A model generated the notes under the pieces. It saw nothing but the letters and a program-made list of their open reading frames with translations. It was not told where the DNA came from and did no database searches. Both the position numbers and the translations under genes were made by a program. A stretch of DNA of 64,000 bases from Candidatus Kerfeldbacteria bacterium (GTDB lineage Bacteria > Patescibacteriota > Patescibacteriia > SBBC01), in the NCBI GenBank assembly GCA_016207275.1, contig JACQPY010000012.1, positions 1,706 to 65,705 on the forward strand, given 5' to 3'. Shown piece after piece: positions 1 through 64,000 of the stretch; the first letter of the stretch is position 1; each line of letters starts with the position of its first letter.

Positions 1-141
1 GAGGATGAAGAAGATGACGAAGACTTCGACGATGATGCCGACGACGACGGTCTCGATGACGACGCCGAAGATACTGACGACGACGATGACGGCGTTGCGG
101 ACGAAGTCGACGCTAACGCCTTATCCCGCTTCATTCGCTAA
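1..141 (+). CDS. 3' end of an upstream gene (partial); extremely acidic D/E-rich C-terminal tail ending ...ANALSRFIR*
   Basis: Open frame from position 1 to TAA at 139-141. Translation EDEEDDEDFDDDADDDGLDDDAEDTDDDDDGVADEVDANALSRFIR. Not in the ORF track because it is under 60 aa and has no start in the window. Confidence 0.3.
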   Translation, partial: EDEEDDEDFDDDADDDGLDDDAEDTDDDDDGVADEVDANALSRFIR

Positions 142-161
142 ATTTTAACCATCACCATTGA

Positions 162-203
162 CCCAGCACCACTTTTCCGGAATGACGGAAAAGTGGTGCT
201 GGG
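162..203. promoter_or_regulatory. Perfect 18-bp inverted repeat with a 6-nt loop (CCCAGCACCACTTTTCCG-gaatga-CGGAAAAGTGGTGCTGGG). Could be a U-tract-less terminator of the upstream gene or an operator abutting the rpsO -35.
   Basis: Read directly from the sequence. The right arm ends at 203 and TTGACA starts at 204. Confidence 0.5.
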
Positions 204-232
204 TTGACAGCGCCGGGAACGTATGGTACGCT
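204..232 (+). promoter_or_regulatory. Candidate sigma70-like promoter for rpsO (TTGACA-17-TACGCT)
   Basis: The -35 is a perfect hexamer. The -10 is weak (3/6). Confidence 0.3.
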
Positions 233-359
233 CTCGGCGATCTATTCTATGACCTTAAAACCTACGGCCACTTGGTGCTGCGAATAGCTACGAATTACAG
301 CGAATGTAATCGTCTATTGCGCGCAACTTGGTGACCGCGGACGAAAGCCGCCGACACGC

Positions 360-629
360 ATGCCACTCGAAAAGTCAGCCAAAGATCGGATTATCAAAAA
401 GTACAAAACGCACGAAGGTGACACCGGTTCGCCGGAAGTGCAAATCGCCATTCTGACGGCCGAGATCGATCAGCTGACCGGCCATCTTAAGTCGCACAAA
501 AAAGACTTCTCGTCTCGTCGCGGTCTCCTCCGCAAGGTCGGCCTCCGTCGGCGCCTCTTAAGCTACTTAAAGAAAGAGAATCCGACCGGCGCCCAGGCGC
601 TCGCCGAAAAGCTCAAGCTGAAGATTTAG
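360..629 (+). CDS. rpsO: 30S ribosomal protein S15
   Basis: 89 aa. Sequence of the form [33 protein letters not shown]...RRGLL..LSYL is a characteristic S15 sequence. Confidence 0.95.
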
Positions 630-1202
630 ATGGACACCAAGGCTTCCAAGCACAAAGATCAGCGGGTCGGCGTTTTCGTCGACGGCTCGAACATGTACCA
701 TTCGTCGAAGGCGCTCTACCAAACCAACGTCAACTTTGGGAAGATTCTCGAGCAGGCAGTGGCCGGCCGTCGGCTGCTCCGCGCCCTCGCCTATGTTATT
801 AAATCGTCGGCCCAGGACGAACAGTTGTTCTTTGACGCCCTGAAGAAGCAAGGTTTTGAAGTCAGGTCAAAGGATTTGCAAGTTTTTTCCAGCGGCGCGA
901 AAAAGGGCGACTGGGACGTTGGCATTGCGCTCGACACCATTTCCTTAGCCGAACGACTGGATACGGTCGTGCTCGTCTCCGGCGACGGCGACTTCGTTCC
1001 GTTGGTCGAGTATTTGCAGCGAACGAATGGTTGCCGAGTCGAGGTGATGGCCTTCGGCGAGTCGGCGTCGCTCAAACTGAAGGAAGTCGCCGACGAGTTC
1101 GTTGATTTGTCAGCCGATCGCAAGACCTTTCTGCTGCCGTTACGACCGTTCCGCAATCGCCTCATTCGGGGCAACCGCCAGCCGGAACAACCAGCAAACT
1201 GA
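630..1202 (+). CDS. NYN-domain (LabA/PIN-like) putative ribonuclease
   Basis: VFVDGSNMYH...VLVSGDGDF pattern of NYN/LabA-like domains. Its ATG directly abuts the rpsO stop (TAGATG), so it is translationally coupled and sits between rpsO and pnp. Confidence 0.7.
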   Translation: MDTKASKHKDQRVGVFVDGSNMYHSSKALYQTNVNFGKILEQAVAGRRLLRALAYVIKSSAQDEQLFFDALKKQGFEVRSKDLQVFSSGAKKGDWDVGIALDTISLAERLDTVVLVSGDGDFVPLVEYLQRTNGCRVEVMAFGESASLKLKEVADEFVDLSADRKTFLLPLRPFRNRLIRGNRQPEQPAN

Positions 1203-1404
1203 AGGCGCGCGACGCCAACCATTCGCGGAGCGACCGCCACCCTGCTCTTTCATCGGTCACTACCATTAATAGCTGTTGGTCGGCAGACCGATAGACTATA
1301 CCAGCTTTCGCCCGTCACCAGCAGCTTTCCGCCAACCGCCGAAAGCCGCGGCCGAACGCTGTCAGTAGTCTAGAGCCTGCTGGCCAGCTCAGAGGATTAG
1401 ACTT

Positions 1405-3765
1405 GTGCCAAAACAATTTTCGATTGAACTCGGCGGTCGAACCCTGACCATCGAGACCGGTCAGTACGCCGCCCAAGCCCACGGCAGCGTCACCGTTCGC
1501 TACGGCGATACGGTGGTGCTCGGTACGGTGGTAATGAGCAGCGAGCAGCGTGAAGGCATCGATTACTTCCCGCTCCTGGTTGATTACGAGGAACGGCTCT
1601 ATGCCGCCGGCAAGATTAAGGGTTCGCGCTTCATTAAGCGCGAGGGTCGGCCGTCCGATGAAGCGATCTTGACCGCCCGTTTGGTCGATCGCTCCATTCG
1701 ACCGCTGTTTAGCGACCAGCTGCGCCACGACGTGCAGGTGGTTATCACCGTCTTGTCGTACGACCAGGAAAACGATCCCGACATCGTCGCCCTGGTGGCG
1801 GCTTCGGCGGCCTTGGCGATTTCTAGAATTCCCTGGGGCGGTCCGATCGGTGCGGCTCGCGTCGGCCGAATTAACAACGAGTGGGTCCTCAACCCGACCA
1901 ACACGGCGCGCGAGAAGAGCGAGCTCGACCTGGTGCTGGCCGGGACCAAGAACGAGGAAGTGATGATTGAGGCGGCGGCCAAGGAAGTGTCGGAGGACGT
2001 CATTGATGAGGCTTTGGTTTTTGCCCAGAAGAACGTCCGCCAGGTTATTCGCTTGATTGAAGACGTGACGAGTGCGGTGGGCGCACCGAAGCAGGAAATT
2101 ATCGACGAGTTCAGCCCGGCAGACCGGGCGCAGCTCAGTCAGGTTGAAGCAAAGGTTCGCGAGATTGTGGGCGATCGTTTGAAGAACGTCCTCAAGACCA
2201 AAGATATGACTGAGCGCGAGGCCAAACGGACGGTCCTGGTGGTTGAGCTTGACGAGAAGCTCAAGGCTGACAGCGAGGTCTCAAAGGAACTGCGGGCGAA
2301 AGGACTGACGATGGTTGATCGGCTGGTCGAGGAAGCTTCTCGCCAGCTGGTGCTGGACGACGGCGTCCGGGTCGACGGCCGGAAACTCGACGAGATTCGG
2401 CCGCTGTCCGCCGCCGTCGGCATCCTGCCGCGAACGCATGGTTCTGGTTTGTTCCAGCGCGGCGAGACGCAAGTATTGTCGATCGTCACCCTGGGCAGCC
2501 CTGGCGACGAGCAGCTGCTCGATACCATGGAGCTGTCCGGTAAGAAGCGTTACATGCACCACTACAACTTCCCTGGCTTTTCGACGGGCGAAGTAAAGCC
2601 GATCCGACAGCCCGCCCGACGGGAAATCGGTCACGGCGCCTTGGCCGAAAAAGCCATGCTCCCGGTCTTGCCGCCGAAAGAGGAGTTCCCCTACACCATC
2701 CGGGTGGTCTCCGAGGTCTTGAGCTCGAACGGCTCGACCTCGCAAGCTTCGATCTGCGGCTCGACCCTAGCGTTGATGGACGCTGGCGTGCCAATTACGG
2801 CACCGGTCGCCGGCATTTCCATGGGGTTAATTACCAATCACCAGACCAAGGAACACAAGCTCCTGACCGATATTCAGGGCTTTGAAGACCACTACGGCGA
2901 CATGGACTACAAGGTCGCCGGCACAACCAAGGGCGTGACCGCCATCCAACTCGACATCAAGCTTGGCGGCATTCCGCATCAGGTTTCCGTTGAGGTCTTG
3001 GCTGGCGCTCAGAAAGCCCGCGAACAGATACTGGCCGTGATGCGCAAAGCCATTGCCGAACCGCGGGCTGAACTATCGCCGTACGCGCCGCGCATCGTCT
3101 CCATCCAGATTGCTCCGGATAAGATACGCGAAGTCATCGGTAAGGGAGGCGAAACGATTAACAAGATTATTGACGAGTGCGACGGTCCGGACGTCACCAA
3201 GATCGATATCGAAGACTCTGGTTTGGTAATGGTCACCTCGCACAATCAAGAAATGTCCGACCGGGCGATCGCCTGGATTCAGAACTTGACCCGTGAAATT
3301 CAACCGGGTGAAATCATTGCGGGCACGGTCAGCCAGATTGTCAAAGACCGGATGAGCGGTAAGGAGATTGGCGCGGTGGTTGATCTCTTTCCGGGTAAGG
3401 ACGGTATGGTCCACATTTCCGAACTGGCGATTAACCACGTACCCTCGGTATCTGACGTGGTCAAGATCGGCGACAAGGTCAAAGTCAAAGTGGTCGAAGT
3501 TGATAAGGAGCGCGGGCGCATCTCGTTGTCCATGAAGCAGCTCGATCCGAACTATGACCCGAACGCCTTTCCGCCGCGCGATCGGAATGGCGGACGCGGC
3601 GGCTTCGGTCGCGGGCCGCGCTTCGGCGGGGGGTTCCGTCGCGGGGGCGATCGCGGCGGATTTAGCCGTGACCGTGGACCGCGTCGAGAGTTCCGACGCG
3701 ACGACCGGCCGCGCGGAGACGGCGGACCAACGATTGATCCGCTCAACCCAATGAGTGATATGTAA
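1405..3765 (+). CDS. pnp: Polyribonucleotide nucleotidyltransferase (PNPase) with KH and S1 domains and an RGG/Arg-Gly-rich C-terminal extension
   Basis: 786 aa. Two RNase PH-like domains, then a KH-like segment (IGKGGETINKI) and an S1 domain, then the tail GGRGGFGRGPRFGGGFRRGGDRGGFSRDRGPRREFRRDDRPRGDGG. GTG start preceded by AGAGGA. Confidence 0.95.
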   Translation: MPKQFSIELGGRTLTIETGQYAAQAHGSVTVRYGDTVVLGTVVMSSEQREGIDYFPLLVDYEERLYAAGKIKGSRFIKREGRPSDEAILTARLVDRSIRPLFSDQLRHDVQVVITVLSYDQENDPDIVALVAASAALAISRIPWGGPIGAARVGRINNEWVLNPTNTAREKSELDLVLAGTKNEEVMIEAAAKEVSEDVIDEALVFAQKNVRQVIRLIEDVTSAVGAPKQEIIDEFSPADRAQLSQVEAKVREIVGDRLKNVLKTKDMTEREAKRTVLVVELDEKLKADSEVSKELRAKGLTMVDRLVEEASRQLVLDDGVRVDGRKLDEIRPLSAAVGILPRTHGSGLFQRGETQVLSIVTLGSPGDEQLLDTMELSGKKRYMHHYNFPGFSTGEVKPIRQPARREIGHGALAEKAMLPVLPPKEEFPYTIRVVSEVLSSNGSTSQASICGSTLALMDAGVPITAPVAGISMGLITNHQTKEHKLLTDIQGFEDHYGDMDYKVAGTTKGVTAIQLDIKLGGIPHQVSVEVLAGAQKAREQILAVMRKAIAEPRAELSPYAPRIVSIQIAPDKIREVIGKGGETINKIIDECDGPDVTKIDIEDSGLVMVTSHNQEMSDRAIAWIQNLTREIQPGEIIAGTVSQIVKDRMSGKEIGAVVDLFPGKDGMVHISELAINHVPSVSDVVKIGDKVKVKVVEVDKERGRISLSMKQLDPNYDPNAFPPRDRNGGRGGFGRGPRFGGGFRRGGDRGGFSRDRGPRREFRRDDRPRGDGGPTIDPLNPMSDM

Positions 3766-3771
3766 CTTACG

Positions 3772-3821
3772 GCACAGCGCGCCCCGAGTGCAGGCTTAAA
3801 CCTGCGTTATAGGCGCGCTGT
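3772..3821. terminator. Complex hairpin after pnp: perfect 11-bp outer stem (CACAGCGCGCC/GGCGCGCTGTG) enclosing an inner 5-bp hairpin (GCAGG-cttaaa-CCTGC). Terminator-like, with no clear U tract.
   Basis: Inverted repeat read from the sequence. Followed by an A-rich stretch before the next gene. Confidence 0.3.
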
Positions 3822-3835
3822 GTTATGATAAAAAG

Positions 3836-4393
3836 GTGATCATCACCATCAGCGGCACGCCGGGGTCGGGCAAGAGCACCATCGGTCAGATGCTGGCCCG
3901 ACGACTGCGGTACCGACGAGTTGACATCGGCCAGATTCGGCGGCGACTGGCCAAAAAACGTGGCCTAACGCTCGAACAGTACACCGCCTTGAGCGAGACT
4001 GATCCGCGCTACGACCGATTGGTTGACGATTACCAGCGCCGCCTCGGCCGCCGCCGTAAAAACTACATCATGGAAGGGCGTCTGTCGTTCCACTTCATTC
4101 CCCGTTCGTTCAAGATTTTTCTGTACGTCTCACCGACCGTTGGTGCACAGCGGGTTTGGCGCGACATCAAGCTCCGTCGTTCGCGCAACGAAGGTCGTCG
4201 CTTAACCAGTTTGTCTCGCGTGGCCGCTTCACTTCGGCGACGGATGAAGAGCGACCGACAGCGGTATCAGCAGTACTACGGTCTCAACCCATTCACCAGG
4301 GACCATTACGATCTTTACCTCGATACCTCAAAACTTAGGCCACGGCAGGCGTTTAAGGTTGTTTGGCAAGCGGTTCAGGCGAAACTTAGATAA
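3836..4393 (+). CDS. Cytidylate kinase-like P-loop NMP kinase
   Basis: 185 aa. N-terminal ISGTPGSGKST P-loop. Size and pattern fit the short (archaeal-type) CMP kinase family. Confidence 0.55.
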   Translation: MIITISGTPGSGKSTIGQMLARRLRYRRVDIGQIRRRLAKKRGLTLEQYTALSETDPRYDRLVDDYQRRLGRRRKNYIMEGRLSFHFIPRSFKIFLYVSPTVGAQRVWRDIKLRRSRNEGRRLTSLSRVAASLRRRMKSDRQRYQQYYGLNPFTRDHYDLYLDTSKLRPRQAFKVVWQAVQAKLR

Positions 4394-4410
4394 CTGAAGA
4401 TATCCACAAT

Positions 4411-4439
4411 TTGACACTGGTGTACGTGCGTGCTATACT
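4411..4439 (+). promoter_or_regulatory. Strong sigma70-like promoter TTGACA-17-TATACT
   Basis: Perfect -35 at 4411-4416, 17-nt spacer, TATACT at 4434-4439. Shares the GTGCTATA context with the promoter at 18451. Confidence 0.6.
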
Positions 4440-4445
4440 AGCGGC

Positions 4446-4830
4446 AGCTCGTAAAAATATGAAAAAGTATGATGGTCGAAGAGCTCTGGCGCTTGAGAGG
4501 CGACAGCGCTTCTCGACTATCCGTATCGAGGGTTTCCGAGACCCTGAAACAAAACAAAATTTGGGTGTTCTGCTGTCCCATTTATGGGCGGCGGATTCAC
4601 CAGAAGGACGGTCGAGAAAACGCGCTCATTCTAGACTCGGATACGAATCGAGCATTAGCTTCTAAGGCCGTGATCGCCTTGGCTGCGATGCGATGCACCG
4701 AAGTGAGCCGGCTCGGCGCATGGTATCGCGGCCACGGCGTTAGCCTCAGGAGCTTCAGGGCGCGTTTGGCCTCAATTTTCTATATTCCCCATTTGGGGAG
4801 GGGGCGCACAACGCGCCCTCTTCCTTTATT
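4446..4830 (+). ncRNA. Candidate ~385-nt non-coding transcript (unclassified) or long structured leader, bounded by a strong promoter and a GC hairpin
   Basis: No convincing protein ORF. The two track ORFs overlap in different frames, start upstream of the promoter, and have Arg-rich, unprotein-like composition. Several internal hairpins. Does not match RNase P, tmRNA or SRP conserved motifs by eye. Confidence 0.3.
4797..4830 (+). terminator. GC-rich hairpin (GGGCGC-acaac-GCGCCC) followed by TCTTCCTTTATT; candidate intrinsic terminator or attenuator just upstream of lspA
   Basis: Stem-loop plus T-rich tail read from the sequence. The T tract is short. Confidence 0.4.
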
Positions 4831-4860
4831 GAGAACGCAGTCAGTGGTATAGATGATGGT

Positions 4861-5310
4861 ATGAGGTATGGCCGTCAGGCTGCCGGGTTAGTGGCGCTCG
4901 GGCTGGTCGGTTTTGTGATTGATCGGGGGCTGAAGGCCTTAGCCCTGGCTGGCCAGACGTTCGGACCGGCTGACGGCGGGGTACGGTTCGAGCTGTTTCC
5001 CAATCCGGACATTGGTTTTAGCCTCCGCTTTCCCGCCGCGGCTAGTTTGCTGTTAATACCGATGGCCTTAATGGCATTCGTCTGGCTCGGCTGGCGGTGG
5101 TGGCGACGCGGTGATCTGGTTCGTTCAGCCGCGACGATGGTGATCATCATGTCCGCGGTCAGCAACTACCTCGATCGGCTCAGACATGGCTACGTAGTTG
5201 ACTACGTCAGCCTCGGCACCTGGTTTCCCGTATTCAACTTGAGCGACGTGGTGATTGTCTGCGGCTTGGTCTTGATGGCGGTGGCCGCAAAAAGGAAGTT
5301 AGGTAGTTAG
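4861..5310 (+). CDS. lspA: Lipoprotein signal peptidase (signal peptidase II)
   Basis: 149 aa, 4 TM. Conserved SNYLDR, VVDY and FNLSD motifs of LspA. Confidence 0.85.
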   Translation: MRYGRQAAGLVALGLVGFVIDRGLKALALAGQTFGPADGGVRFELFPNPDIGFSLRFPAAASLLLIPMALMAFVWLGWRWWRRGDLVRSAATMVIIMSAVSNYLDRLRHGYVVDYVSLGTWFPVFNLSDVVIVCGLVLMAVAAKRKLGS

Positions 5311-5400
5311 GGGTTAGGTTGCTAGGGCCATTAGAAGAGTGGTTAGTGGTTAGTAGGGAGTAGTGAGCATGAGGTGTTTGGTGTAAGAAGGTCAGTAGCA
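5296..5400. repeat. Degenerate TTAGG/GTTAG purine-rich tandem repeat tract overlapping the lspA stop codon
   Basis: gttaggtagttaggggttaggttgctagggccattagaag...ggttagtggttagtagggagtag. Same family as the tracts at 7024-7068, 7454-7500 and 51172-51262. Confidence 0.5.
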
Positions 5401-5513
5401 GGGGATGAATACAAGAATTGTTCATCGGGCAACAAGGGCTTGACAGGTTGACTGGCATGGTCTAGGCTTTACCGTAGACATTCGCGTGGCGCTGATTGGA
5501 GCCGCGCGTTTTC

Positions 5514-7028
5514 ATGCTTGCCCGCGTTACGACCGCGGCGGTGGTCGGAATCGAGGCCGAACCGATTACCGTTGAGGCCGACATTACCAGCAACGTGCCG
5601 AAGTTCTTCATGGTCGGTTTGCCGGATACCGCGGTGACCGAGGCGCAAGAGCGCATCCGTTCAGCCATTAAGAACACGCCGGGTGTTGACTGGCCGTTGC
5701 AGCGAATCACCATCAACCTGGCGCCGGCTGACCTGCGCAAAGAAGGGACGGGTTTTGATTTGGCGTTGGCGATGGCGATCGTTTGTGCCCGCGGTGACGC
5801 ACCGCTGCCTCCCGACAGCACCTGCTTTCTCGGTGAGCTAAGCTTAGAAGGGAAGCTGCGACCGACCAGCGGCGTCCTGCCGATTGTCGCCTGTTTGCGC
5901 GACCGCGGCGTCGACACGTTTATCGTGCCTGAGCCGAATGCGGCCGAGGCGGGGTTGGTCCACGGGGTAACCGTTTTTCCGGCGCAAACCCTCCGCGACG
6001 TCGTCCGCCACGTCCGCGGCAGGCGATTACTCGATCCGTACGTGCCGACGGCGTCGACCGTCGCGGCCTCGGCGCCGGGCGTTGATCTGGCTGATATTGC
6101 CGGACAGCCGCAGGCCAAGCGCTGCCTGGAAATCGCCGCGGCCGGCGGCCACAACGTCCTGTTGTCCGGGCCGCCGGGCTCAGGCAAGACCCTGCTGGCC
6201 CGGGTCTTATCGGGCATTTTACCGCCGCTGACCGATCCGGAAGCCTTGGAAGTAACCAGGATTTACAGCGTCGCCGGCCTGGTTGATCCCGATCAGCCGC
6301 TCCTGGTCGAACGTCCATTCCGCAGTCCGCACCATACGGCCTCAACCGTGGCTGTGGTCGGCGGCGGATCGTCGCCTCGGCCCGGCGAAATCACGCTGGC
6401 GCATCGCGGCGTTCTGTTTTTGGACGAATTTCCTGAGTTTCCTCGGGCCGTCCTGGAAGCGCTGCGTCAGCCGCTCGAAGACGGGTTTGTCAGCGTCAGT
6501 CGGGCCCAGGCCAGTGTTCGGTTTCCGGCTCGCTTCACGCTGTTGGCCAGTCAAAACCCTTGTCCGTGCGGCTACCTCGGCGATTCGGCGCACCGTTGTC
6601 GTTGCACGCCGTCGCAACTCGAACGCTACCGCCGGCGCGTATCCGGGCCGTTGCTTGACCGGATCGACTTGCACTGTCTCGTGCCGCGGCTGCCGCCCGA
6701 GGATTTGGAAGCAAAAGTGAAGTCAGAACCGTCAAGCGCGGTTCGCGATCGCGTCGTGCTGGCCCGAAAACGGCAGCAGCAGCGGTTCGTCGGCACCGAG
6801 CTGATTGCCAATGCGGAAATGCGGTTGGTCGAGTTGAAGCATTACTGCGCCTTGGATGACGAAACGTTGCAGCTATTGCGGTCAGCGGCCAGTGTGTTGC
6901 AGCTGTCCGGCCGCGCCTACCATCGGGTGATGCGCGTGAGTCGGACGATTGCCGATTTGGAAGGTGCTGAGCGAATTGACAGTCAACACGTGGCCGAGGC
7001 GTTGCAGTATCGGCAGCGGGCTGGGTAA
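5514..7028 (+). CDS. yifB: YifB/ComM family Mg-chelatase-like AAA+ ATPase
   Basis: N-terminus MLARVTTAAVVGIEAEPITVEADI, Walker A LSGPPGSGKT, C-terminal Mg-chelatase ChlI-like domain. An upstream TTG at 5496 is possible, but ATG 5514 matches the family N-terminus. Confidence 0.9.
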   Translation: MLARVTTAAVVGIEAEPITVEADITSNVPKFFMVGLPDTAVTEAQERIRSAIKNTPGVDWPLQRITINLAPADLRKEGTGFDLALAMAIVCARGDAPLPPDSTCFLGELSLEGKLRPTSGVLPIVACLRDRGVDTFIVPEPNAAEAGLVHGVTVFPAQTLRDVVRHVRGRRLLDPYVPTASTVAASAPGVDLADIAGQPQAKRCLEIAAAGGHNVLLSGPPGSGKTLLARVLSGILPPLTDPEALEVTRIYSVAGLVDPDQPLLVERPFRSPHHTASTVAVVGGGSSPRPGEITLAHRGVLFLDEFPEFPRAVLEALRQPLEDGFVSVSRAQASVRFPARFTLLASQNPCPCGYLGDSAHRCRCTPSQLERYRRRVSGPLLDRIDLHCLVPRLPPEDLEAKVKSEPSSAVRDRVVLARKRQQQRFVGTELIANAEMRLVELKHYCALDDETLQLLRSAASVLQLSGRAYHRVMRVSRTIADLEGAERIDSQHVAEALQYRQRAG

Positions 7029-7068
7029 GGGATAAGGGGTAAGTATGAAGGGGTATGGTATCAAGAAT
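7024..7068. repeat. Left purine-rich GGTAAGG/GGTATGG repeat arm. Overlaps the 5' end of the four-helix-bundle gene. Inverted relative to 7454-7500.
   Basis: ggtaagggataaggggtaagtatgaaggggtatggtat. The reverse complement of the right arm contains ggggtaagg and ggggtatgg. Confidence 0.5.
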
Positions 7069-7461
7069 GACGGGAATATCGGGAGAGGAAAAGTCGTCAC
7101 GTTTACTGATTTGATGGCGTGGAAACAAGGGCATGCGTTAGCGTTGAAGATTTACCAAATAACCAAAGATTTTCCAAACCGTGAAAAGTTTGGCCTGACA
7201 AGTCAAATACGGAGATGTGCACTGTCAGTCACTTCAAATATCGCGGAGGGATTCAGTCGGAAGTCATTTCGAGAAAAAGCACAATTCTACTCGACAGCGC
7301 TTGGGTCGTTGACCGAATTACAAAATCAACTCATGCTCGCACGCGACGTGCAATACGTCTCACCAGACGTATACGCGGATACGTATCGATACTCTGTGCT
7401 CGTTCATAAACTCATCACCGGATTGATCAAATACGCAAAGAACGCAAGTCGTACCCCTTAG
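7045..7461 (+). CDS. Four-helix-bundle protein (the family often annotated as 23S rRNA intervening-sequence protein)
   Basis: 138 aa. Residues such as ALALKIY, SQIRRCALSVTSNIAEGFSRKS and LGSLTELQNQL are typical of this family (TIGR02436/PF05635-like). Confidence 0.8.
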   Translation: MKGYGIKNDGNIGRGKVVTFTDLMAWKQGHALALKIYQITKDFPNREKFGLTSQIRRCALSVTSNIAEGFSRKSFREKAQFYSTALGSLTELQNQLMLARDVQYVSPDVYADTYRYSVLVHKLITGLIKYAKNASRTP

Positions 7462-7500
7462 CCCTAACCGCCTTACCCCTTAATACTACCCCCATACCCC
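7454..7500. repeat. Right arm of the inverted repeat flanking the four-helix-bundle gene (C-rich on + strand; reverse complement GGGGTATGGGGGTAGTATTAAGGGGTAAGGCGGTTAGGGCTAAGGG)
   Basis: Read directly. Imperfect inverted copy of the 7024-7068 arm. Confidence 0.5.
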
Positions 7501-7665
7501 ATCTCTCTTACTAACCACGAAAGGAGGTTATACTCTTTACAAAGCCGTCCTTCCGCAGTACAGTCACCCCGCTCATTGACAACTGAATAAAGCAGAAAAT
7601 CGCGAATTCGGTTGTCGCTCACGGAAACCGTTGTGATGTCTGACTTTCAAGAGGAGGCAGTGAAG

Positions 7666-7902
7666 GTGAAGAAGCTCATCGTGTTGTTTGCGTTCTGCGC
7701 TGTTGCGCTGCTGTCTGTCTCATTAGCCTTTGCCGAAGACTCGCCGCCGTTCATCCTGAAGTGGGGGGAGCAGGGAACGGGGCCGGGGCAGTTCAACACA
7801 GCACGTGGCATCGCCGTTGATCAGTCGGGCAATGTCTTTGTTACTGACGGCTCCGAAAGAGTTCAGAAGTTCACCCAGCCCCACGGAAGCCACGGGTGTT
7901 AA
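7666..7902 (+). pseudogene. Truncated NHL-repeat secreted protein: signal peptide plus a single NHL repeat, stop inside a palindromic element
   Basis: AGAGGAGG SD then GTG at 7666, giving MKKLIVLFAFCAVALLSVSLAFA signal peptide and an NHL motif (GQFNTARGIAVDQSGNVFVTDGSERVQKF). Full NHL proteins have several repeats; here the frame ends at TAA in the loop of the 7890-7909 palindrome. Confidence 0.4.
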
Positions 7903-7909
7903 CCCGTGG
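7890..7909. repeat. Palindromic element CCACGGGTGTTAACCCGTGG (copy 1)
   Basis: Perfect inverted repeat. A related copy at 7951-7970 and a third CCACGTGGAACGTGG at 7995-8009. Confidence 0.6.
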
Positions 7910-7950
7910 AAGAAGTGGAGAAGTAATCCCGAGGTGCAACCACCCCGAGG

Positions 7951-7970
7951 CCACGGCTGTAAAGCCGTGG
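7951..7970. repeat. Palindromic element CCACGGCTGTAAAGCCGTGG (copy 2)
   Basis: Perfect inverted repeat with the same CCACGG...CCGTGG architecture as copy 1. Confidence 0.6.
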
Positions 7971-8011
7971 AGCTGGGTTCACTCTTTCCAAAGTCCACGT
8001 GGAACGTGGCC

Positions 8012-8053
8012 GCCCCCGCGCTTGTTCATCAGGCGGGGGCTTTGATTTTTTTG
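8012..8053 (+). terminator. Rho-independent terminator (GCCCCCGC-loop-GCGGGGGC followed by TTTGATTTTTTTG)
   Basis: 8-bp GC stem plus a long T tract, read directly. Confidence 0.65.
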
Positions 8054-8103
8054 CGTCCTTGTGATGAGCCTCGATCTGAGGCGTATGGTACAATGTTCTC
8101 GGT

Positions 8104-9441
8104 ATGCAGGTCACCCCAGGCATTTTTAAAACCTACGACATTCGGGGGATTTGGGGGAAAGACCTGACGCCCGAAATTGCGAAGGCCATCGGCAAGGCTT
8201 ACGCTACGTTTTTGCAACCGAAACGGATAGTCTGTGGCCACGACGTGCGGAACTCGAGTCCGGCTCTATCCGAAGCGTTGATGGATGGAATGAGCAGCGG
8301 GGGGGTCGAGGTGACGGATATCGGCCTGGTCACCTCCGACGCGCTGTACTTCGCCGTTGGCAAACACGGATTTGACGGCGGCGCGATGGTGACCGCGTCA
8401 CACAACCCGCCGGAATGGAATGGGGTCAAGTTGACGCGGGATCGAGCCATTCCGATTGTTGGTGACGAGAATAAAACGATCGGAAGAATTGTTGAGCGAG
8501 AATCATTTGCATCCGTCGATGGACCGGGAAAACGATTGTCGTTCGACATTGCGGCTCAGTATATTGCCCAGGTCTTGTCCTTCAGTACGCATGAGGCCGG
8601 TCGATCGATGAAGGTCGTCATTGATGCCGGTAACGGAACAGTTATTCCCTTTCTACCAGCGATCATGGCCAAATTGCCCTTTGCCTGGGAAGGCATGAAC
8701 ATGACGCCGGACGGAAATTTCCCGGGACGCAATCCGAATCCGCTGGCCGAGGGGGCGCTCGACGGTTTGCAGCGGAGGATTGTGGCCACCACGGCCGACG
8801 TGGGGGTGGCCTTCGACGCCGACGCTGACCGAATGTTCTTCTTGGACGAGCATGGGGAACGAGTGCTCGGTGATGTCCTGACGGCGCTCTTGGCCAAGCA
8901 GTTCCTGCGGCAGCATCCCGGCTCGACGATCGTCTATAATCTCATCAGCTCCCACATGGTTCCCGAAGAAATCCTCAAAGCCGGCGGGAAACCTATTCGA
9001 TCAGCCGTTGGTCATGCGCATATGAAGCCGGCGATGCGACAGCGCCAGGCTGTGTTCGGTGGCGAAATTTCCGGGCACTACTTCTTCCGCGACCACTACT
9101 ACGCCGATTCCGGCCTGATTGCCATGGTGGTGGGCTTAAGTTATTTGAACCAGCAAGACAAACCATTATCCGAGCTGGTCCGCGAGATTGACGTTTACGC
9201 TCACACCGCCGAGGTCAACTCCGCGGTTGAGGACATTCCTGGCACACTGGCAAAAATCAAAGCCGCCTACCAGGGTGGCCAGCTCGACGAAACCGACGGG
9301 GTGACGGTGGAGTACCGTGACTGGTGGTTCAACGTCCGGCCGTCGAATACCGAGCCCTTGCTGCGCTTGAGCGTGGAAGCAAAAACGCCGGCGGAGATGG
9401 AGCGGCGGCGGGATGAGATTTTGCGAATTATTCGCGGTTAG
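8104..9441 (+). CDS. manB: Phosphomannomutase/phosphoglucomutase (alpha-D-phosphohexomutase family)
   Basis: 445 aa. TASHNPPEWNG active-site serine loop, GDxDxDR metal-binding loop (FDADADRMF) and sugar-binding loop of PGM/PMM enzymes. Confidence 0.9.
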   Translation: MQVTPGIFKTYDIRGIWGKDLTPEIAKAIGKAYATFLQPKRIVCGHDVRNSSPALSEALMDGMSSGGVEVTDIGLVTSDALYFAVGKHGFDGGAMVTASHNPPEWNGVKLTRDRAIPIVGDENKTIGRIVERESFASVDGPGKRLSFDIAAQYIAQVLSFSTHEAGRSMKVVIDAGNGTVIPFLPAIMAKLPFAWEGMNMTPDGNFPGRNPNPLAEGALDGLQRRIVATTADVGVAFDADADRMFFLDEHGERVLGDVLTALLAKQFLRQHPGSTIVYNLISSHMVPEEILKAGGKPIRSAVGHAHMKPAMRQRQAVFGGEISGHYFFRDHYYADSGLIAMVVGLSYLNQQDKPLSELVREIDVYAHTAEVNSAVEDIPGTLAKIKAAYQGGQLDETDGVTVEYRDWWFNVRPSNTEPLLRLSVEAKTPAEMERRRDEILRIIRG

Positions 9442-9481
9442 AAAAAGTACCGGCCGGAATCTCGCGACCTCACGCGAGTTG

Positions 9482-9529
9482 ATGGAGCAAGAGCGGGACG
9501 AGGTACTGGCGATGATTCAGCGGCAGTAG
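9482..9529 (+). other. Short duplicated relic of the manB 3' end (encodes MEQERDEVLAMIQRQ*, compare manB C-terminus MERRRDEILRIIRG*)
   Basis: Sequence similarity seen by eye 40 nt downstream of the manB stop. Confidence 0.35.
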
Positions 9530-9549
9530 TTACGGTTTTTTGTAACTAC
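9526..9549. terminator. Hairpin GTAGTTAC-ggtttttt-GTAACTAC between the convergent manB and M23 peptidase genes
   Basis: Perfect 8-bp stem with a T-rich loop, read directly. Confidence 0.4.
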
Positions 9550-9613
9550 CCAGCAACGCGGTGTCTGGGGATCCTTCGCGTTTGCTCAGGGTGAATCCCC
9601 TTTCTTTGTTTAC

Positions 9614-10990
9614 TTATAGATAGGTCAGTGGGTTGACCTTCCGGCCACTGACCCAGGTTTCGAAGTGGACGTGCGTACCAGAGGACCGGCCGGTTGAACC
9701 GCACATCGCAATCGTTTGGCCGCGGCTGACACGCTGGCCGGGCTTGACGAAGATTTTGGAGGCGTGGCCGTAGAGCGTCTGCAAGCCGCCGCCGTGGTTA
9801 ATCACAATGTGGTAGCCGTAGCCCCAGCGCTGGTAGACCACGGCCGAAACCGTACCTTCGCGGGCGGCGAAGAGGGGATTGCCGTAGGCGCACTCGGCGT
9901 CAATGCCGGTATGCCCGTAGCGGAAGTATTGGTTGATGCGCCGACCAACCGTCGGCCAGTTGAGCCGACCGCCGCCAATCGCCGGGGCCGGACCAGGGAT
10001 CGGACCAACAAAGCCAGGCCGACCAGGTGCCGCCAACGACGGTCGTTCAGCCGGAAGCTCGGGAATCTCGCCGCCCGGCACGATGATGGTTTGGTCAACG
10101 CTGATGGCCGAGGCGTCAGCCAGGTGATTAAAGTCGAGGATCTCTTGGGCTTCGACTTTATACTTAGTAGCGATTGAAGCAATCGTGTCGCCTTTAACCA
10201 CTTTGTGGAGCACGCCGGTGATGGGCGGGATGAGGAGTTCTTGACCCGGCTTAATGAAATCCGCGTTCGACATCTTGTTAGCGGCCAAGATAGTTTTCTG
10301 GGTCACGCCGAAGCGGTTGGCAATGCCGCCGATGGTGTCGCCGCCCTGGATAATGTAGGTGACCACGTCTGACCGTTGCTGAACTTCGCTACTGCTGGCG
10401 ACGGGAATCTGGAGGGCGCTGCCGTCGGCGCTGACCGCCGCTTCGGCATCGACGACGCTGCCGATCTCGGCTTCGAGCAAATCATCCGGGGCAATAGCGT
10501 TTTGACGGCTGACGTAGGCGACTTTTCGGGCTGGCGCGCGCTCGACGATGTCCTGCTCTTCTGGGTTGGTCGCGCTGACCACTTGGCTCAAGACGCTGTC
10601 GCCAGCCACGTCAGCCAACCCGGCGCCGCGGGCGCTGAGGTTGTTGACCGCGACGCTGACGGTCAAGAGGAAGACGGCGGTATGGACGACGTAGCGGCTG
10701 GTCAGGACCGAGAGGACGGTGGCTTGGGCTGACGAACCGCGGCGAAGGGCGATGGTGCGGTGCTTGGCGGTGAAGAGCAGGCGGTAGAGCGGGAGTAAGA
10801 GGCGCACGGTCAACCGGCTGACCAGCCGCAGCGGTCGGACCGTCAGTTGCATCAAAACCAAGCCCACGGTTCGACCGAGCCAGGTCAGCAGCCGCGCGAG
10901 ACCGACTAAGATCCGGAGGGCGAGTTGTGTCAGGCGATTACGAATAGCGTTATTCCGTCTGCGCGCCGGGCCCACCAACTGTAAAAACAA
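9614..10990 (-). CDS. Membrane-anchored LysM-domain M23 family metallopeptidase (peptidoglycan endopeptidase)
   Basis: 458 aa. N-terminal TM, two LysM-like segments (YIIQGGDTIGGIANRFGV..., HKVVKGDTIASIATKYKV...), C-terminal M23 motifs HTGIDAECAYGNPLFAAREGTV and GSTGRSSGTHVHFE. Confidence 0.85.
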   Translation of the reverse strand: MFLQLVGPARRRNNAIRNRLTQLALRILVGLARLLTWLGRTVGLVLMQLTVRPLRLVSRLTVRLLLPLYRLLFTAKHRTIALRRGSSAQATVLSVLTSRYVVHTAVFLLTVSVAVNNLSARGAGLADVAGDSVLSQVVSATNPEEQDIVERAPARKVAYVSRQNAIAPDDLLEAEIGSVVDAEAAVSADGSALQIPVASSSEVQQRSDVVTYIIQGGDTIGGIANRFGVTQKTILAANKMSNADFIKPGQELLIPPITGVLHKVVKGDTIASIATKYKVEAQEILDFNHLADASAISVDQTIIVPGGEIPELPAERPSLAAPGRPGFVGPIPGPAPAIGGGRLNWPTVGRRINQYFRYGHTGIDAECAYGNPLFAAREGTVSAVVYQRWGYGYHIVINHGGGLQTLYGHASKIFVKPGQRVSRGQTIAMCGSTGRSSGTHVHFETWVSGRKVNPLTYL

Positions 10991-11131
10991 CTGATGTTAA
11001 TGCAGTCAGTTAGGAAACACGCAACAGACAGATTACCATGCGCAGCCGTCAGTGTCAACACTCGGTATGATAGTATCATACAATACGTAAACGGTGGACG
11101 GCGGCGAGCGCGACCGCTAGAATGAACGCGT

Positions 11132-14116
11132 ATGGAAAAGTACAACCACCGCGCGGTCGAAGCGAAGTGGCAGCAGCGTTGGGAAGAGGCGGGAGTGTTT
11201 GCGGCGAAGGACCTCACCCCCGCCCGCTCCGCCGTGCGGAGCATGGCGGGCGGGTCGGCCTCCAGCAGCTCCCACCCCCTCAGCGCTTCGCGCAGCTCCC
11301 CCTCAGGCAGGGGGAGCAACTCCGTGTACGTCCTCGACATGTTTCCCTACCCGTCGAGCGACGGATTGCATGTCGGACACCCCGAGGGTTACACGGCCAG
11401 TGACATTGTGGCGCGCTACATGCGGATGAACGGCAAGAACGTCCTGCACCCGATGGGCTGGGACGCATTCGGTTTGCCAGCGGAAAACGCGGCGATCAAG
11501 AAAGGCGTCCACCCGCGGATCGTGACTGAGCAGAACGTCAACAATTTCAAGCGGCAGATCAAGTCGCTGGGCTTTTCCTACGACTGGTCGCGCGAAGTCA
11601 ACACCACTGATCCTCGGTATTACAAGTGGACCCAGTGGATTTTTCTGCAGCTCTTCAAGATGGGCTTGGCTTACGAAGCCGAGGTGCCGATTTGGTGGTG
11701 TCCGAAAGACAAAACCGGACTGGCGAATGAGGAGGTGGTGAATGGTTGTTGTGAGCGGTGTGGAACGAAAGTGGAACGAAAAAAACTGCGTCAATGGTTA
11801 TTGCGAATCACGAAGTACGCCGATCGCTTGCTCGCCGGTTTGGAAAAACTCGATTGGCCCGAGTCAATTAAGGCCTTGCAGCGGAATTGGATTGGGAAGA
11901 GCGAGGGAGCGGAGGTGGTGTTTGAAGTAGGAAGTATGGAGTATGAAGTATGGGGTAAGGGAGGCGAAAGGGTTGCTGATACCATGCAGTTTGTTCCGGA
12001 GCTAGTGCCGTTGGTGCTCAACGGTTCGAAGTTCAAGACGTATCGCTTTTTTGAACCGAAAAATGTCCGTAAGGGTGATAGTGTTGAGTTTATTAATGCA
12101 TCCACAAAAGAGAGTTTTGCGATGGCGCGGATCACCAAGGTGGAAAAACGAAATTTCATCGACATTCCGCTGCACGACAAAGGCCATGAGCCAGATGTTT
12201 CCATTGAAGCGAGAAGGAAAAGGTACGAAGGGTACTATAAGAAAATAGTGAATAATGATACTCCGGTATGGATTTACTCGTTTATTTTGGAAAAAACGAA
12301 GGGAAAAGCGAGATTCCGGATCAAGTCCGGAATGACAGATAAGAAAAAGCATAGTGTGCCTGTCTTCACCACCCGTCCAGACACGTTGTTTGGCGCGACG
12401 TACCTCGTGCTCTCGCCGGAACATCCGCTCGTGGACATGATTACGAGCGAGAAACAGAAGAAGGCGGTGGAGAAATACAAGAAGGATGTCGCAAGCAAGA
12501 CGGACCTTGAACGTACTTCTCTGGAAAAGGAAAAAACTGGCGTGTTCACTGGCGCGTATGCGGTGAATCCGGTGAACAACGAGAAAATTCCAGTTTGGAT
12601 TGCCGATTACGTGTTGATGTCCTACGGCACCGGCGCGATTATGGCCGTGCCGGCGCATGATGAGCGGGATTATGAATTTGCCAAGAAGTTTAAGTTGCCG
12701 ATTTTGAAAGTAATCAAGCCGCCGTCGGTCATGCCGAAGAACCCCGTGGAAACCATCATCAGTCCTGGAGGGTGGGGACATCTCGGCAGCGAACTTGAGA
12801 GCGATTGCTGGACCGGCGAAGGAACGATGGTGAACTCAGGGAAGTTTGATGGCCTCTTGAGCGAAAAAGGGCGGAAGAAAATCATCGAGTGGCTCGAACA
12901 CGAAGGTAAAGGAAGATTTGCCGTCAACTACAAACTCCGCGACTGGGTGTTTTCACGGCAGCGTTATTGGGGCGAGCCGATTCCGCTGGTGCACTGTCCA
13001 AACCACGGCGTCGTGCCAGTGCCGGAAGATCAATTACCAGTGCTGTTACCGGACGTGGAGAAGTACGAGCCGACGGGGACTGGAAAGTCTCCTCTGGCAG
13101 GGATGAAGGAATGGGTGCAAACGCAATGCCCGCTGGGAGACGGTCCGGCAGAGCGCGAAACCAACACCATGCCGCAGTGGGCTGGTTCGTGCTGGTATTA
13201 CTTGCGCTACCTTGATCCGAAGAACGAGCAGGCGTTGGCCGATCCGGAAACAATGAAGCAGTGGCTGCCGGTTGATGTGTACGTCGGTGGGGCAGAGCAC
13301 GCCGTGCTGCATTTGCTGTACTCACGTTTCTGGCATATGGCGCTCTACGATGCTGGCGTACTTCCAAAGGACGTTGGCGATGAGCCTTTCATAAAATTGA
13401 AGAACCAAGGCCTCATCCTAGGTCCGGACGGCGAAAAAATGTCGAAGTCGCGCGGTAACGTCATCAACCCCGACCCATTGATAGCCAAGTTCGGAGCAGA
13501 CAGCTTCCGGATGTACGAAATGTTCATGGGGCCGTTTGAAGACGCCAAGCCGTGGAGCACGAACGGGATCGTGGGGGTGAGGAGGTTTTTGCAAAGAATC
13601 TGGAATATAGCGCATAGCGGTAGAGTTCAAAAAACAACACTTATAGAAGACCCGAATCTTCGTAGACGGCATATATATACAGCTTCCATTGAATATGGTA
13701 TCGATAGTTTCAAATTTAATACTTGTGTTAGTGAGTTAATGAAGTGGAGCAATAGTTGGGATGAACCAACAAAAGATGCGTACGTCGATAAAGACGAATT
13801 CGAAGTTTTCTTAAAGCTTCTTTCGCCCTTTGCTCCGCATATTTCAGAGGAGCTTTGGTCAAAGCTAGGACACGGAACATTGCTAGTGCAGGAGGAATGG
13901 CCAATATTCAATCGTGATTTAATAAGACCTAGCGAAGTCAGGATCGCAATTCAAGTCAACGGTAAATTGCGGGGAACAGTAACAATGCCAAGCGGTTCCG
14001 CAAAGCATGATGTGGAAGCGGCGGCCAAAGCCGAGCCGAATGTGGCGAAGTATTTGAACGGTAAGCCGAAGAAGGTAGTATATATAAAAGATCGTTTACT
14101 GAATTATGTAGTCTAA
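11132..14116 (+). CDS. leuS: Leucyl-tRNA synthetase carrying two in-frame insertions (low-complexity Ser/Arg-rich N-terminal insert; ~144-aa ASCH/PUA-like insert before the editing domain) and an AT-rich 3' portion
   Basis: 994 aa. YVLDMFPYPSSDGLHVGHPEGY (HIGH region), VFTTRPDTLFGATY editing domain, KMSKS as KMSKSRGN, C-terminal IQVNGKLRG. Bacterial LeuS is typically ~800-870 aa. Confidence 0.95.
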   Translation: MEKYNHRAVEAKWQQRWEEAGVFAAKDLTPARSAVRSMAGGSASSSSHPLSASRSSPSGRGSNSVYVLDMFPYPSSDGLHVGHPEGYTASDIVARYMRMNGKNVLHPMGWDAFGLPAENAAIKKGVHPRIVTEQNVNNFKRQIKSLGFSYDWSREVNTTDPRYYKWTQWIFLQLFKMGLAYEAEVPIWWCPKDKTGLANEEVVNGCCERCGTKVERKKLRQWLLRITKYADRLLAGLEKLDWPESIKALQRNWIGKSEGAEVVFEVGSMEYEVWGKGGERVADTMQFVPELVPLVLNGSKFKTYRFFEPKNVRKGDSVEFINASTKESFAMARITKVEKRNFIDIPLHDKGHEPDVSIEARRKRYEGYYKKIVNNDTPVWIYSFILEKTKGKARFRIKSGMTDKKKHSVPVFTTRPDTLFGATYLVLSPEHPLVDMITSEKQKKAVEKYKKDVASKTDLERTSLEKEKTGVFTGAYAVNPVNNEKIPVWIADYVLMSYGTGAIMAVPAHDERDYEFAKKFKLPILKVIKPPSVMPKNPVETIISPGGWGHLGSELESDCWTGEGTMVNSGKFDGLLSEKGRKKIIEWLEHEGKGRFAVNYKLRDWVFSRQRYWGEPIPLVHCPNHGVVPVPEDQLPVLLPDVEKYEPTGTGKSPLAGMKEWVQTQCPLGDGPAERETNTMPQWAGSCWYYLRYLDPKNEQALADPETMKQWLPVDVYVGGAEHAVLHLLYSRFWHMALYDAGVLPKDVGDEPFIKLKNQGLILGPDGEKMSKSRGNVINPDPLIAKFGADSFRMYEMFMGPFEDAKPWSTNGIVGVRRFLQRIWNIAHSGRVQKTTLIEDPNLRRRHIYTASIEYGIDSFKFNTCVSELMKWSNSWDEPTKDAYVDKDEFEVFLKLLSPFAPHISEELWSKLGHGTLLVQEEWPIFNRDLIRPSEVRIAIQVNGKLRGTVTMPSGSAKHDVEAAAKAEPNVAKYLNGKPKKVVYIKDRLLNYVV

Positions 14117-14161
14117 TTATTTACTCATCACTTATCAATTAATGGGCGATCCATATGAATC

Positions 14162-14725
14162 ATGAATAACGAAGGCGGCGAGTCAAAGTTTGCTGACTGG
14201 AAGGCGCCGGACGAAGAAGCCGAGCGAAAACCATTTGGCGAAGCAGACGAAGCCGAACAAATTGAACGTACCAAACATCTACGTGAAACTTTCAGCCGCG
14301 AGTCTTCTTTGGGTGAATTTTGGGGCAATGCATATAAGTATTCAGAAAAACTACCAATTTTAGGGAAAACTCCTGATGAGGCAAGAAAATTAATCGCCGA
14401 AGCCGCCAGCGGAGTGAAATTGATCGAACAGGCACTCGAAACATTCAAATCAATCAAATTGCGCGAAACGGGCCAAGAGAATTACTTGATCCTTGGCGTG
14501 AACGAACTACAAGAAACAAACAACTGGCAATCTTTTTTGCAGGCCGGGAAACTCGACGTGCCGAAACTCAAGGAACTTATCCGCTGGTTGCTCGAAAGCC
14601 ACCGCCTCAAAGGGGCTGAGTTGGGTCGGCCGAGTGAACTCAAGCCCTCTGATATTGAGGAAATCTTTGATGATATGGACTATGTCTTGAAAAAAGTGAA
14701 CGATTATCTGCCGAGCAAAAAATGA
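14162..14725 (+). CDS. Hypothetical protein in a low-GC island
   Basis: 187-aa acidic protein with no recognisable motifs. About 40% GC versus ~60% for the surrounding chromosome. Followed by a conserved ~45-nt 3' element. Confidence 0.5.
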   Translation: MNNEGGESKFADWKAPDEEAERKPFGEADEAEQIERTKHLRETFSRESSLGEFWGNAYKYSEKLPILGKTPDEARKLIAEAASGVKLIEQALETFKSIKLRETGQENYLILGVNELQETNNWQSFLQAGKLDVPKLKELIRWLLESHRLKGAELGRPSELKPSDIEEIFDDMDYVLKKVNDYLPSKK

Positions 14726-14763
14726 TTTTCATGAATGATCAGTTGATTAATTTTGTGGTGTAG
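14723..14763 (+). repeat. Conserved 3' element copy 1 (TGATTTTCATGAATGATCAGTTGATTAATTTTGTGGTGTAG)
   Basis: About 80% identical to copy 2 at 15552-15597. Starts at the stop codon of the preceding gene and ends 2 nt before the next ATG. Confidence 0.55.
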
Positions 14764-14765
14764 TT

Positions 14766-15554
14766 ATGGAGTACAAAGGCGAACTGCCACAGAATCCAGA
14801 CCAAAAAGACTCATCGGAACTTGAAGCCGAGCGTCAACGGATTCGCGAAGAAATCCAATTAGAGCTAGAACAGCTCCCCGATGATGAGTCTGGACGTGAG
14901 CGTCGTGAGTTCCTCACTCGAGAGCCAGCATTTTATGCTTATGGTGGAAAGAGTTTCGAAGGACGCCGTCAAACCCCAGGATTCAGAATATCCAGTGCCG
15001 ATGCAAGAATGGGGGTGCTGCAAGATGTTTACGGCCTAAGGAGAGACCATGTTACCTTTGGGGTCGGACGGGGCTGGAATAGAAAGTACATAATTCATCG
15101 TGAACTTCAAAATCCGGATTATCGCGGCGGGTACCCATACACCTTCCTCTTCGATCCCGGTGAAGAGACCTGGCGTCTGTATGGGCAGAATGGAGCTTTG
15201 CTGCTTAGAAACGTTCAGCGCGACACGGAGATTCATGAATGGTTTACTCTCAAACCAGAAAAGATGACCGAGGCGCGCATGCAAGAATACGTTGAACGCC
15301 TTAACCAAGCCGATCGATCGGTTGAACCTCAGTCAAATGCCAGCTTGGAACAATTTCTCAAGACTTCAGGCCATCAAACGGACGTTCAACGGGTTGGATC
15401 GCGAGAAATGGCAGAACCAAACGTCGAACAGATGGCCGCTGCCCTGGCCGCGATGCCCGAATCAGCACGGAGGGAGAGTACGTGGCTGATTGGTGGAGGC
15501 AGTCTTCATGGTGAAGAATTGGGGGCACGAATAGTGTGGGACCCGAGAAAGTGA
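14766..15554 (+). CDS. Hypothetical protein in a low-GC island
   Basis: 262 aa, no recognisable motifs. Followed by copy 2 of the 3' element. Confidence 0.5.
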   Translation: MEYKGELPQNPDQKDSSELEAERQRIREEIQLELEQLPDDESGRERREFLTREPAFYAYGGKSFEGRRQTPGFRISSADARMGVLQDVYGLRRDHVTFGVGRGWNRKYIIHRELQNPDYRGGYPYTFLFDPGEETWRLYGQNGALLLRNVQRDTEIHEWFTLKPEKMTEARMQEYVERLNQADRSVEPQSNASLEQFLKTSGHQTDVQRVGSREMAEPNVEQMAAALAAMPESARRESTWLIGGGSLHGEELGARIVWDPRK

Positions 15555-15597
15555 TTTTCGTGCGTGAAGGATAAGCTGATTAATTTCGTAGTGTGAA
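15552..15597 (+). repeat. Conserved 3' element copy 2 (TGATTTTCGTGCGTGAAGGATAAGCTGATTAATTTCGTAGTGTGA)
   Basis: See copy 1. Followed immediately by a ~70% GC palindrome-dense segment. Confidence 0.55.
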
Positions 15598-15920
15598 GCG
15601 CCGCTCCCACCACCCCCGCCCGCGTAATTCCGTCCCTCGACCTCCCGATGGGATCGAGGTCGCCCCGAGCAAGGTCGAGGGGCGACAAGCTCGGGACGGA
15701 AAACGCGAGGCGGCCCCTCCCCCTTCGGCCTCCCGTTCAGGGTCTGAGGACCCCTCAGGGTCTCGAACGACGAGCTCATCTCGATGCCGAGCCCTCGATG
15801 CCGAGGCAGGGCTGAGAGGTCGGGCAGGAGGGGGAGACCACCCCGTCCCGACCGCGGAGCGCGTCGGGACACCCCTCCTTACAAAGGCGGAGATGAGATG
15901 AAGGTCGGCACCTCATCACA

Positions 15921-16475
15921 ATGGCATCATTAAAACAAGCGGTATCTATTATCAAAGCGGGAGGAGTAGTGGCCTATCCAACCGAGTCCTTTTATGCGCT
16001 GGGCGCGGACGCGACGAACCCCGCCGCGATTGCTCGGGTATTTCGCTTAAAAGGGCGGGACAAAAAACCGATCGCCTTGGTCGCATCGGACGAGCAACAA
16101 GTATCCAGGTTTTTTGCAGCTGATAAAGTGGAACGCGAAGTGGCCCGCTGGCATTGGCCAGGCGCGCTGACGATTGTCTTGAAACCAAAGAAGAGATTGG
16201 CAGCCAGCGCGCTTGGGTCACTGCGCATTGGTGTGAGAGTGCCGAAGCACAAGCTCGCGGCGGGGTTAGCCCGCCTGGTTGGAAAACCGATTACCGCGAC
16301 CAGCGCCAATCCGTCTGGCGGGCGGCCGACGAAGTCGGCCCGTCGCGTCCGAGCCTGGTGGCCGAACGTGCCGGTGGTCGCCGGAGCGTGCGGGCGCGCC
16401 ACTAAGCCGTCGACCGTAGTGGCCGTCGACGGTGGACAATTGATAACGTTACGCGCCGGCGCGACAAAAATCTAA
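15921..16475 (+). CDS. tsaC: L-threonylcarbamoyladenylate synthase (YrdC/TsaC family)
   Basis: 184 aa. VVAYPTESFYALGADATNP and KGRDKKPIALV motifs of the YrdC/Sua5 fold. Confidence 0.85.
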   Translation: MASLKQAVSIIKAGGVVAYPTESFYALGADATNPAAIARVFRLKGRDKKPIALVASDEQQVSRFFAADKVEREVARWHWPGALTIVLKPKKRLAASALGSLRIGVRVPKHKLAAGLARLVGKPITATSANPSGGRPTKSARRVRAWWPNVPVVAGACGRATKPSTVVAVDGGQLITLRAGATKI

Positions 16476-16479
16476 AACC

Positions 16480-17628
16480 ATGCGTCCACTATTTCACTTC
16501 CATTATTTTAAAATCCACCTGCCGGTCCAGCTGGAGGAACTGTACCTGACCGCGGCCTTGATGGATTTTGCCGGCGCGGCGATTGCGCTCTTCGAGCCAA
16601 TTTTCCTGTGGACACTCGGCTACGGCATCCGTCAGATCATGATGTTTTACTTGCTGCTCTATGGCGTGTATTTCTTTTTGCTGCCGCTCGGCGGAAAATT
16701 TGTCGCTCGGTTTGGTCCGGAACGGTCGATCATGATCTCGACCATCTGTTTGATCGGGTACTTCTTAGCACTGGTGGGGATTCAAGCCTACTCGATGCTG
16801 TTTATGGTGGCACCGCTGCTGTTTGCGCTGCAGAAAACCTTTTACTGGCCGGCCTACCATTTCGAGTTCATGCGGTATTCGCCGAAGCAAGAACGCGGCC
16901 GCGAGTTTTCCGGCATCTGGACCATCACCACCCTGATGTACGTGCTCGGCCCGGTGACCGGCGGGTTGGTAGTCAAGTTCTTTGGGTTTACGGCCCTGTT
17001 CGTCGGCGCCGCGGCCATTATTTTGTTGTCCAGTCTGCCGCTCTTCGCCACGAAGAACCAGCCCAAACGCGAAGCCTACTCGTACCTGAAGAGTTTGGTG
17101 TTGCCGTTCCGGCGACGGTACCTAAAAAGTACCTTCGGCTACGTTGGTTTGGGCGCCGAATTGATCGGTATGACAGTGTGGCCAATCTTCATCTTTTTGA
17201 TCTACAAGGATTTGTTCAACCTCGGTTTACTGGTCGGCGCGGCCGCTTTGGTGACGGCCGTAACGACGTTGGCGGCCGGTAAGTGGACCGACCGGACGGC
17301 CAAGCGACACGTGCTCACTGTTAGTAGCATCAGCGAAGCGGTCACCTGGCTGCTGCGGATCTTCACCCGCTTCCCGCCGTTTGTCTTCTTGCTTGATGCC
17401 CTCGGTCGGATTACGCACAACAGCGTCTTTGTCAGCTTGACGGCAATGACCTACGATCGGGCGCACGACGATGATTACTCGTGGCACGGCGTGTACTACG
17501 AGCAAGGATTTGCGCTGGGCAAGTCGCTGATGGCCGTGATGGTCATCGGCCTGGCCGCGGCCGGCGATCCGTTCAACGTCGCTTTCTTGCTGGCTAGTTT
17601 GTTTAGCTTCTTGCACCTTGCCTTCTAG
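16480..17628 (+). CDS. MFS-type transporter (about 11-12 TM)
   Basis: 382 aa, highly hydrophobic with repeated TM segments. 4-nt gap after tsaC and 11-nt overlap with rsmA, giving an operon arrangement. Confidence 0.65.
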   Translation: MRPLFHFHYFKIHLPVQLEELYLTAALMDFAGAAIALFEPIFLWTLGYGIRQIMMFYLLLYGVYFFLLPLGGKFVARFGPERSIMISTICLIGYFLALVGIQAYSMLFMVAPLLFALQKTFYWPAYHFEFMRYSPKQERGREFSGIWTITTLMYVLGPVTGGLVVKFFGFTALFVGAAAIILLSSLPLFATKNQPKREAYSYLKSLVLPFRRRYLKSTFGYVGLGAELIGMTVWPIFIFLIYKDLFNLGLLVGAAALVTAVTTLAAGKWTDRTAKRHVLTVSSISEAVTWLLRIFTRFPPFVFLLDALGRITHNSVFVSLTAMTYDRAHDDDYSWHGVYYEQGFALGKSLMAVMVIGLAAAGDPFNVAFLLASLFSFLHLAF

Positions 17629-18454
17629 CCAGCTGGTGGCCAACCGCGCGGCCCTGAAAACCATCCTGGCGCAGTTGGGAATCAGGCCGCGGCGCAGCGC
17701 CGGCCAGCATTTTTTGGTTGACCCTCAAACCGTCGACGACTTAGTTGACGCGGCCGATGTCCGAGCGAGCGAGACCGTCCTCGAGGTTGGTCCGGGCTTG
17801 GGCGTGGTGACTGAGGCACTGGCAAATCGTGGCGCCACGGTACTGGCCATCGAGCTCGATCGAACGCTGGCGGCGTGGTTGACGAGACGGTACCGGGGAC
17901 GTCCAAATATCACCGTTGTTCAAGGTGACATCCGGCGCTGGCGCCTGCCCGAGTATGTCCAGGATGGCCGATACAAAGTGGTCTCGAGTTTGCCGTTCAA
18001 CGTCACCTCGCTCGTCCTGCGCCGGTGGCTTGAGCACCCGCCCCGGCCGACCGTGCTGAGTTTGCTGATCCAGAAGGAAGTGGCTGAACGGGTGACGGCG
18101 CCACCCGGCCGCATGAGCTTGCTGAGCGTATCAGTTCAGTACCTCGGGACGCCGACCATCGTTCGCCCGGTGTCACAAGAACTGTTCTGGCCGCCGCCCG
18201 AGGTTGACGGGGCGGTCATTCGCATCGAGGTCAAGCCGTTGCCGCCGGAAGCCGAACGGAAAAAACTGTGGCGGTTGGCGCGAATCGGCTATTCGGCTCG
18301 ACGAAAAATGTTGTACCGCAACCTGGCGGCTGGATTACGAATCGAGCCGGCCAAGGTTAACGACGCGCTACGGTCGGCGGGTCTTAACGAGGGCTGTCGC
18401 GCCCAAGATGTACGCGTTGAACAGTGGCTAGCGTTGGCCAAAAAGTTACTTTGA
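17618..18454 (+). CDS. rsmA: 16S rRNA (adenine1518/1519-N6)-dimethyltransferase
   Basis: 278 aa. GQHFLVD, VLEVGPGLGVVTEALA (SAM-binding) and LPFNVTS motifs of KsgA/RsmA. Confidence 0.9.
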   Translation: MPSSQLVANRAALKTILAQLGIRPRRSAGQHFLVDPQTVDDLVDAADVRASETVLEVGPGLGVVTEALANRGATVLAIELDRTLAAWLTRRYRGRPNITVVQGDIRRWRLPEYVQDGRYKVVSSLPFNVTSLVLRRWLEHPPRPTVLSLLIQKEVAERVTAPPGRMSLLSVSVQYLGTPTIVRPVSQELFWPPPEVDGAVIRIEVKPLPPEAERKKLWRLARIGYSARRKMLYRNLAAGLRIEPAKVNDALRSAGLNEGCRAQDVRVEQWLALAKKLL

Positions 18455-18479
18455 CGTGAACGCCTAGATGTGCTATAAT
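18451..18479 (+). promoter_or_regulatory. Near-consensus sigma70 promoter TTGACG-17-TATAAT driving the 18499-51169 gene supercluster
   Basis: TTGACG 18451-18456, 17-nt spacer, TATAAT 18474-18479. Same GTGCTATA context as the promoter at 4411. Confidence 0.6.
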
Positions 18480-18498
18480 TTTTGCATAAAATGAAACA

Positions 18499-19209
18499 AT
18501 GGAGCAGCGATTTTCTTCAGAAACTGAACGTCAGCCTGGAGCACCAGATTCAGGTGAATCATTGGAACGCGCGGCTCAACGAAAACGGTTGTTCACCGTC
18601 CTGGCCGCCATCGGTGGGGCGGCCTTAGTACTGGGCGTGGTCGGTTTAGTCAACACGATTACCTCGCCGTTTCCGCGTCCGACCGTGCCGAACACGAACG
18701 GTCAGGAGCGGGTGCTCGAGGAACTGAAGCAACAGGACACGGACGGCGATGGCCTGAAGGACTACGACGAGGTTTTCACGTACCGGACTAGCGCTTTTGT
18801 CCGCGACAGCGACAGCGACGGTTTGTCTGATGGCGACGAAGTGGCGGCGCGAGCCGATCCGAACTGTCCGCCGGGCCAGTCGTGCGGCGCGGTGGCCGTG
18901 ACTAACGTCAACATCAACGGCGTGATCAGCAATCCGACGGCCAGCGCCCTGCGTAAAGCGTTAAAGCAGGCGGGCGCGCCGGCCTACATTATTGACCAGA
19001 CCGACGACCAGACGTTGCTCGAGCAGTACCGTGGCGTCCTGGTCGGCACCAATGCCAACGTCAGCCTTAAGCAAAGCGATTTGACGAACCTTTCAGCGGC
19101 CCAGATTAGGGAGTTGCTCAGATCGAACGGCGTGGCCGACGACGCGTCGCTGGCCCAGATTGATGACGAAACCTTGATTGCCATCTATCAAGATGCCTTG
19201 TCGAATTAA
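18499..19209 (+). CDS. Membrane-anchored protein with thrombospondin type-3-like Ca-binding repeats
   Basis: 236 aa. TM LFTVLAAIGGAALVLGVVGLV. DTDGDGLKDYDE and DSDSDGLSDGDE (DxDxDGxxDxxE) motifs. Confidence 0.55.
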   Translation: MEQRFSSETERQPGAPDSGESLERAAQRKRLFTVLAAIGGAALVLGVVGLVNTITSPFPRPTVPNTNGQERVLEELKQQDTDGDGLKDYDEVFTYRTSAFVRDSDSDGLSDGDEVAARADPNCPPGQSCGAVAVTNVNINGVISNPTASALRKALKQAGAPAYIIDQTDDQTLLEQYRGVLVGTNANVSLKQSDLTNLSAAQIRELLRSNGVADDASLAQIDDETLIAIYQDALSN

Positions 19210-22200
19210 TGCCCGCTGTGAACGTTTATCGAAAAAAGCTGGCGACTAAACCGGGAACTGAGTTGAGCGTCTCTGACGGTCGGGCTTCACGCTCTCCGAC
19301 ACGGCGAACGCTGCCGTACTTCGCCGTACCGTTCGCCACGGTCGTGGTGATTGGCAGCTTGCTGTTGCTGCCGCGCGCCGTGCCAGTTAAAGCTTTCTTC
19401 CCTCCCTTTCTTAATATTGGTCAGGAACTTTCCACGGTAGTCGGGGTTGGTGTTCCGGTTACCGAAACCGGCAGCATTCCCCAGGCCAAGACCAATATCG
19501 TCAATCGGATCCGCGAGCGCCTTAAAGATCTGCTCAAGGTCGCCGGCGACGTCGCCTACAAAACGGGCGTCCGAATTTTCTACCAGCAGCTGACCAACGT
19601 CACCACCGAGTTTATTCGCACCGCCGGCACCGGCCAAAAACCAATTTTCATCACTGATCCGCACTACTGGGAAAAGGTTTTTGACGCCGCCCAGAACGAC
19701 TTTCTCGACTCGGTCGGCAAGCAAGTGTTTGGTATTGAGCTGAGCCGACCGCTCGATGCCGAGAAGGAAAAGCAGATTGGCTTGCTGGTGCGAGGCATTC
19801 TTAACCCCGGCACGGTCTGCGAGGACGACTGCCAGAAGCGGTACAACGAGAAGCAGGTTAGGATTAAAGAAATCCAACAAGACCTCGGCATCGTCAAGCG
19901 CATGGAACCGGATCCGAACGTCGATCCGAACTGTCCGAAGTGCATTCCCTGCCCGATTGCCGGCGACCCGAACAAGAACCCGGCCTGGGATTCAAAAGGT
20001 CAGCAGTTCATTGATAAAAAGAAATGTCAGGCCGTGCTCGGCGACATCCTGTCGATCGAACGCGCTCAAGTGACCAGGGACTACACCAACTGTACGAACT
20101 CATGCCGGCGGCAACGCGGGGCCGTCCGGACCGACCCGATCCTGAAAGAAGTCGTCGGCAACGAAGCCGTCGCCGCCGCGGTCCAGGAGTACTACGATCC
20201 GCGAAAGAACGACTTCGGCAACATCCTGGCGGTTCTCAACAAGGCGGCTGACCGAAGTCAGAGCGCCGTCCGCGCTGAACAGACTGCTTTCGGGACAAAC
20301 ATCGCGCCGAGCCGAACGACCGCCGGCATCATCACGGCCCCGGCCGTGTTGGTGGAAGAACGTGCCAAGAAGGCGCTTCAAACGGCGACCAACGACGTTG
20401 ACATCGTCACCGGCTCGCGAATTGCCGACGTGATCAGCAAGGCGATCGGCAACGCCTTGATCCAACGGATCACTCGCGAGTGGTTTAATCGCAAGTGCGG
20501 CTTAAACCCGGACGCCTGCCGTCAGCCGGTCGGCACGTCGCCACAAGCGAGGTTCTTGTTTGGCAACCAACCGGCCCAGCTGGCCGCCGACATCAAACCT
20601 GTCCAGATTGGTCGTAATGATATTGTCCTGGGCGAGCCGTCGCGGAATCCCGTGCCGACCGCGGACATCCTGGAAGCGAGTGGTTTGATCGATTCGCGAT
20701 TTCGACAGGCCATTGAACAGCGACTGACAGTTCGCGAAGCACTCGACCAGGGCTTTCTCGACGCGACTCGGACCTTTGGGTATGACCGGGAAGGTAAGGA
20801 GCCGCTCGATGGCTACCCCTACCAGAGCATTTTGTACTTGAAAAAGTCGCGAATCGTGCCGGTCGGTTGGCAACTAGTAGCCGAATACATCCGTCAAGCT
20901 GAACCTCAGGACACCAGCCTTGGTGAGCTGATTAACCAATTCTCGATGTGCGGTCAGGATGCTGCGCATGACGCTGATCCAGCAGCCACCAAAGCCTGCT
21001 CAAATAATCGAACGCAAGTTTGTGCGGCTGACAGAGACTGTACGCCGACGCCGGGCGGAACGTGTCTCTCGACGACGAGTACGTGTGTTGGTGGTCCGCA
21101 GCCGGGCGCGGCTTGTACGTCTGACGTTGACTGTGCGTTTCCTGCTCCGACGTGTATGGAAACCTACTCACCGAGTCCATTCTGCGGCTTAGTCGATCCA
21201 GACTGGGTCTTGAAAGCGCCACTGACCTACTGCCGTAAGCAAGGTGCCGGCGAAGAATTAGTGACCAGGATTTTCCTGTGCGACGAAGATACCAACGCCA
21301 ACGGCCGGATTGACTGCAGCGAGGGTGTCGGCGGCGGCGACATCGGCCATTTTGAAATTCAACGCAAAGACGAGGTCTGTGTCGATGAGCCGACCTGCGT
21401 GGCCGAGAATGAAGACGGTTCGTGCTTGTCGTATGGGTACTGCTTCCAGGATCGTCGCACGTTCAGGTTCGACGGCGACCGCTGTCCCTCGTACTACGCC
21501 TCGTGTCAGGCCTACGCCGATCCGGATGGCAACAGCGTGTCCTTTCTCAAAAAGACGATCGACGTCAATGGCTGCTCGTCGGACAGTGCCGGTTGCAGCG
21601 CTTTCTGCAGCGACCGGCGCGACAAGGACGGCAGTTGGCTGTGCACGTCCGATCCTGGCCGCGATCCGGCCGTGGCCGCCGCGGCGACCAAGTGTCCGGT
21701 CGGCGAAACCTGCACGTGTCGATTGCCGAGCGGTGAGACCTGCACGGTCGGCAACGGCACAGATAATTGCACCACTAATTCTGGCGCCCGCTGTACGCTG
21801 GGCGCGAACTACAGCTACTTCGACCGCGACGTTGAAGTCTGCAGTGAAACCGACGCCGGTTGCCGGGAATTCATTGACGCGAATGGCTCTGCGAACCTGC
21901 TCGCCAACGGCGGCTTCGAGCTCTTCGAGGGTACGGCTGATGACAGCGGCGCGGCCGCCGACGACGTGGTCAAAGGCTGGGGCGGCGTGACGGCATTTAT
22001 CAGTACCTCGCATGCCCAAGTCGTGACGTCGGACCTGGGGGTGACGAACAATAACAAGTCGGCTGTCCGCCTGCCGGCCACGGGCGGCTCGACGCAGGGG
22101 CTGGTTTTCACCAACGACCGGCCGTCGAATACGCCGGCCCGGCAAGGTATTGATACCGGGCGGCCGCTCAGCTTCCGGACGTTTACCTTGTCGTACTACG

Positions 22201-24959
22201 GTCGGGCAGAAAATCCTGGCACCTCGTGCAGCGGCGCCTACGGACTACGGGCGGCCAACTCCTCATATGTAACCAGTGACAACGCCGTCTACACGCCAAC
22301 CTGGACGCGATTCTCGACCGTCATCACCTGGCCTGATCGCGGGTACGACAACAACCCAGACAACCACGTGGTTCAGGCCTTCGTCGAGGCTTCGTCGGAT
22401 TGCAACGTGCTGATTGATAACGTTCAGTTGGAAGCGGCCGACCAGGTAAGTGCCTACGCCGACTACGGGACGGCCAACCTCATCTACCTCAATGCTGATC
22501 GCCGGACCTGCGACCGGGTCGACGTCGGCTGTGAGAAGTACACGCCTGTGACCGGCGGCGGCGAGGCGATCACCGGCGTAGTCAATACGAAAGACCGCTG
22601 CTCGGCTGAGGTGGTTGGCTGCAAGCAGTACCGGAAAGAAGCGATCGATCACATACCCTTCCGAGCGGCAGTTGACCCGCTTAACCTCGTGCCGACGTCA
22701 GCCCGACAGTGCCGGGCCGACCAGGTCGGCTGCGAAGAGTACACCAACCTCGACGTCTTGGCCCAAGGCGGCGAAGCGCGGGAGTTTTTTACGGCCATCC
22801 GCCAGTGCGTCAAACCGGTGACCGGCGCGGCCGACCAGGCGACCTACTTTACTTGGGTCGGTGATGACCGGACTGGCTTCCAGCTCAAGTCGTTCCGCTT
22901 GAAGCAGTCCAACGTCGACGGCGGTCCTTGCACGAACATCGCCTTGGGCACCTCAACCAGTGACAACAACCCAGCCTGCGTCGATGCGGGTGGGGCCAAC
23001 TCGAACATCGCCCAGTGCGATCCGGCCGACGTCGGCGTTAATCCGGACTGCGCGCAGTACTTTGATAGCAGCGGCAATGTTTTCCACCGCCGGCAGAGCC
23101 GAACCGTTCCAGTCAGCGACGATTGCCATCCCTACCGTAATACCATTGATGAACGCAATAACCAGTCGAACGTGTACCTGGTGCTGGCCAGAGAGAGCAC
23201 CACCTGCGCCGCCGAAGCCGCCGAGTGTCGCGCGTTTACCGGCAACGCTGGCAGTAACACTCGGGTGATAGTCAGTTATAATTTTGAGAACTCCAACGCG
23301 GTCTCGGCCGACTGGCAATACGTCGGCGCCGGTTCGAACGTCAGTCCCAGCCCGGCCAGCGTCTCGGCCGGCGGCAAGTCGATGAGCGCGACCGGCACCG
23401 TCGCCACCCAAGACCACGTTCTCCAAGACAAGCTGCAGCAGAACAAGAGCTACACACTGTCGTTCTGGGCCAGTCCGGATTCGGCCACGACGCTCGATGC
23501 CTACCTGCTGATTAACGGCACCGTCACGCGTCCGATCGTCACCAGCCTTAACCTGGCGTCGGAGTGGCACCCGTACACCGTTGGTCCGGTAACGGTCGAC
23601 GTTGATCCGCAGGGTGTGCCGGTCCAGCTGCGACTGACCCTCCGCGACGGCAGTGGCAACCCGGCCACCGCCTACCTTGACAACCTCCAACTGCGCGAGA
23701 TCACCGACAGTCTATTCCTGATTGATAATTCCTTCCGGACTTGCGCTGATGCCGATCTCGGCTGCGAAGCCTACGTTGACCGGGCCAATGCCCGACACAA
23801 CCTTAAGAGCTTTACCCGTTTGTGCAGCCCCGACGTGCTTGGTTGCAGCGCCCTGATCGACACCCAGAATTCGTCGAGTCCCTTCCTCAGCCTGCCTTTG
23901 CGCGGCGTCCAGGTGCCGGCCGACGCGACCGTGAGCTTGGTCAACGAAAAAAATGCCCAGTGCTCGGCTGACGCGAAAGGCTGTACGGCGTTTGGTCAGC
24001 CGACGCTCAACGTCAGCAAGCGGGTGGGCGCATTCCAGACGGTTTACCTCAAGGATCAACCAGACAAGCACCTGCAGATTCTCTGTACCGCCAATGAACT
24101 GTCGTGCACCGAGTACACGGCCGACAGCGGCAGCAAAGAGTACTTTAAGAATCCCGGCGCGCAGACCTGCGAATTCAAACGGTTGACCGGTGACACCGGC
24201 TACCATTGGTACATCACGGGGACGACGTTCCGCTGCCCGGTGAATACGCCGCCGACCGATGGCCTGCCGACCGGCCGGGCTTGCGTCAAGACCTGCACGG
24301 GCGGCGAACGAGGCGGCTTGGCCTGCGTCAGTAACAACGATTGTCTAGAAGCAGTCGGCATCTGCAGCAGCGGCATTTGCCAGGGCGGCGGCGCCAATGA
24401 CGGGACCAGTTGCTCAGCTAACAGCGACTGCCTGGAAACCGCGAGCTGCACCGGCGACGATGCCGTAGTCGGACGAACCTGTCGGATCAACGCTGATTGC
24501 GGCGGCGGCCTGACCTGCGACAGTTGGGTTGGCAGCTGCCCGGAAGAACAAAGCGGCTGCAACGAGTATCGTGATCCCTCGGATCCAAAGTCCTGTCGGA
24601 CTAACTGCCCGCTGGAACTGTCCGGCGGCAAGCCGCTGTACGTCGATGATTCGTGTCAGCCGACGGTATGCCGCGGCGGAAAGAAGGACGGCGATTCCTG
24701 CCGTGATAACTCCGACTGTCCCGGCGTCTGCTCGAATGCCGCCCTGGCCTGCACCTCGTCGTCACAGTGTCCAAGCGGCGGGACGTGTTCGACCGCGACC
24801 TGTTCGGGCGAGGGAATTCCCGGCTGCCGTTCGTACTACTACTTAAAGCAAACGATCGAGCAGAATGCGGCCGAATGCAATGGTCGCGTTGACATTGCTA
24901 ACGGCTGCCGACCGTTCAACGACACGTCGAACCAGACCCTTAACTTCCGAGCGTTCTAA
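19209..24959 (+). CDS. Giant (1916 aa) secreted/membrane-anchored cysteine-rich surface protein with repeated C-x-[AST]-[DN]-x-D-C-x(3-6)-C modules
   Basis: N-terminal TM (YFAVPFATVVVIGSLLLL). Dozens of Cys in repeated disulfide-type motifs (CVSNNDCLEAVGIC, CSANSDCLETASC, CRINADCGGGLTC, CRDNSDCPGVC, CAADRDCTPTPGGTC). Start is adjacent to the upstream stop. Confidence 0.7.
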   Translation: MPAVNVYRKKLATKPGTELSVSDGRASRSPTRRTLPYFAVPFATVVVIGSLLLLPRAVPVKAFFPPFLNIGQELSTVVGVGVPVTETGSIPQAKTNIVNRIRERLKDLLKVAGDVAYKTGVRIFYQQLTNVTTEFIRTAGTGQKPIFITDPHYWEKVFDAAQNDFLDSVGKQVFGIELSRPLDAEKEKQIGLLVRGILNPGTVCEDDCQKRYNEKQVRIKEIQQDLGIVKRMEPDPNVDPNCPKCIPCPIAGDPNKNPAWDSKGQQFIDKKKCQAVLGDILSIERAQVTRDYTNCTNSCRRQRGAVRTDPILKEVVGNEAVAAAVQEYYDPRKNDFGNILAVLNKAADRSQSAVRAEQTAFGTNIAPSRTTAGIITAPAVLVEERAKKALQTATNDVDIVTGSRIADVISKAIGNALIQRITREWFNRKCGLNPDACRQPVGTSPQARFLFGNQPAQLAADIKPVQIGRNDIVLGEPSRNPVPTADILEASGLIDSRFRQAIEQRLTVREALDQGFLDATRTFGYDREGKEPLDGYPYQSILYLKKSRIVPVGWQLVAEYIRQAEPQDTSLGELINQFSMCGQDAAHDADPAATKACSNNRTQVCAADRDCTPTPGGTCLSTTSTCVGGPQPGAACTSDVDCAFPAPTCMETYSPSPFCGLVDPDWVLKAPLTYCRKQGAGEELVTRIFLCDEDTNANGRIDCSEGVGGGDIGHFEIQRKDEVCVDEPTCVAENEDGSCLSYGYCFQDRRTFRFDGDRCPSYYASCQAYADPDGNSVSFLKKTIDVNGCSSDSAGCSAFCSDRRDKDGSWLCTSDPGRDPAVAAAATKCPVGETCTCRLPSGETCTVGNGTDNCTTNSGARCTLGANYSYFDRDVEVCSETDAGCREFIDANGSANLLANGGFELFEGTADDSGAAADDVVKGWGGVTAFISTSHAQVVTSDLGVTNNNKSAVRLPATGGSTQGLVFTNDRPSNTPARQGIDTGRPLSFRTFTLSYYGRAENPGTSCSGAYGLRAANSSYVTSDNAVYTPTWTRFSTVITWPDRGYDNNPDNHVVQAFVEASSDCNVLIDNVQLEAADQVSAYADYGTANLIYLNADRRTCDRVDVGCEKYTPVTGGGEAITGVVNTKDRCSAEVVGCKQYRKEAIDHIPFRAAVDPLNLVPTSARQCRADQVGCEEYTNLDVLAQGGEAREFFTAIRQCVKPVTGAADQATYFTWVGDDRTGFQLKSFRLKQSNVDGGPCTNIALGTSTSDNNPACVDAGGANSNIAQCDPADVGVNPDCAQYFDSSGNVFHRRQSRTVPVSDDCHPYRNTIDERNNQSNVYLVLARESTTCAAEAAECRAFTGNAGSNTRVIVSYNFENSNAVSADWQYVGAGSNVSPSPASVSAGGKSMSATGTVATQDHVLQDKLQQNKSYTLSFWASPDSATTLDAYLLINGTVTRPIVTSLNLASEWHPYTVGPVTVDVDPQGVPVQLRLTLRDGSGNPATAYLDNLQLREITDSLFLIDNSFRTCADADLGCEAYVDRANARHNLKSFTRLCSPDVLGCSALIDTQNSSSPFLSLPLRGVQVPADATVSLVNEKNAQCSADAKGCTAFGQPTLNVSKRVGAFQTVYLKDQPDKHLQILCTANELSCTEYTADSGSKEYFKNPGAQTCEFKRLTGDTGYHWYITGTTFRCPVNTPPTDGLPTGRACVKTCTGGERGGLACVSNNDCLEAVGICSSGICQGGGANDGTSCSANSDCLETASCTGDDAVVGRTCRINADCGGGLTCDSWVGSCPEEQSGCNEYRDPSDPKSCRTNCPLELSGGKPLYVDDSCQPTVCRGGKKDGDSCRDNSDCPGVCSNAALACTSSSQCPSGGTCSTATCSGEGIPGCRSYYYLKQTIEQNAAECNGRVDIANGCRPFNDTSNQTLNFRAF

Positions 24960-24961
24960 CT

Positions 24962-27900
24962 ATGGGCCGCCGGTCAACCTATCTCTGTCTTGCCTCAGTC
25001 GCCGCCCTGTCGACCGCGATGGTGCTGCTGTGGTCGACCTCCGCTCGGGCTTTGACGATTACGCCCATGCCGCCGACGGCGACCCAAGTCTCGCCAACGC
25101 AGGAGACGATTACCTGGCAGACTGACGCGACGACCACCTCCGACCAGGTCCAGTACGGATTGAGCTACAGCCTGCAGTGGACCGCCAAGCAGCTGAGCAT
25201 TAGCGGCTCGCCGCGAAATGAAACAGTGGTCGGGGTTAAGGCGGTCAACGCGCAGCGCGCATTCGTTGCAACTGCCCCGACCGGCGGGACGTCGGTGCTG
25301 TACGAAACCACAAACGGCGGAACCAGCTGGACCGAGCGGTGGTCGTACACACTCGAATCGCCGGGAGCGCTCGAAGTCGACGTGCCGGCTAACCGAGTGT
25401 ACGTCGGCACGGCCAATGGATTCGTCCATGTTTTGACGTTAAGCGGTAGCTCGGTGGCGCAGTGCGACACGCAGCTGGGCATTACCGATATGGCCCTGGC
25501 CAACAGAAAGTTGTGGGTAGTGGGGCTCGGAACGACCACGGTCAAAGAAGTTGATCCGGCCAGCTGCGCCGTCGTTAACCACGCCGTCAACCTCAGCGCG
25601 GTTGATCCGTCGGCGACCTACCTGACTGACATCGCCGCGATAACTATCGGTGGTACCACGACGCTGTGGGTGACGAGCAACGACGTATCGATCGCCACCT
25701 CGACCAACAGCGGTTCAACCTGGAGTACGGCCGTGCTCGGCACGCCTGGCTCGCCGCTGGGCTTCGAGGACATCGGGGCGGTTTCGAACGCTCGCGCCTA
25801 CGCGGTCGGCCGGAACGGCGGCATCTACCTGTACAGCGGCGGAACGTGGAGCGTCGCGCCGACGACAACCAGCCTTGACTTTTTGAGCCTCGGCGTGGGC
25901 AGCGACAGCAAGATTTTCGCCTTCGGCTGCTGCACCGGTGGGTTCGATTACTACTCGTTTAGCGGCGACGGCAGCAGCTGGTCGTCATTGGTGACGATGG
26001 CGACCAGCACCAATGCGCTGGCCGCTTCATTTGTTACGCCCAACGTCGGATGGCTGGGCGGTTTTTCCGGCCGGCTGGCGTTGCACAGCGTCGCTTACCC
26101 GAGCAGCACGCCGGCCAGCAACGGGACGAACCACACGGCTACGGTGAGCGGTCTGCAGGAGGCGACCTACTACCACGCCAGTGCTATTTCGAATACCTCG
26201 ACCCAAACCGCCGAGTCAGGTAACTTCGCGTTCAAAACGCAGGAACTAACCATTACTGATCCGCTCGGTCCGACGGCCACCACCACCTCGTCGAGTGCGA
26301 CAATTACCTGGAACACGCCGAATCAGGCGAGTTTGGCGGCGGATTCGAGAATATACTTATCGGCCAATCCTGGTTGGCAGTCAACTTCGATTAGCGGGTC
26401 GTCTCTAAGAGGAATCAGCGCCGTTGGTGACGGCGCTTACTTAGTTGGCCAAACCAGTAACGCCATTTTTAGAGCCAACGGCCTTGCCCCCAACCCCCCG
26501 TTGAGTTTAATAGCTCCACCCGGCAGAGCAGAAGGAATTGTGATGGTTGGTAATCGCGGGTGGGCGGTCGGACAGAACTTTATCATGCGGACGAATGACG
26601 CCGGAGCAATTCACGACGGAACGTCATGGGTGAGCCAATCGAATGGCGTTCCCTCCAGCACGTATTTCACCAACGTGACCGCTATTGACGATCAACACGC
26701 TTGGGTAGTCGGCGATAATATTATCCTCCGAACCACTGACGGAGGAAGTAATTGGAACACCGTCCTTGCTCCGCTCCGGGTCTTGTATGATACCGCAGTC
26801 GTTGACGCCCTGACGTTGGTGGCGGCCGGTGATAATGGTTATATTCACCGTAGTACCGATAGCGGGGCAACCTGGACGCAGCTTCCAAGAACATTGCCTG
26901 ACGCTGCCGTTTTTGGGTTGAGTTTTGCCAGCGCAACTGCGGGGTGGGCGGCTGGGTTTGGCGGAGTAATTGGTCAGAGTATCGATGGAGGAAAAACATG
27001 GTCGGAACCATTCAACGCTACCTCCTGTGGATTTAATACAACCACGTTCTACGATGTCGCCGCGATTTCCCCGAACGACGTGTGGTTCGTCGGAAGTGGC
27101 GGAAAAGTACTCCATTGGACTGGCGCCGGTTCGTGCCCCCAGACTGTTTTAATTGGTACCGCCACAAATTTGCGAAGCGTCGATGTTGATGGAGCGAATG
27201 TCTGGATAACTGGGGAAAATGGATTAGTCGCGCGGTACGGAGTCGATACAGCCAGCTCCAGCTATCGTTCACTCACTGATGCTTCGCTAACCCGGGCTCA
27301 TTCTTTGACCGTTAATGTTCCACCCCTTACCCCCAACACCACCTACAACTATTTTGTCCAATCCTACGACGCGGCCGGCTACACCGCCGTCAGTCCATTA
27401 AAAACATTTACTACCCAGGCCGTTCCGCAGCTTCAGGTAACACCGTCAAGCCTAAGCTTTACCGCGACGCAGGGACAAAATCCGGCGCCGCAGACCTTCC
27501 TCGTCAAAGACCAGAACAACGGCAACATCGGCGGGTGGAATCTAAGTTCAACCACCGCCTGGTTATCGTCCCCCGGCGCGGTCACACCGACCAGCGGGCC
27601 GGGCACGCCGTCCGATACGGTCAGCGTCACCCCGAACGTGGCCGGTCTTACGGTTGGGACGTACACTGGCACGGTCACCGTCAACGCCACTGATCCAGGC
27701 GTCGATCCGACCTCGACGCCGAAGACGGTTAACGTCTCATTGACGATCACGCCGCCGCCCAAGCTGACGGTATCGAGCACCTCGTTGTCGTTTACCGCCC
27801 AAGAGAACGGCTCGGCGCCCGGCCTCCAGACAGTGGACGTGACTAATGGCGGGGGCGGAACACTGACCTACACTACCGACACCGGCGGTACGACCTGGCT

Positions 27901-30118
27901 CAGCGCCACGCCGAACGTGCCGCCCGACGGCGCCAACCGGTACGCGACGCCGAGTAAAGTTAACGTGGCACCGACCACGACGGCCTTGGCGCCGGGCACC
28001 TACAACGCCACCATCACCCTTGACGGCGGCCCGGGTGTGGACAGCTCGCCGCAGCCGATCGCAGTAACCTACGTCATTACCGCCGCGCCGCGCTTACAAC
28101 TGACGCCCGGACCAAACCCGACTTTGGCGTTCACCGCCACCCAGTCGTCGGGAACCGACCCGGCGCCGCAGGACGTGGTCGTGCAGAACGCCGGCGGCGG
28201 GGCGATCACCTGGACGGCGACGAACCCGGTCAGCTGGATTACGTTGACTAATTCAAGTGACGGCAACGGGCCGACGACGATGCGGATTCAAGTGCGTAAT
28301 GTCCTGGCCGCCGGCGACTACACCGCCGCCATCACCGTCACCGCCACGACCGGCGGCGGGTCAGTCGTCGACAGCCCGCAAACCATTGCCGTCCAGTTCC
28401 ACGTTGACCCGGCGCCGGTGCTGTCGGTCAGCAAGTCCAGCCTGACGTTCACCACCACGCAGGGTACGAACCCGCCGGAACAAACGTTCATCGTTCAGAG
28501 CGGCGCGCCGGCCGGCTGGAGCGGCACGACCAGCGTCACGCCGCCCTTAAACTGGCTGTCGATCACGCCGACCACCGGCACCAACTACAATGACCCGAAT
28601 GATCCGGTGCACGTCCGGGTTGACGTCGCTGGCTTGGCCGTCGGTACCTACGCCGGCACGATCACCATCAGTTCGTCCGGCGCCGTGCCTTCCTCGATGA
28701 CCATCAATGTGACCTTGAACGTCACGGCGCCGCCAGTGCTCGACGTTAATCCGCGTTCGATCACGGTGACCACCGATGAGGGCACGACCGCCACGACTCA
28801 GCTTGGAATCTTCAACAACGGCGGGGCGGGCACGACCATGAACTGGGATATGGCCCAGCCGGCCGCCACCTGGGTTCGTTTATCGTTGACCGCCAGCTGC
28901 GCTGGTCCGTTCGGACCGATCAGCGGCGCGTTGGTCGGCGGACAGTCGGTCGTGGTCACGGTCTGTATCGACACGGTCAATCCGACGCTGTTGACGCCGG
29001 CGGCGTATGCTTCGACGCTGACCATCAACGCGCCGGGCGCGCAACCGGCGGCTGCCGGCGTCAACAACGTCCCGGTGACGCTGAACGTTCTGGCCGACAC
29101 CACCGGTCCGACGGTCGTCGCTGGCAGTATCATCATCGACGCCGACGGCGTGTGCGTCGGCGGCGGTCCGCCGTACTACTTCGGCCGAATCAAGTGGCAA
29201 ACCAGCGAACCAGCCGACTCGCGCGTCGAGTGGGGTGAGCAATTAGTGAGCGGAGTTCCGCCGTATGAACTCGGCTCACTGGTGAGGCCGGAGGGTCTCG
29301 ATACCGCGGCCCACACAGGCGGGGTGGTTGATCACGAGGTCATACTCGATAACTTAAACGGCATTGTCGGCGGCCACACCTACTACGTTCGGTTAACTTC
29401 AATGGATCGGTACCGCAATGTTAGTCCCTGGACCGACCACTTTGAGGTCCCACGCAGCAACGAATTCTTGAGCTTCACCGTGCCGAATGCCTGCGATACT
29501 ACGCCGCCGACCAACGTGATTCTGACCGTGCCGCCGGGCACCCTGTCGGGAACGGTCAACGTCAACCTCAGCGCCGAAGACCAGTCGCGGATTGATCGCT
29601 TTGAAATCTATGAGGGGTTAACGCCCGGTCGTTCGGTGGTGGCCACGGTAGCCGTTCCGGCCGCCGCCTGCTTCTCGACCGGACCGACCTTCAGCTGCAG
29701 CGTCACCTACGCGCTTGATACACGCCTGCTGCCTGACGGTCAGGCCCAACTGTACGCCCGGGCCTTCGACCTGGCCGGGAACTCGGCCGATTCGCCCAAC
29801 GTGGCGATTACCGTGAACAATGCCGTGCCGCGGGTGTCGAACGTCAAGGCCGTCCCGTCAGTACTGGCTAACGGCCTGTGGCAGGCGCTCGTTACCTGGG
29901 ACACTGATCTGCCGTCGAACTCGCTGGTGGACTACGGCATGGAAGACGACGACGGCAACTTCAACGGCTACACCGATCAGCAAAGTCCTGATGACAGCGG
30001 TCGGAACGACCTGATCGCCGGTCATCAAGTGACCCTGACCAATTTGCCGGCCGGCCACATCTTCCACTACCGCGTGACCTCCTGCTCATCGGCTAACCCG
30101 ACCTTGTGCGGAAACTAA
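24962..30118 (+). CDS. Giant (1718 aa) secreted protein: signal peptide, BNR/Asp-box beta-propeller region, then multiple Ig-like/BACON-like beta-sandwich repeats
   Basis: Signal peptide MGRRSTYLCLASVAALSTAMVLLWSTSARA. At least five S-x-D-x-G-x-T-W Asp-boxes (TTNGGTSW, STNSGSTW, TTDGGSNW, STDSGATW, SIDGGKTW). Repeated ~90-aa units with an L-x-V-S-x-S-S-L-S-F-T...W-L-S...G-T-Y-T-G-T-V-T-V pattern. Confidence 0.7.
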   Translation: MGRRSTYLCLASVAALSTAMVLLWSTSARALTITPMPPTATQVSPTQETITWQTDATTTSDQVQYGLSYSLQWTAKQLSISGSPRNETVVGVKAVNAQRAFVATAPTGGTSVLYETTNGGTSWTERWSYTLESPGALEVDVPANRVYVGTANGFVHVLTLSGSSVAQCDTQLGITDMALANRKLWVVGLGTTTVKEVDPASCAVVNHAVNLSAVDPSATYLTDIAAITIGGTTTLWVTSNDVSIATSTNSGSTWSTAVLGTPGSPLGFEDIGAVSNARAYAVGRNGGIYLYSGGTWSVAPTTTSLDFLSLGVGSDSKIFAFGCCTGGFDYYSFSGDGSSWSSLVTMATSTNALAASFVTPNVGWLGGFSGRLALHSVAYPSSTPASNGTNHTATVSGLQEATYYHASAISNTSTQTAESGNFAFKTQELTITDPLGPTATTTSSSATITWNTPNQASLAADSRIYLSANPGWQSTSISGSSLRGISAVGDGAYLVGQTSNAIFRANGLAPNPPLSLIAPPGRAEGIVMVGNRGWAVGQNFIMRTNDAGAIHDGTSWVSQSNGVPSSTYFTNVTAIDDQHAWVVGDNIILRTTDGGSNWNTVLAPLRVLYDTAVVDALTLVAAGDNGYIHRSTDSGATWTQLPRTLPDAAVFGLSFASATAGWAAGFGGVIGQSIDGGKTWSEPFNATSCGFNTTTFYDVAAISPNDVWFVGSGGKVLHWTGAGSCPQTVLIGTATNLRSVDVDGANVWITGENGLVARYGVDTASSSYRSLTDASLTRAHSLTVNVPPLTPNTTYNYFVQSYDAAGYTAVSPLKTFTTQAVPQLQVTPSSLSFTATQGQNPAPQTFLVKDQNNGNIGGWNLSSTTAWLSSPGAVTPTSGPGTPSDTVSVTPNVAGLTVGTYTGTVTVNATDPGVDPTSTPKTVNVSLTITPPPKLTVSSTSLSFTAQENGSAPGLQTVDVTNGGGGTLTYTTDTGGTTWLSATPNVPPDGANRYATPSKVNVAPTTTALAPGTYNATITLDGGPGVDSSPQPIAVTYVITAAPRLQLTPGPNPTLAFTATQSSGTDPAPQDVVVQNAGGGAITWTATNPVSWITLTNSSDGNGPTTMRIQVRNVLAAGDYTAAITVTATTGGGSVVDSPQTIAVQFHVDPAPVLSVSKSSLTFTTTQGTNPPEQTFIVQSGAPAGWSGTTSVTPPLNWLSITPTTGTNYNDPNDPVHVRVDVAGLAVGTYAGTITISSSGAVPSSMTINVTLNVTAPPVLDVNPRSITVTTDEGTTATTQLGIFNNGGAGTTMNWDMAQPAATWVRLSLTASCAGPFGPISGALVGGQSVVVTVCIDTVNPTLLTPAAYASTLTINAPGAQPAAAGVNNVPVTLNVLADTTGPTVVAGSIIIDADGVCVGGGPPYYFGRIKWQTSEPADSRVEWGEQLVSGVPPYELGSLVRPEGLDTAAHTGGVVDHEVILDNLNGIVGGHTYYVRLTSMDRYRNVSPWTDHFEVPRSNEFLSFTVPNACDTTPPTNVILTVPPGTLSGTVNVNLSAEDQSRIDRFEIYEGLTPGRSVVATVAVPAAACFSTGPTFSCSVTYALDTRLLPDGQAQLYARAFDLAGNSADSPNVAITVNNAVPRVSNVKAVPSVLANGLWQALVTWDTDLPSNSLVDYGMEDDDGNFNGYTDQQSPDDSGRNDLIAGHQVTLTNLPAGHIFHYRVTSCSSANPTLCGN

Positions 30119-30122
30119 TCGT

Positions 30123-33100
30123 ATGACCGTCCGACCTTGGCCACGATCGAAGATTAATCACCGGGCGTTTGTCCGCAGGCTACTTATTGCTTCCGCGACA
30201 ATGATTGTTGGGGTAGCGACAATATTCTCGTTGGTGCGAGTGGCCGCGATCCCAGACGCGGCCGAAGCGCGACAGTGTTTACCAGGTCAAGGTTACTGCC
30301 CGACCAGCCCGACCTCTCGGGTTTGTGACGGCGACTGCTACGGCAACCAGCGGTGCGTGGCTGAGCCGTTTGAAACCGTCGGTACGTTGGTGCCGGATTC
30401 GACATGCAGCGGTTCGACCACCCTGACCATTTCTAACGTCAGTCACGGCACGCCGGGGTCTGACCGAGCGACCATCACCTGGACGACTAACCTGGCCGCC
30501 AGCACCGAGCTTCGCTACGGCCTGACCAGCTTCCTCGGCTCCACGCAGGTTAATACCGTGCCGAGCTCAACCAGCCATTCAGTCACCATTACCGGCCTGC
30601 AGCCGTCAACCACCTACTATTATCAAGCCTACTCAGAAACCGGTCCTGACCCCGACGACCTGCGCGCGACCAGCAGCCTTCGTAACTTTACCACCTCGAG
30701 CGGCGCGCTCGGCGGGACCTTACCGACCATCGTCCTCGGACCCGAAGAACGGGTCAACATCGATACCGCCCGCATCACCTTCAAGACCAACGTTCCGACC
30801 GCGGCGCTGATTGAGTTCAGCACAGAACCGAACACTCAGCCTGATTCCGGTAATCCCGGCTACAGCCAGGTCTGCGACGCCTCGGCCAACTGCAGTTCGC
30901 CCCCACCGCAGCCGAACGTTTTAAACATCGATCACACCATCAATCTGACGGGCTTATCACAGCCGTCGAGCCCATACTTCTACCGCATCACGATTATTGA
31001 CGCCAACCGCAACGTCTTCGCGCTGCCTGATCGCTTTACCACGACGGCCAGCTCGAACGACTACATCTTTTCCACCGGCGACTGCGACGACGGTACGCCG
31101 CTGCGGCAGTGCAACGCCGATAAAAAGTTCTGCCGACCCGGCAACCGCGACCCGGTTTTCGACTGTCGGCCGAATATCGCCTGTCCCTACACCTGCCCGG
31201 GCGGGTCAACCTGCGCAGAATCCGGCGACTGCATACAAGATCCGGCCCTCGGCACCTCGCCGACCGAGTGCAATCCCAAGTCGTGTTACCTCAAGTGCGA
31301 CGGCAACAGCGGCAGCTTCAGCGGTCGTCGCTGCGGCATTGACGCCGACTGCAACGGCGGCAAGTGCATTGTCGGCTCGTTCACTACGCCGGCCGGGCCG
31401 GGCTGCTACGCCAGCTGGCCGTCGTGCGACGCGAACGTCATCCTGAAAGTCAGGCCCGACCGCGTCTGCGACAAGTGGCTGACCTGCAAGACCTCGCTGC
31501 CGGTGACCAACGCCCAGGGCCAGACCCAAAACCAGTGCTTAGATTTGACCATCTGCGATTCCTTGACGCCGAACGGCCAGTGCAACAACGTCCTCGAAGG
31601 CCGGCAGTGCGACAACGACCCGTTGCGGTTTTGCGCCGACGATGCTGACTGCCCGGGCGGCCGGTGCTCGCTCGCTAACGAACCGCGGGCCCTGACCTTC
31701 CGCACGCCGGAAGAAGTGTCGCAAATCAGCGGCTTGACCGGCTATTCCGTCGCTGGTCTCGACTGGCATGGCCAGCCGAACTCACTGAAGATTGATGGTT
31801 ACTACCCGCTGTCGGTCGCCAAGCAGGTCGGCACGCGCTTCGACATTCCCAACAGCAATTTCGAGGATTCGGTCGTGGTTCAGCGATGCCAGAACCCTAT
31901 TACGAAGTCGTGCACTCAGGACAACGACTGCACGCCGAGCAAGTGCATTTTCTTGAGCTCGCTGTCGCACCCGAACGTGCGCAACATCTTGGTCGCCGAG
32001 CACTGGGAGCCGGTCAATCCGGTCGGCTCGACCAAGAACGCGGCCGTGACGCTCGACAGTGAGACGTCGAAAACCAGCCCCAACCACATGCTGAAGATTA
32101 CCCCCTCGAACCTGGCTGATTCCGGTGCGCAGACGTCGGCCGGCGTTGAGCTGCGAACGTCTGCTCAGGCTGAGTACCTGCTCAGTTTCCGGATCCGGTC
32201 AGAGCAGAACGAGCAGCCCGTGACGGTCAGCCTGGTCAACCCGACGACCGGCGATCGGCAAGTCCTCGGCGACCTTTTCTTGACCACTGGCTGGCAGGCC
32301 TTGCTGCTCGGTCCGAAAGCGGGCGTCAACGGCGACACCCGAATTGCGTTTACCACGCCGGTCACCGGCGAACCGGTGTCGTTCTGGATTGATGATGTGG
32401 CGATGCTGCCGGCCCTGAAGGTCAGCGATACGAAGTACGTCCCGCAATCCTGCCGTCTCTACCCGAGCGACGGCGCGCCGACCTGCGACTTCACCGACCG
32501 CAACGGTTTGCTGTTTAAAGGATTAAAAGGCTACTGCCTGGAGCGCGACTCGCTCAATTCAGCGATCTGCTTGTCGTGGTGGCCGGTTGACGCAGTCTTT
32601 GGCGACAGCGTGTTTGGGGCGGCTGACCAGGAAGCCGGCTACCGCGACCGCCAGCCGCTCTATGCCTGCGCCGAGGCGGTCGGGCAGTCTTCGAGCTTTA
32701 ACACCGGCGCAACAATATTTACCGGCGTTGACTGCGATGCGGACACGGCCGGTCCAGTGATTGCGCTCTATCCGGGCGGATCCGGAGGGCTATGCAACGA
32801 GCAGCTCGGCCCGTACCGGCCAATGACGACAAAATTCCCTGCAACAGCTGATGCCATTAAATTATACGGCCAAAATTTCGGTGGGCCTTGTAATACGATA
32901 GAAGATAGAGCCGAATGTCGGGACGGTACTCAGCCGGGATTCTGCTTCTGTTCAAAGCTAGGATACGACTCGGGGTTGACAACGCCGTCCGCAACGGATC
33001 AGAAAATACACAAATATGACGTTGAGTACTTCCGTGTCCATATGATGCGGTATAACCAGAACGGCGACAGCACGTGGGACAGAATTGTGCCAATCGCGGG

Positions 33101-34763
33101 GGATATCATTCTCAACGAGGGCAATGGGTGGTTTGCCCGGGCAGGAGCGGACGCATCTAACTGTGCAGGCATGTGGTTTGAACTGAAGTGGGATTCGGTT
33201 GACCAACACCTCACGGGAATCAACTGGGGGGCGCAACGATGCGCAAATAGCAATGAGGCCGCGTCAGGATTCTGGGCTCAAGGTTTGTTCTTCATGAAGG
33301 AGCGCTGCACAAAACTGGTCCAGGTAGCAACTGACGATAGCGTGACAGCCTGGGCAGACCGGACTTCGAACGCAGCGACGTACGTGGTACCCGATCTCAA
33401 CTATCGCTACGTCAATGATTTGGCGCCGTTCGGCACGGCCGCCCCGCGGACCGTTGAAGAGCCGGATGACTGGAATAAGTTTGAGCCGTTGACAGTCCAA
33501 GGACCAGACGTCAGCCGGCCCTCGCCGAATCAAGTGCGAGCCGGCAGCGCCTACGCTTGCAAAGGAAATTGCAGCGGTCGGGTGTGTTCGAACTTGAGCG
33601 GCCGCCAGGCCGGGCAGTTCTGCCTGGATTCCTCCGACTGTTTCGACGACAATGGCACGCCGAAGGATTCAACTGACGACCGTCAGGGCACCTGCGAAGG
33701 CAATGGTTTTTGCGCCACGTACGATGCGGGCACAAAGACCTATGACTTCGACCAGGAAACAGCTAAAGCCTGCACTCGCGGTTACAGCACTGGCACGCGC
33801 TGCGACGCCAACAGCAGCGTCAATAAAGGAGCGACCTGCACGGCTGACGCGGATTGCCAATTTACGACTGGCCGGTGCGTGAATCTGCCAGGCCAACTGC
33901 GTGGCAAATGCGACGGCAACAGCGGCAGCAAGTCTAGCAGTTCGTGTTTCAATGACAGTGAATGCCGCGATACAGCTGGACGCTGCGTCACCGGCGTCTG
34001 TCCAGCTGGCCAGCAATGCTGCAGCCAGCCGAACGAAGAGTGCATTGGCGGCGCAGCCTCGAATCGCGGCACCCAGACGCTGAACTCGTCCGTACCGACG
34101 CTGGCGAGCGGCAGCTACGCCCAGTACAACTTAATGCGCCTGTTTGCCAAAACCTACGGCCTGTGGGAGTGGAACATAACCAGCGGCAAGTACGAGCAAC
34201 AAACATCGTTCAGTTCTTGGAACCCGCCAACGACGCTCTGCAAGGTCTGCTCTGGCGGAGCCGACGCGAACAAAGCCTGCACCGCTGACGGCGATTGCAC
34301 CGGCGGCACCTGCGTAGACGCGGTTCGTCACTCGTCTGAAGCGGTGACGAGCGAACCGACCGCTGACTACTGCGCCATCAAGCCGACCATCACCAACATT
34401 TCCAATCGTGACGTCGCCTCGGTCGTACTCGATGAAGGTGTAACGTACACCTTGCGGTTCAATAGCAACGTTGATCTGGAACAGCGGCCGCTGACCGAGG
34501 TAGCGATTGATTGGGGTGACGGCGATACTACGGTTGACGGCAACTTACGAATTGCCCCGCGCGACGATCCGAATCGGCCGCATGCCTACACTCACGTCTA
34601 CCACTGCGGGCGCAAAGGGATCTGTAATTACCAAGTGAAAGTGCGCATCCGCGACAACTGGGGCTGGTGCGACAACGGGGTGGCTAGTACGCCATGTAAG
34701 CCGACCGTCGGTACCAGCACGGCTGACTGGCAGAACGGCCCGCTCATCCAGGTAGTTCGCTAA
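30123..34763 (+). CDS. Giant (1546 aa) membrane-anchored cysteine-rich surface protein sharing the CxxDxDC-type modules with the 19209 gene
   Basis: N-terminal TM (LLIASATMIVGVATIFSLV). Motifs CADDADCPGGRC, CTQDNDCTPSKC, CTADADCQFTTGRC, CFNDSECRDTAGRC, CTADGDCTGGTC, CGIDADCNGGKC. Confidence 0.7.
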   Translation: MTVRPWPRSKINHRAFVRRLLIASATMIVGVATIFSLVRVAAIPDAAEARQCLPGQGYCPTSPTSRVCDGDCYGNQRCVAEPFETVGTLVPDSTCSGSTTLTISNVSHGTPGSDRATITWTTNLAASTELRYGLTSFLGSTQVNTVPSSTSHSVTITGLQPSTTYYYQAYSETGPDPDDLRATSSLRNFTTSSGALGGTLPTIVLGPEERVNIDTARITFKTNVPTAALIEFSTEPNTQPDSGNPGYSQVCDASANCSSPPPQPNVLNIDHTINLTGLSQPSSPYFYRITIIDANRNVFALPDRFTTTASSNDYIFSTGDCDDGTPLRQCNADKKFCRPGNRDPVFDCRPNIACPYTCPGGSTCAESGDCIQDPALGTSPTECNPKSCYLKCDGNSGSFSGRRCGIDADCNGGKCIVGSFTTPAGPGCYASWPSCDANVILKVRPDRVCDKWLTCKTSLPVTNAQGQTQNQCLDLTICDSLTPNGQCNNVLEGRQCDNDPLRFCADDADCPGGRCSLANEPRALTFRTPEEVSQISGLTGYSVAGLDWHGQPNSLKIDGYYPLSVAKQVGTRFDIPNSNFEDSVVVQRCQNPITKSCTQDNDCTPSKCIFLSSLSHPNVRNILVAEHWEPVNPVGSTKNAAVTLDSETSKTSPNHMLKITPSNLADSGAQTSAGVELRTSAQAEYLLSFRIRSEQNEQPVTVSLVNPTTGDRQVLGDLFLTTGWQALLLGPKAGVNGDTRIAFTTPVTGEPVSFWIDDVAMLPALKVSDTKYVPQSCRLYPSDGAPTCDFTDRNGLLFKGLKGYCLERDSLNSAICLSWWPVDAVFGDSVFGAADQEAGYRDRQPLYACAEAVGQSSSFNTGATIFTGVDCDADTAGPVIALYPGGSGGLCNEQLGPYRPMTTKFPATADAIKLYGQNFGGPCNTIEDRAECRDGTQPGFCFCSKLGYDSGLTTPSATDQKIHKYDVEYFRVHMMRYNQNGDSTWDRIVPIAGDIILNEGNGWFARAGADASNCAGMWFELKWDSVDQHLTGINWGAQRCANSNEAASGFWAQGLFFMKERCTKLVQVATDDSVTAWADRTSNAATYVVPDLNYRYVNDLAPFGTAAPRTVEEPDDWNKFEPLTVQGPDVSRPSPNQVRAGSAYACKGNCSGRVCSNLSGRQAGQFCLDSSDCFDDNGTPKDSTDDRQGTCEGNGFCATYDAGTKTYDFDQETAKACTRGYSTGTRCDANSSVNKGATCTADADCQFTTGRCVNLPGQLRGKCDGNSGSKSSSSCFNDSECRDTAGRCVTGVCPAGQQCCSQPNEECIGGAASNRGTQTLNSSVPTLASGSYAQYNLMRLFAKTYGLWEWNITSGKYEQQTSFSSWNPPTTLCKVCSGGADANKACTADGDCTGGTCVDAVRHSSEAVTSEPTADYCAIKPTITNISNRDVASVVLDEGVTYTLRFNSNVDLEQRPLTEVAIDWGDGDTTVDGNLRIAPRDDPNRPHAYTHVYHCGRKGICNYQVKVRIRDNWGWCDNGVASTPCKPTVGTSTADWQNGPLIQVVR

Positions 34764-34767
34764 GGCC

Positions 34768-37700
34768 ATGGTTCTTATTAACTTCATCCAGCGCCACCAA
34801 AAACCAACCGCCGTCATCCTGGCGGTCGTCTTACTGTCGGCATTCTGGCTGGCCGTGCCGCATGAAGTTAAGGCCGTCGGCGAGGGCATCATCGCCAACA
34901 TCCTGTCGTGGCTGGCGTACCAGTTGATCACCCTGATGGCCAACCTGCTGGTGGTGGTGGTCAACATCTTGGTCGCCGTCGCCCAGTACAACAACTTCCT
35001 CGGCGCGCCGGCGGTTGAGCGCGGCTGGGTGATTGTCCGCGACATCGCCAACATGTTCTTCATTGTGGTTTTGCTGATCATCGCCTTCGGCACGATTTTG
35101 CGACTGGAAAACTACCGCTACAACCGCCTGCTGGCACGGCTCATCGTCATGGCCATCTTGGTTAACTTCTCCAAGTTCATCGCCGGTTTCTTCATCGACT
35201 TCGGCCAGGTCATCATGCTGACCTTTGTCAATGCCTGGCGTGACGTGGCCGCCGGCAACATCACCCACGCCCTCGGCCTGACCGAGATCATTCAGCTCCG
35301 CAACCAACCGCTGCCCAGCGGCCAGGAGATCAGTTCGGGAGCGGTGCTGACCGCGCTGCTGCTCGGCTTGTTCCTGGTGACGGTGGCCGTTATCGTCCTG
35401 GCGATCATGGCGATCGTCCTGATTTTGCGCGTCCTGGCCCTGTGGTTCTTGGTTGTCCTGTCGCCGCTGGCATACCTCTTCCGGACCTACCCGGCGACCG
35501 AGAAATATGCGGCCCGCTGGTGGCAGGAATTCGGCCGTTACGTCGTGGTCGGGCCGGTGATGGCGTTTTTGCTGTGGTTAAGCTTGGCGGTCATGACGGC
35601 GCCGGTGCAGTTTAGCGAAGAAGTGTTTACCGTCGTTAAAACTACCGAGGGATCGGCAGTGATCGAGCCGACCGACAGCGCCACCGCCAACAACGTGGCC
35701 GCCGCCATTTCGACCATTGGCCAGTCCGACAAGCTGTTGGGTTACATCACCGGTATTATGCTCCTGGTCGGCACGCTGATGATTACCCGCGAGCTGGGCG
35801 TGGCCGGCGGCCAGCTGGCTGGGCAGTGGGCCGAGAAGATTCGGGGGTTTGCCACCAAGGCGGCGGTGGTCGGGGGCGCTGGTGCGGCTTTCGGAGCGTT
35901 AGGAGTAGCTGGCGTGACGGTTGGCAGGCCGGCGGCCAAGCTGGCCGGCAAAGGGATTGCGGCTGGCGCAAAAGGGCTTGGCAATGCGATTATCGACCGT
36001 GCACAAGTTGCCCTGGGAGGAATTCCGCTCAGACCGAGCGTCTGGGCCGAGGGATTCAAGCGCGCCAGCGCCCGGCGTCGCCATGATTGGGAGGAAAAAC
36101 GTTGGCAAGCGGCGAACAAGAACATGGAAGAGGCGCTCAAGCCGGCGGTCGGCAAGAAGATGAGCGCTGCCCGGCGAGCCTGGAAATTCGCAGTTGGCGC
36201 CGCCGGTTCGCCGGAATACTTTAAGTATAATCTTCTGACTTTTGGCAACTTCGGTAAAATGATAGCTGGCCGAGGCGGCGAGGTGTTGGGCGGGGATTTC
36301 TCCGAAGCCAGCGAGGACTACAACCGGACGCGAGAGCGAGCCAAGGCCATGGCTCGCGAACGGGAACTAATGCAGGGCTCGCGCGACCTTGGACAGTTTT
36401 ATGTTCAGGAGACCGCTGGTCAACGCGTCCAGTCAGACGTTAATGCGGAGGCAGAAAAAATCAGGTCCGAGCGGACCCGCGATCTTCGCGCTGACGTCAA
36501 CTTCTTCGAAGAGAAGGACCACGAAGGAAAGGTCGTGCGACGCCTGCCGCTGGCTGAATACATCAGCGGTTTGATGCGCGATGAGGGGTATGATCCGACC
36601 TCAGGCGACGAGCGGACCGTGCGACGTCGAGCGGCCCTGGAAAAAGAGCATGATGAGCAGTTGGCGCGGTCACGCCTGGTGAAAGAGGAACAGCAAGGAC
36701 AGCTAACGGCCAAGGTCGCCGAGGTCGCCAAGGACCGGGCTGCCAACCCGGCCAGCCGCTATGGCCGTAAGACGGTCAAAAAGGACAAAGAAGAGGTCGA
36801 AGTCAGCTTCGCCGATGCACTGGATGAAGCCATGGACAAGAAGTTCCCTAAGAATTTTAATCGCTATCTAGAGTCTCAGGGGATTGATCCGCGCGCCAAG
36901 GATGATGGGACTAAGTTGAAGATTGAGGCACTCCGGCCGGGATACGAGGCGATTTTCAAGAAAGAGTTTGAGGACAATTGGAATAAGGAACAGGCTGAAG
37001 CCGAACTGGAGTTAAGTCCAGAATACCAGGATCCGATGGCCACGCGGGAGGAGCGTTATCGCCAGGAAATCCTGAAATCAGCGCCGGAAAACGAGCTCCG
37101 ACGGCGGGGACAAGCAGTGCATGAGGAAGAGGTTAAAAAGCTGCGCGATCAGGCAGCCGCGATCAGGGCCGGCGGATTAACCGAGGGGCAGCATGAACGG
37201 AGAGAGAAGGAGCTGATTGAGGTCATTAAGAAGCTCGAACAGATTGACAAGGATTTGAAGACCCACTCTCCTGGAACGCCGGAGTACTCGCGGCTGATGG
37301 AGGAGCGCGCCGAACGCGAAAAGCAACGGCAGCTGCTTGAGCGTTACCTCAAGCCGAAACCTGGTGAAAAACCGCCGCTGAACGACGATGAGAAGAAAGA
37401 AGGCGAGAAAGAAGCCGAGAAACTGGAAGAGGCAGCCAACCTCCAAGAAGGAATGGCTAAGCGTCGCGTGACCGATACTGAGCTGCGGTTGATGGACGAA
37501 GCCATAGACGCGCAGGAGAAGAAAGTGCGCGACCAGGCTAAGGTCGTCAGCCGGCTCCGTCCGGCCGTGCCCAAGGAACTGCGACGCGAGCTGCGCGCGT
37601 CGATTGCCGAGAAAAAGAAGGAAATTACGACTGAGCAGTGGCAGGAGCAGCTGTCAATTTTCGAGGACGCGGTTCGGCGCGGCGATGCGAGTACGGCTGC

Positions 37701-38424
37701 GGCCGCGGGTATCCGGGCGGCCGAGGATTTTAACTTGAATGAGTTTCAAACCAACTTAGGATACGATTCCGACGCTGAAGGCCTGAAACAGATGATAGAC
37801 GATTACTTCATCGGCAAACTGGGCATGTCCGAGGATCAGGCGCTGTCGATCGCCAACGACATGTCGCATGCCGCCGAAAAGGTCAACCACTGGGGAGTGG
37901 CGCGGGCAGTCAAGACCGACACCGTTACCGGTCGGCAGCACTTCCAGGATGAGCTTGATCGAGAAATGGAGGTAAGCGCTGAGATCCGGAAAGGCGACTT
38001 TGAAGGCACTATCCGTCGCTTTAATCGTCTGGCCTGGGGCAAAGAAGTGATTGGCGCCGGTACTGACATGGAGCGCGCCTCGCCAGCAGAACGCGCCGAG
38101 TACTATCGCCAGACCGGTGACCGCAGCTTCGTTTCTCTGCCTTACGGCCTGGCCTTCTTGGCTGAAAACTTCGGAAAGTCCGAGCGGAACATCAAAACCG
38201 GTCGGTTCAACCCCAACTATGCCACCAAGTTGTTCGACCCGGCAAACCGCCAGATGCTTGAAATGTTAGTAAAAGCGCTTGGTAATTTTACCCAGCTCGG
38301 GGATTCGCGTAAGGTCACGATGCCGGAAATCTTAGCACTCATACGGCAGTTCGGCGCCAGGGATCGCAGCGCGGCAGGCGATTTCGACCGCTTGCGAGAC
38401 TTCTGGCGCCGGTCCGGCCGCTAG
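34768..38424 (+). CDS. VirB6/TrbL-like polytopic membrane protein with a ~900-aa charged/coiled-coil cytoplasmic tail
   Basis: 1218 aa. The N-terminal ~330 aa hold at least 6 hydrophobic helices rich in aromatic and small residues, typical of TrbL/VirB6. The remainder is a highly charged, low-complexity K/E/R-rich region. Confidence 0.5.
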   Translation: MVLINFIQRHQKPTAVILAVVLLSAFWLAVPHEVKAVGEGIIANILSWLAYQLITLMANLLVVVVNILVAVAQYNNFLGAPAVERGWVIVRDIANMFFIVVLLIIAFGTILRLENYRYNRLLARLIVMAILVNFSKFIAGFFIDFGQVIMLTFVNAWRDVAAGNITHALGLTEIIQLRNQPLPSGQEISSGAVLTALLLGLFLVTVAVIVLAIMAIVLILRVLALWFLVVLSPLAYLFRTYPATEKYAARWWQEFGRYVVVGPVMAFLLWLSLAVMTAPVQFSEEVFTVVKTTEGSAVIEPTDSATANNVAAAISTIGQSDKLLGYITGIMLLVGTLMITRELGVAGGQLAGQWAEKIRGFATKAAVVGGAGAAFGALGVAGVTVGRPAAKLAGKGIAAGAKGLGNAIIDRAQVALGGIPLRPSVWAEGFKRASARRRHDWEEKRWQAANKNMEEALKPAVGKKMSAARRAWKFAVGAAGSPEYFKYNLLTFGNFGKMIAGRGGEVLGGDFSEASEDYNRTRERAKAMARERELMQGSRDLGQFYVQETAGQRVQSDVNAEAEKIRSERTRDLRADVNFFEEKDHEGKVVRRLPLAEYISGLMRDEGYDPTSGDERTVRRRAALEKEHDEQLARSRLVKEEQQGQLTAKVAEVAKDRAANPASRYGRKTVKKDKEEVEVSFADALDEAMDKKFPKNFNRYLESQGIDPRAKDDGTKLKIEALRPGYEAIFKKEFEDNWNKEQAEAELELSPEYQDPMATREERYRQEILKSAPENELRRRGQAVHEEEVKKLRDQAAAIRAGGLTEGQHERREKELIEVIKKLEQIDKDLKTHSPGTPEYSRLMEERAEREKQRQLLERYLKPKPGEKPPLNDDEKKEGEKEAEKLEEAANLQEGMAKRRVTDTELRLMDEAIDAQEKKVRDQAKVVSRLRPAVPKELRRELRASIAEKKKEITTEQWQEQLSIFEDAVRRGDASTAAAAGIRAAEDFNLNEFQTNLGYDSDAEGLKQMIDDYFIGKLGMSEDQALSIANDMSHAAEKVNHWGVARAVKTDTVTGRQHFQDELDREMEVSAEIRKGDFEGTIRRFNRLAWGKEVIGAGTDMERASPAERAEYYRQTGDRSFVSLPYGLAFLAENFGKSERNIKTGRFNPNYATKLFDPANRQMLEMLVKALGNFTQLGDSRKVTMPEILALIRQFGARDRSAAGDFDRLRDFWRRSGR

Positions 38425-38427
38425 CCT

Positions 38428-39735
38428 ATGGATGCCCCTCGATCGTCATCAGCTAACATCGAACAGCTTGATCTCCTTGACCAAGCGGTATTCAAGCAGA
38501 TGCAGGAGTACGTAGATTGGATTGTAATTTACGACTCAGCCGAAGACGCTTTCTTTATCGCTCGGGGTTTGCCGCGGGTGCTGGCGCAATATCCCCAGCT
38601 GACTGGCCGACCGTCGGAGCTGGCTTCGGGCTACGAGCGGATGTTGGCGGTGACGCGGGCCGCGGCTTTACCGCGGCTGAACGACGAAGAAATTATGACC
38701 TTGTTTCAGAAAGGGATTGTGACCGTCGCCCGCACTTCCGAGATTGACCTGATCGGAAAAATCACCGCCAAGTTGGTCCAAATCCCATGGGTTGAGGACC
38801 GAGACGAATACCGGAAGAAACTCCGTTTCGAACTGCGACAGAATAACGAATGGTTGACGCTTCAGAACATTCGGACGACTGCCGGCGTTGTTCCGCCAAC
38901 GGTCAAGGAGTGGATTTCGCTGGCCGAAAAATCCGCGTTCGAAAACGAGCCGCTGACCTCCGCGATTTTTACTAACAAAGTCTTTCAGGGTCTATCCAGA
39001 AACGAACAGATCGTGGTCCAGCGCATCCTGGCGATTGACGACTTTTTGTCGCTCTCGTCGGCCTCGCCCGAAGGCTTTGAACTCGCCACAACGGTAGTGG
39101 ACGAGAACGGACAGCGATTGGTATTCGAGGGCGGAGAAGTCCGTCCAGCGGCTGATCCGAAATCTGAGCAGCTCCTGAAGCAGTATTTTACCATCCGCCG
39201 TTCGATCGTTCAACTTCGTACCGCCCATGCCGCCGCCGACGAAGCTCGCTACGAACAACAGGAAGCGCTGCTGCAGCAAACCGGCTCGGACATGAACAAG
39301 GTGCTGCCAATGCTCAAGGACGCGCTGGTGCGTTCGGATTTGCCGCGCGTCGTGACCGCCACGATGGTGCTGGTTCGGGCCGGCGCAATCAAAGACGTGC
39401 TCAAAGACCAGGCAGTTCGTGATGGCCTAGTAACCAACCTACTCAAGCCACTGGCTGACCGCGCTGGCGTGCCGCTGGCCACGGTGCTGGCCAAGTTGAA
39501 CGCGAACGTTGATCAGCCGGTATACGTCGGCGCCTGCCTGCGCTGGTTGCTGGAAACGGCCTTCCCGGGCAACCCGGCTGAGGCCGCGCGGGTCGGCCAC
39601 CAAGCCGAGCAGCTGCTCGGCGCGCTCGGCAACACCAGCCTGACTGGCCTAACCTACTTTGACACGCGAGCAAACCAGTTTGCCTGGACGCCGATGCGGA
39701 TGAATCCGGACGGAATGCTGGTGTGGCAACGGTGA
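38428..39735 (+). CDS. Hypothetical soluble protein; N-terminal region paralogous to the 40572 gene
   Basis: 435 aa. AAALPRLNDEEIMTLFQKGIVTVARTSEIDL aligns with ALALPLLTDREILAMFDQLVTIVADERIGL of the 40572 product. Confidence 0.5.
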   Translation: MDAPRSSSANIEQLDLLDQAVFKQMQEYVDWIVIYDSAEDAFFIARGLPRVLAQYPQLTGRPSELASGYERMLAVTRAAALPRLNDEEIMTLFQKGIVTVARTSEIDLIGKITAKLVQIPWVEDRDEYRKKLRFELRQNNEWLTLQNIRTTAGVVPPTVKEWISLAEKSAFENEPLTSAIFTNKVFQGLSRNEQIVVQRILAIDDFLSLSSASPEGFELATTVVDENGQRLVFEGGEVRPAADPKSEQLLKQYFTIRRSIVQLRTAHAAADEARYEQQEALLQQTGSDMNKVLPMLKDALVRSDLPRVVTATMVLVRAGAIKDVLKDQAVRDGLVTNLLKPLADRAGVPLATVLAKLNANVDQPVYVGACLRWLLETAFPGNPAEAARVGHQAEQLLGALGNTSLTGLTYFDTRANQFAWTPMRMNPDGMLVWQR

Positions 39736-39738
39736 GGT

Positions 39739-40038
39739 ATGAGGTTCACGGTGCCTCGTCCGGCCAACACCACGGTAGCCGTCCAACGCTGCGGCTACGC
39801 TCGCTTCCGCGATCCGCGGACCGGGCAAGAAAGCTACACACTGCGGTTAGGTTCGGGATTTTATCCACGATGGCACTTGTATGCGGAAGAACGTGCTGAT
39901 GAGCTGGTGTTGAATTTGCACTTGGACCAGAAAAAACCGTCATACGGTGTTGGCCACGCGCATAGTGGCGAGTACGAAGGCGCGATTGTTGAAACAGAGA
40001 CTTTACGTTTGAAATCACTTTTGAACAACAGGAGTTAA
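39739..40038 (+). CDS. Hypothetical small protein
   Basis: 99-aa ORF, tightly spaced after the preceding gene. No recognisable motifs. Confidence 0.35.
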   Translation: MRFTVPRPANTTVAVQRCGYARFRDPRTGQESYTLRLGSGFYPRWHLYAEERADELVLNLHLDQKKPSYGVGHAHSGEYEGAIVETETLRLKSLLNNRS

Positions 40039-40097
40039 GAAAATTATCCTTGCTTGATAGGCAGACCGCGGCAATTCCACAAGTTATCCAAAAAGTT

Positions 40098-40131
40098 TCG
40101 AGGCCCTGATCACTTCGTATCAAGGCCTCGA
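40098..40131. terminator. Hairpin TCGAGGCC-(18 nt)-GGCCTCGA between convergent genes; candidate bidirectional terminator
   Basis: Perfect 8-bp inverted repeat, read directly. Confidence 0.4.
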
Positions 40132-40138
40132 TTGGCAT

Positions 40139-40327
40139 CTAATAGCCTGACTCAATTACTGCTCCAGCGGTGCCGATTATTTCTCCACAACTCTTGCAGA
40201 AGATGATGAAAACGAAATCCTCTCGTTTTCCCCCCGGTGCGCGGAGCGGAAACTCCCGGCCAATGTCCTTGTAATCGAATTCTATTCCTTCACATTCCGG
40301 ACACCTCGGCTCTTCCACTTTACTCAC
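40139..40327 (-). CDS. Small zinc-ribbon protein (CPEC...CKSC)
   Basis: 62-aa ORF with two CxxC pairs. GGAGG SD on the minus strand. The true start may be the internal GTG three codons downstream. Confidence 0.45.
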   Translation of the reverse strand: MSKVEEPRCPECEGIEFDYKDIGREFPLRAPGGKREDFVFIIFCKSCGEIIGTAGAVIESGY

Positions 40328-40522
40328 CTCCTTAAGGAACGAACCCTAGCTGGTAATTGAGCATCCTTTTGGCCAATTAGTATTTTAGTATTATTGAAGG
40401 AACTACTCTCGAACGAACAGGGAAGTATATAAGTTTGTACAAAAAAGTCAAGGTACTTCTCGACTCGGTCGCTAACGCGCCCTCGCTCGAAGAGCAAGCT
40501 TTTTTCTAACAAATCCACCGTT

Positions 40523-40549
40523 TTCAGGACGGCTGATTTATGGTATACT
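40523..40549 (+). promoter_or_regulatory. Candidate promoter with extended -10 (TGgTATACT) in an AT-rich divergent intergenic region upstream of the 40572 gene
   Basis: TTCAGG-15-TGGTATACT. The surrounding 240 nt are conspicuously AT-rich relative to the window. Confidence 0.4.
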
Positions 40550-40571
40550 ATAGCCACTTTTCCGCTACACC

Positions 40572-42326
40572 ATGATCGATTTTGTTGAGCTTGAGCAGTT
40601 GGATTTCCGGGGAGGGGATGCCCTTACCAAACTTGATGATGTACTGTCCGAGGTCGCGGCCTATGCCGAGGCCCGAACCGCAGTCCAGGTGGCGCAGATC
40701 TTGCAACGCCAGCGGCAGGCCGATCCCGAACTGGCCAGAACGATTGATCCGTACCTGATTAAATTTCGCGCCCTGGCCTTGCCGCTGCTGACTGACCGCG
40801 AAATTTTAGCCATGTTCGACCAGTTGGTTACCATCGTCGCCGACGAGCGGATCGGCCTGTACGAGCGGCTGCGGGCCAGGTTGCTGGCCCTGCCCGTAAC
40901 GCGTCGGACCACCCTGGCGCAGCAGATTCTGGGCGTACTTCGGCAGAGTCGCCAGCCCTTAGGGTCAGACACGGTCGGTTCCTGGATCCAGCTCTTCGAA
41001 GCACGAGGCGGACAGCGCAGTCCACAGGCCTTGTTCCAACTGCCGGAGTTTAAACGCCTGAATGACCAGGACGACCACAGCCTGCGTCACATCGTCCACG
41101 TGGTTAGCTTGCTGGCTTCGCCCGAGACGATTGAGCTAGCCGTGCCGCCACCGGTACCAACGGCTGAATCGGCCCCGACGGCGACCGCGGTTCCGCCGGC
41201 GCCGCCAGCCAACCTGCCAGTCGCCCCCGCTCCAGCTGACGTCCCGGTCGGGGCGGCGCCGGTCCTGAGGCCGAGCAGGGTTGAACCCCCGGCCGCTCGG
41301 CCGCCGCCGCTTTCCCGCACTGATCACGGGCCGACGATGGCCTCGGTCATGGCCCGACTGCAGCAGTCGCAGCAGGCGACGGCCGCGATCCCGCCGACGG
41401 TCGCCCACCTGACGCCGGACGATGAGCAGGAAATCCGGCAGCAGGCTGACGTCTTAGCCGGATTGCCAGCCGGTCCGAATGTCCACGACGTGGTCGCCGA
41501 CGCGATTAACCGTTTGATCCGCGAAAACAATTTGATCTTCACCGACGACAACCTGCGACGACGGTTCGTGACCATCATGACGGCGCGGATCAAAGACATC
41601 CGAACTTCGAACGAGACCATTGAACTACTGGTCCGGGCGGAGAAAATAGGCGGTTTGGGTTTTGAATCAACGCTGGCCGATAAGCTGGTCGCCGCCGCCA
41701 GCCTGGAAGCCGCTCGCTTCCATAACCACGACGAAGTCCGACGCCTGGTCACCCAGCAAGCCGTTAAGCAGTCGTCGCCGCTGCCGTCACCGCCGCGGGT
41801 ACCGGCCGCCCCGCCGCCGTCGAGCGCGCCGCTGACCGCGCCGGTTCCGCTTCGCGCCACCATGCCGACGCCACCACCGTCACGGCCGTCGCCGGCACTC
41901 GAGCCGACCGCAGCGGTTCTGACCCCGCCGCTGCCGACCGCCGCTACTAGGCCGGCCCAGCCGGAACGGGCAACGGTGGCAGATATTCGCGGCCGGTCGC
42001 GTCTGGTCGGACCGGTGGAAGAGTTGCGCGGTCTGACCGTGGTCGATTTCCGACGTCTCGGTGCTGATCCGGTGGCCTGCGTTCGGCGGGTCTACGAAAA
42101 AATCCAACAGCTGGCTCGCGAATCGTTCACCAAGCGAGCCGACGGTATCAAAGCCTGGCGCGAATCAGAACCCCATCGCCTGTACGTCGCCATGGGTCAA
42201 CAGGGTTTACTGTCGTCGAAATCGGTCCGCGAGGTCCTGTATGCTCGACAGCAAGCCGGCCAAGCAGCTTTGACCGAACAGGAGTTTACCTTGATCGCCG
42301 ATCTCAATCGTAAACTCAGATTCTAG
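40572..42326 (+). CDS. Hypothetical protein with long Pro-rich linkers; N-terminal domain paralogous to the 38428 gene
   Basis: 584 aa. PPVPTAESAPTATAVPPAPPANLPVAPAPADVP and PLPSPPRVPAAPPPSSAPLTAPVP low-complexity linkers. Confidence 0.5.
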   Translation: MIDFVELEQLDFRGGDALTKLDDVLSEVAAYAEARTAVQVAQILQRQRQADPELARTIDPYLIKFRALALPLLTDREILAMFDQLVTIVADERIGLYERLRARLLALPVTRRTTLAQQILGVLRQSRQPLGSDTVGSWIQLFEARGGQRSPQALFQLPEFKRLNDQDDHSLRHIVHVVSLLASPETIELAVPPPVPTAESAPTATAVPPAPPANLPVAPAPADVPVGAAPVLRPSRVEPPAARPPPLSRTDHGPTMASVMARLQQSQQATAAIPPTVAHLTPDDEQEIRQQADVLAGLPAGPNVHDVVADAINRLIRENNLIFTDDNLRRRFVTIMTARIKDIRTSNETIELLVRAEKIGGLGFESTLADKLVAAASLEAARFHNHDEVRRLVTQQAVKQSSPLPSPPRVPAAPPPSSAPLTAPVPLRATMPTPPPSRPSPALEPTAAVLTPPLPTAATRPAQPERATVADIRGRSRLVGPVEELRGLTVVDFRRLGADPVACVRRVYEKIQQLARESFTKRADGIKAWRESEPHRLYVAMGQQGLLSSKSVREVLYARQQAGQAALTEQEFTLIADLNRKLRF

Positions 42327-42328
42327 CC

Positions 42329-42841
42329 ATGCCGCAGTTTATCGTCCCGCAGTTCATCGATGTCGAGGACAAAATCATTGGTCCGATCTCGGTCCGCCAA
42401 TTCCTGACTTTCCTGGTCGGGGCCGCGCTCATTTTTGCCAACTATCAGATTGTCTACAAAGTTTTGTACCCCAATTTCTGGGTTTTTGCCATTAGTTCAA
42501 TCTTCATTTTCGCCGTGGCCGGCACCTTTGCCTTTTTGAAAATAAACGGCCGAACCTTCCACTACTTTCTACTCAACTTATTTGTCACTATGCAAAAGCC
42601 GCGGCTACGAGTCTGGAATAAACGACTGCGCCGCAGCGATTTCCTCACCAAGGAAGAAGCGGTTGAGATCGCCGCCCCCCTACCGGTCAAAGCACCCCTG
42701 ACCATGCGCAAGCTGACCGAGCTGTCGTTGATCGTCGATACCGGCGGCGCCTACCGCGAAGAGCTTCCCGAAGAGTCCACCCCGCCGTCCACAACCACTA
42801 AACCCGGCACGGTCACTGACATCTTCGCCGACCTCGCCTAG
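42329..42841 (+). CDS. PrgI-like (VirB3-like) small membrane protein of Gram-positive/CPR-type T4SS
   Basis: 170 aa. N-terminus MPQFIVPQFIDVEDKIIGPISVRQFLTFLVGAALIF matches the characteristic PrgI-family start, followed by two TM helices. Confidence 0.5.
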   Translation: MPQFIVPQFIDVEDKIIGPISVRQFLTFLVGAALIFANYQIVYKVLYPNFWVFAISSIFIFAVAGTFAFLKINGRTFHYFLLNLFVTMQKPRLRVWNKRLRRSDFLTKEEAVEIAAPLPVKAPLTMRKLTELSLIVDTGGAYREELPEESTPPSTTTKPGTVTDIFADLA

Positions 42842-42845
42842 CGAT

Positions 42846-43547
42846 ATGGTCAAAACGAAAGTCGTCAAACCGAAACCCAGCGTCAAAATTCAGAAGAAAG
42901 CTGAGTCGACTCAACGGTACCTCGACATCCTCGAGATTAAAGATGACGTGGTCGTGCTCAAGGATGGTTCGGTCCGCGCGGTCGTCTTGGTCGCATCGAT
43001 TAACTTCGACCTGAAGAGCGAGGAAGAGCAAGCGGCGGTCATTTCCAGCTACGTCCAGTTTCTCAACGCGATTGATTTTCCCCTCCAGATCGTAGTCCAA
43101 TCGCGCAAGCTCAACATTGACAGCTACTTGGATAAACTCAAGGACCTCGAAAAGCAGCAAACCAACGAGCTGCTGAAGCAACAAACGGTTGAGTACCGCC
43201 AATACATTCAAGAGTTGGTCGAAATCGCCGACATCATGACTAAGCGATTTTACGTGGTGGTGCCGTACTCGGAACAGTCGGGACGACCAAAGAGGTTCTG
43301 GTCGCGAGCGGTCGACGCTTTTTCGCCGACCAACGTGATCCACCTCAAACAGAAGAAGTTTGAAGAGTTCCGGACCGAGCTCTTCAAGCGGGTCGAGTAC
43401 GTCATCGACGGCCTGGCTTCGGCCGGGCTAAAATCGGCGGTGCTCGATACCCAGAGCTTGATCGAGCTGTACTACAACACCTACAACCCCGAGACCTCGG
43501 CTGAACAGCATTTGGTTGAGGTCGGGAAGATCCAATTAGAAGCTTAG
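42846..43547 (+). CDS. VirB4-family N-terminal domain encoded as a separate ORF (first piece of a split VirB4)
   Basis: 233 aa. YLDILEIKDDVVVLKDGSVRAVVLVASINFDLKSEEEQAAVISSYVQFLNAIDFPLQIVVQSRKL follows the conserved N-terminal pattern of Gram-positive VirB4/TcpF/PrgJ-type ATPases. Confidence 0.5.
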   Translation: MVKTKVVKPKPSVKIQKKAESTQRYLDILEIKDDVVVLKDGSVRAVVLVASINFDLKSEEEQAAVISSYVQFLNAIDFPLQIVVQSRKLNIDSYLDKLKDLEKQQTNELLKQQTVEYRQYIQELVEIADIMTKRFYVVVPYSEQSGRPKRFWSRAVDAFSPTNVIHLKQKKFEEFRTELFKRVEYVIDGLASAGLKSAVLDTQSLIELYYNTYNPETSAEQHLVEVGKIQLEA

Positions 43548-43662
43548 AGCTTGTAGCGGTTAGCTTTTAGGGACCCATCGAATAACCACTTGCCTGATGA
43601 AAATTAATCACTCTTCGCTACCGCTACCAGCTACCAGCTAAAAGCTATCAGCTTCTTCAACC

Positions 43663-45564
43663 ATGGCTGACATCAACCTATCCAAACTTAAAGCTGGTCA
43701 GACCCTGCCGACCAAGCAGGAAATCCAGCGTGAACGACCGCCGGCGCCGGTCAGCGCCGCCGAGCTGATCGAGGCCGAGCGGATCTACCGTCGCGGCGTC
43801 ATTTCAGTCCGTGACCTAATCGCCCCGGCGGCCCTGCGCGTCGATACCAACTTCATTCAGCTTGGCGCCAAGCACGTTCGGACCCTGTTTGTCGTGACCT
43901 ACCCGCGTTACATTGCGGTCGGCTGGTTTGCGCCGATCATCAACTTCAATTCGCCGCTTGACATCGGCATGTTCTTCTACCCGGTCGAGTCGAAAATCAT
44001 TTTGAAGCAGCTGAAGAACAAGGTTGGTGCGCTCGAGGCGCAAATCCTGTCCGACGCCGAGAAGGGCGCGCCGCGTGACCCGATCCGCGAGACGGCGCTG
44101 CGCGATATCGAGAAGCTGCGCGACGACCTGACCCAAGGCACCGAGCGGTTTTTCCAGTTCGCCCTCTACGTTACGCTCTACGCCAACTCGCGCGACGAGC
44201 TCGATCGCTTGACCGAAAAGATCGAGGGCTTGTTCGGCTCGCGGTTGGTCTACAGCAAGCGGGCGTTATTCCAGGCAGAGCAAGGATTTGTCTCGACCGT
44301 GCCGCTCGGCCTTGACCAACTACTGGTCACCTTCAACATGAACTCCAGCCCGGTGGCCAGTTCGTTCCCCTTCATCTCCAGCGACTTGACCAGCGACAAC
44401 GGCATTCTCTACGGCATTAACCGACACAACAACTCGTTGATTCTGTTCGATCGGTTTAGCTTGCAGAACGCCAATTTTACGGTTTTTGCCACCTCGGGCG
44501 CCGGCAAGAGTTACGCGGTTAAGTTAGAAATTCTCCGTTCGATGATGTTCGGCACTGATATGATTGTCATCGATCCGGAGAACGAGTACAAGTATTTATC
44601 GGACGCGGTTGGCGGTACCTACGTCAGCATTTCGCTTAACTCCGATTCGAAAATCAACCCGTTTGACTTGCCGCGAGCCGTCCACGGCGATGAAAAGCCG
44701 GCCGACATCATCCGCTCCGCGGTCATTACCCTGAAATCGCTCATTCGCTTGATGCTGGGCGAGCTGACTAACGAAGAAGATTCGATCATTGATCGAGCGC
44801 TGTTAGAAACCTACGCCAAGAAAGACATCACCCCGGACAGTGACCTGGCGACGGTTGAACCGCCACTGATGAAGGACTTTGAAGAGGTCCTGGCCGGCAT
44901 GGTCGGGGCGGAAAATCTGGTCCAGCGGCTGAAGAAGTACACCGAAGGCACCTTTGCCGGCTTGTTCAACAGCCCAACCAACGTCGAGGTCAACAACCAG
45001 CTGATGGTTTTCTCGGTTCGGGATTTGGAAGACGAGCTGCGGTCGATCGGCATTTCGATGATTGTCAGCTACATTTGGAACGTCGCCCGCTCCAAGCTCA
45101 AGAAGCGCATTCTGACGATTGATGAGGCTTGGTGGCTGATGCAGAACGAAGATTCGGCCAAGTTCATCTACTCGCTGGTCAAGCGGGCCCGTAAGTACTA
45201 CCTCGGCGTGACCACCATCACCCAGGACGTCAATGATTTCCTCCGCTCGCCCTACGGTCAGGCGATCGTCAACAACTCGGCCTTGCAGCTGTTGATGAAG
45301 CAGTCGCCGGCCGGCATCGATATTGTGGCCAAAACCTTTTTGCTGACCCAGAGCGAGCGCTACCTCTTGCTCGAAGCTGGCGTCGGCGAGGGGATCTTCT
45401 TTGCCGGCGCCAAGCACGCCGCCATCAAGGTGGTGGCCAGTTACACCGAGGATCAAGTGATTACCTCCGACCCGCGGCAGCTGCTGGAGATCGAGGAAGC
45501 CAAGAAGGAGTTTGAAGAGTCGCTGGCCCGCGGTGAGGTTCCAACCACCGCCGATGTCCGCTGA
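43663..45564 (+). CDS. virB4: VirB4/TrbE/CagE-family T4SS ATPase (second piece; contains the ATPase domain)
   Basis: 633 aa. DLIAP...YIAVGWF, DIGMFFYP, Walker A FATSGAGKSYAV, IVIDPENEY, TQ sensor region. Confidence 0.85.
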   Translation: MADINLSKLKAGQTLPTKQEIQRERPPAPVSAAELIEAERIYRRGVISVRDLIAPAALRVDTNFIQLGAKHVRTLFVVTYPRYIAVGWFAPIINFNSPLDIGMFFYPVESKIILKQLKNKVGALEAQILSDAEKGAPRDPIRETALRDIEKLRDDLTQGTERFFQFALYVTLYANSRDELDRLTEKIEGLFGSRLVYSKRALFQAEQGFVSTVPLGLDQLLVTFNMNSSPVASSFPFISSDLTSDNGILYGINRHNNSLILFDRFSLQNANFTVFATSGAGKSYAVKLEILRSMMFGTDMIVIDPENEYKYLSDAVGGTYVSISLNSDSKINPFDLPRAVHGDEKPADIIRSAVITLKSLIRLMLGELTNEEDSIIDRALLETYAKKDITPDSDLATVEPPLMKDFEEVLAGMVGAENLVQRLKKYTEGTFAGLFNSPTNVEVNNQLMVFSVRDLEDELRSIGISMIVSYIWNVARSKLKKRILTIDEAWWLMQNEDSAKFIYSLVKRARKYYLGVTTITQDVNDFLRSPYGQAIVNNSALQLLMKQSPAGIDIVAKTFLLTQSERYLLLEAGVGEGIFFAGAKHAAIKVVASYTEDQVITSDPRQLLEIEEAKKEFEESLARGEVPTTADVR

Positions 45565-45640
45565 TCCCGTTAGAAAGCCTTTCGCTACAACGAGAAATAG
45601 TCGACTCTTATGAAACAACACAGGCTGACTTTCTAACGGG

Positions 45641-46183
45641 ATGATGCGACGCTGGCTGATTATCAGCGCGTTGTTGGCGGCGGCGGGAGCGGCGGCGCTG
45701 GTCGTCGTGCGACAGCCGAAGACCGGCCCGGCGACGAATACGGCGCCGATTTCTACGGTCAACCGAACAGTCATCCCTGAAAACACCAACGCCGAACCCG
45801 CGCCAACGACCGACCAACTTTTAGCCACGGCGCGAGTTTTTGCCGAGCGGTTCGGTTCGACCTCGAGCGACGCGCCGACCGCGCACCTCCAGGCTGTCCT
45901 ACCGTTTTGCAGCTCCGCTTTGACCCAGTCATTTCGCCGATTAATCAACCAGCCGACCAACTCGCCGGGCAACGCCACCCGTACGACCAGTCGTGCCTTG
46001 GCTTTCGCAACGCCGTCGGTCGATGAACGGCTTGGGTTAGCGGAGGTGGTAGTTACGCTTCAGCGGCAGGAGCAAATCGGGACTGAACCAGCGACGATTT
46101 ACAACCAAGAGCTGGCGCTCCAGTTCGTTCGCGAAAGCGGCGCCTGGAAAGTGAACGTCGCGACCTGGGGTAAGCAATCGTAA
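45641..46183 (+). CDS. Hypothetical secreted/membrane-anchored protein
   Basis: 180 aa. N-terminal hydrophobic segment LIISALLAAAGAAALVVV. Confidence 0.45.
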   Translation: MMRRWLIISALLAAAGAAALVVVRQPKTGPATNTAPISTVNRTVIPENTNAEPAPTTDQLLATARVFAERFGSTSSDAPTAHLQAVLPFCSSALTQSFRRLINQPTNSPGNATRTTSRALAFATPSVDERLGLAEVVVTLQRQEQIGTEPATIYNQELALQFVRESGAWKVNVATWGKQS

Positions 46184-46189
46184 CGTCGC

Positions 46190-46894
46190 ATGGCAGTCAA
46201 AGCCTCCAACCCGAAGCAAGCGATCAAGGAACAAGAACGTCGGTTCCGCGAAGAAACGCGGCGCCTGCGTCAGGAGCCAGCCACCGGCAGCGAGGGGTAC
46301 ACTAACGTCTACCTTAAAGAACCTGTCGAGCCCGAAGAGGAGCAGCCAGCCGATGATCAAGCTTCCGGCCAAGTTTCCACAGCTCGATTTCCTCGGCGGC
46401 AGTCGTTCCGGCCAGCCAGCGTTGAAGAAGAACCTTCGCCCACCCCCAAAACAAGCGGCCAGACCGGGCCAGGCCAAGGACCTGAGCCTGCACCCACCGC
46501 CGCTGAGCCGAGCGGACGGACTTCAACTGAGCAGCTGTCTCGCGGCGCCCAGTTTGCCGAGCGAACCAGGGCTTTGCAACAAGCGGCCGGCACGGCTCAG
46601 CAAGCGGCTCAGACTGAGCGTACGGTGGCAGCGACTGCCCGCGGAATAGCGGCGACTGCCCGGGGCGCCGCAGCGGTAGGACGGGGCATCGCCTTACTTT
46701 TCTCTCCACCAACCTGGCCGGTCTGGATCGGCGTGCTGATCGCCGCCAGCATCTTTTTCGTCGTCCTCTTGGTGCTGGCCGCGGCCTGCATTCCACTCGG
46801 CACCGGCGAAGGATTGACCGAAAAAGCTGCGCTGGGGAGCGCCATCCTGAGCCTGCGATTGGCGCTGGGAATTGATTGCGGCGGGTCGCCATGA
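46190..46894 (+). CDS. Hypothetical protein with a low-complexity N-terminal half and a C-terminal two-helix membrane anchor
   Basis: 234 aa. WPVWIGVLIAASIFFVVLLVLAAACIPLG. Possibly pilin-like. Confidence 0.4.
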   Translation: MAVKASNPKQAIKEQERRFREETRRLRQEPATGSEGYTNVYLKEPVEPEEEQPADDQASGQVSTARFPRRQSFRPASVEEEPSPTPKTSGQTGPGQGPEPAPTAAEPSGRTSTEQLSRGAQFAERTRALQQAAGTAQQAAQTERTVAATARGIAATARGAAAVGRGIALLFSPPTWPVWIGVLIAASIFFVVLLVLAAACIPLGTGEGLTEKAALGSAILSLRLALGIDCGGSP

Positions 46895-48381
46895 AACGCA
46901 ACCGCGCGGTTAGCCTGATCCTCGCCGCGGTAGCGTGGTCAGCCTTGATCACAACGGTCAGCGCCCAGATCCGCCCGGCCGAACTTGATGCTGGCGACGG
47001 CGCCGGCACTACCGCCCCGCAGCTGGTTGACTTCGGCTCTTGCACGTACCAAACCGACGATGGCCGGGAGTCGTGCGTCAATAACGTGACCGCCACCGAT
47101 TGCGCCAAAAGAAAGGGAGGCCAGTTCGCCGCCCTGACCAGCTGCCGGCTGACCTTCACGCCGAACGTGCCGATTCCGGGATTGTTTGAGGGGACGCAGC
47201 GCGTTGATGAAACGCTGCTCGGTCGGTACATCAGCGGCTTCTACGTTTTCTTCGCCGGCGTGGCCGGGATTTTGGCGGTGGTGATGATGATGTGGGGCGG
47301 TTTCCACTACATTACGGCCGCCGGCAACCCGCAGCGGATGAACGAAGGCAAGAGCATCATTAGCGGCGCAATCATCGGACTGATCCTAGTGCTCATCTCG
47401 TACCTGTTGCTGAACGCCATTAATCCGCGGTTGATTCAGTTCCAGGTGCCGAGCTTACGGTACATTCCGCAAATTTTGGTGGCCGATCAGTACTGTGAAG
47501 CGCAGGGGCCGAAAGCCATTGCCGCCGCTCAGCAGGCCGGGGCCGAGTGCGGCGACTACGTTGATTACGAAGACAACGGCGTTCGACGGACGTGCATTTC
47601 CTTGTACATTCCCGGTCAGATAGCCTTACCCTGGGACCAGCAGCTGGCTTGCTTCCCACGGGTAGGAATTGACAAAGTCACCGACCCCAGCGGCAAAACC
47701 TCGACCAGTACGCACACCGTCTACGAACGGCGGAAAGCGGCGGGCAAAGACGGCGTTTGCGAAAACAATAACTACACCGCTGACGATCGGTGTGTTTATA
47801 CGCAGCGGATTCTCGGTTTGCAAACGTGGCTGGCCGGAGCGTGTAAAAAGGCGAAGTATGAAACCAAAATAACAGCTCCAAGTCAGGGAAAGGATATTTG
47901 TCACTACACCAAGTTTTTGTTTTGCCCGACCAGCGATTCGGAACAGGTGCGGTGTGATGCGGGGGTGCGCACACGCGAGACGGACTGCTGGAGTGGTGGG
48001 AAGCCTAGAGAGATGACTTCTGCTCCAACCGCCTTTTCCGGTTTGACCGCTGTTTGTCGAGATCCCAACGTCGGCACCCGGCCAATCGAATTAATCGACG
48101 GTATCTGTTGTCAGGCTAACCTAAAACGCGATATATTTTGTACGAGTCGAGAAGTTGAAGATACCGTTGAGTTGTCGACAGAAGAGTGTGCCGCTCTCAG
48201 TGCCGATGCGGGTACGCCGTTTGCCCAAGTGTGTTACACTGAACGCCTCGGTGACCGGGGAACGATTCGAAGGATCTGTGAGGACGTCGTTACCCGATGC
48301 GATTTACCGAAGAAATGCAAGGCGCGAATCGATTTCATTTTTGTCAACACCGACCCGCCGGGCTCCCCGCTGTTCAAATAA
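46876..48381 (+). CDS. Secreted Cys-rich protein containing a VirB2/TrbC-like (pilin-like) two-helix hydrophobic hairpin; paralog of the 49637 gene
   Basis: 501 aa. Signal peptide, then TFTPNVPIPGLFEG...FYVFFAGVAGILAVVMMMWGGFHYITAAGNPQRMNEGKSIISGAIIGLILVLISYLLLNAINP (about nt 47170-47430) is about 70% identical to the equivalent segment of the 49637 product. 14+ Cys in the C-terminal half. Confidence 0.5.
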   Translation: MRRVAMKRNRAVSLILAAVAWSALITTVSAQIRPAELDAGDGAGTTAPQLVDFGSCTYQTDDGRESCVNNVTATDCAKRKGGQFAALTSCRLTFTPNVPIPGLFEGTQRVDETLLGRYISGFYVFFAGVAGILAVVMMMWGGFHYITAAGNPQRMNEGKSIISGAIIGLILVLISYLLLNAINPRLIQFQVPSLRYIPQILVADQYCEAQGPKAIAAAQQAGAECGDYVDYEDNGVRRTCISLYIPGQIALPWDQQLACFPRVGIDKVTDPSGKTSTSTHTVYERRKAAGKDGVCENNNYTADDRCVYTQRILGLQTWLAGACKKAKYETKITAPSQGKDICHYTKFLFCPTSDSEQVRCDAGVRTRETDCWSGGKPREMTSAPTAFSGLTAVCRDPNVGTRPIELIDGICCQANLKRDIFCTSREVEDTVELSTEECAALSADAGTPFAQVCYTERLGDRGTIRRICEDVVTRCDLPKKCKARIDFIFVNTDPPGSPLFK

Positions 48382-48396
48382 TCCTGCCCCTTCACC

Positions 48397-49635
48397 ATGG
48401 CTATTAACTGGAAACGACTGCTGCTGGTGCTCGGGTTCCTCTTGGTTACCATTGGTATTGGCGTGACGATTTACTTCGTCTTCTTCCGCAATATCTTCGG
48501 TCCGCCGGCCGCTAACCAGAACATCAACGGCGTCATTTTCCCGCTGGCGAATGAAAACCGCAATGCCGGCGTGGGACCAGCTAACGTTAATGCCTTGCCA
48601 AACGTCAACGCGGCGGTCGGTCAACCGCGGCCAGTGGCTGACGGCGGGCCGACGCAGGTGGTGCCGATCGTCAGCACGCTGCCGGGCGGGGCGACGCTGG
48701 CCAACAACGGCCGTGATCTACTCTACTACGATCCGCGGACCGGCAAGTTCTACCAAATTTCTCCCGACGGCCGGACCCGGACCGAGCTGACGCCGGACCG
48801 CTATCCGGCGGCCGACAAGGTGACCTGGGCGCCGCTTCGTGACAAGGCGGCGATCGAGTTTCCCGACGGCAGCAAGTTCATCTACGACTTTCGACAGCAG
48901 AAGCAGTATACCCTGGCCCCGGAAATGGAAGAAATCACTTTCTCGCCGACCGGCGACAAGATTTCGTTCAAGTTCATTGGCGACGACCCGGCTGACCGGT
49001 TGTTGGTGACGGCAAATTTCGACGGCACCGGCGCGACCACCATTGAGCCGCTGGCCGACAAAGCTGACCAGTTTGACGTTAACTGGTCACCGCTCGGCAA
49101 CGTCGTCGCTACCTTCCGCGAATCGATCGATGCCGATCGGCAGCGGGTCATCCCGATTGGGTTATTGGGGGAAAATTTTTCCTCCTTTAACGTCCCTGGT
49201 CGCGGTTTCCAACACATCTGGTCGACCGACGGCAGTAACATTTTGTTCAGCGTCTTCCGCAAAGACACCGGCTACAATCCAAACTTGTACATTGCCAGCG
49301 GGCGGACCGAATCGCTCGGCAACAACATGATTAACCTGGACTTGCAAACGTGGCCGGACAAGTGCGTCTTCGGGTCGGCGGCCGCCTTGTTCTGCGCCGT
49401 GCCGCAGTACTTGGAACAGGGAACCGGCTTGTTCCCGAACCTGGCCAGCGAAGTGCCGGACGACTTCTACCGAATCGACTTGGCCACTGGTCAGAAGCAG
49501 CTGATCGCCCGGCCGGTCAATGCCGACGGCGAGTCGTCTTACACCGCCTCGCAGCTGATACTGTCAGCCGATGAGACCGTGCTGTACTTCTTTGACCAGC
49601 GGACCAATCAGGTCCAGAAAATTCAGTTGAAGTAG
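48397..49635 (+). CDS. Membrane-anchored beta-propeller (TolB/PD40-like) protein
   Basis: 412 aa. N-terminal TM LLLVLGFLLVTIGIGVTIYFVFF. Repeated hydrophobic/Gly/Asp beta-strand patterns. Confidence 0.45.
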   Translation: MAINWKRLLLVLGFLLVTIGIGVTIYFVFFRNIFGPPAANQNINGVIFPLANENRNAGVGPANVNALPNVNAAVGQPRPVADGGPTQVVPIVSTLPGGATLANNGRDLLYYDPRTGKFYQISPDGRTRTELTPDRYPAADKVTWAPLRDKAAIEFPDGSKFIYDFRQQKQYTLAPEMEEITFSPTGDKISFKFIGDDPADRLLVTANFDGTGATTIEPLADKADQFDVNWSPLGNVVATFRESIDADRQRVIPIGLLGENFSSFNVPGRGFQHIWSTDGSNILFSVFRKDTGYNPNLYIASGRTESLGNNMINLDLQTWPDKCVFGSAAALFCAVPQYLEQGTGLFPNLASEVPDDFYRIDLATGQKQLIARPVNADGESSYTASQLILSADETVLYFFDQRTNQVQKIQLK

Positions 49636-49636
49636 C

Positions 49637-51169
49637 ATGCGACGCTGGTGGGTGGTGTTAAGCTTGACAGTAGGGCTGACGATTGCGGTCGGCGCGTCGG
49701 CTCAGAGTACTGGCTGCTGCGTTACGTCAAGCCAAACGTGTGTCCCAAACCTAACCCAGTTGGCCTGCGATCAAACCTACCCGGGCGGCAGCGCCGGCGG
49801 CAACTTTTACGCAGTCGCCAGCTGCAACGACGTGCCTTTTTGCGCCACGCTGGGCAAGTGCGAACGGACCAGCCCGGCTGACTGCAAGAACCTGAAGCGC
49901 TGGGAGTGCGACCAGTTGAGCGGCCAGGGCTACAATTTTTTTGCGAACCAGGTTTGCGGCGGCGGCGTGGCCACGGGACGTTGCTGCGCCGAGGACAAAT
50001 CAGCGCGTAACCCGTCGTGTCGCGAAGACCTTGATCGTAATAGTTGCCAGTTGATTGGCTGGGAGTACTACACCACCGCCTGCAGCGCTGTCGCTCACTG
50101 TCCGCAAGCGCGGTCCGGAACGCCGTTCGGCAAAGTCATCGGTTCCTGTACCTTGCCTGACGGCACGTGCACGAATAGCTTGAGCCTCGAAGACTGTACT
50201 AAGCGGCAAGGCAAGTTTGCAAAGGATCAGGTATGCCCGTTATTTTTCACGCCCAACGTCCCAATTCCGGGGCTGTTCGAAGGCGAGCAGCAGGTCAGCG
50301 GCACGTTATTTTCCCGCTACCTCGGCGCTTTTTTCGTCTACTTCATCGGCGTGGTCGGTATCTTGGCCGTGGTCATGATGATGTGGGGCGGGTACCACTA
50401 CATCGTGTCAGCCGGAAATCCGCAGAAGATGAACCAGGGCAAGGAAATCATCAGCGGGGCGATCATTGGCTTGGTACTGGCCCTAACCTCATTCTTACTG
50501 TTGCAGACGATTAACCCGGCCTTGGTCAACTTTCGCGGGATTCTACCGATCTACATCGGCCAGATTTTAGTCAGGGAAGAGCGCGAGGCCACGCCGCTGA
50601 AGAAAGACGTGGCGACCAAAGCGGACGTGAGCACCTCGACGCTCAAATCGATATTGTCGCTGGTCAAGCAAAATAGCTACGATCGGATGGTTCTATCTGA
50701 AGCGAACAACGATAAGGAGGTTGCCTATCGGGCCCTGTCCATCCTCTTCATTGAGTCGTCAGGCGTTGCTAACGCAAAATCAATCGCCAACGCTTACGGA
50801 CTGATGCAGTTGCTTCCGGCGACAGCGGAAACCTGCGGCGTCGCTGTCAACGATCTGTTCGATCCAGCCAAGAACATCAAGGCCGGCGTTTGTTACCTCA
50901 AGAGTCTCTTGAGCAATCCTTGCCCGACGCCGGAACAGATGAAAAAAAGAAATGTCGTGTGCCGAGTTGGTGAGGTTTGCAAAAAAAGCGAGATCAAGTT
51001 TGTCTACGCTGCCTACAACGGCGGATCAGCCGCAAACTTCTGTTCCAGCACTTGTCTCGGCCAAACCTGGTGGCAGTGCACGGAAAACCCTGGATATGAG
51101 GAAACGAGAGTCTACGCTCAAAAGGCTCAGCTGGTGTATGACTGGCTGTGGGAGCAGAAGGTGTACTAG
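49637..51169 (+). CDS. Tripartite protein: Cys-rich secreted N-domain, pilin-like hydrophobic hairpin, then a C-terminal lytic transglycosylase (SLT/VirB1-like) domain
   Basis: 510 aa. Signal peptide. Pilin-like block FFTPNVPIPGLFEGEQQV...MMMWGGYHYIVSAGNPQKMNQGKEIISGAIIGLVLALTSFLLLQTINP. SLT motifs ESSGVANAKS...AYGLMQLLPATAETCGV...AAYNGG. Confidence 0.6.
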   Translation: MRRWWVVLSLTVGLTIAVGASAQSTGCCVTSSQTCVPNLTQLACDQTYPGGSAGGNFYAVASCNDVPFCATLGKCERTSPADCKNLKRWECDQLSGQGYNFFANQVCGGGVATGRCCAEDKSARNPSCREDLDRNSCQLIGWEYYTTACSAVAHCPQARSGTPFGKVIGSCTLPDGTCTNSLSLEDCTKRQGKFAKDQVCPLFFTPNVPIPGLFEGEQQVSGTLFSRYLGAFFVYFIGVVGILAVVMMMWGGYHYIVSAGNPQKMNQGKEIISGAIIGLVLALTSFLLLQTINPALVNFRGILPIYIGQILVREEREATPLKKDVATKADVSTSTLKSILSLVKQNSYDRMVLSEANNDKEVAYRALSILFIESSGVANAKSIANAYGLMQLLPATAETCGVAVNDLFDPAKNIKAGVCYLKSLLSNPCPTPEQMKKRNVVCRVGEVCKKSEIKFVYAAYNGGSAANFCSSTCLGQTWWQCTENPGYEETRVYAQKAQLVYDWLWEQKVY

Positions 51170-51171
51170 GA

Positions 51172-51262
51172 GGTTAGGTCTTAGGAAATTAGGAAGTTAG
51201 GTTTTAGGGGATTAGGGAATTAGGGGTTAGGAAATTAGGCAGTTAGGAAGTTAGGTTGTTAG
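51172..51262. repeat. Tandem array of about 13 TTAGG units separated by 1-3 purine-rich nt (degenerate telomere-like (TTAGG)n)
   Basis: ggTTAGGtcTTAGGaaaTTAGGaagTTAGGttTTAGGGgaTTAGGGaaTTAGGGgTTAGGaaaTTAGGcagTTAGGaagTTAGG, read directly. Confidence 0.75.
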
Positions 51263-51265
51263 CAA

Positions 51266-51310
51266 TAAAAAGAAAGCCCGTGAGCACGGAGTTGAACCAT
51301 GCGCACGGGC
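51266..51310 (-). terminator. Hairpin (GCCCGTG-21 nt-CACGGGC) followed on the minus strand by TTTCTTTTT; candidate terminator of the minus-strand zinc-ribbon gene
   Basis: Read directly. The loop is large, so stability is moderate. Confidence 0.45.
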
Positions 51311-51369
51311 GGATCTTCGGCTACCAACCTCCTTGTGGTGGGGGAATTACGTTCACCGAAGCGAACGTA

Positions 51370-51636
51370 CTAGCTGGTCGTCCCGTACTGCCGGGCGAGG
51401 ACGCCATCGATGACGCCATCGCAGGGCTTGCAGAACGGCCCGGTCTCGCCCGAAGCCAAAGGCTCCAGGCACCGCGAGCACAGCTGCTTGGGGCCATCCG
51501 AGATGGTCAGGAACCCTCCCTTGCCGAGCACCAGGACCTTATCGTCCACGTGTACGGCTCGTCTGATCGGGTCGCTCTGAACCTCGGTGAGAGGCAGTGT
51601 GCGCATGATCGCGGGACCAGCAGGTGGTGCTTCCAT
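51370..51636 (-). CDS. Small zinc-ribbon domain protein (C-x2-C-x12-FC-x2-C)
   Basis: 88 aa. AAGGAAG SD 5 nt upstream of the ATG on the minus strand. LCSRCLEPLASGETGPFCKPCDG resembles zinc_ribbon_2-type motifs. The overlapping + strand ORF has poor composition. Confidence 0.55.
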   Translation of the reverse strand: MEAPPAGPAIMRTLPLTEVQSDPIRRAVHVDDKVLVLGKGGFLTISDGPKQLCSRCLEPLASGETGPFCKPCDGVIDGVLARQYGTTS

Positions 51637-51945
51637 GTTAAACTTCCTTGTTTTTGACCCCCTCAGTAAGGGTCAGGTGTACATCACAAACAACAAGGGG
51701 AAAGATGGCTAGATGCCGCTCAGGCGGCGTCGGTACTCAATAGGAAATCCTCCATGGGTTGAAGGCAGCTTCGAAGTGGAAAGGTCAAGGGAGGGGGCGG
51801 CCGCAGACTGGTGGGCTACAACCCGTACGAACATGCTGATGGTAGCAGTCTCCAGCATGCCGATGCGAGCCTGATGGGATGTTGTCCCAACTGAGTTTTC
51901 AGGCCTCTGGGCCAAACCCCCTCCACGTTGAGACGAGCGAATAGT
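51637..51945 (-). ncRNA. About 300-nt 5' leader or structured RNA element between a consensus promoter and the zinc-ribbon gene (possible riboswitch or cis-regulatory RNA; unclassified)
   Basis: Long-range complementarity (GGAGGGGGTTTGGCC ... GGCCGCCCCCTCC) closes a domain containing internal hairpins (GGCATGCTGGAGACTGCTACCATCAGCATG). No ORF. Confidence 0.3.
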
Positions 51946-51950
51946 TAAAG

Positions 51951-51978
51951 ACTATACCTCTTGTGTTGAGTGTGTCAA
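51951..51978 (-). promoter_or_regulatory. Consensus sigma70 promoter on the minus strand: TTGACA-16-TATAGT
   Basis: Minus-strand TTGACA is the complement of 51973-51978. TATAGT is the complement of 51951-51956. Confidence 0.6.
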
Positions 51979-51980
51979 CC

Positions 51981-54068
51981 CTACTCCCGGTGCAGCGTCC
52001 GGTAAAAGGCTTGGGCTTTACGGGCCAGCAGGCGATGCTGGGCTAAGTCAGGATCGGCTTGGAGCAGCGATGTGGCACTATCGTGAGCCCGCTTCATCAA
52101 GGGCAGATCGGTCAGCGTCGCCAGTCGGAATGCCGGCAACCCGGACTGGCGAATGCCGTAGAGGTCGCCGGGACCGCGCCGGCGGAGGTCTTCCTCGGCC
52201 AGCGCAAAGCCGTCGGTGGTCCGTTCGACAATCGCCAGCCGGTCGCGGACCTCGGAATCGTCGCTTTCGGTGAGCAAAAAGCAGGACGACGGCTTGGCGC
52301 TGCGGCCGACGCGACCGCGCAGCTGGTGGAGCTGGGCCAGGCCAAACCGCTCGGCGCCGAGAATGACCATGGTCGTCGCGTTGGGCACGTCGACGCCGAC
52401 CTCGACCACCGGCGTCGCGACCAGGACGTCGAGCGAACCAGCGGCGAACTGCTGTAAGACAGCAGTTTTTTCTTTGGCTGGCAGTTTGCCGTGGAGCATG
52501 CCGATGGTCAGGTTGACGAGCGGGCCGGTCCGCAACCGTTCGTATTCGGTGGTCGCGGCGGCGACGCCCAATTCATCTGACTCCTCAATCAGCGGACAGA
52601 CCACGTAGGTTTGCTCGTCGGCCGCGGCGCGGTCCTGAACGTGCTGCCAGACCTGCGCCGCAGCCTGGGGAGCCACAACCGCGGTGGCGATTGGTTGCCG
52701 CCCCGGCGGCAGCTGGCGCAGGAACGAAAGGGTCAGGTCGCCGTAGAGGGATAAGGCTAAGGTTCGGGGAATGGGCGTGGCGGTCATTGAGAGGAGGTGC
52801 GGCACCAGGCCGTTTGCGCCTTTCAGCTGGAGCGCGTGTCGCTGCTCTACGCCAAAGCGCTGCTGCTCGTCTACCACCACCAAGGTCAGACGATGAAAGT
52901 TGACGGTTTCGGTCAGCAGGGCGTGTGTTCCGACCACCACGTCGATGCGGCCGTCGGCTAGCAGTTTCAAGAAGGAGCGTTTAGAGTTTGCTGGCTGGTT
53001 GCCGGCCTCGCGTTGCGTTCGGGTCAAGAGGCCAATCCGCAGGGATGAACTAAAGAAACGTTTCAACGTTTCGTAGTGCTGTCGAGCGAGGATGTCAGTC
53101 GGCGCCAGCAGGGCGGTTTGTGTGCTGGCTGAGGCGACACCGTGGGCGGCCACGGCCGCCACCGCTGTTTTGCCCGAGCCGACGTCGCCTTCGAGCAGCC
53201 GATTCATCGGCTGTTTCCTGGTCAGGTCTTTAAGGATTTCCCAGGCTGCCCGACGTTGGTCGTTGGTTAGAGTGAACGGTAACGACCGGACGAAAGCAGC
53301 AGTCTTTTCCTTGTTGAATGGCACGGGTGCGGCTTGACTGCTCGTTCGCAACTGGTCGGCGCGGAGGATTGCCAAACTGAAGAGCAACAGTTCGCCAAAC
53401 TTCAGCCGCTCCAACGACCGGGCAAGGACCTGTGGTGAGGGCGGAAAGTGAATGTCGTGAATAGCAGTTGGTAGCCGAACCAATCGTTCAGACGTCCGGA
53501 TTTTTTCGGGCAGCCAATCGGAGAGTGACTCAGCCAGGGGAAGCACCCGATGCATCAGTAACCGGATTTGCCGCTGCGTCAAACCGGCGGCGGCCCGGTA
53601 GACCGGCAAGATTCGACCGGCCAGGAGCTGCCGATCACCGACGCGTTCGATCAGCGGGGATTGCAACTGCTGGCCGTAGGGCGTGACCGCTAATTTACCC
53701 ACGGCAAACAGTTCGTCGCCCTGGCGAAAACTAGTCGCCAGGTAAGGCTGGTTAAACCAGATAATTTTAACGGTGCCGCTGTGGTCAGTCAGCAGCGCTT
53801 CAGTAATGGTCAGGCGTCGCCGGCGCCAGCCGCGACGAGATTGGATTAGCTGCAACCGTCCGCGCACGACCGCGGTTTGACCAACCCGTAGCTGCGCGAT
53901 CGGCGTCACGCGTCGGAGGTCTTCGTGTCGAATGGGAAAGTGCGACAGCACATCAACCGCCCGGAGGATGCCGAGGCGCCTGAGCTTGCTGGCTGTGGTC
54001 GGCCCGACCCCGGGCAGGTCAGCGACCGGCGTTGTGAGGGATAGCATACTGCTTTGCGACGCGGCCAA
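51981..54068 (-). CDS. recG: ATP-dependent DNA helicase RecG
   Basis: 695 aa. Wedge/OB N-terminal region, helicase motifs I (LEGDVGSGKT), II (VVDEQQRFGV) and VI (QLRGRVGR). Confidence 0.9.
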   Translation of the reverse strand: MAASQSSMLSLTTPVADLPGVGPTTASKLRRLGILRAVDVLSHFPIRHEDLRRVTPIAQLRVGQTAVVRGRLQLIQSRRGWRRRRLTITEALLTDHSGTVKIIWFNQPYLATSFRQGDELFAVGKLAVTPYGQQLQSPLIERVGDRQLLAGRILPVYRAAAGLTQRQIRLLMHRVLPLAESLSDWLPEKIRTSERLVRLPTAIHDIHFPPSPQVLARSLERLKFGELLLFSLAILRADQLRTSSQAAPVPFNKEKTAAFVRSLPFTLTNDQRRAAWEILKDLTRKQPMNRLLEGDVGSGKTAVAAVAAHGVASASTQTALLAPTDILARQHYETLKRFFSSSLRIGLLTRTQREAGNQPANSKRSFLKLLADGRIDVVVGTHALLTETVNFHRLTLVVVDEQQRFGVEQRHALQLKGANGLVPHLLSMTATPIPRTLALSLYGDLTLSFLRQLPPGRQPIATAVVAPQAAAQVWQHVQDRAAADEQTYVVCPLIEESDELGVAAATTEYERLRTGPLVNLTIGMLHGKLPAKEKTAVLQQFAAGSLDVLVATPVVEVGVDVPNATTMVILGAERFGLAQLHQLRGRVGRSAKPSSCFLLTESDDSEVRDRLAIVERTTDGFALAEEDLRRRGPGDLYGIRQSGLPAFRLATLTDLPLMKRAHDSATSLLQADPDLAQHRLLARKAQAFYRTLHRE

Positions 54069-54699
54069 CGAACGACCGCAACTGACGGTACGTTCGACCG
54101 GGGTACGGCGAGCGTTTGAATGCCGACCCCACCACGATTTCAGTGGCGCCAGCCGTGATGGCCGCTGGAATGGTGCGTTCGTTCATGGCGCCGTCAACGC
54201 TGATTTTCAAACGCGGAAATCGACGCCGCAGCGAGCGGACTACCTTGAGCTGGTTTGTGAGAAACGGTCTGCCCTGCTTTCCCGGACGGACGGTCATGAC
54301 CTGAATGGCTGAAGCGTAGCGGCGGTATGGGGAGAGAGCAGCGGGGGAGGTGCCTGGTTTCATGGCCAGGGTGATTTGAAATTGCCCTCTAAGTTTTTGG
54401 AGAAACTTTTGAGTGATCTTGGATTCTAGGTGGAGGATTAGGGTTCGAATACCGACCTTGGCGCAGGCTTGAATCCATGATGCCGGATTGGCAACCATCA
54501 GGTGGGCCGAGGAGTTTGGCGGGAGTTTCAGGCGCGCCAACGACGGCGGTCCAAATGAGCGGGTGGATACAAATCTGCCATCCGTCAGGTCGAGGTGGAT
54601 TGGGGCATGGAGTATACGCAAACGGTTGATGGACCGTTGCGCTTCGTGACGGGTTCGCCCCAAGACAGCGGGAACGATCCTAACGTGTGGCATGCTCAA
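54019..54699 (-). CDS. rpe: Ribulose-phosphate 3-epimerase-like TIM-barrel protein
   Basis: 226 aa. IHLDLTDGRFV, HLMV, MTVRPGKQGRPF, ISVDGAMN, VVGSAF motifs parallel Rpe (HxD...DG.FVP, HLM, PGFGGQ, VDGG, AGS). Confidence 0.75.
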   Translation of the reverse strand: MSMPHVRIVPAVLGRTRHEAQRSINRLRILHAPIHLDLTDGRFVSTRSFGPPSLARLKLPPNSSAHLMVANPASWIQACAKVGIRTLILHLESKITQKFLQKLRGQFQITLAMKPGTSPAALSPYRRYASAIQVMTVRPGKQGRPFLTNQLKVVRSLRRRFPRLKISVDGAMNERTIPAAITAGATEIVVGSAFKRSPYPGRTYRQLRSFVGRVAKQYAIPHNAGR

Positions 54700-55165
54700 T
54701 GGCCTTGATCTGTCGGATCCGTCGGCGGTCGCGCGTCGTATTTCGAAACCTCGTGGCCAAGAAGGTGCGAATGATTTTCCAGGAGGCGGCAGCGGTCAAG
54801 CGGTCGGCTGGCAGCGCCAGGACGTTGATGTTGTCGTCTCGTCGCGCACGTCTGGCAAGCCAAGGATCCGGAGCGACCGTAGCCCGGACGCCCATCACTT
54901 TATTTGCGACTACCGCCACGCCAACGCCAGAACGACACAGGAGAATGCCGCGGTTTCCTTGGTCACGAGTGACGGCTCGGGCAACTCGCGCAGCGATTGG
55001 TGGGTAGTCGTCAGACGGATCGAGGCGGCGGGCGCCTATGTCGATGAATGGAATTTTTGCTTTAGCCAGCATGTGCTTGAGCTGTTCTTTGAGTTTGTAT
55101 CCGCCGTGGTCGGTTCCGAGGAAGATTGTTAGACGTTTGACGTTTGACATGTGACTTTTGACCAA
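54680..55165 (-). CDS. rpiB: Ribose-5-phosphate isomerase B (RpiB/LacAB family)
   Basis: 161 aa. LGTDHGGYKLKE, GILLCRSGVGVAVVANK motifs. Confidence 0.85.
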   Translation of the reverse strand: MVKSHMSNVKRLTIFLGTDHGGYKLKEQLKHMLAKAKIPFIDIGARRLDPSDDYPPIAARVARAVTRDQGNRGILLCRSGVGVAVVANKVMGVRATVAPDPWLARRARRDDNINVLALPADRLTAAASWKIIRTFLATRFRNTTRDRRRIRQIKAIEHATR

Positions 55166-55199
55166 AGGGTTCGTTTCATAAAAACATACAGCGCAGACT

Positions 55200-56057
55200 T
55201 TAGTCTGCGCGCCGCTTGTTCTGTTTCAACAATTCAAGGGCGCCGTACAGGCCGCCGACGTCGCCGAGTTGGGCTCGGGCGAGTTTGGGCATTCGGTAAC
55301 TGCTGAGAAGATGTCGCAGCTGCGTGCGCACCTCGTTGACGTCGATGCCGGGTTTTTTCATCATCGACCCGCCCAGAACAACTGCTTCGGGTGACCAAAA
55401 ATACGCGACATTTACTAAACCAACCGCCAACCTTTTCGCCGCTTCCTTCCAAACGGTTACGCTTCGAATCTGTCTCGGTGGTCGGTGGTAGCGATGTTGG
55501 ATGGCGGTTCCGGAAATTAAAGCCTCGAGCGTCCCACGCAAGTACGGGTTATGGTACGGTGGGTAGGTCGGACCGTCGAATTTGATGATTTGATGTCCGG
55601 GTTCGAGTCCGATCGCGGCCCGGTCTATCCGCCCACCGACAATCCGAGTACCGCCGACGCCGGTGCTGATGGTTAGGTAGGCCAGGATTGAGTAACCACG
55701 GCCGGCCCCATAGTGAGCCTCGCCAAGACCAGCTAAGTCGGCGTCGTTTTCCAATCGGACTGTCGTTTTCAGGTGGGTTGCTAGATCGCGAACCAACGGT
55801 TTTCCTGCCCAGCGGGGCAAATGCGTGCTGCTGAGCAGTCGGTCTTTATTCGGACTGAGTGCGCCGGGAACACCTCCGGTTGCCGCCGTAATTCGAGCGG
55901 AGCCGGTCAGCTGTCGAGCAAGGAGTGTAATCGTCGCGATCGCTGCTCGGTATTCTTTTGGACTCTTCGTAATGATCGGCGAACCAAAACGTCGGCCGTC
56001 GCGCGTGACTGCCAGCCGCATATTCGTTCCGCCGATGTCGAAGAGAAGGGCGTTCAT
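55200..56057 (-). CDS. ROK-family sugar kinase (glucokinase-like)
   Basis: 285 aa. LLFDIGGTNMRLAV N-terminal ATPase motif and ROK signature region. Confidence 0.8.
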   Translation of the reverse strand: MNALLFDIGGTNMRLAVTRDGRRFGSPIITKSPKEYRAAIATITLLARQLTGSARITAATGGVPGALSPNKDRLLSSTHLPRWAGKPLVRDLATHLKTTVRLENDADLAGLGEAHYGAGRGYSILAYLTISTGVGGTRIVGGRIDRAAIGLEPGHQIIKFDGPTYPPYHNPYLRGTLEALISGTAIQHRYHRPPRQIRSVTVWKEAAKRLAVGLVNVAYFWSPEAVVLGGSMMKKPGIDVNEVRTQLRHLLSSYRMPKLARAQLGDVGGLYGALELLKQNKRRAD

Positions 56058-56908
56058 TTCACTGCGGCCTGGAGAAGACTGTTCCAGTCTTCGGAGAATT
56101 TCGTTATTCCTTTGTCGGTGAGTTCATGGTGGAGATCGAAGCTCTGCCAATCTGCATTGAGGTTGAGTTCTTCGTAGGGTATGGATTGTAGTGGGGGTTG
56201 TGGCAGCGTGGAGATTTCTTCTCCTTTTGTCCACGCCAGGAGCACTTTTGCCGGCGCGGTGATGATATCAGCTTGGAGGTTAAGCAGGCTTTGTAGGTGT
56301 GCGACTGAACGGACGCTGGCGGCGAGTACCATGACGTGACCGCCGCCCTTCTGGTACATCTGTTGAATGTTCTTGATGAGATCGAGTCCTTGCTGGCCAA
56401 TGTCGTCAAGCCGTCCGATGAACGGCGACAGAAAAACGTCGCCGCGGGAGGCACCGGTGGTGGCGGAATATACCGCGGCCGCTTGGGATTGGGAAAATAC
56501 CAACGTCATGTTCACCCGGATCCCTTCGGCCAGTGCTTGACCAGCCGCCTTCAACCCCTCAGCGGTGGTTGGGAACTTGATGTGGGCATTGGGAATCCAG
56601 GAGTTGAACTCGCGTGCTTGCTTCAGCATCTTCTGGGCAGTGGTGGTAAGGTCAGCGTACGTCTCGATGGAGATCGACCCCTGAGGAACCAGACCGGAAA
56701 TTTCTTGGACCACGCGTTTGTAAAATTCCCAGAGCTCCTCGTTGGTAAAGGGCTGCCGCCGTTCCTTCCTGGCCGCAGCCTCGGGGGATTTGGCAATCAG
56801 CGTTGGGTTTGTAGTCTGGCCGTCGAGAAAGCCGAGGGTCTGAAGAACGGCTCTCGTCTCCCCGGGATCACCGCTATCAAGGAACATCTTTGTTGACGGA
56901 CGCTTCAT
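56054..56908 (-). CDS. tal: Transaldolase / fructose-6-phosphate aldolase family
   Basis: 284 aa. FLDSGD...GQTTNPTLI, active-site Lys region IKFPTT, RVNMTLVFS. Confidence 0.85.
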   Translation of the reverse strand: MKRPSTKMFLDSGDPGETRAVLQTLGFLDGQTTNPTLIAKSPEAAARKERRQPFTNEELWEFYKRVVQEISGLVPQGSISIETYADLTTTAQKMLKQAREFNSWIPNAHIKFPTTAEGLKAAGQALAEGIRVNMTLVFSQSQAAAVYSATTGASRGDVFLSPFIGRLDDIGQQGLDLIKNIQQMYQKGGGHVMVLAASVRSVAHLQSLLNLQADIITAPAKVLLAWTKGEEISTLPQPPLQSIPYEELNLNADWQSFDLHHELTDKGITKFSEDWNSLLQAAVK

Positions 56909-58791
56909 CGGAATTTCTTCACGACACGGACAATTGCTTGACTGTCAATGCCTTGGAAACGAAGCTGCTCCTCCGATTTGCCGCTCCTTGGGATTTTTGT
57001 GACCGCCAACGAGATGACGGTTCCGGCCAGCGGACCGAGCGCGCTGCGGACTGCCTCAGCCATGCCACCGGCCGGGTGGTGGTCCTCGACCGTGATCAGA
57101 TGTTTCGTCTCTCGCGCTGCCTGTCGTAGAGTGTTCGAATCGATCGGCTTGATGCTGTAGAGATCAATGACGCGGACATTAATCTTGCGTTTGGCTAATT
57201 CTTGGGCGGCTTTAAGCGCCTGGTGGAGAGTGATGCCAGCCGCAATAATGGTCGCACGGTCATGGTTACTTTTTCGCAGTATCGTACTTCCGCCGATCGT
57301 GAAGCGCGTGGTTGGTTTGTAAATGACCGGGGTGACACCTCGGGTGGCTCGAACATAGACTATGCCGCGCGCTTTCAAAGCACGCTCCACCAGACGTTCC
57401 ATCGAGATGGCATCCGACGGATAGAGCACCACTGAATCTTGGAGCGTTCGGAACATGGCGATGTCCTCTAGTCCCATCTGCGAAGCGCCATCCTCGCCTA
57501 TGGAAACCCCAACGTGGGTGCCGACGAACACGAGGTGCTGCTGGCTGTACTGCGCCATGCGGAGCTGGTCAAAGGCGCGGGTGAAAAAGGCGGCAAAGGT
57601 TGAGACCACCGGCAATTTACCTCGGGTGGCCAACCCCAGGGCCGTTCCCACCAAATTCTGTTCAGCAATGTACGATTGGATGAATTTTTTGGGGAATCGT
57701 TCGGCCAAAAGTTCGGTGAAAGTCGAATTCTTGACCTCGCCGTCGAGCACCATCAAGTTCGGGAAGGCCGGGGCGAGACGGACCAGCGCCTGGCCAAAGG
57801 CCTTACGCGTGGCGATCGCGTCATTCATTTTATACCGAAGCTCCTTAGCTGGTTTGCGAAGCGCCAGGGTCGGTCGGCGTTTCTCCGGAAGCTCAATGAC
57901 GGCGTGAAGTTTAGTGTTAATCGGCCCTAGTTCAGTTAGTGCAGTTTTTAGCTCCTCGGTGTTTAGAGCCTTGCCATGCCAGCCTTCTTTGTTTTCGAGA
58001 AACGATACGCCCTTGCCTTTGAGCGTTTTGGCAACGATCATGGTTGGTTTGTTTCTCGTGTTCGAAGCGCTGGCGTAGGCGCCGAGAACCTGTGACAAAT
58101 CGTGACCGTCAATGGCGATTGTCCGCCAGCCGAAACCGCCGACCCGCCGTTCGTACGCCCGAAGGTCGTGGCCAAGCATGGTTGGGCCGGACTGGCCTAA
58201 TTTATTGACGTCAAGAATAGCAGTTAGATTATCAAGGCGGTTAAACGATGCGAACTGAATGGCTTCCCAAATTGAACCTTCGGCCATTTCGCTGTCGCCG
58301 AGCAAGACGTATGTTCGGTATGGCAGCCGATCTAACTTAGCGGCCAGCGCCATACCCACGCCGACTGACAAACCTTGGCCGAGCGAACCGGTCGGGAATT
58401 CGGTGTAGGGGAATCTCGGCATCGGATGGCCTTCCAACCGACTACCGAATTTTCGAAGGCGCAGCAGTTCGCTCGGTTTGATTCGGCCAACCGCAGCGTA
58501 GAGTGCGTAAAGCAACGGAGCGGCATGTCCTTTGGAAAAGATTAAACGGTCGTTGTTGGGATTGTGCGGCCGGTTGAGATCTGATCGGAACGCGCCGCCA
58601 AACATTAAACCAACCATTAATTCCACGGCCGAGAGCGACGACGTCGGATGGCCAGAACCGGCAGCCGTGGTTGAGCGAAGGATATGAGAACGGACAAGTC
58701 GGGCGAGTGCCTTGAGGTGGTCCTGGGTTGTTGAAATTTTTTCTTTCATTATCCTTAAGTATGGCACATTATCCGTCGTTCTTCGAGCCAC
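56905..58791 (-). CDS. tkt: Transketolase
   Basis: 628 aa. TPP-binding GSGHPTSSLSAVEL and GDSEMAEGSIWEA motifs, pyrimidine-binding and C-terminal domains. Confidence 0.9.
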   Translation of the reverse strand: MARRTTDNVPYLRIMKEKISTTQDHLKALARLVRSHILRSTTAAGSGHPTSSLSAVELMVGLMFGGAFRSDLNRPHNPNNDRLIFSKGHAAPLLYALYAAVGRIKPSELLRLRKFGSRLEGHPMPRFPYTEFPTGSLGQGLSVGVGMALAAKLDRLPYRTYVLLGDSEMAEGSIWEAIQFASFNRLDNLTAILDVNKLGQSGPTMLGHDLRAYERRVGGFGWRTIAIDGHDLSQVLGAYASASNTRNKPTMIVAKTLKGKGVSFLENKEGWHGKALNTEELKTALTELGPINTKLHAVIELPEKRRPTLALRKPAKELRYKMNDAIATRKAFGQALVRLAPAFPNLMVLDGEVKNSTFTELLAERFPKKFIQSYIAEQNLVGTALGLATRGKLPVVSTFAAFFTRAFDQLRMAQYSQQHLVFVGTHVGVSIGEDGASQMGLEDIAMFRTLQDSVVLYPSDAISMERLVERALKARGIVYVRATRGVTPVIYKPTTRFTIGGSTILRKSNHDRATIIAAGITLHQALKAAQELAKRKINVRVIDLYSIKPIDSNTLRQAARETKHLITVEDHHPAGGMAEAVRSALGPLAGTVISLAVTKIPRSGKSEEQLRFQGIDSQAIVRVVKKFR

Positions 58792-59594
58792 CGAAGTAGC
58801 CTTTCCAGCGGCCAGGTGTTGATCACTCGTGATGCCGGAAAGCGTTGTTGCTGGAGTTGCCTAATGACCGGAATCGAGCTTAGTGAACCGCTGGCAATGG
58901 TCTGTTCACGGATCATGTTGCCGTGAATGTCGGAACCAAGGCTGATCAGCACCCCGCTTCGTACAATCGAGGTTATCAGCTCGGCTCCGAAGGGGTTTCT
59001 AAGATTGAGCTCAAAGGCAATTTCGAACTCGGTACAGAGTTGTAACAGTTGGCGGTATTGTGGCAGGGTGGCCGGTACGACGTAGCGCGTCGGGTGGCCG
59101 AGGATGTTGACCGGGCAATGGACAAAAAGATGTTGCAGCCGTCGGAGAGTTTCGTCCATGCGCCATTCCGTAGAATTGCCGTGTCGGGAAGCAATGACGA
59201 CTGAGAGCGAACAGAGAGTTTCTTTGGTTACATCGACATCGCCAGAAGCCAAGAGACTGGCCTCCACGCCGGCCAGAAGCACAGGCCCGGTTGGCCCGGC
59301 CTCGTTCCTGACTCGTTCAATGATATCTTTGTGTTCTCGGACAAGTTTTTCGGATGAGGCCGTTGGGGGTTCGGGAGCAAGCGGGTTGGTGGCATGATTG
59401 ACGATGGCCAAGTACTCGTATTCGCGCTTCGAAAGATAGGATCGCATTTCTTCAATCGCGCCTACGCCGCAGGTCTGGCCGTATTCAACCGGATCCCCTG
59501 ATTTGTGACTGTCGCAGATCGTGTGCTGGGCGTGGACATGGAGATCGCCACGAATCTGCCACGGTGAGCGAGTGGGCATAGCGGAGCGGTTCAA
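58755..59594 (-). CDS. PHP-domain (histidinol-phosphatase-like) metal-dependent phosphoesterase
   Basis: 279 aa. GDLHVHAQHT N-terminal His cluster, later His/Asp motifs. 37-nt overlap with the tkt start. Confidence 0.7.
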   Translation of the reverse strand: MNRSAMPTRSPWQIRGDLHVHAQHTICDSHKSGDPVEYGQTCGVGAIEEMRSYLSKREYEYLAIVNHATNPLAPEPPTASSEKLVREHKDIIERVRNEAGPTGPVLLAGVEASLLASGDVDVTKETLCSLSVVIASRHGNSTEWRMDETLRRLQHLFVHCPVNILGHPTRYVVPATLPQYRQLLQLCTEFEIAFELNLRNPFGAELITSIVRSGVLISLGSDIHGNMIREQTIASGSLSSIPVIRQLQQQRFPASRVINTWPLERLLRWLEERRIMCHT

Positions 59595-59712
59595 TCAACT
59601 ACCAATCCGGCACCAGTTCGAAAATGAGTGAAAACCTGTCTTGAGTGCATCGAAGGGCGGGCTTTTCTCCCACCATCATCAGACCATTTAAAACTATAGC
59701 ATAGAGCTACGT

Positions 59713-60240
59713 TCATACAAATGATTTTCCGCTCTCTTCTTTGATACATTTTTCGCAGGGTTTATCGAGATGACGGAGAGTAAAGATGATGGAAATGAGC
59801 ATAAACACTATGGCAACTAGCACTACGTACCAACGGTACTGGATGATTGTCAACACAGTACCAAAACCGAGGAAGCCAAGAATCGCCGCAACACACGACG
59901 AGCATGCCGCAGATGCCAGGATCGCCGCGAGTGTGGCTGAAGCCCCGCCTGCACCAGCCTTGCCGATTGCTTGCCACCGCTTGCCTCCCCGGTGGCGGCG
60001 GAAGAGTTCAATCTGGATCACGGTGAATAATGAAGCAAGAAGCGCCAGTCCGGCCATGAGGACATAGTCTCGGTCCGTGAAGATGCTCAATTGGAACGCG
60101 AGACTGTTACCTGGGATGGTCAGGACGGGGATGCCGACGAACACCATGTACCACCCCACGGTCAGAAATAACAGAAGCAAAACATTGGTTCTCAATCGGA
60201 AGATGCGCGCTATCGTCTTAGTAAGGGCCATGTTAAACAA
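59713..60240 (-). CDS. MerT-like membrane protein (Cys-pair in first TM) in a low-GC island
   Basis: 175 aa. ILASAACSSCVAAILGFLGFG resembles the MerT TM1 Cys-containing motif. C-terminal CEKC. Confidence 0.4.
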   Translation of the reverse strand: MFNMALTKTIARIFRLRTNVLLLLFLTVGWYMVFVGIPVLTIPGNSLAFQLSIFTDRDYVLMAGLALLASLFTVIQIELFRRHRGGKRWQAIGKAGAGGASATLAAILASAACSSCVAAILGFLGFGTVLTIIQYRWYVVLVAIVFMLISIIFTLRHLDKPCEKCIKEESGKSFV

Positions 60241-60676
60241 CCTTCCGAAAACCGTTCATTCGGTAAATGGCGAATATCAGCAGCGCAATCGAAACCAATG
60301 AGAAGATCGGAGCGACACGACTCAAGAACACGTTGGCGGAAAGTGGCAGGAAGACCGCGATGGCGGGAATACAAGCTGGGCATGCGCCGAAGAACACGCC
60401 GACAAACGAGCCGGTCGCACCGGTTTTGACGCTTCCGACCGGACAGCAGGGTTGCACGGTTTTGTGGTATGTGTAGGTGCCAACGACAGTGCCAGACAAG
60501 AGGGCAATGGTCGGGTACAGATACGTGAGATACGATGAGCTGAGGTAGACGCGAAACCAGTCATCCAGCCCGCGGAGGGGGATGGCCGGCCACAAGAAGA
60601 TGGCTGCCGTGGTTCCCAACGCTGCCAGGACCGGCCAACGATGTCGAAAGATTTTTAGAATGAGGAAATTACTCAT
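60233..60676 (-). CDS. Membrane protein with CCP and CPAC thiol motifs (MerT/DsbD-like metal or thiol handling)
   Basis: 147 aa, 4 TM. QPCCPVGS and GACPAC. Confidence 0.4.
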   Translation of the reverse strand: MSNFLILKIFRHRWPVLAALGTTAAIFLWPAIPLRGLDDWFRVYLSSSYLTYLYPTIALLSGTVVGTYTYHKTVQPCCPVGSVKTGATGSFVGVFFGACPACIPAIAVFLPLSANVFLSRVAPIFSLVSIALLIFAIYRMNGFRKVV

Positions 60677-60681
60677 ATCCG

Positions 60682-61239
60682 TTAACCGACGATAGAACGA
60701 ACGAGCTTGAGATACTGTTCGTCGACAATCTGCGTGTTAAAGTCTCGGACAGTGCCATCTCCGTTGAGCAGGTACTTCGAGTCGAGAAATTTAATTTTGC
60801 TGCTGGCTGCCAGTCCGTTGTTCAGTGCCAACCTCCAGGATGGCCTGGCAAATTGTTCTCTCCATCTCCGAAGATCCGACGGTTGTTCCTTAGGATCAAC
60901 AAAGATCACCAGCACGTTGAAGCTTTGGGGCCCCAGTTCATCTTGGAGTTTCGCTACTGCTTCGGCGCCGATCTGGCACGGCGTGCACCAGGTTGCCGTG
61001 AACCAGATGATCGCCGGTTTCCCCTTGAGTGTACCGTTAGAAATTTTCTGTCCGTCAATATCTGTCACGCTAAACTCAGGAAAAGCGTTGTGAGCAGGAG
61101 TATTGACGCTTTGATTCCCGGGTTGATTTGCATTGGCGGAACGGCTAGTCGATCCGCCACGGTAAAAGAAAATGAATCCAATAATTATGAACGGCAAGGC
61201 GCAACAAATTCCGGCAATGGTGATGAATTTTTTCATCAT
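60682..61239 (-). CDS. TlpA/ResA-like thioredoxin-fold thiol-disulfide oxidoreductase lipoprotein
   Basis: 185 aa. Signal peptide with lipobox-like ...ITIAGIC. WCTPC active site. Confidence 0.75.
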   Translation of the reverse strand: MMKKFITIAGICCALPFIIIGFIFFYRGGSTSRSANANQPGNQSVNTPAHNAFPEFSVTDIDGQKISNGTLKGKPAIIWFTATWCTPCQIGAEAVAKLQDELGPQSFNVLVIFVDPKEQPSDLRRWREQFARPSWRLALNNGLAASSKIKFLDSKYLLNGDGTVRDFNTQIVDEQYLKLVRSIVG

Positions 61240-61280
61240 TTATTCATGAAGTCTCGCCACTGATAACACAGGCAATATTT

Positions 61281-62228
61281 TCAATCAACAATTGGGCTGA
61301 TTGTATGGCCGAACATTTTAGAAGCCTGTTCAGTATAATCGGCGATGTTTTCTTTAAAATACGGCGGATGGGATTTTTGAATCTGCCCGATAACGTAATA
61401 ACCAACCGCCATCATCGCCGCGTATCCCGCGTCGGCCGGCAGCGGTACATTCAGTCGATTTTCCGGCTGACCCCACATACGGTTTTCTTCGCCAAAACTT
61501 ACGAAGAGCTCATCGGCCGGCACCACTGTTACGGCGTGCTTCATATATTCGCTCGTTTCAACATCGCGAGCGATTTTTCGGCCAAACAACTCAATAAATT
61601 TGACCTGGAGCATTCTGACAATCTCGGAAAACTGCGGCGGAACGATCAGAAAGTATTTGTCGTAGCGAGAAAAATAAGGCCGGGAGAAGGTGTGTACGTT
61701 CTCCTCAATAAAGCGATACATGTCTGCCGGATTCTCTTTCGTGTAGCCTAATATCATCCCCATATACGTTGAGGTATTGTAGGTGTAGGGCTCGCGGTTT
61801 TTTGGGAAAACGTACTCGTCGTAGGAATGCGCTTGGTCCAATTCTTTGCTGGCTAAGGAATCAGCCGTGTTGGTAATGAGGGTTACATGCTTACCGTATT
61901 GCTTTGCTGTTCTAGCGATAAGCGGGGCATGTTTCCCTCCCGAGGCGGAAACAACTACCATTCCGTCAATGCTGTTAATGTTTTTCAATTTCTCCTCATA
62001 CGTGCTTTCGGAAGCGAAGACAGCGTCAAAATCTTTGAACATGATTCTGCCGGTTGCCTCCGCGTTGCCAGAGCCCACAACAAGCGGCCGGTCATACACG
62101 TCTTTCAATTCAATTTTGGGCAATGGCTCTTTTTGAAAAAGCTCCAGTGCCCCAAGCACCGCTACATCCAAGTCGGGCAAGTTTTCAAGCGTAAAAGTTT
62201 TGAGTTTAGAAATATATTTGACGCTCAT
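61281..62228 (-). CDS. Hypothetical protein (low GC)
   Basis: 315-aa ORF with no confident motif. Possible nucleotide/sugar-binding fold. Confidence 0.45.
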   Translation of the reverse strand: MSVKYISKLKTFTLENLPDLDVAVLGALELFQKEPLPKIELKDVYDRPLVVGSGNAEATGRIMFKDFDAVFASESTYEEKLKNINSIDGMVVVSASGGKHAPLIARTAKQYGKHVTLITNTADSLASKELDQAHSYDEYVFPKNREPYTYNTSTYMGMILGYTKENPADMYRFIEENVHTFSRPYFSRYDKYFLIVPPQFSEIVRMLQVKFIELFGRKIARDVETSEYMKHAVTVVPADELFVSFGEENRMWGQPENRLNVPLPADAGYAAMMAVGYYVIGQIQKSHPPYFKENIADYTEQASKMFGHTISPIVD

Positions 62229-62325
62229 GGTTTATCATTCCTATTTTTTACCTGCTGACCGCCGAATTGTTCTCGCCGGGCAGATAAAATTTTACCTATA
62301 ACATCTAAGGTGAATCCAGATAAAT

Positions 62326-62985
62326 TCATATATTTTTATGGCTATTGCCGAAACGCCGATAAAATGCGAGGGGCAAGAACGAACTTAAAAGAATAATCAT
62401 TCCGACCCACAGAAACACTGTTTGAAATCCTGCGCGGTCAATCAAAAATCCGCCCAAAGCAGTTGTCCCGGCCACGCCAAAACCAATAATGGTGTTATAA
62501 ATACTCCACTCAAACGCCGCTTGTTGTTTATCAATATGGTGGGTAAAAAGCGCATTCCAAGAAGGGTAGCTTAAGGCGTTGCCTAAACCACAGAAGAAAT
62601 TGGCCAAGAATACGTGCCAAGGAAGAGTACTGAAAGCGAGGACTAAGGGGCACAGAGCAATGACCGCGTAACCGCCCGAAAGAATGCCGACAATCCTGTT
62701 TTCGCTCGACGTTTTATCAACGAACCGGGAAAAAGGAATTTGTAGTGTAGATTTAGTGATCAAAAAAACCATTGAGGCGATGCCAACCACCGTTATCGTC
62801 CCGCCACTAATCCCTTTAGCAACAAACACAGCAACAAAGGGTCCGGCCATGGCAAAAATGGAAGTGAAAAAAAGTTCAGTGCCAATGAGTAGAAAAACAA
62901 GCCTGTTAATAGCGGTCTTTTTGTGAAAGGTGCACGCACCTTCAGGAGACCGCTGACATTCACTTATTGAGGTGAACAGCGGCAT
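62326..62985 (-). CDS. Half-size MFS-like transporter (6 TM; possibly a truncated gene)
   Basis: 219 aa, corresponding to the C-terminal six helices of an MFS permease. Only 117 nt separate it from merA upstream. Confidence 0.45.
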   Translation of the reverse strand: MPLFTSISECQRSPEGACTFHKKTAINRLVFLLIGTELFFTSIFAMAGPFVAVFVAKGISGGTITVVGIASMVFLITKSTLQIPFSRFVDKTSSENRIVGILSGGYAVIALCPLVLAFSTLPWHVFLANFFCGLGNALSYPSWNALFTHHIDKQQAAFEWSIYNTIIGFGVAGTTALGGFLIDRAGFQTVFLWVGMIILLSSFLPLAFYRRFGNSHKNI

Positions 62986-63102
62986 GGGGTAGATTGGAGA
63001 ATTTTTAGCAGTGAATTTCTAAACTAACACCCGCAACCGCCCTTTGGATCATCACCATAAATCTGGTCCATAATTCGTTCCTGACTCACCTTTTTAAGGC
63101 CT

Positions 63103-64000
63103 TTATATGCAGCAGGAAAGTTTAGAAATATCTTTGGTAAATGACAAGGCCACCGTTTTGATGGATTCGGAGAGTGTCGGGAACATTGGCAAAGAATTTA
63201 CCACATCATCAATCGTGTTTTTGTTTTTTATGAGCATCATCGCTTCGGCGATTAACTCGCCAGCGTTTGGCGCGAGAATGTGGACGCCCAAGATTTGTTT
63301 TGTTTGCGGATGAATCGCCATTTTGATAAGCCCTTCGGTGCGGCGCATGATAATTGCTTTCGGTATATCCTCAAACGAAACAGTGCGGCAGGCACAAACG
63401 CCCATTTGCTTCATTTGCTCTTCTTCGGTAAAGCCGACCCCGGCAAGCTGGGGATCGGTAAAAATCGTATAGGGCACAGTATGGTAATCAATCGAAAGTG
63501 TTGTGCCTTTTCCGCCAAAGGCGGATCCGCCTTGGGAGGAGAGCGCGTTTTCTGCCGCAAGCGTTCCTTCCCGTCCGGCGGTCGGTTCAAGACGCAGCGG
63601 GCCGTTAGTAACATCGCCAACTGCAAAAACGCTCTTATTGGAAGTTTGGAAATTTTGATTGACGACAACTGCCTGTCGCTTGTCAATTTCAACACCAGCA
63701 ACATCGAGGCCGAGTCCCTGTGTGTTTGGTGTTTTGCCTGCCGCTAGAAGTATCTCATCCGCGGATTCTTCTTCTTGCGTGCCGTTGATAGCGTAAGAAA
63801 TAACTTTTTTGTCGGCCTCCTTGCGCGCACTTTTTACCTCAGCATTTGTTTTGATAACGATTCCTTCTTTGGTAAGTACTTCGGTAAGACGATCGGTAAG
63901 CGTTTTTTCAGAGTGGGGAAAAATTGAAGGCTCGCGCTGTAAAACGGTTACTTTTGTTCCAAAACGCGCGAACATTTGAGCAAACTCCAAGCCAAGCGGG
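63103..64000 (-). CDS. merA: Mercuric reductase MerA (C-terminal part; gene continues beyond the window edge)
   Basis: Pyridine nucleotide-disulfide oxidoreductase NAD and dimerisation domains ending in the MerA-specific vicinal Cys pair (KLSCCI, compare LSCCAG in MerA). Confidence 0.7.
   Translation of the reverse strand, partial: PLGLEFAQMFARFGTKVTVLQREPSIFPHSEKTLTDRLTEVLTKEGIVIKTNAEVKSARKEADKKVISYAINGTQEEESADEILLAAGKTPNTQGLGLDVAGVEIDKRQAVVVNQNFQTSNKSVFAVGDVTNGPLRLEPTAGREGTLAAENALSSQGGSAFGGKGTTLSIDYHTVPYTIFTDPQLAGVGFTEEEQMKQMGVCACRTVSFEDIPKAIIMRRTEGLIKMAIHPQTKQILGVHILAPNAGELIAEAMMLIKNKNTIDDVVNSLPMFPTLSESIKTVALSFTKDISKLSCCI

Follow-up and report, generated by a model that had tools for sequence, protein, structure and literature searches.

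The window, a 64 kb stretch of DNA analysed as a whole, derives from a Candidatus Kerfeldbacteria MAG of class ABY1 (Patescibacteria/CPR), a source that agrees with the episymbiont-type, small-genome bacterium envisaged in the first-pass annotation. Between positions 18451 and 51169 sixteen plus strand genes follow one another nearly without gaps (Table 1). The ORFs and strands are as that annotation described them, with a 62-aa zinc-ribbon ORF as the sole minus strand gene, and all seven of the stop/start junctions that it quoted are correct. The junction gaps measure -1, 2, 4, 4, 3 and 3 nt from the TSP3 gene (its stop codon and the start codon of giant 1 overlap as TAATG) through the 99-aa gene, and 2, 4, 115, 76, 6, -4, 15 and 1 nt in the second half of the cluster. 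Purifying selection acts on all genes of the locus, and for giants 2 and 3 dN is about 0.22 and dS > 1.2, so these are real, constrained genes. The zinc-ribbon ORF has its own promoter-like site (40451..40424) and a terminator hairpin with a 13-bp stem (40131..40098), has no counterpart in related loci by tblastn, and is lineage-specific and probably outside the T4SS/giant system.

Table 1. Genes and promoters of the locus, with positions in the window.
Feature	Position	Strand	Basis or remark
Promoter P1, TTGACG-17-TGnTATAAT	18451..18479	+	Start of transcription unit 1
TSP3-repeat protein, 236 aa	18499..19209	+	Pfam TSP3_bac 1.8e-8
Giant 1, 1916 aa, 5% Cys	19209..24959	+	Pfam CBM_4_9 8.9e-9, residues 1353-1458
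Giant 2, 1718 aa	24962..30118	+	Pfam PSII_BNR 3.4e-13, BACON_2 5.8e-14, Pur_ac_phosph_N 3.8e-16
Giant 3, 1546 aa, 5.2% Cys	30123..34763	+	Pfam Pur_ac_phosph_N 3.8e-13 (fn3-like)
Extended VirB6-like protein, 1218 aa	34768..38424	+	AlphaFold/Foldseek; PF04610/PF19590 in homologues
Conserved cytoplasmic protein, 435 aa	38428..39735	+	Lies 3' of virB6 in relatives
Conserved protein, 99 aa	39739..40038	+	Last gene of unit 1
Zinc-ribbon ORF, 62 aa, CxxC...CxxC	40139..40327	-	Inside 533-nt AT-rich spacer
Promoter P2, TTTTCA-17-TGnTATACT	40521..40549	+	Start of transcription unit 2
Conserved cytoplasmic protein, 584 aa	40572..42326	+	First gene of unit 2
PrgI/VirB3-like membrane protein, 170 aa	42329..42841	+	Pfam PrgI 32.7 bits (cut-off 27), 1.1e-7
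TrsD, 233 aa	42846..43547	+	Free-standing homologue of VirB4 N-terminal domain
VirB4 ATPase, 633 aa, MPF-FATA type	43663..45564	+	NCBIfam conju_CD1110 and Pfam
Membrane-anchored protein, 180 aa	45641..46183	+	Weak NTF2-fold/VirB8-type matches
234-aa protein	46190..46894	+	Disordered N-terminus, two C-terminal TM helices
Pilin-like protein 1	46891..48381	+	Pfam T4SS_pilin 42.6 bits (cut-off 26.6)
Membrane-anchored extracellular protein, 412 aa	48397..49635	+	TM prediction
Pilin-like protein 2 fused to lytic transglycosylase	49637..51169	+	Pfam SLT 55.5 bits, T4SS_pilin 44.9 bits

Promoters and transcription units

The near-consensus promoter noted earlier at 18451 (TTGACG-17-TATAAT) is confirmed, with 11/12 matches, a TG before the -10 element and 20 nt between its end and the ATG of the TSP3 gene at 18499. 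Of 72 related loci, 57% have a promoter match of 10/12 or better in the 200 nt preceding the TSP3 homologue, against a background-window rate of 5%; for giant 1 the same comparison found no upstream promoter enrichment. Since the junctions from the TSP3 gene through the 99-aa gene are only -1 to 4 nt, and a conserved promoter precedes the TSP3 gene and none the giant, the genes for the TSP3 protein, giants 1-3, the VirB6-like protein and the 435-aa and 99-aa proteins (unit 1) are likely co-expressed. Co-transcription of the whole 32.7 kb from 18451, as first supposed, is unlikely, since a second promoter, P2, conserved in close relatives, precedes the 584-aa gene; related loci L001, L002 and L007 carry the pattern TTT(T/C)CA-17-TGnTATAAT in the AT-rich spacer that precedes their 584-aa homologue. 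Unit 2 holds the genes for the 584-aa protein, PrgI/VirB3, TrsD, VirB4, the 180-aa and 234-aa proteins, the two pilin-like proteins (one with SLT) and the 412-aa propeller-type protein. Judged from its sequence, the cluster is divided into two or more transcription units, and both promoters are conserved.

T4SS components and the question of conjugation

HMM searches upheld the TSP3, PrgI/VirB3, VirB4, SLT and two VirB2-like pilin domain assignments of the first-pass annotation, and its description of a Gram-positive/CPR-style T4SS apparatus is sound, with no relaxase, T4CP or VirB11 in the window. Its “split VirB4” is not a broken gene: TrsD and VirB4 are a known conserved gene pair, TrsD being colinear with the VirB4 N-terminus. 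TrsD matches NCBIfam VirB4_plasma at positions 90-282 (6.5e-11) and TrsD (4.7e-7), and its homologues, 50-92% identical across loci, carry PF26593 TraC-like; VirB4 matches positions 178-729 of the 752 in conju_CD1110 (342 bits, cut-off 325) and Pfam P-loop_TraG (4.3e-28), and is 65-96% identical across related loci. The 180-aa protein, originally listed among the small secreted proteins, is probably VirB8/PrgL-like with an NTF2 fold, as suggested by weak matches of its family profile to nearly the whole PrgL domain (7aed, E 0.5) and of individual members to NTF2_YvbJ (3 members, 3e-5), TcpC (1.4e-3) and VirB8 (1.8e-3). The poorly conserved 234-aa protein has no BLAST match in related loci, and the 412-aa protein is probably a beta-propeller, to judge by faint PD40 and beta-propeller matches of homologues at the equivalent position. 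The two pilin-like proteins are paralogous, as claimed (52% identical over the pilin region), with Pfam E-values of 6e-11 and 1e-11 for T4SS_pilin in the first and second, respectively, and 5e-15 for SLT. The first, which probably starts at the ATG at 46891 (ATGA overlap), has a VirB2-like two-helix hairpin between Cys-rich ectodomains, and the SLT fusion of the second is predicted to have a VirB1-like function.

The VirB6-like protein has a polytopic N-terminal membrane domain and a Cys-free, charged, helical tail of ~800 aa that is probably cytoplasmic. Its earlier assignment to VirB6 fails by Pfam, where the TrbL/VirB6 match (E 0.006) is below the family cut-off, but holds by structure: the AlphaFold model is confident (pLDDT 85.2) and R388 TrwI/VirB6 takes all five top places in its Foldseek comparison with the PDB (E 4.9e-3 to 5e-2, probability 0.99-1.00). 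The 435-aa and 584-aa proteins, neither of which has a Pfam or PDB match, are paralogous as proposed (E 1e-11) through the N-terminal domain of the former. By hhalign the C-terminal domain of the 435-aa protein is similar to a section of the VirB6 tail (probability 77%, E 2e-5); the 584-aa protein has three domains with Pro-rich linkers between them, and its homologue precedes prgI in most related loci. The 99-aa protein, taken like the 435-aa protein as a small cytoplasmic partner, has no PDB match. Its identity is 69-71% among close relatives (BLAST) and 42-51% at greater distance, where 18 residues are invariant.

The nearest kin of VirB4, TrsD, PrgI and the pilin-like proteins belong to the conjugation systems of monoderm ICEs and plasmids, and one might suppose that the locus is a conjugative element (ICE), or the remnant of one, that moves DNA. 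We consider this highly improbable: VirD4, relaxase and VirB11 have no family match in the ORFs taken as genes in the 64 kb window, an absence noted from the start, and the window holds no integrase; GC and GC3 of the locus equal those of the flanking housekeeping genes, so that composition is uniform; the neighbourhood LeuRS-Sua5-MFS-KsgA ... RecG is common to the locus and its relatives, and one chromosomal site is used in many species; and the purifying selection described above also speaks against it. The first-pass annotation had likewise argued against an ordinary conjugative element, and a published clade survey judged the T4SS of the whole clade non-conjugative (PMC12102498). The locus is vertically inherited and chromosomal and, by the homologies of its genes, is a Patescibacteria-type T4SS derived from monoderm conjugation machinery.

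The TSP3 protein and three giant surface proteins

The TSP3 protein has an N-terminal membrane anchor (TM 33-51 by TM prediction) and Ca-binding thrombospondin type 3 repeats. Giant 1 has an N-terminal signal anchor, a conserved helical domain close to the membrane (its family numbers at least 560 clusters at 50% identity, with lengths nearly always of 1600-3600 aa), repeated C-x5-6-G-C-x2-[YF] and C-x4-D-C motifs and two CBM4/22-like beta-sandwiches; in its low-confidence predicted model (pLDDT 47) a beta-sandwich is the sole stretch matched, to CBM22/CBM4/CBM16 (Foldseek 2e-7, TMt 0.62-0.70). Giant 2 combines a signal peptide that looks cleavable with a BNR/Ycf48-like beta-propeller (Ycf48 at 1.6e-11 against PDB sequences) and BACON and fn3-like domains. 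In giant 3 a signal anchor is joined by fn3-like domains, Cys-rich knots and, at the C-terminus, a PKD-like part. Many relatives have a single ~3,000-aa protein in place of giants 1 and 3; its first two thirds match giant 1 and its C-terminal third is colinear with residues 435-1516 of giant 3. Giant 2 is missing wherever the other two are fused and by this comparison is a lineage-restricted insertion between them. Most of giants 1 and 3 is without recognisable fold, CBM matches in the giants were obtained by three routes (Pfam, PDB profile and fold), and ten fused giants sampled included four with dockerin and one with PA14.

These features suggest that the giants are probably sugar-binding surface proteins that contact the host cell. 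The first-pass annotation had left them as either cargo or adhesins; because all three have Sec-type signal or anchor N-termini, an adhesin or host-contact role is likelier and cargo the weaker option. As T4SS substrates, the giants would take a two-step route, Sec export followed by release or transfer onto the host by the T4SS, like pertussis toxin via Ptl. This agrees with a locus that, like Ptl (PMC12857230), lacks a coupling protein, with the transcription unit shared with VirB6 and with the signal peptide of giant 2. We nonetheless think this improbable, as giants 1 and 3 and the fused ~3000-aa forms have an N-terminal hydrophobic anchor with no clear cleavage site, and their size and ~90 Cys per protein (probably disulfide-bonded) make passage through the T4SS channel unlikely, judged by T4SS substrates in general.

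The synteny check in relatives bears out the proposed linkage of giants and T4SS. Among 55 species-representative loci, 44 have a giant 1/3 homologue no more than 10 kb upstream of virB6. Large ORFs (1300 aa or longer) lie upstream of virB6 in 43/55 loci and downstream in 1/46, and the reverse search with a giant profile found virB6 downstream in 44/51 loci. Of 62 metagenome loci, 61 have the TSP3 gene immediately before the giant, the gene order is the same in all six contigs found via VirB6 homologues, and two distant giants likewise adjoin virB6.

Giants and virB6 are thus often neighbours, but are they functionally coupled? Conserved order alone is weak evidence, since these are small, slowly rearranging genomes and KsgA and LeuRS-Sua5-MFS, clearly unrelated in function, also stay beside the locus. 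The giants and TSP3 protein could be general surface proteins (an S-layer-like coat or glycan harvesting) that neighbour the T4SS through frozen gene order, coupled only by a shared promoter. CBM, BACON, BNR and dockerin are typical of glycan-processing surface proteins generally; ksgA, sua5 and leuS are likewise syntenic in distant relatives; VirB6-VirB4 lack an upstream giant in 9 of the 37 loci with both flanks, and 7/51 giants lack virB6 downstream, so the coupling is frequent, not obligatory; and the genetically tested Saccharibacteria system, with no giants in its cluster (PMC10633639), counts against coupling. However, giant/virB6 junctions are at most 4 nt with no promoter in between, the large ORFs are strongly asymmetric about virB6 (above), and where loci are split the break falls after the 435-aa gene, not between giant and virB6, so that the giant keeps virB6 and the 435-aa gene and not ksgA alone. 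On balance we regard frozen order as a less probable explanation, though one with some weight.

Relation to known T4SSs and a proposed host-contact module

The best reference is the Southlakia epibionticum cluster SEML1_0006-0019 (Wang et al. 2023, PMC10633639), together with the clade survey of Quinonero-Coronel et al. 2025 (PMC12102498). Patescibacteria T4SSs share with our locus an extended VirB6 with a long helical tail, PrgI/VirB3, TrsD beside VirB4, an NTF2/VirB8-like protein, VirB2-like pilins, a cell-wall hydrolase, a chromosomal location in which virB4 has no relaxase or T4CP nearby, and the flanking ksgA and recG genes reported for ABY1. They differ in that TSP3 and one to three giant Cys-rich CBM-bearing proteins precede virB6 here and in most ABY1-type relatives sampled and are absent from the Southlakia cluster, in the pilin-like proteins (~500 aa with Cys-rich ectodomains, one SLT-fused, versus ~100-140 aa in Southlakia), and in the two paralogous cytoplasmic proteins and the conserved 99-aa protein of the Kerfeldbacteria locus.

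The pCF10/pIP501-type T4SSs (MPF-FATA) have homologous VirB4, TrsD, PrgI, VirB6, VirB8-like protein and hydrolase; they differ in having a relaxase and coupling protein and in lacking pilin-like genes. The pCF10 adhesin genes belong to the transfer region, where they precede those for the channel. Gram-positive T4SSs depend on large surface adhesins that bind partner-cell envelope polymers (PMC12857230), and the giants may resemble such PrgB-type adhesins by analogy, in role only, since they have an N-terminal helix as anchor, no LPxTG motif or polymer adhesin domain, and no sequence kinship to PrgB. The extended VirB6 paralogues of Rickettsiales (Anaplasma, Rickettsia) also join a VirB6 membrane domain to a very large hydrophilic extension (PMC12857230; PMC7648143), but belong to other lineages and T4SS classes (MPF-T in diderms); the Kerfeldbacteria tail is Cys-free, helical and probably cytoplasmic, and the giant extracellular parts are separate genes. 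Finally, the 1218-aa protein has a membrane domain whose best structural match is TrwI/VirB6 of the R388 VirB5-VirB6 stalk (PDB 7o3v, 8rt9). A VirB5 homologue was not detected, and it is conceivable that an extracellular partner encoded beside virB6 is a VirB5 analogue, a comparison by analogy only because the helical N-terminal domain of giant 1 has no confident model.

The explanation we favor, and consider fairly probable, is a T4SS functionally coupled to a dedicated glycan-binding host-contact surface module. The unit 1 surface module would comprise the Ca-binding TSP3 protein and three Sec-exported, disulfide-rich giants with glycan-binding modules (CBM4/22-like, BACON, BNR propeller, fn3/PKD). 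The giants would stay membrane-anchored beside VirB6, may bind host-cell envelope glycans (as their CBM-like modules suggest) and could keep the T4SS channel and pilin structure in contact with the host, a role approximating that of PrgB-type adhesins or VirB5/pili in other T4SSs. In place of a locus-encoded coupling protein, the long tail of VirB6 may form a cytoplasmic platform together with the 435-aa and 584-aa partners.

The locus had been thought uncharacterised as a single unit. This is not so for the T4SS part, since the TrsD and VirB4 split, pilin genes, missing relaxase and ksgA/recG neighbours of Patescibacteria are published (PMC12102498, PMC10633639), and the clade survey detected no adhesins (PMC12102498). 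New here are the two transcription units and the front module, TSP3 and giant Cys-rich CBM4/22-like proteins upstream of virB6, which is conserved and so far undescribed.

Layout of the cluster and its predicted transcription units

The T4SS-like cluster lies in DNA of about 58% G+C and, as in relatives, is flanked by housekeeping genes: S15, PNPase, LeuRS, Sua5, an MFS transporter and KsgA upstream on the + strand, and RecG with pentose-phosphate enzymes downstream on the minus strand. The first-pass annotation had described a near-gapless + strand run interrupted by one small zinc-ribbon ORF, and this description is confirmed by the ORFs, strands and junction gaps of the 16 + strand genes up to position 51169. 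All cluster genes match ksgA in GC and GC3, and recent horizontal transfer of the locus was rejected, since composition and synteny both argue against it. Coordinates are collected in the table.

Features of the cluster, its flanks and related loci
Feature	Coordinates	Strand	Remarks
23S rRNA intervening-sequence protein gene	7045-7461	+	bAvd-like four-helix bundle
LeuRS	11132-14116	+	inserted ASCH domain
First promoter	18451-18479	+	TTGACG-17-TATAAT
TSP3 protein	18499-19209	+	236 aa, membrane protein
Giant 1	19209-24959	+	1916 aa
Giant 2	24962-30118	+	1718 aa
Giant 3	30123-34763	+	1546 aa
VirB6-like protein	34768-38424	+	1218 aa
435-aa protein	38428-39735	+	
99-aa protein	from 39739	+	
Zinc-ribbon ORF	40139-40327	-	within the spacer
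584-aa protein	from 40572	+	
TrsD	42846-43547	+	233 aa
VirB4	43663-45564	+	
180-aa protein	from 45641	+	membrane-anchored
Pilin-like protein	46891-48381	+	about 500 aa
Pilin-like protein	49637-51169	+	about 500 aa
TTAGG pentamer array	51167-51262	+	
Cluster-recG interval	51263-51980		
Promoter-like site	51978..51951	-	TTGACA-16-TATAGT
AhpC/Redoxin/thioredoxin-like gene	60682-61239	-	membrane-associated
Module without prgI/virB4, relative L004	14754-23336		
DsbA/thioredoxin-like gene, relative L005	22655-23189		
LeuRS orthologue, distant relative L088	1-2883		NUDIX in place of ASCH

The near-consensus promoter reported ahead of the cluster is present, with a TG before its -10 element, and the first ATG, that of the TSP3 gene, follows 20 nt on. 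Of 72 loci, 57% have a promoter sequence with 10 or more of 12 matches in the 200 nt ahead of the TSP3 homologue, compared with 5% of background windows and with 2%, 9% and 10% of the regions upstream of giant 1, virB6 and prgI, respectively. A 533-nt spacer divides the cluster junctions into two runs, with gaps of -1, 2, 4, 4, 3 and 3 nt in the first, which spans the TSP3 through 99-aa genes, and of 2, 4, 115, 76, 6, -4, 15 and 1 nt 3' of the spacer. This AT-rich spacer carries TTTTCA-17-TGnTATACT ahead of the 584-aa gene, and a near-identical motif occupies the same place in three close relatives (L001, L002 and L007). The enrichment at the TSP3 gene and the spacer motif therefore indicate two transcription units: the predicted unit 1 comprises the TSP3, giant 1-3, VirB6, 435-aa and 99-aa genes, and the predicted unit 2 runs from the 584-aa gene through the pilin-SLT gene. 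The boundary between them is the place at which split loci (below) break, and the proposal of a single operon read from 18451 is not borne out, given the spacer and second promoter.

The zinc-ribbon ORF (CxxC...CxxC) is the sole minus-strand gene of the cluster. It comes with a strong AAGGAG ribosome-binding site and with a promoter-like site and a terminator (13-bp stem) of its own. No counterpart of it was found in related loci, and it looks like a lineage-specific insertion into the spacer between the units. We excluded it from the secretion system because it is not conserved. None of the T4SS genes surrounding it has an AAGGAG ribosome-binding site.

Several features of the surrounding DNA were recorded in passing. 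Directly after the stop codon of the last cluster gene there is an array of about 10-13 TTAGG pentamers, one per 8 nt (TRF period 8, 9.6 copies; also period 23), without an Rfam match. The about 700 nt that follow it hold no convincing gene; a near-consensus minus-strand promoter just past the recG stop is directed into this interval, its two small ORFs have no Pfam match, and a small RNA or protein that went unrecognised may be encoded there. Scans for tRNA genes and Rfam families gave no match in this interval or elsewhere in the window. The ASCH domain inserted in LeuRS spans residues 285-385 (Pfam, 2.3e-6), G+C falls to about 0.50 between the 12- and 16-kb marks of the window against 0.58 elsewhere, and the 23S rRNA intervening-sequence protein gene adjoins a gene for a Mg-chelatase-like (ComM-type) ATPase.

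Components of the secretion apparatus

The HMM check of the T4SS assignments upheld VirB4, PrgI, the pilins and the lytic transglycosylase: matches to TSP3_bac, PrgI, P-loop_TraG/VirB4, T4SS_pilin (twice) and SLT all exceed their Pfam cut-offs. VirB4 scores 342.4 bits against a cut-off of 325 with NCBIfam conju_CD1110 (a CD1110-type conjugal ATPase), matches Pfam P-loop_TraG at 4.3e-28 and is 65-96% identical to the VirB4 proteins of related Patescibacteria loci; by profile scores and identity it is a monoderm (FATA)-type VirB4 and probably belongs to the Patescibacteria clade. The 233-aa protein beside it matches positions 90-282 of the VirB4_plasma model (6.5e-11), of which VirB4 covers positions 292-892, and matches TrsD at 4.7e-7, below the curated cut-off. 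The "split" VirB4 of the earlier annotation does consist of two genes, but the ATPase is not broken: this is the TrsD + VirB4 pair, kept in all related loci, and its conservation and colinearity on one model led us to reject a pseudogene. The pair is the commonest T4SS component of Patescibacteria (PMC12102498). PrgI/VirB3 scores 32.7 bits against a cut-off of 27 (PF12666), and the two pilin-like proteins near virB4 score 42.6 and 44.9 bits against 26.6 (PF18895). Both pilin-like proteins are far above the usual pilin size, with Cys-rich ectodomains on either side of a VirB2-like two-helix hairpin, and one is fused to a lytic transglycosylase.

The VirB6-like protein (100% identical to NCBI protein HY567_01990, from a Candidatus Kerfeldbacteria MAG) falls below the Pfam threshold (TrbL, 16.9 bits against 25.9, E 0.006), while its homologues carry PF04610/PF19590. 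Because this Pfam support was the weak point, residues 19-1218 were modelled with AlphaFold using 66 homologues, which gave a confident model (mean pLDDT 85.2); in the PDB, its top five hits are without exception TrwI/VirB6 chains from the stalk of the R388 T4SS (E 4.9e-3 to 5e-2, probability 0.99-1.00, TMt 0.33-0.45). The VirB6 assignment, of a polytopic membrane protein, thus misses the Pfam cut-off but stands by structure and by the families of its homologues. No significant structural match was obtained for the VirB6 tail of ~800 aa, which is helical, charged and Cys-free. Part of this tail is similar to the C-terminal domain of the 435-aa family (hhalign probability 77%, E 2e-5), so that the two may share a domain or interact; the 584-aa family shows no such similarity. 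The 180-aa protein, for which a homologue search returned three relatives only, likely has a VirB8/PrgL-like NTF2 fold, judging from a family-profile match to PrgL (7aed) over nearly the whole domain at E 0.5 and weak profile matches of single members to NTF2_YvbJ, TcpC and VirB8. Sequence and profile searches of the PDB gave nothing meaningful for the 435-aa, 584-aa, 99-aa and TrsD families.

The claimed absence of VirD4, relaxase and VirB11 holds for the ORFs taken as genes in the 64-kb window, where no family match to these or to an integrase, a T4CP or replication functions was found. With no relaxase or coupling protein near virB4 within these 64 kb, a chromosomal location and housekeeping flanks, we agree that this is a T4SS and not a classical conjugative element or ICE. 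Southlakia epibionticum, the only species in which this has been tested, cannot grow epibiotically without its T4SS cluster (Wang et al. 2023, PMC10633639); what the system does has been called completely unknown (PMC11665869, PMC12857230). The Southlakia cluster encodes two VirB6-like proteins with helical-repeat tails, NTF2-like, PrgI, TrsD-like and VirB4 proteins, a lysozyme and pilins (PMC10633639). The phylum survey of Quinonero-Coronel et al. (2025, PMC12102498) described a distinct VirB4 clade near MPF-FATA, with TrsD, VirB3, VirB6 and arrays of VirB2-like pilins, VirB8 that is rare and nearly all from ABY1, almost no relaxases, T4CP genes far from virB4, and ksgA as a neighbour, joined in ABY1 by recG. 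The component list (for VirB8, probably), the lack of a relaxase and the ksgA/recG neighbours of our window all fit this survey, which places its T4SS genes within the known Patescibacteria T4SS. The earlier judgement that the locus is uncharacterised accordingly fails for the T4SS part (PMC10633639, PMC12102498) but stands for the TSP3 + giant module, which is absent from the survey.

The giant proteins and their linkage to virB6

Giant 1 (95 Cys) begins with a 34-residue stretch and one hydrophobic helix, continues as a conserved, mostly helical region to about residue 580, and beyond that has two beta-sandwiches and Cys-rich stretches in which the motifs C-x5-6-G-C-x2-[YF] and C-x4-D-C recur. 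A Pfam CBM_4_9 module (36.3 bits against a cut-off of 25.9), also present in 9/10 of the ~3000-aa fused giants of relatives, accounts for one of the sandwiches. The other resembles CBM22/CBM4/CBM16 by fold (E 2e-7, TMt 0.62-0.70), the only stretch matched of an otherwise low-confidence model, and the giant family profile matches CBM22 of Xyn10C (3e-5); both sequence and fold thus identify CBM4/9/22-type modules. The AlphaFold modelling that had been suggested for the giants was run on residues 1-1200 of giant 1 with 14 homologues and yielded the CBM-like sandwich, its only usable part, but a poor model overall (pLDDT 47, pTM 0.28). Giant 2 combines a BNR/Ycf48-like propeller with BACON and fn3-like domains, and its signal peptide looks cleavable; giant 3 (81 Cys) contains Cys knots as well as fn3-like domains, and its C-terminus is PKD-like. 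Some giants of relatives also carry PA14 or dockerin modules. BLAST detected no paralogy among the three, PDB sequence and profile searches with giants 1 and 3 returned nothing meaningful, and an NCBIfam search added nothing. The giants are under purifying selection (dN about 0.22 against dS >1.2, figures for giants 2 and 3 from the comparison with a relative showing 55% VirB6 identity), and giant 1, at 80% identity in that same relative, is better conserved than VirB6.

The proposed synteny check showed that the link between giant and virB6 is conserved, whether approached from VirB6 or from the giants. In all six contigs fetched through VirB6 homologues, a giant with CBM_4_9 lies just upstream. 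A scan of one genome per species gave 80 loci from Kerfeld-, Falkow-, Uhr-, Buchanan-, Veblen- and Komeilibacteria or other Patescibacteria (some records bear other, possibly wrong, taxon labels); a homologue of giant 1 or 3 is found on the same strand in 44/55 loci with at least 8 kb upstream, and ORFs of 1300 aa or more are found upstream in 43/55 loci versus downstream in 1/46. The giant 1 N-terminal domain retrieved at least 560 clusters at 50% identity, nearly all of them proteins of 1600-3600 aa with this domain near the N-terminus. Among 78 metagenome loci found with the giant profile, the TSP3 gene lies upstream in 61/62, virB6 downstream in 44/51 (within 1.5 kb in 37) and VirB4 within reach in 14/33, and two distant giants (29% identity) likewise stand between a TSP3 gene and virB6. 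Adjacency alone is no proof of shared function, because synteny also keeps ksgA and leuS near the locus.

In many relatives, giant 1 (residues 45-1913) and then giant 3 (435-1516) align in order along a single protein of ~2600-3260 aa. This fusion suggests that the two function jointly. Giant 2 occurs as an insertion in a Kerfeldbacteria-like subset. The 37 loci with both flanks divide into 22 with giant and VirB4, 9 with VirB4 only, 6 with giant only and none with neither, and where the locus is split the TSP3, giant, VirB6 and 435-aa genes remain together. In one Kerfeldbacteria relative (L004) the TSP3-giant-VirB6-423-aa module lacks the following prgI/virB4 and is succeeded by a five-gene run with PEP-utilizers domains and a HAD hydrolase.

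Possible roles at the host surface

The cluster itself is confirmed, and its interpretation as a T4SS, not an ICE, with adhesin-type giants is partly supported by the sequence comparisons. The observed parts, their order, the promoters and the selective constraint provide the frame for the following proposal, in which the roles are drawn from comparative genomics. Given their Sec-type N-termini, their many cysteines and the absence of a sortase motif, the giants would stay on the surface of the producing cell. They would bind glycans through their CBM4/22-like, BACON and BNR modules, to which relatives add PA14 and dockerin. Placed beside VirB6, they would hold the channel, together with the pilin-like structure, against the envelope of the host as peptidoglycan is opened by the SLT domain, and the VirB6 tail and the 435- and 584-aa proteins may form a cytoplasmic platform. 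The giants had been put forward as either cargo or adhesins; adhesins are the more likely, and cargo is less so in view of the Sec-type N-termini. They differ from PrgB-type adhesins of Gram-positive T4SSs in that LPxTG is absent from their C-termini and no polymer adhesin domain is matched in Pfam, so that the likeness is one of proposed role only.

We consider it rather unlikely that the TSP3 protein and the giant(s) are built-in extracellular subunits of the machine instead of accessory adhesins. The helical membrane-proximal domain of giant 1 may then dock on the VirB6 ring, by analogy with VirB5 docking in Gram-negative stalks, and the ~3000-aa Cys-rich, CBM-studded body may be a host-penetrating or host-gripping tip. 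The TSP3, giant, extended VirB6 and 435-aa proteins may likewise be a unit of their own that also works without VirB4, an idea prompted by loci in which the module stands alone. If true, this would be a T4SS adapted to epibiotic life.

Two redox genes were seen near such loci: a DsbA/thioredoxin-like gene directly after the cluster in a complete-genome relative (L005), and in our window the AhpC/Redoxin/thioredoxin-like gene about 10 kb downstream. The product of either might help to form disulfides in the Cys-rich surface proteins.

The published survey detected no adhesins (PMC12102498), and we found no report in the literature of giant proteins beside Patescibacteria T4SS genes; the TSP3 + giant module, conserved across loci, is a new feature that the survey missed. 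It represents a large conserved family of putative glycan-binding giants, paired with TSP3 and usually in one unit with VirB6. The locus also has a two-promoter layout and other conserved components that are uncharacterised (the 99-aa protein and the 435/584-aa paralogues). The interaction of giants with VirB6, their glycan ligands and host range become testable targets. Kerfeldbacteria belong to the Patescibacteria/CPR and presumably to the GTDB class ABY1, and in this major environmental class the TSP3 + giant module may be the part of the T4SS that makes contact with the host.

Follow-up and report, generated by a model that had tools for sequence, protein, structure and literature searches.

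The DNA studied here, called the window below, is a stretch of 64,000 nucleotides from a Candidatus Kerfeldbacteria bacterium (GCA_016207275.1 JACQPY010000012.1:1706-65705), with positions counted from its first letter. Directly downstream of the housekeeping genes LeuRS, Sua5 and KsgA lies a tight string of genes, in which the stop codon of protein S overlaps the start of protein A and all gaps (S/A, A/B, B/C, C/D and D/E) measure 0-5 nt. The features of this string and of the genes that follow it are:

18499..19209, + strand: protein S, small TM protein with bacterial TSP3 (Ca-binding type) repeats (PF18884, 34.5 bits)
19209..24959, + strand: protein A, 1916 aa with 95 Cys (ORF)
19311..19367, + strand: hydrophobic segment of protein A, aa 35-53, putative signal anchor (Kyte-Doolittle mean 2.07)
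20997..21155, + strand: modules 1-2 of protein A, aa 597-619 and 626-649, located after the N-terminal domain and before the Cys-rich core (profile HMM)
23265..23582, + strand: CBM_4_9 carbohydrate-binding domain of protein A, aa 1353-1458 (Pfam PF02018, 36.3 bits, cutoff 25.9)
24294..24518, + strand: modules 3-5 of protein A, in tandem, aa 1696-1719, 1724-1747 and 1747-1770 (profile HMM)
24669..24788, + strand: modules 6-7 of protein A, aa 1821-1841 and 1841-1860 (profile HMM; AF2 pLDDT 83-86)
24962..30118, + strand: protein B, 1718 aa with 15 Cys and zero modules (BNR/YCF48-like propellers, BACON_2, fn3/Pur_ac_phosph_N)
30123..34763, + strand: protein C, 1546 aa with 81 Cys (ORF)
31296..31946, + strand: modules 1-3 of protein C, aa 392-415, 496-515 and 589-608 (profile HMM, 21.8, 32.7 and 24.6 bits)
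33585..33986, + strand: modules 4-6 of protein C, aa 1155-1191 (with a long loop 3), 1227-1252 and 1263-1288 (profile HMM)
34248..34313, + strand: module 7 of protein C, aa 1376-1397 (profile HMM, 31.2 bits)
34768..38424, + strand: protein D, polytopic, possibly VirB6/TrbL-like (TrbL E=0.0057, weak), with a long charged C-terminal extension
42329..45564, + strand: PrgI (VirB3-like, 1.1e-07), a TraC-like protein and a VirB4 ATPase (P-loop_TraG 4.3e-28)

The two giant ORFs A and C thus flank the BNR protein B as an earlier, sequence-only reading had described, and the N-terminal membrane anchors it gave them correspond to one hydrophobic segment in each (aa 35-53 in A and aa 16-34 in C). No other hydrophobic segment was found in either protein, and each may be either an uncleaved anchor or a cleaved signal peptide. 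Protein A, identical to a protein of an NCBI 'Candidatus Kerfeldbacteria' MAG (P0001), carries, besides the hydrophobic segment, a helical domain near the N-terminus, a Cys-rich core, the CBM_4_9 domain and tandem modules at the C-terminus. Its CBM_4_9 match exceeds the gathering score, and among PDB structures the family profile matches CBM4 domains, those of laminarinase 16A and of xylanases. Cys makes up 4.96% of the protein, and 83% of these residues are invariant in 11 orthologues of ~55% identity. A second Cys hairpin motif, overlooked in the sequence-only reading, is also present in protein A and is better conserved than the module. The AF2 model of residues 60-580 is mostly helical but unusable as a structure (mean pLDDT 50); Foldseek against the PDB returned only generic coiled-coil noise (E>1) for this N-terminal model and 0 matches for the C-terminal one.

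Besides its N-terminal hydrophobic segment, protein C (5.24% Cys) has two fn3-like domains, a CBM4-like domain, Cys-rich regions and, at the C-terminus, a conserved domain. Paralogy of the two giants was considered and rejected, as BLASTP of A against C gives only the short motif. Protein B matches PSII_BNR (3.4e-13) and also BACON_2 and Pur_ac_phosph_N.

The type IV secretion context of these genes had been overlooked. VirB4, PrgI/VirB3, a VirB6-like protein, VirB2-like pilins and a nearby cell-wall hydrolase, together with the lack of a relaxase, are the features that mark an MPF-FATA-like T4SS cluster of Patescibacteria (PMC12102498), and the window holds this combination. Protein D, which starts 5 nt past protein C and has eight hydrophobic segments, is the VirB6-like candidate, its weak TrbL match being suggestive of this assignment. 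Two T4SS_pilin proteins are encoded in the window, one of them fused to SLT. No relaxase was detected in the ORFs scanned, save a Mobilization_B match at 46190-46894 that stays below threshold (25.8 bits; cutoff 27), and tRNA and Rfam scans gave no matches.

The same arrangement is found well beyond this genome. Among 149 species with a relative, we examined 80 species loci, and the order KsgA, S, A, (B), C, D recurs in them. Protein S lies upstream of A in most of these loci, protein D follows C or an A::C fusion in nearly all that extend far enough, and PrgI and VirB4 occur downstream of A/C in the window and, in the same order, in two related loci (L001 and L002). In at least 35 Patescibacteria species loci A and C are fused as a single ORF of 2250-3800 aa (also in P0012 and P0013), and protein B is missing where this is the case. 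We suggest that A and C derive from one conserved Patescibacteria giant, which would have been split in the Kerfeldbacteria clade with protein B inserted between the parts. The earlier proposal of a fibre made of 150-200 kDa subunits is not supported: there is no sign of polymerisation, and the two "subunits" are halves of a protein that most relatives encode as one ORF.

What A and C share is a module of the form C1-x6-12-C2-x2-[DN]-x-[DE]-C3-x2-10-C4, with the consensus CxGGxxxGxxCxxDxDCxxGxC and a length of ~20-37 residues. The four Cys are invariant across 92 aligned instances and the C2-C3 spacing is always 5 residues, so that the Cys spacing claimed from the sequence alone holds once the copies are aligned, while loop 1 (6-12 residues) and loop 3 (2-10 residues) vary. 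Outside the Cys, conserved positions are G at C1+2/+3, at C2-3 and at C4-2. All four Cys are kept in 776 of 910 profile matches; the remainder are partial alignments with zero Cys substitutions, and disulfide pairing could consequently not be read from correlated Cys loss, as none of the 910 has a substituted Cys. The profile HMM finds 7 copies in A and 7 in C, and zero in the other ORFs of the window. These copies lie in Cys-rich sequence as previously described, and their number is far above chance: A and C each contain the core C-x2-[DN]-x-[DE]-C 6 times, where shuffles predict 0.07-0.36, and 0 of 1000 shuffles attain the observed count, even with the Cys positions fixed. All eight peptides quoted in the sequence-only reading were found in A and C. 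The pattern it derived from them, C-x-[AST]-[DN]-x-[DE]-C-x(3-6)-C, is however too strict at position 3: no more than 3 sites in A and 2 sites in C fit it, and it fails on four of its own examples (CRINADC, CADDADC, CTQDNDC and CGIDADC).

The modules are located at domain junctions and come and go as units. Among orthologues of A, whole four-Cys blocks differ at 602-623, 1716-1738 and 1834-1851 (in P0001 numbering, i.e. that of the window minus 3): module 1 is found in just 2 of 11, having been lost as a four-Cys block, module 4 in 5 of 11, and modules 6 and 7 are jointly missing in 2 of 11. In protein C such blocks differ at 392-415, 589-608 and 1227-1288; the Cys of modules 1-3 are kept in 11-14 of 14 orthologues and module 7 in 12 of 14, and modules 5-6 in just 4 of 14. 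Copy number ranges from 0 to 7 among A/C homologues and is zero in many, indicating that the module is an embellishment and not essential to family function. Searches for DNA tandem repeats gave none except two trivial 2-copy matches, which rules out recent duplication and indicates that the copies are old.

The AF2 model of the C-terminal part of A, based on a shallow alignment of 11 sequences (whole-model mean pLDDT 63; mostly 65-88 in modules 3-5, falling to 49 where module 5 ends), gives each of its five modules short beta strands, and in every one of them [DN]-x-[DE] coincides exactly with a one-turn helix that precedes C3. Patescibacteria are largely anaerobic, and the formation of disulfides is hence an assumption, under which two per module would be expected. 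A role of the Cys in Fe-S or Zn clusters was considered and rejected in view of the Sec-type N-termini, the fn3/CBM domains and a spacing unlike that of metal clusters. Judged from sequence, the data support a real, repeated unit of disulfide type that is common to two otherwise non-homologous, putatively extracellular giants.

Besides being conserved and gained or lost as an indel unit, the module is promiscuous across proteins. Among 1.84 billion proteins, its 30-position profile finds 70 at E<=1e-10; at E<=1e-3 it reaches 593 representative proteins, a single one of which can hold as many as 16 matched stretches. Of the best 150 matches 145 were newly retrieved, and at least 134 of these are unrelated to A or C. 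The hosts include Binatia, Acidobacteriota, Planctomycetota, Nitrospirota and CPR; signal-peptide-like N-termini are found in many matches, the partner domains comprise FG-GAP, PQQ propellers, reprolysin, cohesin/dockerin and PEP-CTERM, and almost all are annotated as "hypothetical".

The module had been described as previously unnamed. This stands insofar as no Pfam or NCBIfam model scores above threshold on the copies in A or C, but its three-Cys core matches a named repeat below threshold, and some copies of the module in other bacteria pass another family model. The former is TIGR04201 (Myxo_Cys_RPT), defined in 2012 for the Cys-rich tandem repeats that Myxococcus xanthus TraA carries and that were proposed to form a rigid stalk presenting its PA14 domain (PMC3325183). 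The C-terminal segment of A matches it in 3 stretches (18.2 bits, E=0.002) and a segment of C more weakly (13.6 bits, E=0.056), both below the cutoff of 25, and the full-length proteins give no match at E<=1. The window core C-x2-D-x-D-C-x2-G-x2-C (C2, C3 and C4) aligns to profile positions 5-22, and both repeats are tandem or dispersed in surface proteins that carry a lectin-like domain for cell-cell contact, with a rigid stalk as the proposed function. However, the TIGR04201 repeat is ~22 residues long, and three of its Cys are invariant while two are marginal (PMC3325183); the Kerfeldbacteria unit adds an N-terminal Cys and a Gly-rich loop (C1-xGGxxxGxx-C2), has four invariant Cys and is longer in its N-terminal loop. 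The proteins also differ: A and C are putatively anchored at the N-terminus, where their only hydrophobic segment lies, belong to a monoderm of Candidatus Kerfeldbacteria and not to Myxococcales, have no MYXO-CTERM, the sorting signal typical of TIGR04201 proteins, and carry CBM4/9 as lectin instead of PA14.

The other family is Pfam DUF7107 (PF23416), of unknown function. Residues 1692-1879 of A reach only 10.6 bits (E=0.76; gathering score 24.6), while the unrelated module-bearing protein P0142 passes at 36.6 bits and 10 of 69 module-bearing proteins match. In bacterial tandem arrays DUF7107 covers C2 to C4 of one unit plus the whole next unit, but as a 48-residue unit with more Cys it is not equivalent to the single four-Cys unit. 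Dickkopf_N (PF04706; E=0.46, 11.3 bits) and EB (PF01683; E=1.2, 9.7 bits) remain below their gathering scores. These two and Dumpy DPY, all small disulfide modules of metazoans, are built on a comparable C-x-[ST]-[DN]-x-[DE]-C core and likewise act as spacers in very large extracellular proteins (Dumpy); however, the Cys number 4 (in another register) in DPY, 8 in EB and 10 in Dickkopf_N, and all matches to the window proteins are weak and non-significant. By sequence, the module lies in the neighbourhood of EB, Dickkopf_N, Dumpy DPY and the squash knottins.

These similarities invite other explanations of the module. Calcium binding, which the sequence-only reading had raised alongside a stalk role, would have the D-x-D pair and backbone carbonyls chelate Ca2+ and rigidify the stalk in the manner of cbEGF, LDLa or TSP3. 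Asp does account for 64% of residues at C2+3 and 73% at C2+5 (in instances chosen by a pattern allowing [DNSTG] and [DENSQG] there), and protein S, the first gene of the operon, has genuine TSP3-type repeats, suggesting that calcium may matter for assembly. However, each module offers only two acidic positions, often occupied by N, S, E or Q, and none of EGF_CA, LDLa, TSP3 or EF-hand matches the four Cys-rich segments at E<=10 (HMMER filters drop most matches above ~0.1). The one-turn helix predicted for the tripeptide also argues against chelation, and the corresponding DSD segment of squash inhibitors forms a 3-10 turn with a structural role. We consider calcium binding unlikely, and the stalk part of the earlier idea as the part that survives. 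In the PDB, the sequences that the module profile matches best are those of squash inhibitors (MCoTI-II and EETI-type trypsin inhibitors, along with the Ascaris carboxypeptidase inhibitor; E 0.002-0.1), and one module-bearing protein matches Pfam Squash at 7e-8, so that surface-exposed inhibitors acting against host or environmental proteases come to mind. The squash spacing C-x6-C-x5-C-x3-C corresponds to C1-C4, down to the short helical turn in C-x6-C-x2-D-S-D-C-x3-C. Yet squash knottins (PF00299; MCoTI-II, EETI-II) are free inhibitors of 28-34 residues with six Cys, whereas the module has four, sits inside giant proteins and cannot form the cystine knot (C1-C4, C2-C5, C3-C6); loop 1, their reactive site, is here a variable Gly-rich stretch of 6-12 residues. 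The E-values are marginal for such a short, Cys-biased profile, and PF00299 itself gives no match on the Cys-rich segments of the window at E<=10 (with the same filtering above ~0.1). We give an inhibitor function hardly any weight.

It could also be argued that the motif merely reflects convergent Cys/Asp/Gly-rich extracellular composition, as A and C have no overall homology, the module is short with variable loops, and the best matches to curated models are all below threshold. This reading, already disfavoured, is highly improbable in light of the shuffles that keep local composition, the conserved Gly, the whole-module indels and the reach of the 30-position profile among 1.84 billion proteins. 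A further alternative concerns the proteins instead of the module: A and C might be general cell-envelope or S-layer-like proteins that adjoin T4SS genes with no functional link. The housekeeping genes directly upstream, the Sec-type N-termini and the lack of a recognisable T4SS domain in A or C would fit such proteins, but the near-zero gaps of the S-A-(B)-C-D string are kept in the 80 species loci, and the A::C fusion directly adjoins the VirB6-like gene. An envelope role of this kind is therefore rather improbable.

We favour the reading, at a probability of about 0.6, that the modules are disulfide-stapled struts in a giant host-contact protein, one conserved T4SS-linked protein that is split here into A and C. 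Stalk or spacer is the best-supported function of the module, and we infer its use as a strut. Each copy would act as an autonomous four-Cys spacer between globular domains of a giant extracellular protein, neither ligand-binding nor catalytic, in which the conserved Asp/Asn most likely stabilise the one-turn helix that positions C3 and do not chelate calcium. The modules would supply stiffness, protease resistance and adjustable length. The A/C protein itself, presumably exported via its N-terminal hydrophobic segment and carrying lectin-type CBM4/9 and fn3 domains, may form a surface host-contact arm of the chromosomal MPF-FATA-like T4SS whose VirB6-like, PrgI/VirB3 and VirB4 genes stand in a tight string with its own. 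It is gene order and tight spacing that point to the T4SS link, and the CBM_4_9, CBM4-like and fn3 domains that suggest an adhesin-like role.

A functional parallel is PrgB of pCF10, likewise a large surface protein encoded with an MPF-FATA-type T4SS and proposed to act in cell-cell contact. A and C show no detected similarity, in sequence or in domains, to PrgB or other known T4SS adhesins, and unlike A and C PrgB is not known to be Cys-rich. PrgB-type adhesins are reported to be absent from Patescibacteria, and a survey found no adhesin for their T4SS (PMC12102498). In the single species in which this was tested, epibiotic growth requires this T4SS, whose function is unknown (PMC11665869, PMC12857230). 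More speculatively, and with clear doubt on our part, the A::C giant could be the extracellular organ for host contact that is still missing from the essential, non-conjugative T4SS of Patescibacteria, split here with the BNR protein inserted: a membrane-anchored, disulfide-stapled, lectin-bearing arm that bridges the gap between episymbiont and host, with the number of struts (0-7 matched copies) tuning its reach to host envelopes. If true, this would add a new, lineage-defining T4SS component where the survey had found no adhesin. A giant Cys-rich, lectin-bearing protein conserved just upstream of a VirB6-like gene is in any case a testable host-contact candidate, and this genomic context outweighs the module itself in importance. 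The more modest result is a clean definition of a widespread four-Cys bacterial repeat, which ties TIGR04201 and DUF7107 to a squash-like local geometry.

Two giant Cys-rich proteins, A and C, flank a BNR/BACON protein, B, in the following order:

19209-24959, same strand as B and C: A, 1916 aa, 95 Cys (4.96%)
24962-30118, same strand as A and C: B, 1718 aa, only 15 Cys
30123-34763, same strand as A and B: C, 1546 aa, 81 Cys (5.24%)

The sequence-only reading held that A and C have N-terminal membrane anchors and share a repeated Cys/Asp motif. The observation is confirmed: each protein has a single N-terminal hydrophobic segment (a putative anchor or signal peptide), and both contain six sites with the core C-x2-[DN]-x-[DE]-C (0.07-0.36 expected by chance). 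As none of 1000 shuffles attained the observed count (global, local and Cys-position-preserving controls), a compositional coincidence seems very improbable as the source of the shared motif. All eight example peptides were found. The proposed regular expression, C-x-[AST]-[DN]-x-[DE]-C-x(3-6)-C, describes a real motif but is too strict at position 3, matching just 3 + 2 sites and missing four of the quoted peptides.

The motif belongs to a conserved, promiscuous four-Cys cassette that behaves as an insertion/deletion unit where domains of a giant exported protein meet. After N-terminal extension the module takes the form C1-x6-12-C2-x2-[DN]-x-[DE]-C3-x2-10-C4, with seven copies each in A and C (13 clear and one with a long loop 3) and 124 non-identical instances across the A and C orthologue families. 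The consensus from 92 aligned instances, CxGGxxxGxxCxxDxDCxxGxC, retains four invariant Cys, so that the spacing is conserved once properly aligned, and Gly is favoured at C1+2, C1+3, C2-3 and C4-2. No instance with a substituted Cys was found, and correlated Cys loss is therefore uninformative on disulfide pairing. Among 11 A orthologues at ~55% identity, 83% of the A Cys are invariant while the others come in blocks of four, indicating that whole modules are present or absent, as is likewise seen in C orthologues. Homologues carry between 0 and 7 copies; hence the module is an adjustable embellishment and not the family core. The copies are old, because no DNA-level tandem repeat was found. 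The module profile gave no match to other ORFs of the window.

Whether the module was previously unnamed has two answers: the window copies fall by score in no curated family, but the core already has a name in Myxococcales. No match to the motif was reported for full-length A and C against Pfam and NCBIfam. The isolated Cys-rich segments had no matches beyond these: DUF7107 (E = 0.76), EB (E = 1.2) and Dickkopf_N (E = 0.46) in Pfam, while the NCBIfam model TIGR04201 (Myxo_Cys_RPT) matched segments of A (E = 0.002, 18.2 bits, cutoff 25) and C (E = 0.056). TIGR04201 was made in 2012 from Cys-rich tandem repeats of Myxococcus TraA, for which a rigid stalk presenting the PA14 domain was suggested (PMC3325183). 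Our profile search of 1.84 billion representative proteins matched 593 proteins at E <= 1e-3 and 70 at E <= 1e-10, with tandem arrays (CxGGxNDGxxCxxDxDCPGGxC) of up to 16 matched stretches in one protein. Among the best 150 matches, at least 134 of the 145 newly retrieved proteins have no relation to A or C. Those with a named source are "hypothetical protein" entries of Binatia, Terriglobales, Phycisphaerae and Nitrospirota MAGs. Most of 69 module proteins lack Pfam cover of the repeat, the matches being DUF7107 (10), EB (9), Dickkopf_N (7), Dumpy_DPY (1) and Squash (1). One bacterial module array passes the DUF7107 cutoff, and this family spans C2 to C4 of one unit plus the next unit. Judging from these matches, the module is a real, widespread and poorly annotated bacterial repeat, of an already known kind (small disulfide repeats of the TIGR04201/DUF7107 type) of which the window form is a variant. 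A Cys-rich spacer within a giant surface protein would not surprise a specialist.

The best PDB sequence matches, all weak (E 0.002-0.1), are squash knottins (MCoTI-II and related), the Ascaris carboxypeptidase inhibitor and the Dumpy DPY module. Squash inhibitors share the C1-C4 spacing of the module (C-x6-C-x5-C-x3-C) but carry two further Cys, and a squash-like protease inhibitor is a highly unlikely identity for it. A Foldseek search against the PDB found no structural analogue. In an AlphaFold2 model of A 1648-1916 built with 11 orthologues (mean pLDDT 63), the five modules mostly score 65-88 (49 where module 5 ends); in all five, C1, C2 and C4 lie in or next to short strands, and [DN]-x-[DE], directly before C3, is predicted as a one-turn helix. 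Calcium binding, the suggested alternative to a structural stalk, gains no support here and is rather unlikely, since each unit offers just two acidic positions, often replaced by N, S, E or Q, no match of the Cys-rich segments to a Ca-module family was reported at E <= 10, and the DSD segment of squash inhibitors is a structural 3-10 turn. Together with the modelled helix, these points make structural capping the more likely role of [DN]-x-[DE] over Ca2+ chelation.

A and C have no overall similarity, and their family profiles both match CBM4 structures (that of C also fn3); A carries a CBM_4_9 domain above the Pfam cutoff. B matches PSII_BNR (3.4e-13), BACON_2 and Pur_ac_phosph_N. An A part and a C part are joined in one polypeptide in P0012 (2843 aa) and P0013 (3116 aa), both of them distant relatives. 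When GTDB species representatives were scanned with the A N-terminal domain, 149 species proved to have relatives, among them Kerfeld-, Uhr-, Falkow-, Jackson- and Kuenenbacteria as well as other Patescibacteria. Across the 80 loci examined for gene order, the arrangement KsgA, S (a small transmembrane protein), A, (B), C, D (a VirB6/TrbL-like protein) recurs where the contig is long enough. In at least 35 species (e.g. loci L002, L020 and L022), A::C is encoded by one ORF of 2250-3800 aa with D immediately after it; the split form with B inserted, seen in Kerfeldbacteria-like loci, is therefore derived. The fused loci lack B, which looks like an insertion specific to one clade, placed between the A and C halves.

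A second motif, C-x6-C-x2-[YF] (21483-24569, aa 759-1787; consensus C-s-a-D-x-x-G-C-x-x-Y), occurs 11 times in A, or 12 with Leu allowed at the last position (0.6-2.3 expected). Its Cys are all invariant among the 11 A orthologues, and 6-11 copies are found in every A or A::C homologue checked. It is better conserved than the four-Cys module, has no covering Pfam model and is the conserved Cys feature of the A/A::C family.

Intergenic gaps from S to E, the gene after D, are 0-5 nt, and further T4SS genes follow:

18499-19209: S, one TM segment, bacterial TSP3 (Ca-binding type) repeats
34768-38424: D, polytopic, eight hydrophobic segments, weakly TrbL/VirB6-like
3' of D: PrgI/VirB3, a TraC-like protein and VirB4
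46876-48381: T4SS_pilin (VirB2-like), 501 aa, unusually long
49637-51169: T4SS_pilin (VirB2-like), 510 aa, unusually long, fused to an SLT lytic transglycosylase domain

The genes from D onwards are the chromosomal MPF-FATA-like T4SS known from Patescibacteria, whose published survey states that "no adhesins, such as PrgB, were detected" (PMC12102498); Southlakia cannot do without this system, the role of which is given as unknown (PMC11665869, PMC12857230). The giant protein, usually a single chain, is conserved at the head of this locus and, judged by gene order, is "welded" genetically to the T4SS genes; mere adjacency without functional linkage is improbable. It is therefore a testable candidate for the missing host-contact component, beyond the framing of the sequence-only reading. 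Each module would contain two internal disulfides and serve as a stiff, protease-resistant spacer, and such spacers may govern how far, and in what geometry, a lectin-bearing host-contact arm of the T4SS extends.

The S stop overlaps the A start, and S lies 5' of A in most of the 80 loci. With its Lys/Glu-rich hydrophilic tail (~800 aa), D is reminiscent of the 'extended VirB6' proteins of PMC12857230. A 234-aa protein (46190-46894) approaches Mobilization_B (25.8 bits, cutoff 27) in a cluster otherwise lacking a relaxase. Elsewhere, the leucyl-tRNA synthetase (11132-14116) contains an ASCH domain insertion (aa 285-385, 28.7 bits); for the synthetase that takes its place in locus L002 (1-2883), a NUDIX domain is listed instead. 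GC is 0.50 at 12001-16000 and 0.46-0.50 at 60001-64000, whereas the other stretches of the window have 0.54-0.64.

Follow-up and report, generated by a model that had tools for sequence, protein, structure and literature searches.

Patescibacteria carry type IV secretion systems (T4SSs) with a TrsD + VirB4 arrangement that has already been published (Quinonero-Coronel et al. 2025, PMC12102498). Among the T4SS components of this phylum, TrsD is reported as the most abundant, with 2272 homologues, of which 1664 are associated with VirB4, and it is reported to be essential in S. epibionticum (PMC12102498). In the MPF-FATA TrsD + VirB4 (TrsE) pair, whose prototype is pGO1, a protein of ∼230 residues with remote homology to the N-terminal part of VirB4 is encoded directly 5′ of VirB4, and the locus described here has the same organization. 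One-piece VirB4/TraC proteins include R388 TrwK, the CD1110 family, the VirB4 of a mycoplasma ICE and a 1344-residue protein of a Rubrobacter plasmid. The proteins encoded at the present locus are colinear with parts of these one-piece proteins but form two polypeptides, and the break between them falls in a poorly conserved linker.

The locus lies in a 64,000-nt stretch of DNA that was analyzed as a whole and is referred to as the window. The region is part of a chromosomal T4SS gene cluster of Candidatus Kerfeldbacteria (Patescibacteria), in which a PrgI/VirB3-like gene is followed by a TrsD-like gene, virB4 and pilin-like genes, and the features described below are located on the plus strand. 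The PrgI/VirB3-like gene (42329–42841; Pfam PrgI, E = 1.1e-7) is separated by 4 nt from the trsD-like gene (ORF1; 42846–43547), which encodes 233 residues. The virB4 ATPase gene (ORF2; 43663–45564) encodes 633 residues in a frame different from that of ORF1, and 115 nt (43548–43662) lie between the two. The coordinates given for both ORFs and the gap in a preliminary description of the locus are exact, as is its observation that the two products together amount to 866 residues (233 + 633), a length close to that of VirB4 in one piece. The ORFs neighboring ORF2 match PrgI, T4SS_pilin (twice), SLT and, weakly, TrbL, which places ORF2 in a T4SS cluster that includes VirB3-, VirB6- and pilin-like genes. 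The order of the PrgI/VirB3-like gene, ORF1 and ORF2 is repeated on related contigs. PrgI/VirB3-like, VirB6-like and VirB2-like pilin genes are shared with the published TrsD + VirB4 systems (PMC12102498).

ORF2 encodes a VirB4/TraC-type T4SS ATPase. The protein scores above the curated family thresholds of NCBIfam conju_CD1110 (342.4 bits, cutoff 325; profile positions 178–729 of 752) and Pfam P-loop_TraG (98.5 bits, cutoff 25.8; E = 4e-28) and matches the C-terminal domain of VirB4 in PDB entry 4AG5 (E = 1.1e-47). Its translation shows a Walker A motif (ATSGAGKS) as well as a DEAW motif, and the earlier assignment of ORF2 to the Walker A-containing remainder of VirB4 is borne out by the profile and structure matches. 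ORF1 is homologous to the N-terminal domain of VirB4 (TrsD/'TraC-like'), also in agreement with the earlier assignment. In a profile search, ORF1 matches positions 90–282 of the 894 positions of NCBIfam VirB4_plasma (E = 6.5e-11). The match of ORF1 to the TrsD/TraD profile NF041427 has an E-value of 4.7e-7, yet its score of 29.8 bits is below the cutoff of 200. No match to ORF1 was returned by a local Pfam scan, and phmmer yielded no meaningful match of ORF1 among PDB sequences. The database protein identical to ORF1 and all of the best 120 of its 5806 homologues carry a precomputed annotation as Pfam PF26593 'TraC-like', and these best 120 all span 218–251 residues, consistent with a free-standing domain. 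When a model of ORF1 was compared with PDB structures using Foldseek, the best 14 matches were all TrwK/VirB4 (probability 0.89–1.0, TM-score ≤0.39). The C-terminus of ORF1 ends in QLEA in the window and in QVE in relatives.

The two-gene arrangement is old and conserved; both genes are intact and undisrupted, and this organization is the published norm in Patescibacteria. One VirB4 profile is covered in succession by ORF1 (positions 90–282) and ORF2 (positions 292–892). On one fused Rubrobacter VirB4-like protein, ORF1 and ORF2 align colinearly to residues 114–313 (BLASTP, E = 1e-12) and 379–967 (E = 2e-61), respectively, and the break point corresponds to a nonconserved linker (residues 314–378). 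According to gene calls that rest on a crude longest-ORF rule, the two genes stand apart as individual ORFs in every one of the 77 related Patescibacteria loci in which both were located, with no fused case. The trsD–virB4 gap in these loci is usually −32 to +20 nt (median 8 nt), with an overlap in 16 loci and a gap of 0–20 nt in 37. A 692-nt gap at locus L052 was rejected as an artefact of the ORF-end rule; the trsD-like ORF of this locus ends in TAATG, which overlaps the virB4 start. A free-standing gene of ∼200–250 codons is found directly 5′ of virB4 in all 77 loci and also in a Pontibacillus plasmid, where VirB4 is split alike with an 11-nt overlap, and plasmids of Bacillota and Actinomycetota carry split as well as fused versions. 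The contiguous profile positions, the colinear Rubrobacter alignment and the consistently split relatives establish the two-piece VirB4 that the preliminary description had offered as one option. The spacer did not split the gene, as the title of that description implied; the split is ancient and the gap measures only a few nucleotides in most lineages.

The 115-nt spacer (43548–43662) is built from a left array, a unique core and a right array. The purine-rich left array (43536–43572) contains ∼7–8-nt units with a TAG core (TTAGAAGC, TTAGAGCT, TGTAGCGG, TTAGCT and TTTAGGG) and includes the final codons of ORF1 and its stop codon (43545–43547). The nonrepetitive core (43573–43616; 44 nt) corresponds to the predicted hairpin loop and has no second copy in the window. 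The pyrimidine-rich right array (43617–43656) consists of the units (C)GCTACC, GCTACCA, GCTACCA, GCTAAAA, GCTATCA and GCTTCT. Its sequence corresponds to the reverse complement of the left array, and 6 nt separate its end from the ORF2 ATG. TRF reports a period of 7 with 5.4 copies and 83% matches (43617–43653), and a lag-7 self-match scan agrees; the right array thus contains the three or more tandem 7-nt units that define a heptanucleotide array. The left arm is more degenerate than the right, with units of 6–8 nt.

The inverted repeats reported in the preliminary description are present and exact: GTAGCGGT (43553–43560) pairs with ACCGCTAC (43620–43627), and TAGCTTTTAG (43561–43570) pairs with CTAAAAGCTA (43638–43647). 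The direct repeat that it mentioned is found as GCTACCA at 43623–43629 and 43630–43636. On the reverse strand, GTAGCGGTTAGCTTTTAG (an 18-mer) is matched at 43638–43655 with at most three mismatches, which is more than chance would give (0.01 matches expected per window). Both exact pairs sit in one 33-nt imperfect inverted repeat (43538–43570 with 43624–43656; 79% complementary). Since both arms are tandem arrays of ∼7-nt units, they also pair in other registers that are multiples of 7 nt apart (i + j = 87180, 87194, 87201 and 87208), and the inverted repeats appear interleaved because periodic arms pair in registers shifted by 7 nt. The arms, like the core, lack a second copy in the window, an exact search of the metagenome contig collection with a 24-mer from the core gave no hit, and the spacer contains no small ORF of 20 or more residues.

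The RNA of this region is predicted to form a nested foldback hairpin (43538–43656), with a minimum free energy of −32.9 kcal/mol for 43538–43665. The outer helix of the hairpin (43538–43544 with 43650–43656) encloses the ORF1 stop codon, and 6 nt lie between the end of the 3′ arm and the ORF2 start. The fold of 43530–43675 has a z-score of −2.69, and 1 of 200 shuffled sequences was equally stable; depending on the flanks, the hairpin exceeds shuffled sequences moderately, with z-scores between −1.6 and −2.7. An end-to-end foldback is also seen in the intercistronic spacer that follows in this operon (45565–45640). A perfect 12-bp stem (CCCGTTAGAAAG/CTTTCTAACGGG) extends from 2 nt past the virB4 stop to the base preceding the next ATG, and the predicted RNA fold (−31 kcal/mol; z = −4.53) was not matched in stability by any of 200 shuffled sequences. 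When the long spacers at the trsD–virB4 junction of 19 relatives were folded together with that of the window, 10 of the 20 had z-scores of −2.3 or lower. The hairpin is not universal, because several long junction spacers (loci L001, L011, L031 and L033) carry only direct arrays and do not fold. Complementarity of the spacer ends at or below −15 kcal/mol was found in 13 real spacers versus 5 reversed and 2 shuffled controls, and in this test of terminal pairing the excess over the reversed control is weak (p = 0.06).

The relatives either lack the spacer sequence of the window or have another one in its place, and their own spacers are not homologous to it. Four relatives with 80–83% identity (L003, L004, L082 and L083) have a trsD–virB4 gap of 4–6 nt and no spacer. 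A second assembly of this strain was not found, and the nearest relative (L081; 92% identity) has a 91-nt spacer of the same layout, but its arrays are of the TTTGAC/GTCAAA type. The junctions of L001 and L002 carry a TTAGG-type array and GTAGTT/AACTAC arrays, respectively. As judged from these sequence comparisons, the spacer is a recent, lineage-specific and fast-evolving addition.

Intergenic arrays of period 7 or 8, to which those of the spacer belong, are abundant throughout this genome and the sampled Patescibacteria loci, and the class is known from other phyla in the form of heptanucleotide simple-sequence repeats. A lag scan that required at least 19 of 24 matches detected four period-7 arrays and one period-8 array in the window, almost none of other periods, and none in shuffled controls. 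Across 80 related loci (483 kb, 6% of which is intergenic), 39 period-7 arrays are intergenic and 3 coding, and 9 period-8 arrays are intergenic and 1 coding (48 versus 4 in total); control DNA from E. coli, Pontibacillus and Rubrobacter contains no period-7/8 array. The arrays are polar with respect to the genes, with purine-rich arrays following stops and pyrimidine-rich ones preceding starts, and of the 25 arrays on the stop side, 11 overlap the stop codon itself. At least 120 metagenome contigs, whose GC contents range from 0.29 to 0.72, contain arrays of (GCTACCA)n. At an ASCH insertion in LeuRS, an array is present on the upstream side only, so this insertion is not flanked by inverted arrays in a cassette-like manner. 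In many bacteria, long simple-sequence repeats are reported to be most often heptanucleotide repeats, for which polymerase slippage is a proposed cause (Mrazek 2007, summarized in PMC4679880). No paper linking heptamer repeats to CPR/Patescibacteria was found in the literature library searched, and a search for loss of mismatch repair in Patescibacteria returned nothing usable.

Taken jointly, these observations are best explained by an ancient trsD-like + virB4 gene pair into whose junction a heptamer-array spacer has recently been added, probably by slippage, with translational coupling plausibly retained through a hairpin, a reading to which we assign a probability of about 0.8. The gene pair, the spacer and its turnover are shown by the evidence above; the origin of the arrays and the coupling mechanism are inferred. 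A heptamer at the stop codon probably served as the seed from which the arrays expanded by replication slippage, and an inverted duplication would then have followed. In the mRNA, pairing of the arms into an imperfect hairpin would place the trsD stop close to the virB4 start. Ribosomes that complete trsD would open the 5′ arm and so free the pyrimidine-rich virB4 leader, and coupling would thus persist despite the 115 nt gained. Operon genes of this genome are normally 1–6 nt apart. The genome is nearly devoid of Shine–Dalgarno motifs, and a Shine–Dalgarno-like core within 15 nt of the start is found in only 2 of ∼44 genes of the window. Preserved translational coupling of trsD and virB4 via the predicted hairpin is plausible.

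Several other explanations were weighed against this combined reading. A single virB4 gene broken by an insertion or by an assembly error, leaving a pseudogene or an artefact, would fit the summed length of the two products and their different frames, but this is almost certainly wrong: two ORFs recur in 77 independent assemblies, complete-length contigs included, close relatives keep both ORFs well (80–92% and about 90% identity), and the break coincides with the linker of the fused homologue. The pseudoknot proposed in the preliminary description, which would regulate translation of the second ORF, has the A-B-A′-B′ order of an H-type topology and two exact stems of −12.3 and −10.4 kcal/mol. 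Those energies sum to at most about −22.7 kcal/mol before any pseudoknot penalty, and a fold with stem B (TAGCTTTTAG/CTAAAAGCTA) forced reaches only −21.0 kcal/mol, whereas the nested hairpin that emerged from the suggested structure prediction is far more stable. Stems A and B, moreover, abut with a loop 1 of zero nucleotides, which is sterically unfavorable for a 10-bp second pseudoknot stem. The 7-nt register shifts account for the interleaving, an Rfam scan of 43300–43900 at E ≤ 10 returned nothing in the spacer and one chance snoRNA match within ORF2, and the sequence is unconserved even at 92% identity; a regulatory pseudoknot is therefore extremely unlikely. An internal promoter or terminator that places trsD and virB4 in separate transcription units is very unlikely as well. 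The spacer is long enough for such a site, and the genome uses sigma-70-like promoters (for example, TTGACA-17-TATACT at 4411–4439), but a pattern scan of 43548–43662 found no promoter- or terminator-like site, and no T-run follows the hairpin.

The inserted element envisaged in the preliminary description stands as a lineage-specific gain, which is absent at 80–83% identity; the spacer itself looks like a local expansion of heptamer repeats and less like a defined mobile element. A small nonautonomous MITE- or foldback-type element would account for the presence/absence polymorphism among close relatives, for the 33-nt inverted-repeat ends, which resemble terminal inverted repeats composed of tandem subrepeats, and for the occupation of the site by different 'families' in different lineages. 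Some units recur elsewhere, with GTTTGAC at 55127–55163 of the window and at the L081 junction, and TTAGG at 5293 and 51167 and at the L001 junction. Clear insertions are seen at the junctions of L074 (a GIY-YIG ORF with flanking inverted repeats) and L030 (a GTCATCCCGA..TCGGGATGAC hairpin element; z = −9). Such an element is nonetheless improbable here given the single copy of arms and core in the window, the 64 kb of this genome that were searched, the lack of exact core matches in the metagenome collection and the absence of a recognizable target-site duplication relative to the empty sites of relatives. The units are also degenerate, many arrays are solitary without an inverted partner, and arrays often begin inside the stop codon, as expected if they are seeded from local sequence. 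A neutral by-product of slippage-prone replication, with no effect on expression and tolerated through read-through transcription, is a possibility, albeit a somewhat doubtful one. It is favored by the fast turnover of unconserved sequence, by the slippage proposed for heptanucleotide repeats in general and by the wide spread of (GCTACCA)n, and a functionless origin explains the rapid turnover as well as the main reading does. It fits less well with the polarity of the arrays, with end-to-end foldbacks that are commoner than in controls, and with an operon reported to be essential in a cultured relative, in which an inert 115-nt gap would break tight coupling. A broader version of the coupling reading, in which foldback spacers form an undescribed phylum-wide class in Patescibacteria with fast sequence turnover and an architecture kept for ribosome-driven unmasking, is unlikely. 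In such a class, a purine-rich heptamer array at the stop codon would pair with a pyrimidine-rich complement abutting the next start, and where Shine–Dalgarno sites are lacking, the hairpin would tie downstream initiation on a pyrimidine-rich landing pad to upstream translation. If so, essential operons such as the T4SS could tolerate or tune inserted DNA.

The preferred reading, a two-gene junction with a recently acquired array spacer, has a practical consequence: the locus is properly annotated as trsD-like plus virB4, neither a pseudogene nor a split gene. Beyond annotation, the spacer is a useful by-product: these ultra-small and very compact genomes (∼6% intergenic in the sampled loci) are rich in period-7 arrays, which come and go between close relatives and often form predicted stop-to-start hairpins in operons reported to be essential. 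If the arrays affect expression, they could provide a cheap and rapidly evolving means of tuning subunit ratios in the absence of most Shine–Dalgarno motifs, and might find use as markers at the strain level. If neutral, the arrays exemplify how slippage-prone replication shapes the scarce noncoding DNA of these bacteria.

Among described repeats, the arrays resemble cyanobacterial STRR and Beggiatoaceae TAACTGA repeats (PMC4679880) and the GGGNATC repeats of Xanthomonas and Nostoc (PMC4692102) in their tandem 7-nt units. Both groups are mostly noncoding and lie beside stop and start codons, with a purine- or G-rich sense strand after stops and its complement before starts, and variable copy number is a trait of the class to which the present arrays are likened. 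Unlike STRR, TAACTGA and GGGNATC repeats, the units here are degenerate and differ between loci and close relatives, and the arrays frequently form inverted pairs that span the whole intercistronic spacer. The enterobacterial REP/BIME hairpins are imperfect palindromes between cotranscribed genes that can alter the relative expression of flanking cistrons. The spacers described here are likewise imperfect palindromes between cotranscribed genes; however, REP elements are a conserved sequence family with hundreds of copies, whereas these spacers share architecture, not sequence. Compared with the published TrsD + VirB4 systems, nothing essential differs at this locus, which adds a 115-nt repeat spacer to the arrangement.

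ORF1, the trsD-like gene (42846–43547), and ORF2, the virB4 ATPase gene (43663–45564), lie on the forward strand at the coordinates given in the preliminary description, with a 115-nt spacer (43548–43662) between them; they are in different frames and encode 233 and 633 residues. ORF2 is a bona fide VirB4, which scores 342 bits against the NCBIfam CD1110 model (cutoff 325), matches Pfam P-loop_TraG and aligns to PDB 4AG5 with an E value of 1e-47. ORF1 matches the TrsD/TraD family model with a score under the model cutoff. Its AlphaFold model has a mean pLDDT of 71.7, and the 14 best PDB matches of this model are R388 TrwK/VirB4 chains, with high probabilities and low TM-scores. On the mycoplasma-ICE VirB4 profile (894 positions), ORF1 covers positions 90–282 and ORF2 covers positions 292–892. 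Similarly, residues 114–313 of a 1344-residue Rubrobacter plasmid protein align to ORF1 (E 1e-12) and residues 379–967 to ORF2 (E 2e-61), and the two ORFs are colinear with this protein, the break falling in an unconserved linker. ORF1 is thus colinear with the N-terminal part of one-piece VirB4 proteins and ORF2 with the C-terminal part.

The two-gene arrangement is shared by relatives. In 77 of 80 related genome loci both genes were found; each of the 77 has two ORFs, and a fused gene occurs in none. The gap has a median of 8 nt (0–20 nt in 37 loci, overlap in 16), and the equivalent ORFs of a Pontibacillus plasmid overlap by 11 nt. Of 5806 ORF1 homologues, the best 120 all measure 218–251 residues, belong to Kerfeldbacteria or other Patescibacteria and carry the annotation PF26593 ‘TraC-like’. 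Among the T4SS components of Patescibacteria, TrsD was found to be the most abundant, with 2272 homologues, of which 1664 are VirB4-associated, and to be essential in S. epibionticum (Quinonero-Coronel et al., PMC12102498). Given this published status and the conserved two-ORF loci, the split is real and ancient, the architecture of TrsD-like protein plus VirB4 is already known, and the spacer is not the cause of the split. Colinear homology and the uniformly two-ORF loci thus bear out the earlier suggestion of a two-piece VirB4, and the idea that an element divided the gene does not hold. Upstream of the T4SS core genes, four consecutive giant ORFs (1916, 1718, 1546 and 1218 residues; 19209–38424) are spaced 0–4 nt apart; the last, the sole one scanned against Pfam, gave no more than a weak match to TrbL/VirB6 (E 0.006).

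The spacer is composed of a left array, a core and a right array. Both exact inverted-repeat pairs described previously are present (stem A, 43553–43560 and 43620–43627; stem B, 43561–43570 and 43638–43647), and the direct repeat was confirmed as a duplication of GCTACCA at 43623–43636. An 18-mer spanning the left arms of both pairs has a copy on the opposite strand that differs at 3 positions, with 0.01 matches expected per window, and the inverted-repeat match is not a chance event. A repeat finder reports a 33-nt imperfect inverted repeat (43538–43570 with 43624–43656, 79% complementary) that includes both exact pairs. The right array reads GCTACC GCTACCA GCTACCA GCTAAAA GCTATCA GCTTCT (TRF: period 7, 5.4 copies). 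The left array, TTAGAAGC TTAGAGCT TGTAGCGG TTAGCT TTTAGGG, is a degenerate complement of the right array and contains the ORF1 stop codon. The arms can also pair in registers offset by 7, 14 and 28 nt, a consequence of the tandem repeats in each. No Rfam family, promoter or terminator pattern, or small ORF was found in the spacer.

Stems A and B (−12.3 and −10.4 kcal/mol, respectively) abut with no loop between them. The predicted fold of the spacer is a nested hairpin of −32.9 kcal/mol, consisting of stem A and flanking AGCU pairs, versus only −21.0 kcal/mol with stem B forced. The pseudoknot suggested from the interleaved repeats is unnecessary. The fold is moderately unusual relative to dinucleotide shuffles (z = −2.69 with flanks, −1.6 without). 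The outer helix pairs 43538–43544 with 43650–43656, with the stop codon just inside, and 6 nt separate the end of the 3′ arm from the virB4 AUG.

The sequence of this spacer is not conserved. Four loci with 80–83% ORF1 identity (L003, L004, L082 and L083) have junction gaps of 4–6 nt. In L081, a 92% relative, the spacer is 91 nt long and lacks sequence similarity to that of the window. Its layout matches, TTTGAC-type heptamers forming the left array and GTCAAA-type heptamers the right one. The L002 junction contains inverted arrays (GTAGTT/AACTAC) and the L001 junction a direct TTAGG-type array. Spacers of 40–240 nt occur at the trsD–virB4 junction in ∼20 loci of distant classes, the majority with the same build and unrelated units. 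The junction arrays read TTAATTAG x4 / CTAATCAA x4 in L041 (3668–3748) and AGCACTTx / GTGCTAxx in L069 (2787–2880). Clear insertions at the junction are observed in L074 (913–1441), where a GIY-YIG nuclease-like ORF lies between GTCATTCTGGCTTGTCCAGAATC inverted repeats, and in L030 (1214–1353), which carries a 140-nt GTCATCCCGA..TCGGGATGAC hairpin element (z = −9).

A lag self-match scan (≥19 of 24 positions) detected five arrays in the window, four of period 7 and one of period 8, with almost nothing at other periods and none in shuffles. Arrays are formed by TTAGGnnn units at 5293–5369 and 51167–51262 (13 units in the latter), GGGTAAG at 7020–7060 (complement at 7452–7510), TGAAGTA at 11920–11961 and GTTTGAC at 55127–55163, and AGTGGTT is a further unit among them. 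Arrays other than those of the spacer sit in or beside intergenic DNA, and several start inside the stop codon of the upstream gene. In 483 kb of related loci, 6% intergenic by crude gene calls, intergenic versus coding arrays number 39 versus 3 at period 7, 9 versus 1 at period 8 and 18 versus 1 at period 14; the remaining periods hardly occur between genes. Period-7/8 arrays are common in the sampled Patescibacteria loci (L001–L083, comprising 80 genome loci and 3 Logan contigs; 48 intergenic versus 4 coding). They are often inverted pairs, and their units differ in every sampled lineage (further examples, L025:2417–2523 and L053:2827–2960). Control DNA of ∼117 kb (an E. coli chromosome region, a Pontibacillus plasmid and a Rubrobacter plasmid) contained no arrays. 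Purines predominate on the sense strand of stop-side arrays, of which 11 of 25 overlap the stop codon. Start-side arrays are rich in pyrimidines, and most of them finish ≤15 nt from the start. Even the unit GCTACCA is not lineage-specific, since at least 120 metagenome contigs, with GC contents from 0.29 to 0.72, contain (GCTACCA)n. Its arrays there are perfect or near-perfect, with 2 to >19 copies, and several have an adjacent inverted TAGC-type partner (e.g. L120, L124 and L138; in L138 a ruvC-like start follows closely downstream).

In the window, a 138-residue ‘23S rRNA intervening sequence protein’ gene (7045–7461; PF05635, E 5e-34) is bracketed by heptamer arrays in inverted orientation, GGGTAAG-type upstream and CTTACCC-type downstream, and could be a cassette-like insertion. 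The leucyl-tRNA synthetase LeuRS (11132–14116) contains an in-frame insertion of ∼130 residues (263–385, between ..SEGAEV and VFTTRPDT) with an ASCH domain (E 2e-6). A heptamer array lies ahead of the insertion and is translated in frame as FEVGSMEYEVWGKG.

A Shine–Dalgarno-like core (GGAG, GAGG or AGGA) lies ≤15 nt upstream of the start in only 2 of ∼44 window genes, and many genes in operons adjoin at 1–6 nt. The T4SS cluster genes do so too, which suggests translational coupling, and end-to-end folding is predicted for both long spacers of the cluster. The one following virB4 (45565–45640) forms a perfect 12-bp stem, CCCGTTAGAAAG/CTTTCTAACGGG (z = −4.5), from 2 nt past the virB4 stop to the base preceding the next AUG; a similar ..CTAACGGG-ATG end is present in L013 and L014. 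Among 20 long junction spacers (19 relatives and the window), 10 fold with z ≤ −2.3, most of them spanning nearly stop to start. Terminal pairing reaches −15 kcal/mol or stronger in 13 of 94 co-directional spacers, compared with 5 reversed and 2 shuffled controls (Wilcoxon p = 0.06 and 0.01, respectively). In the proposed mechanism, a ribosome terminating on trsD would melt the 5′ arm of the hairpin; the 3′ arm, rich in pyrimidines, would then serve virB4 as an unstructured leader, and trsD–virB4 coupling would thereby be kept. Such coupling is no more than a plausible proposal: the spacers of L001, L011, L031 and L033 carry direct arrays alone, and a purely neutral origin of the arrays is consistent with the rapid turnover of the spacers.

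The spacer belongs to a known class, the heptamer simple-sequence repeats. Among long simple-sequence repeats, heptanucleotide ones are the commonest in many genomes, and polymerase slippage has been proposed as their cause (Mrazek 2007, according to PMC4679880). No description of such arrays in Patescibacteria was found in the literature searched, a single library, and the inverted stop-to-start arrangement in this group is a modestly interesting lead. In Beggiatoaceae, TAACTGA repeats are located upstream of start codons (PMC4679880). The GGGNATC repeats of Xanthomonas and Nostoc (PMC4692102) show, at stops as well as starts, the strand polarity of the arrays described here.
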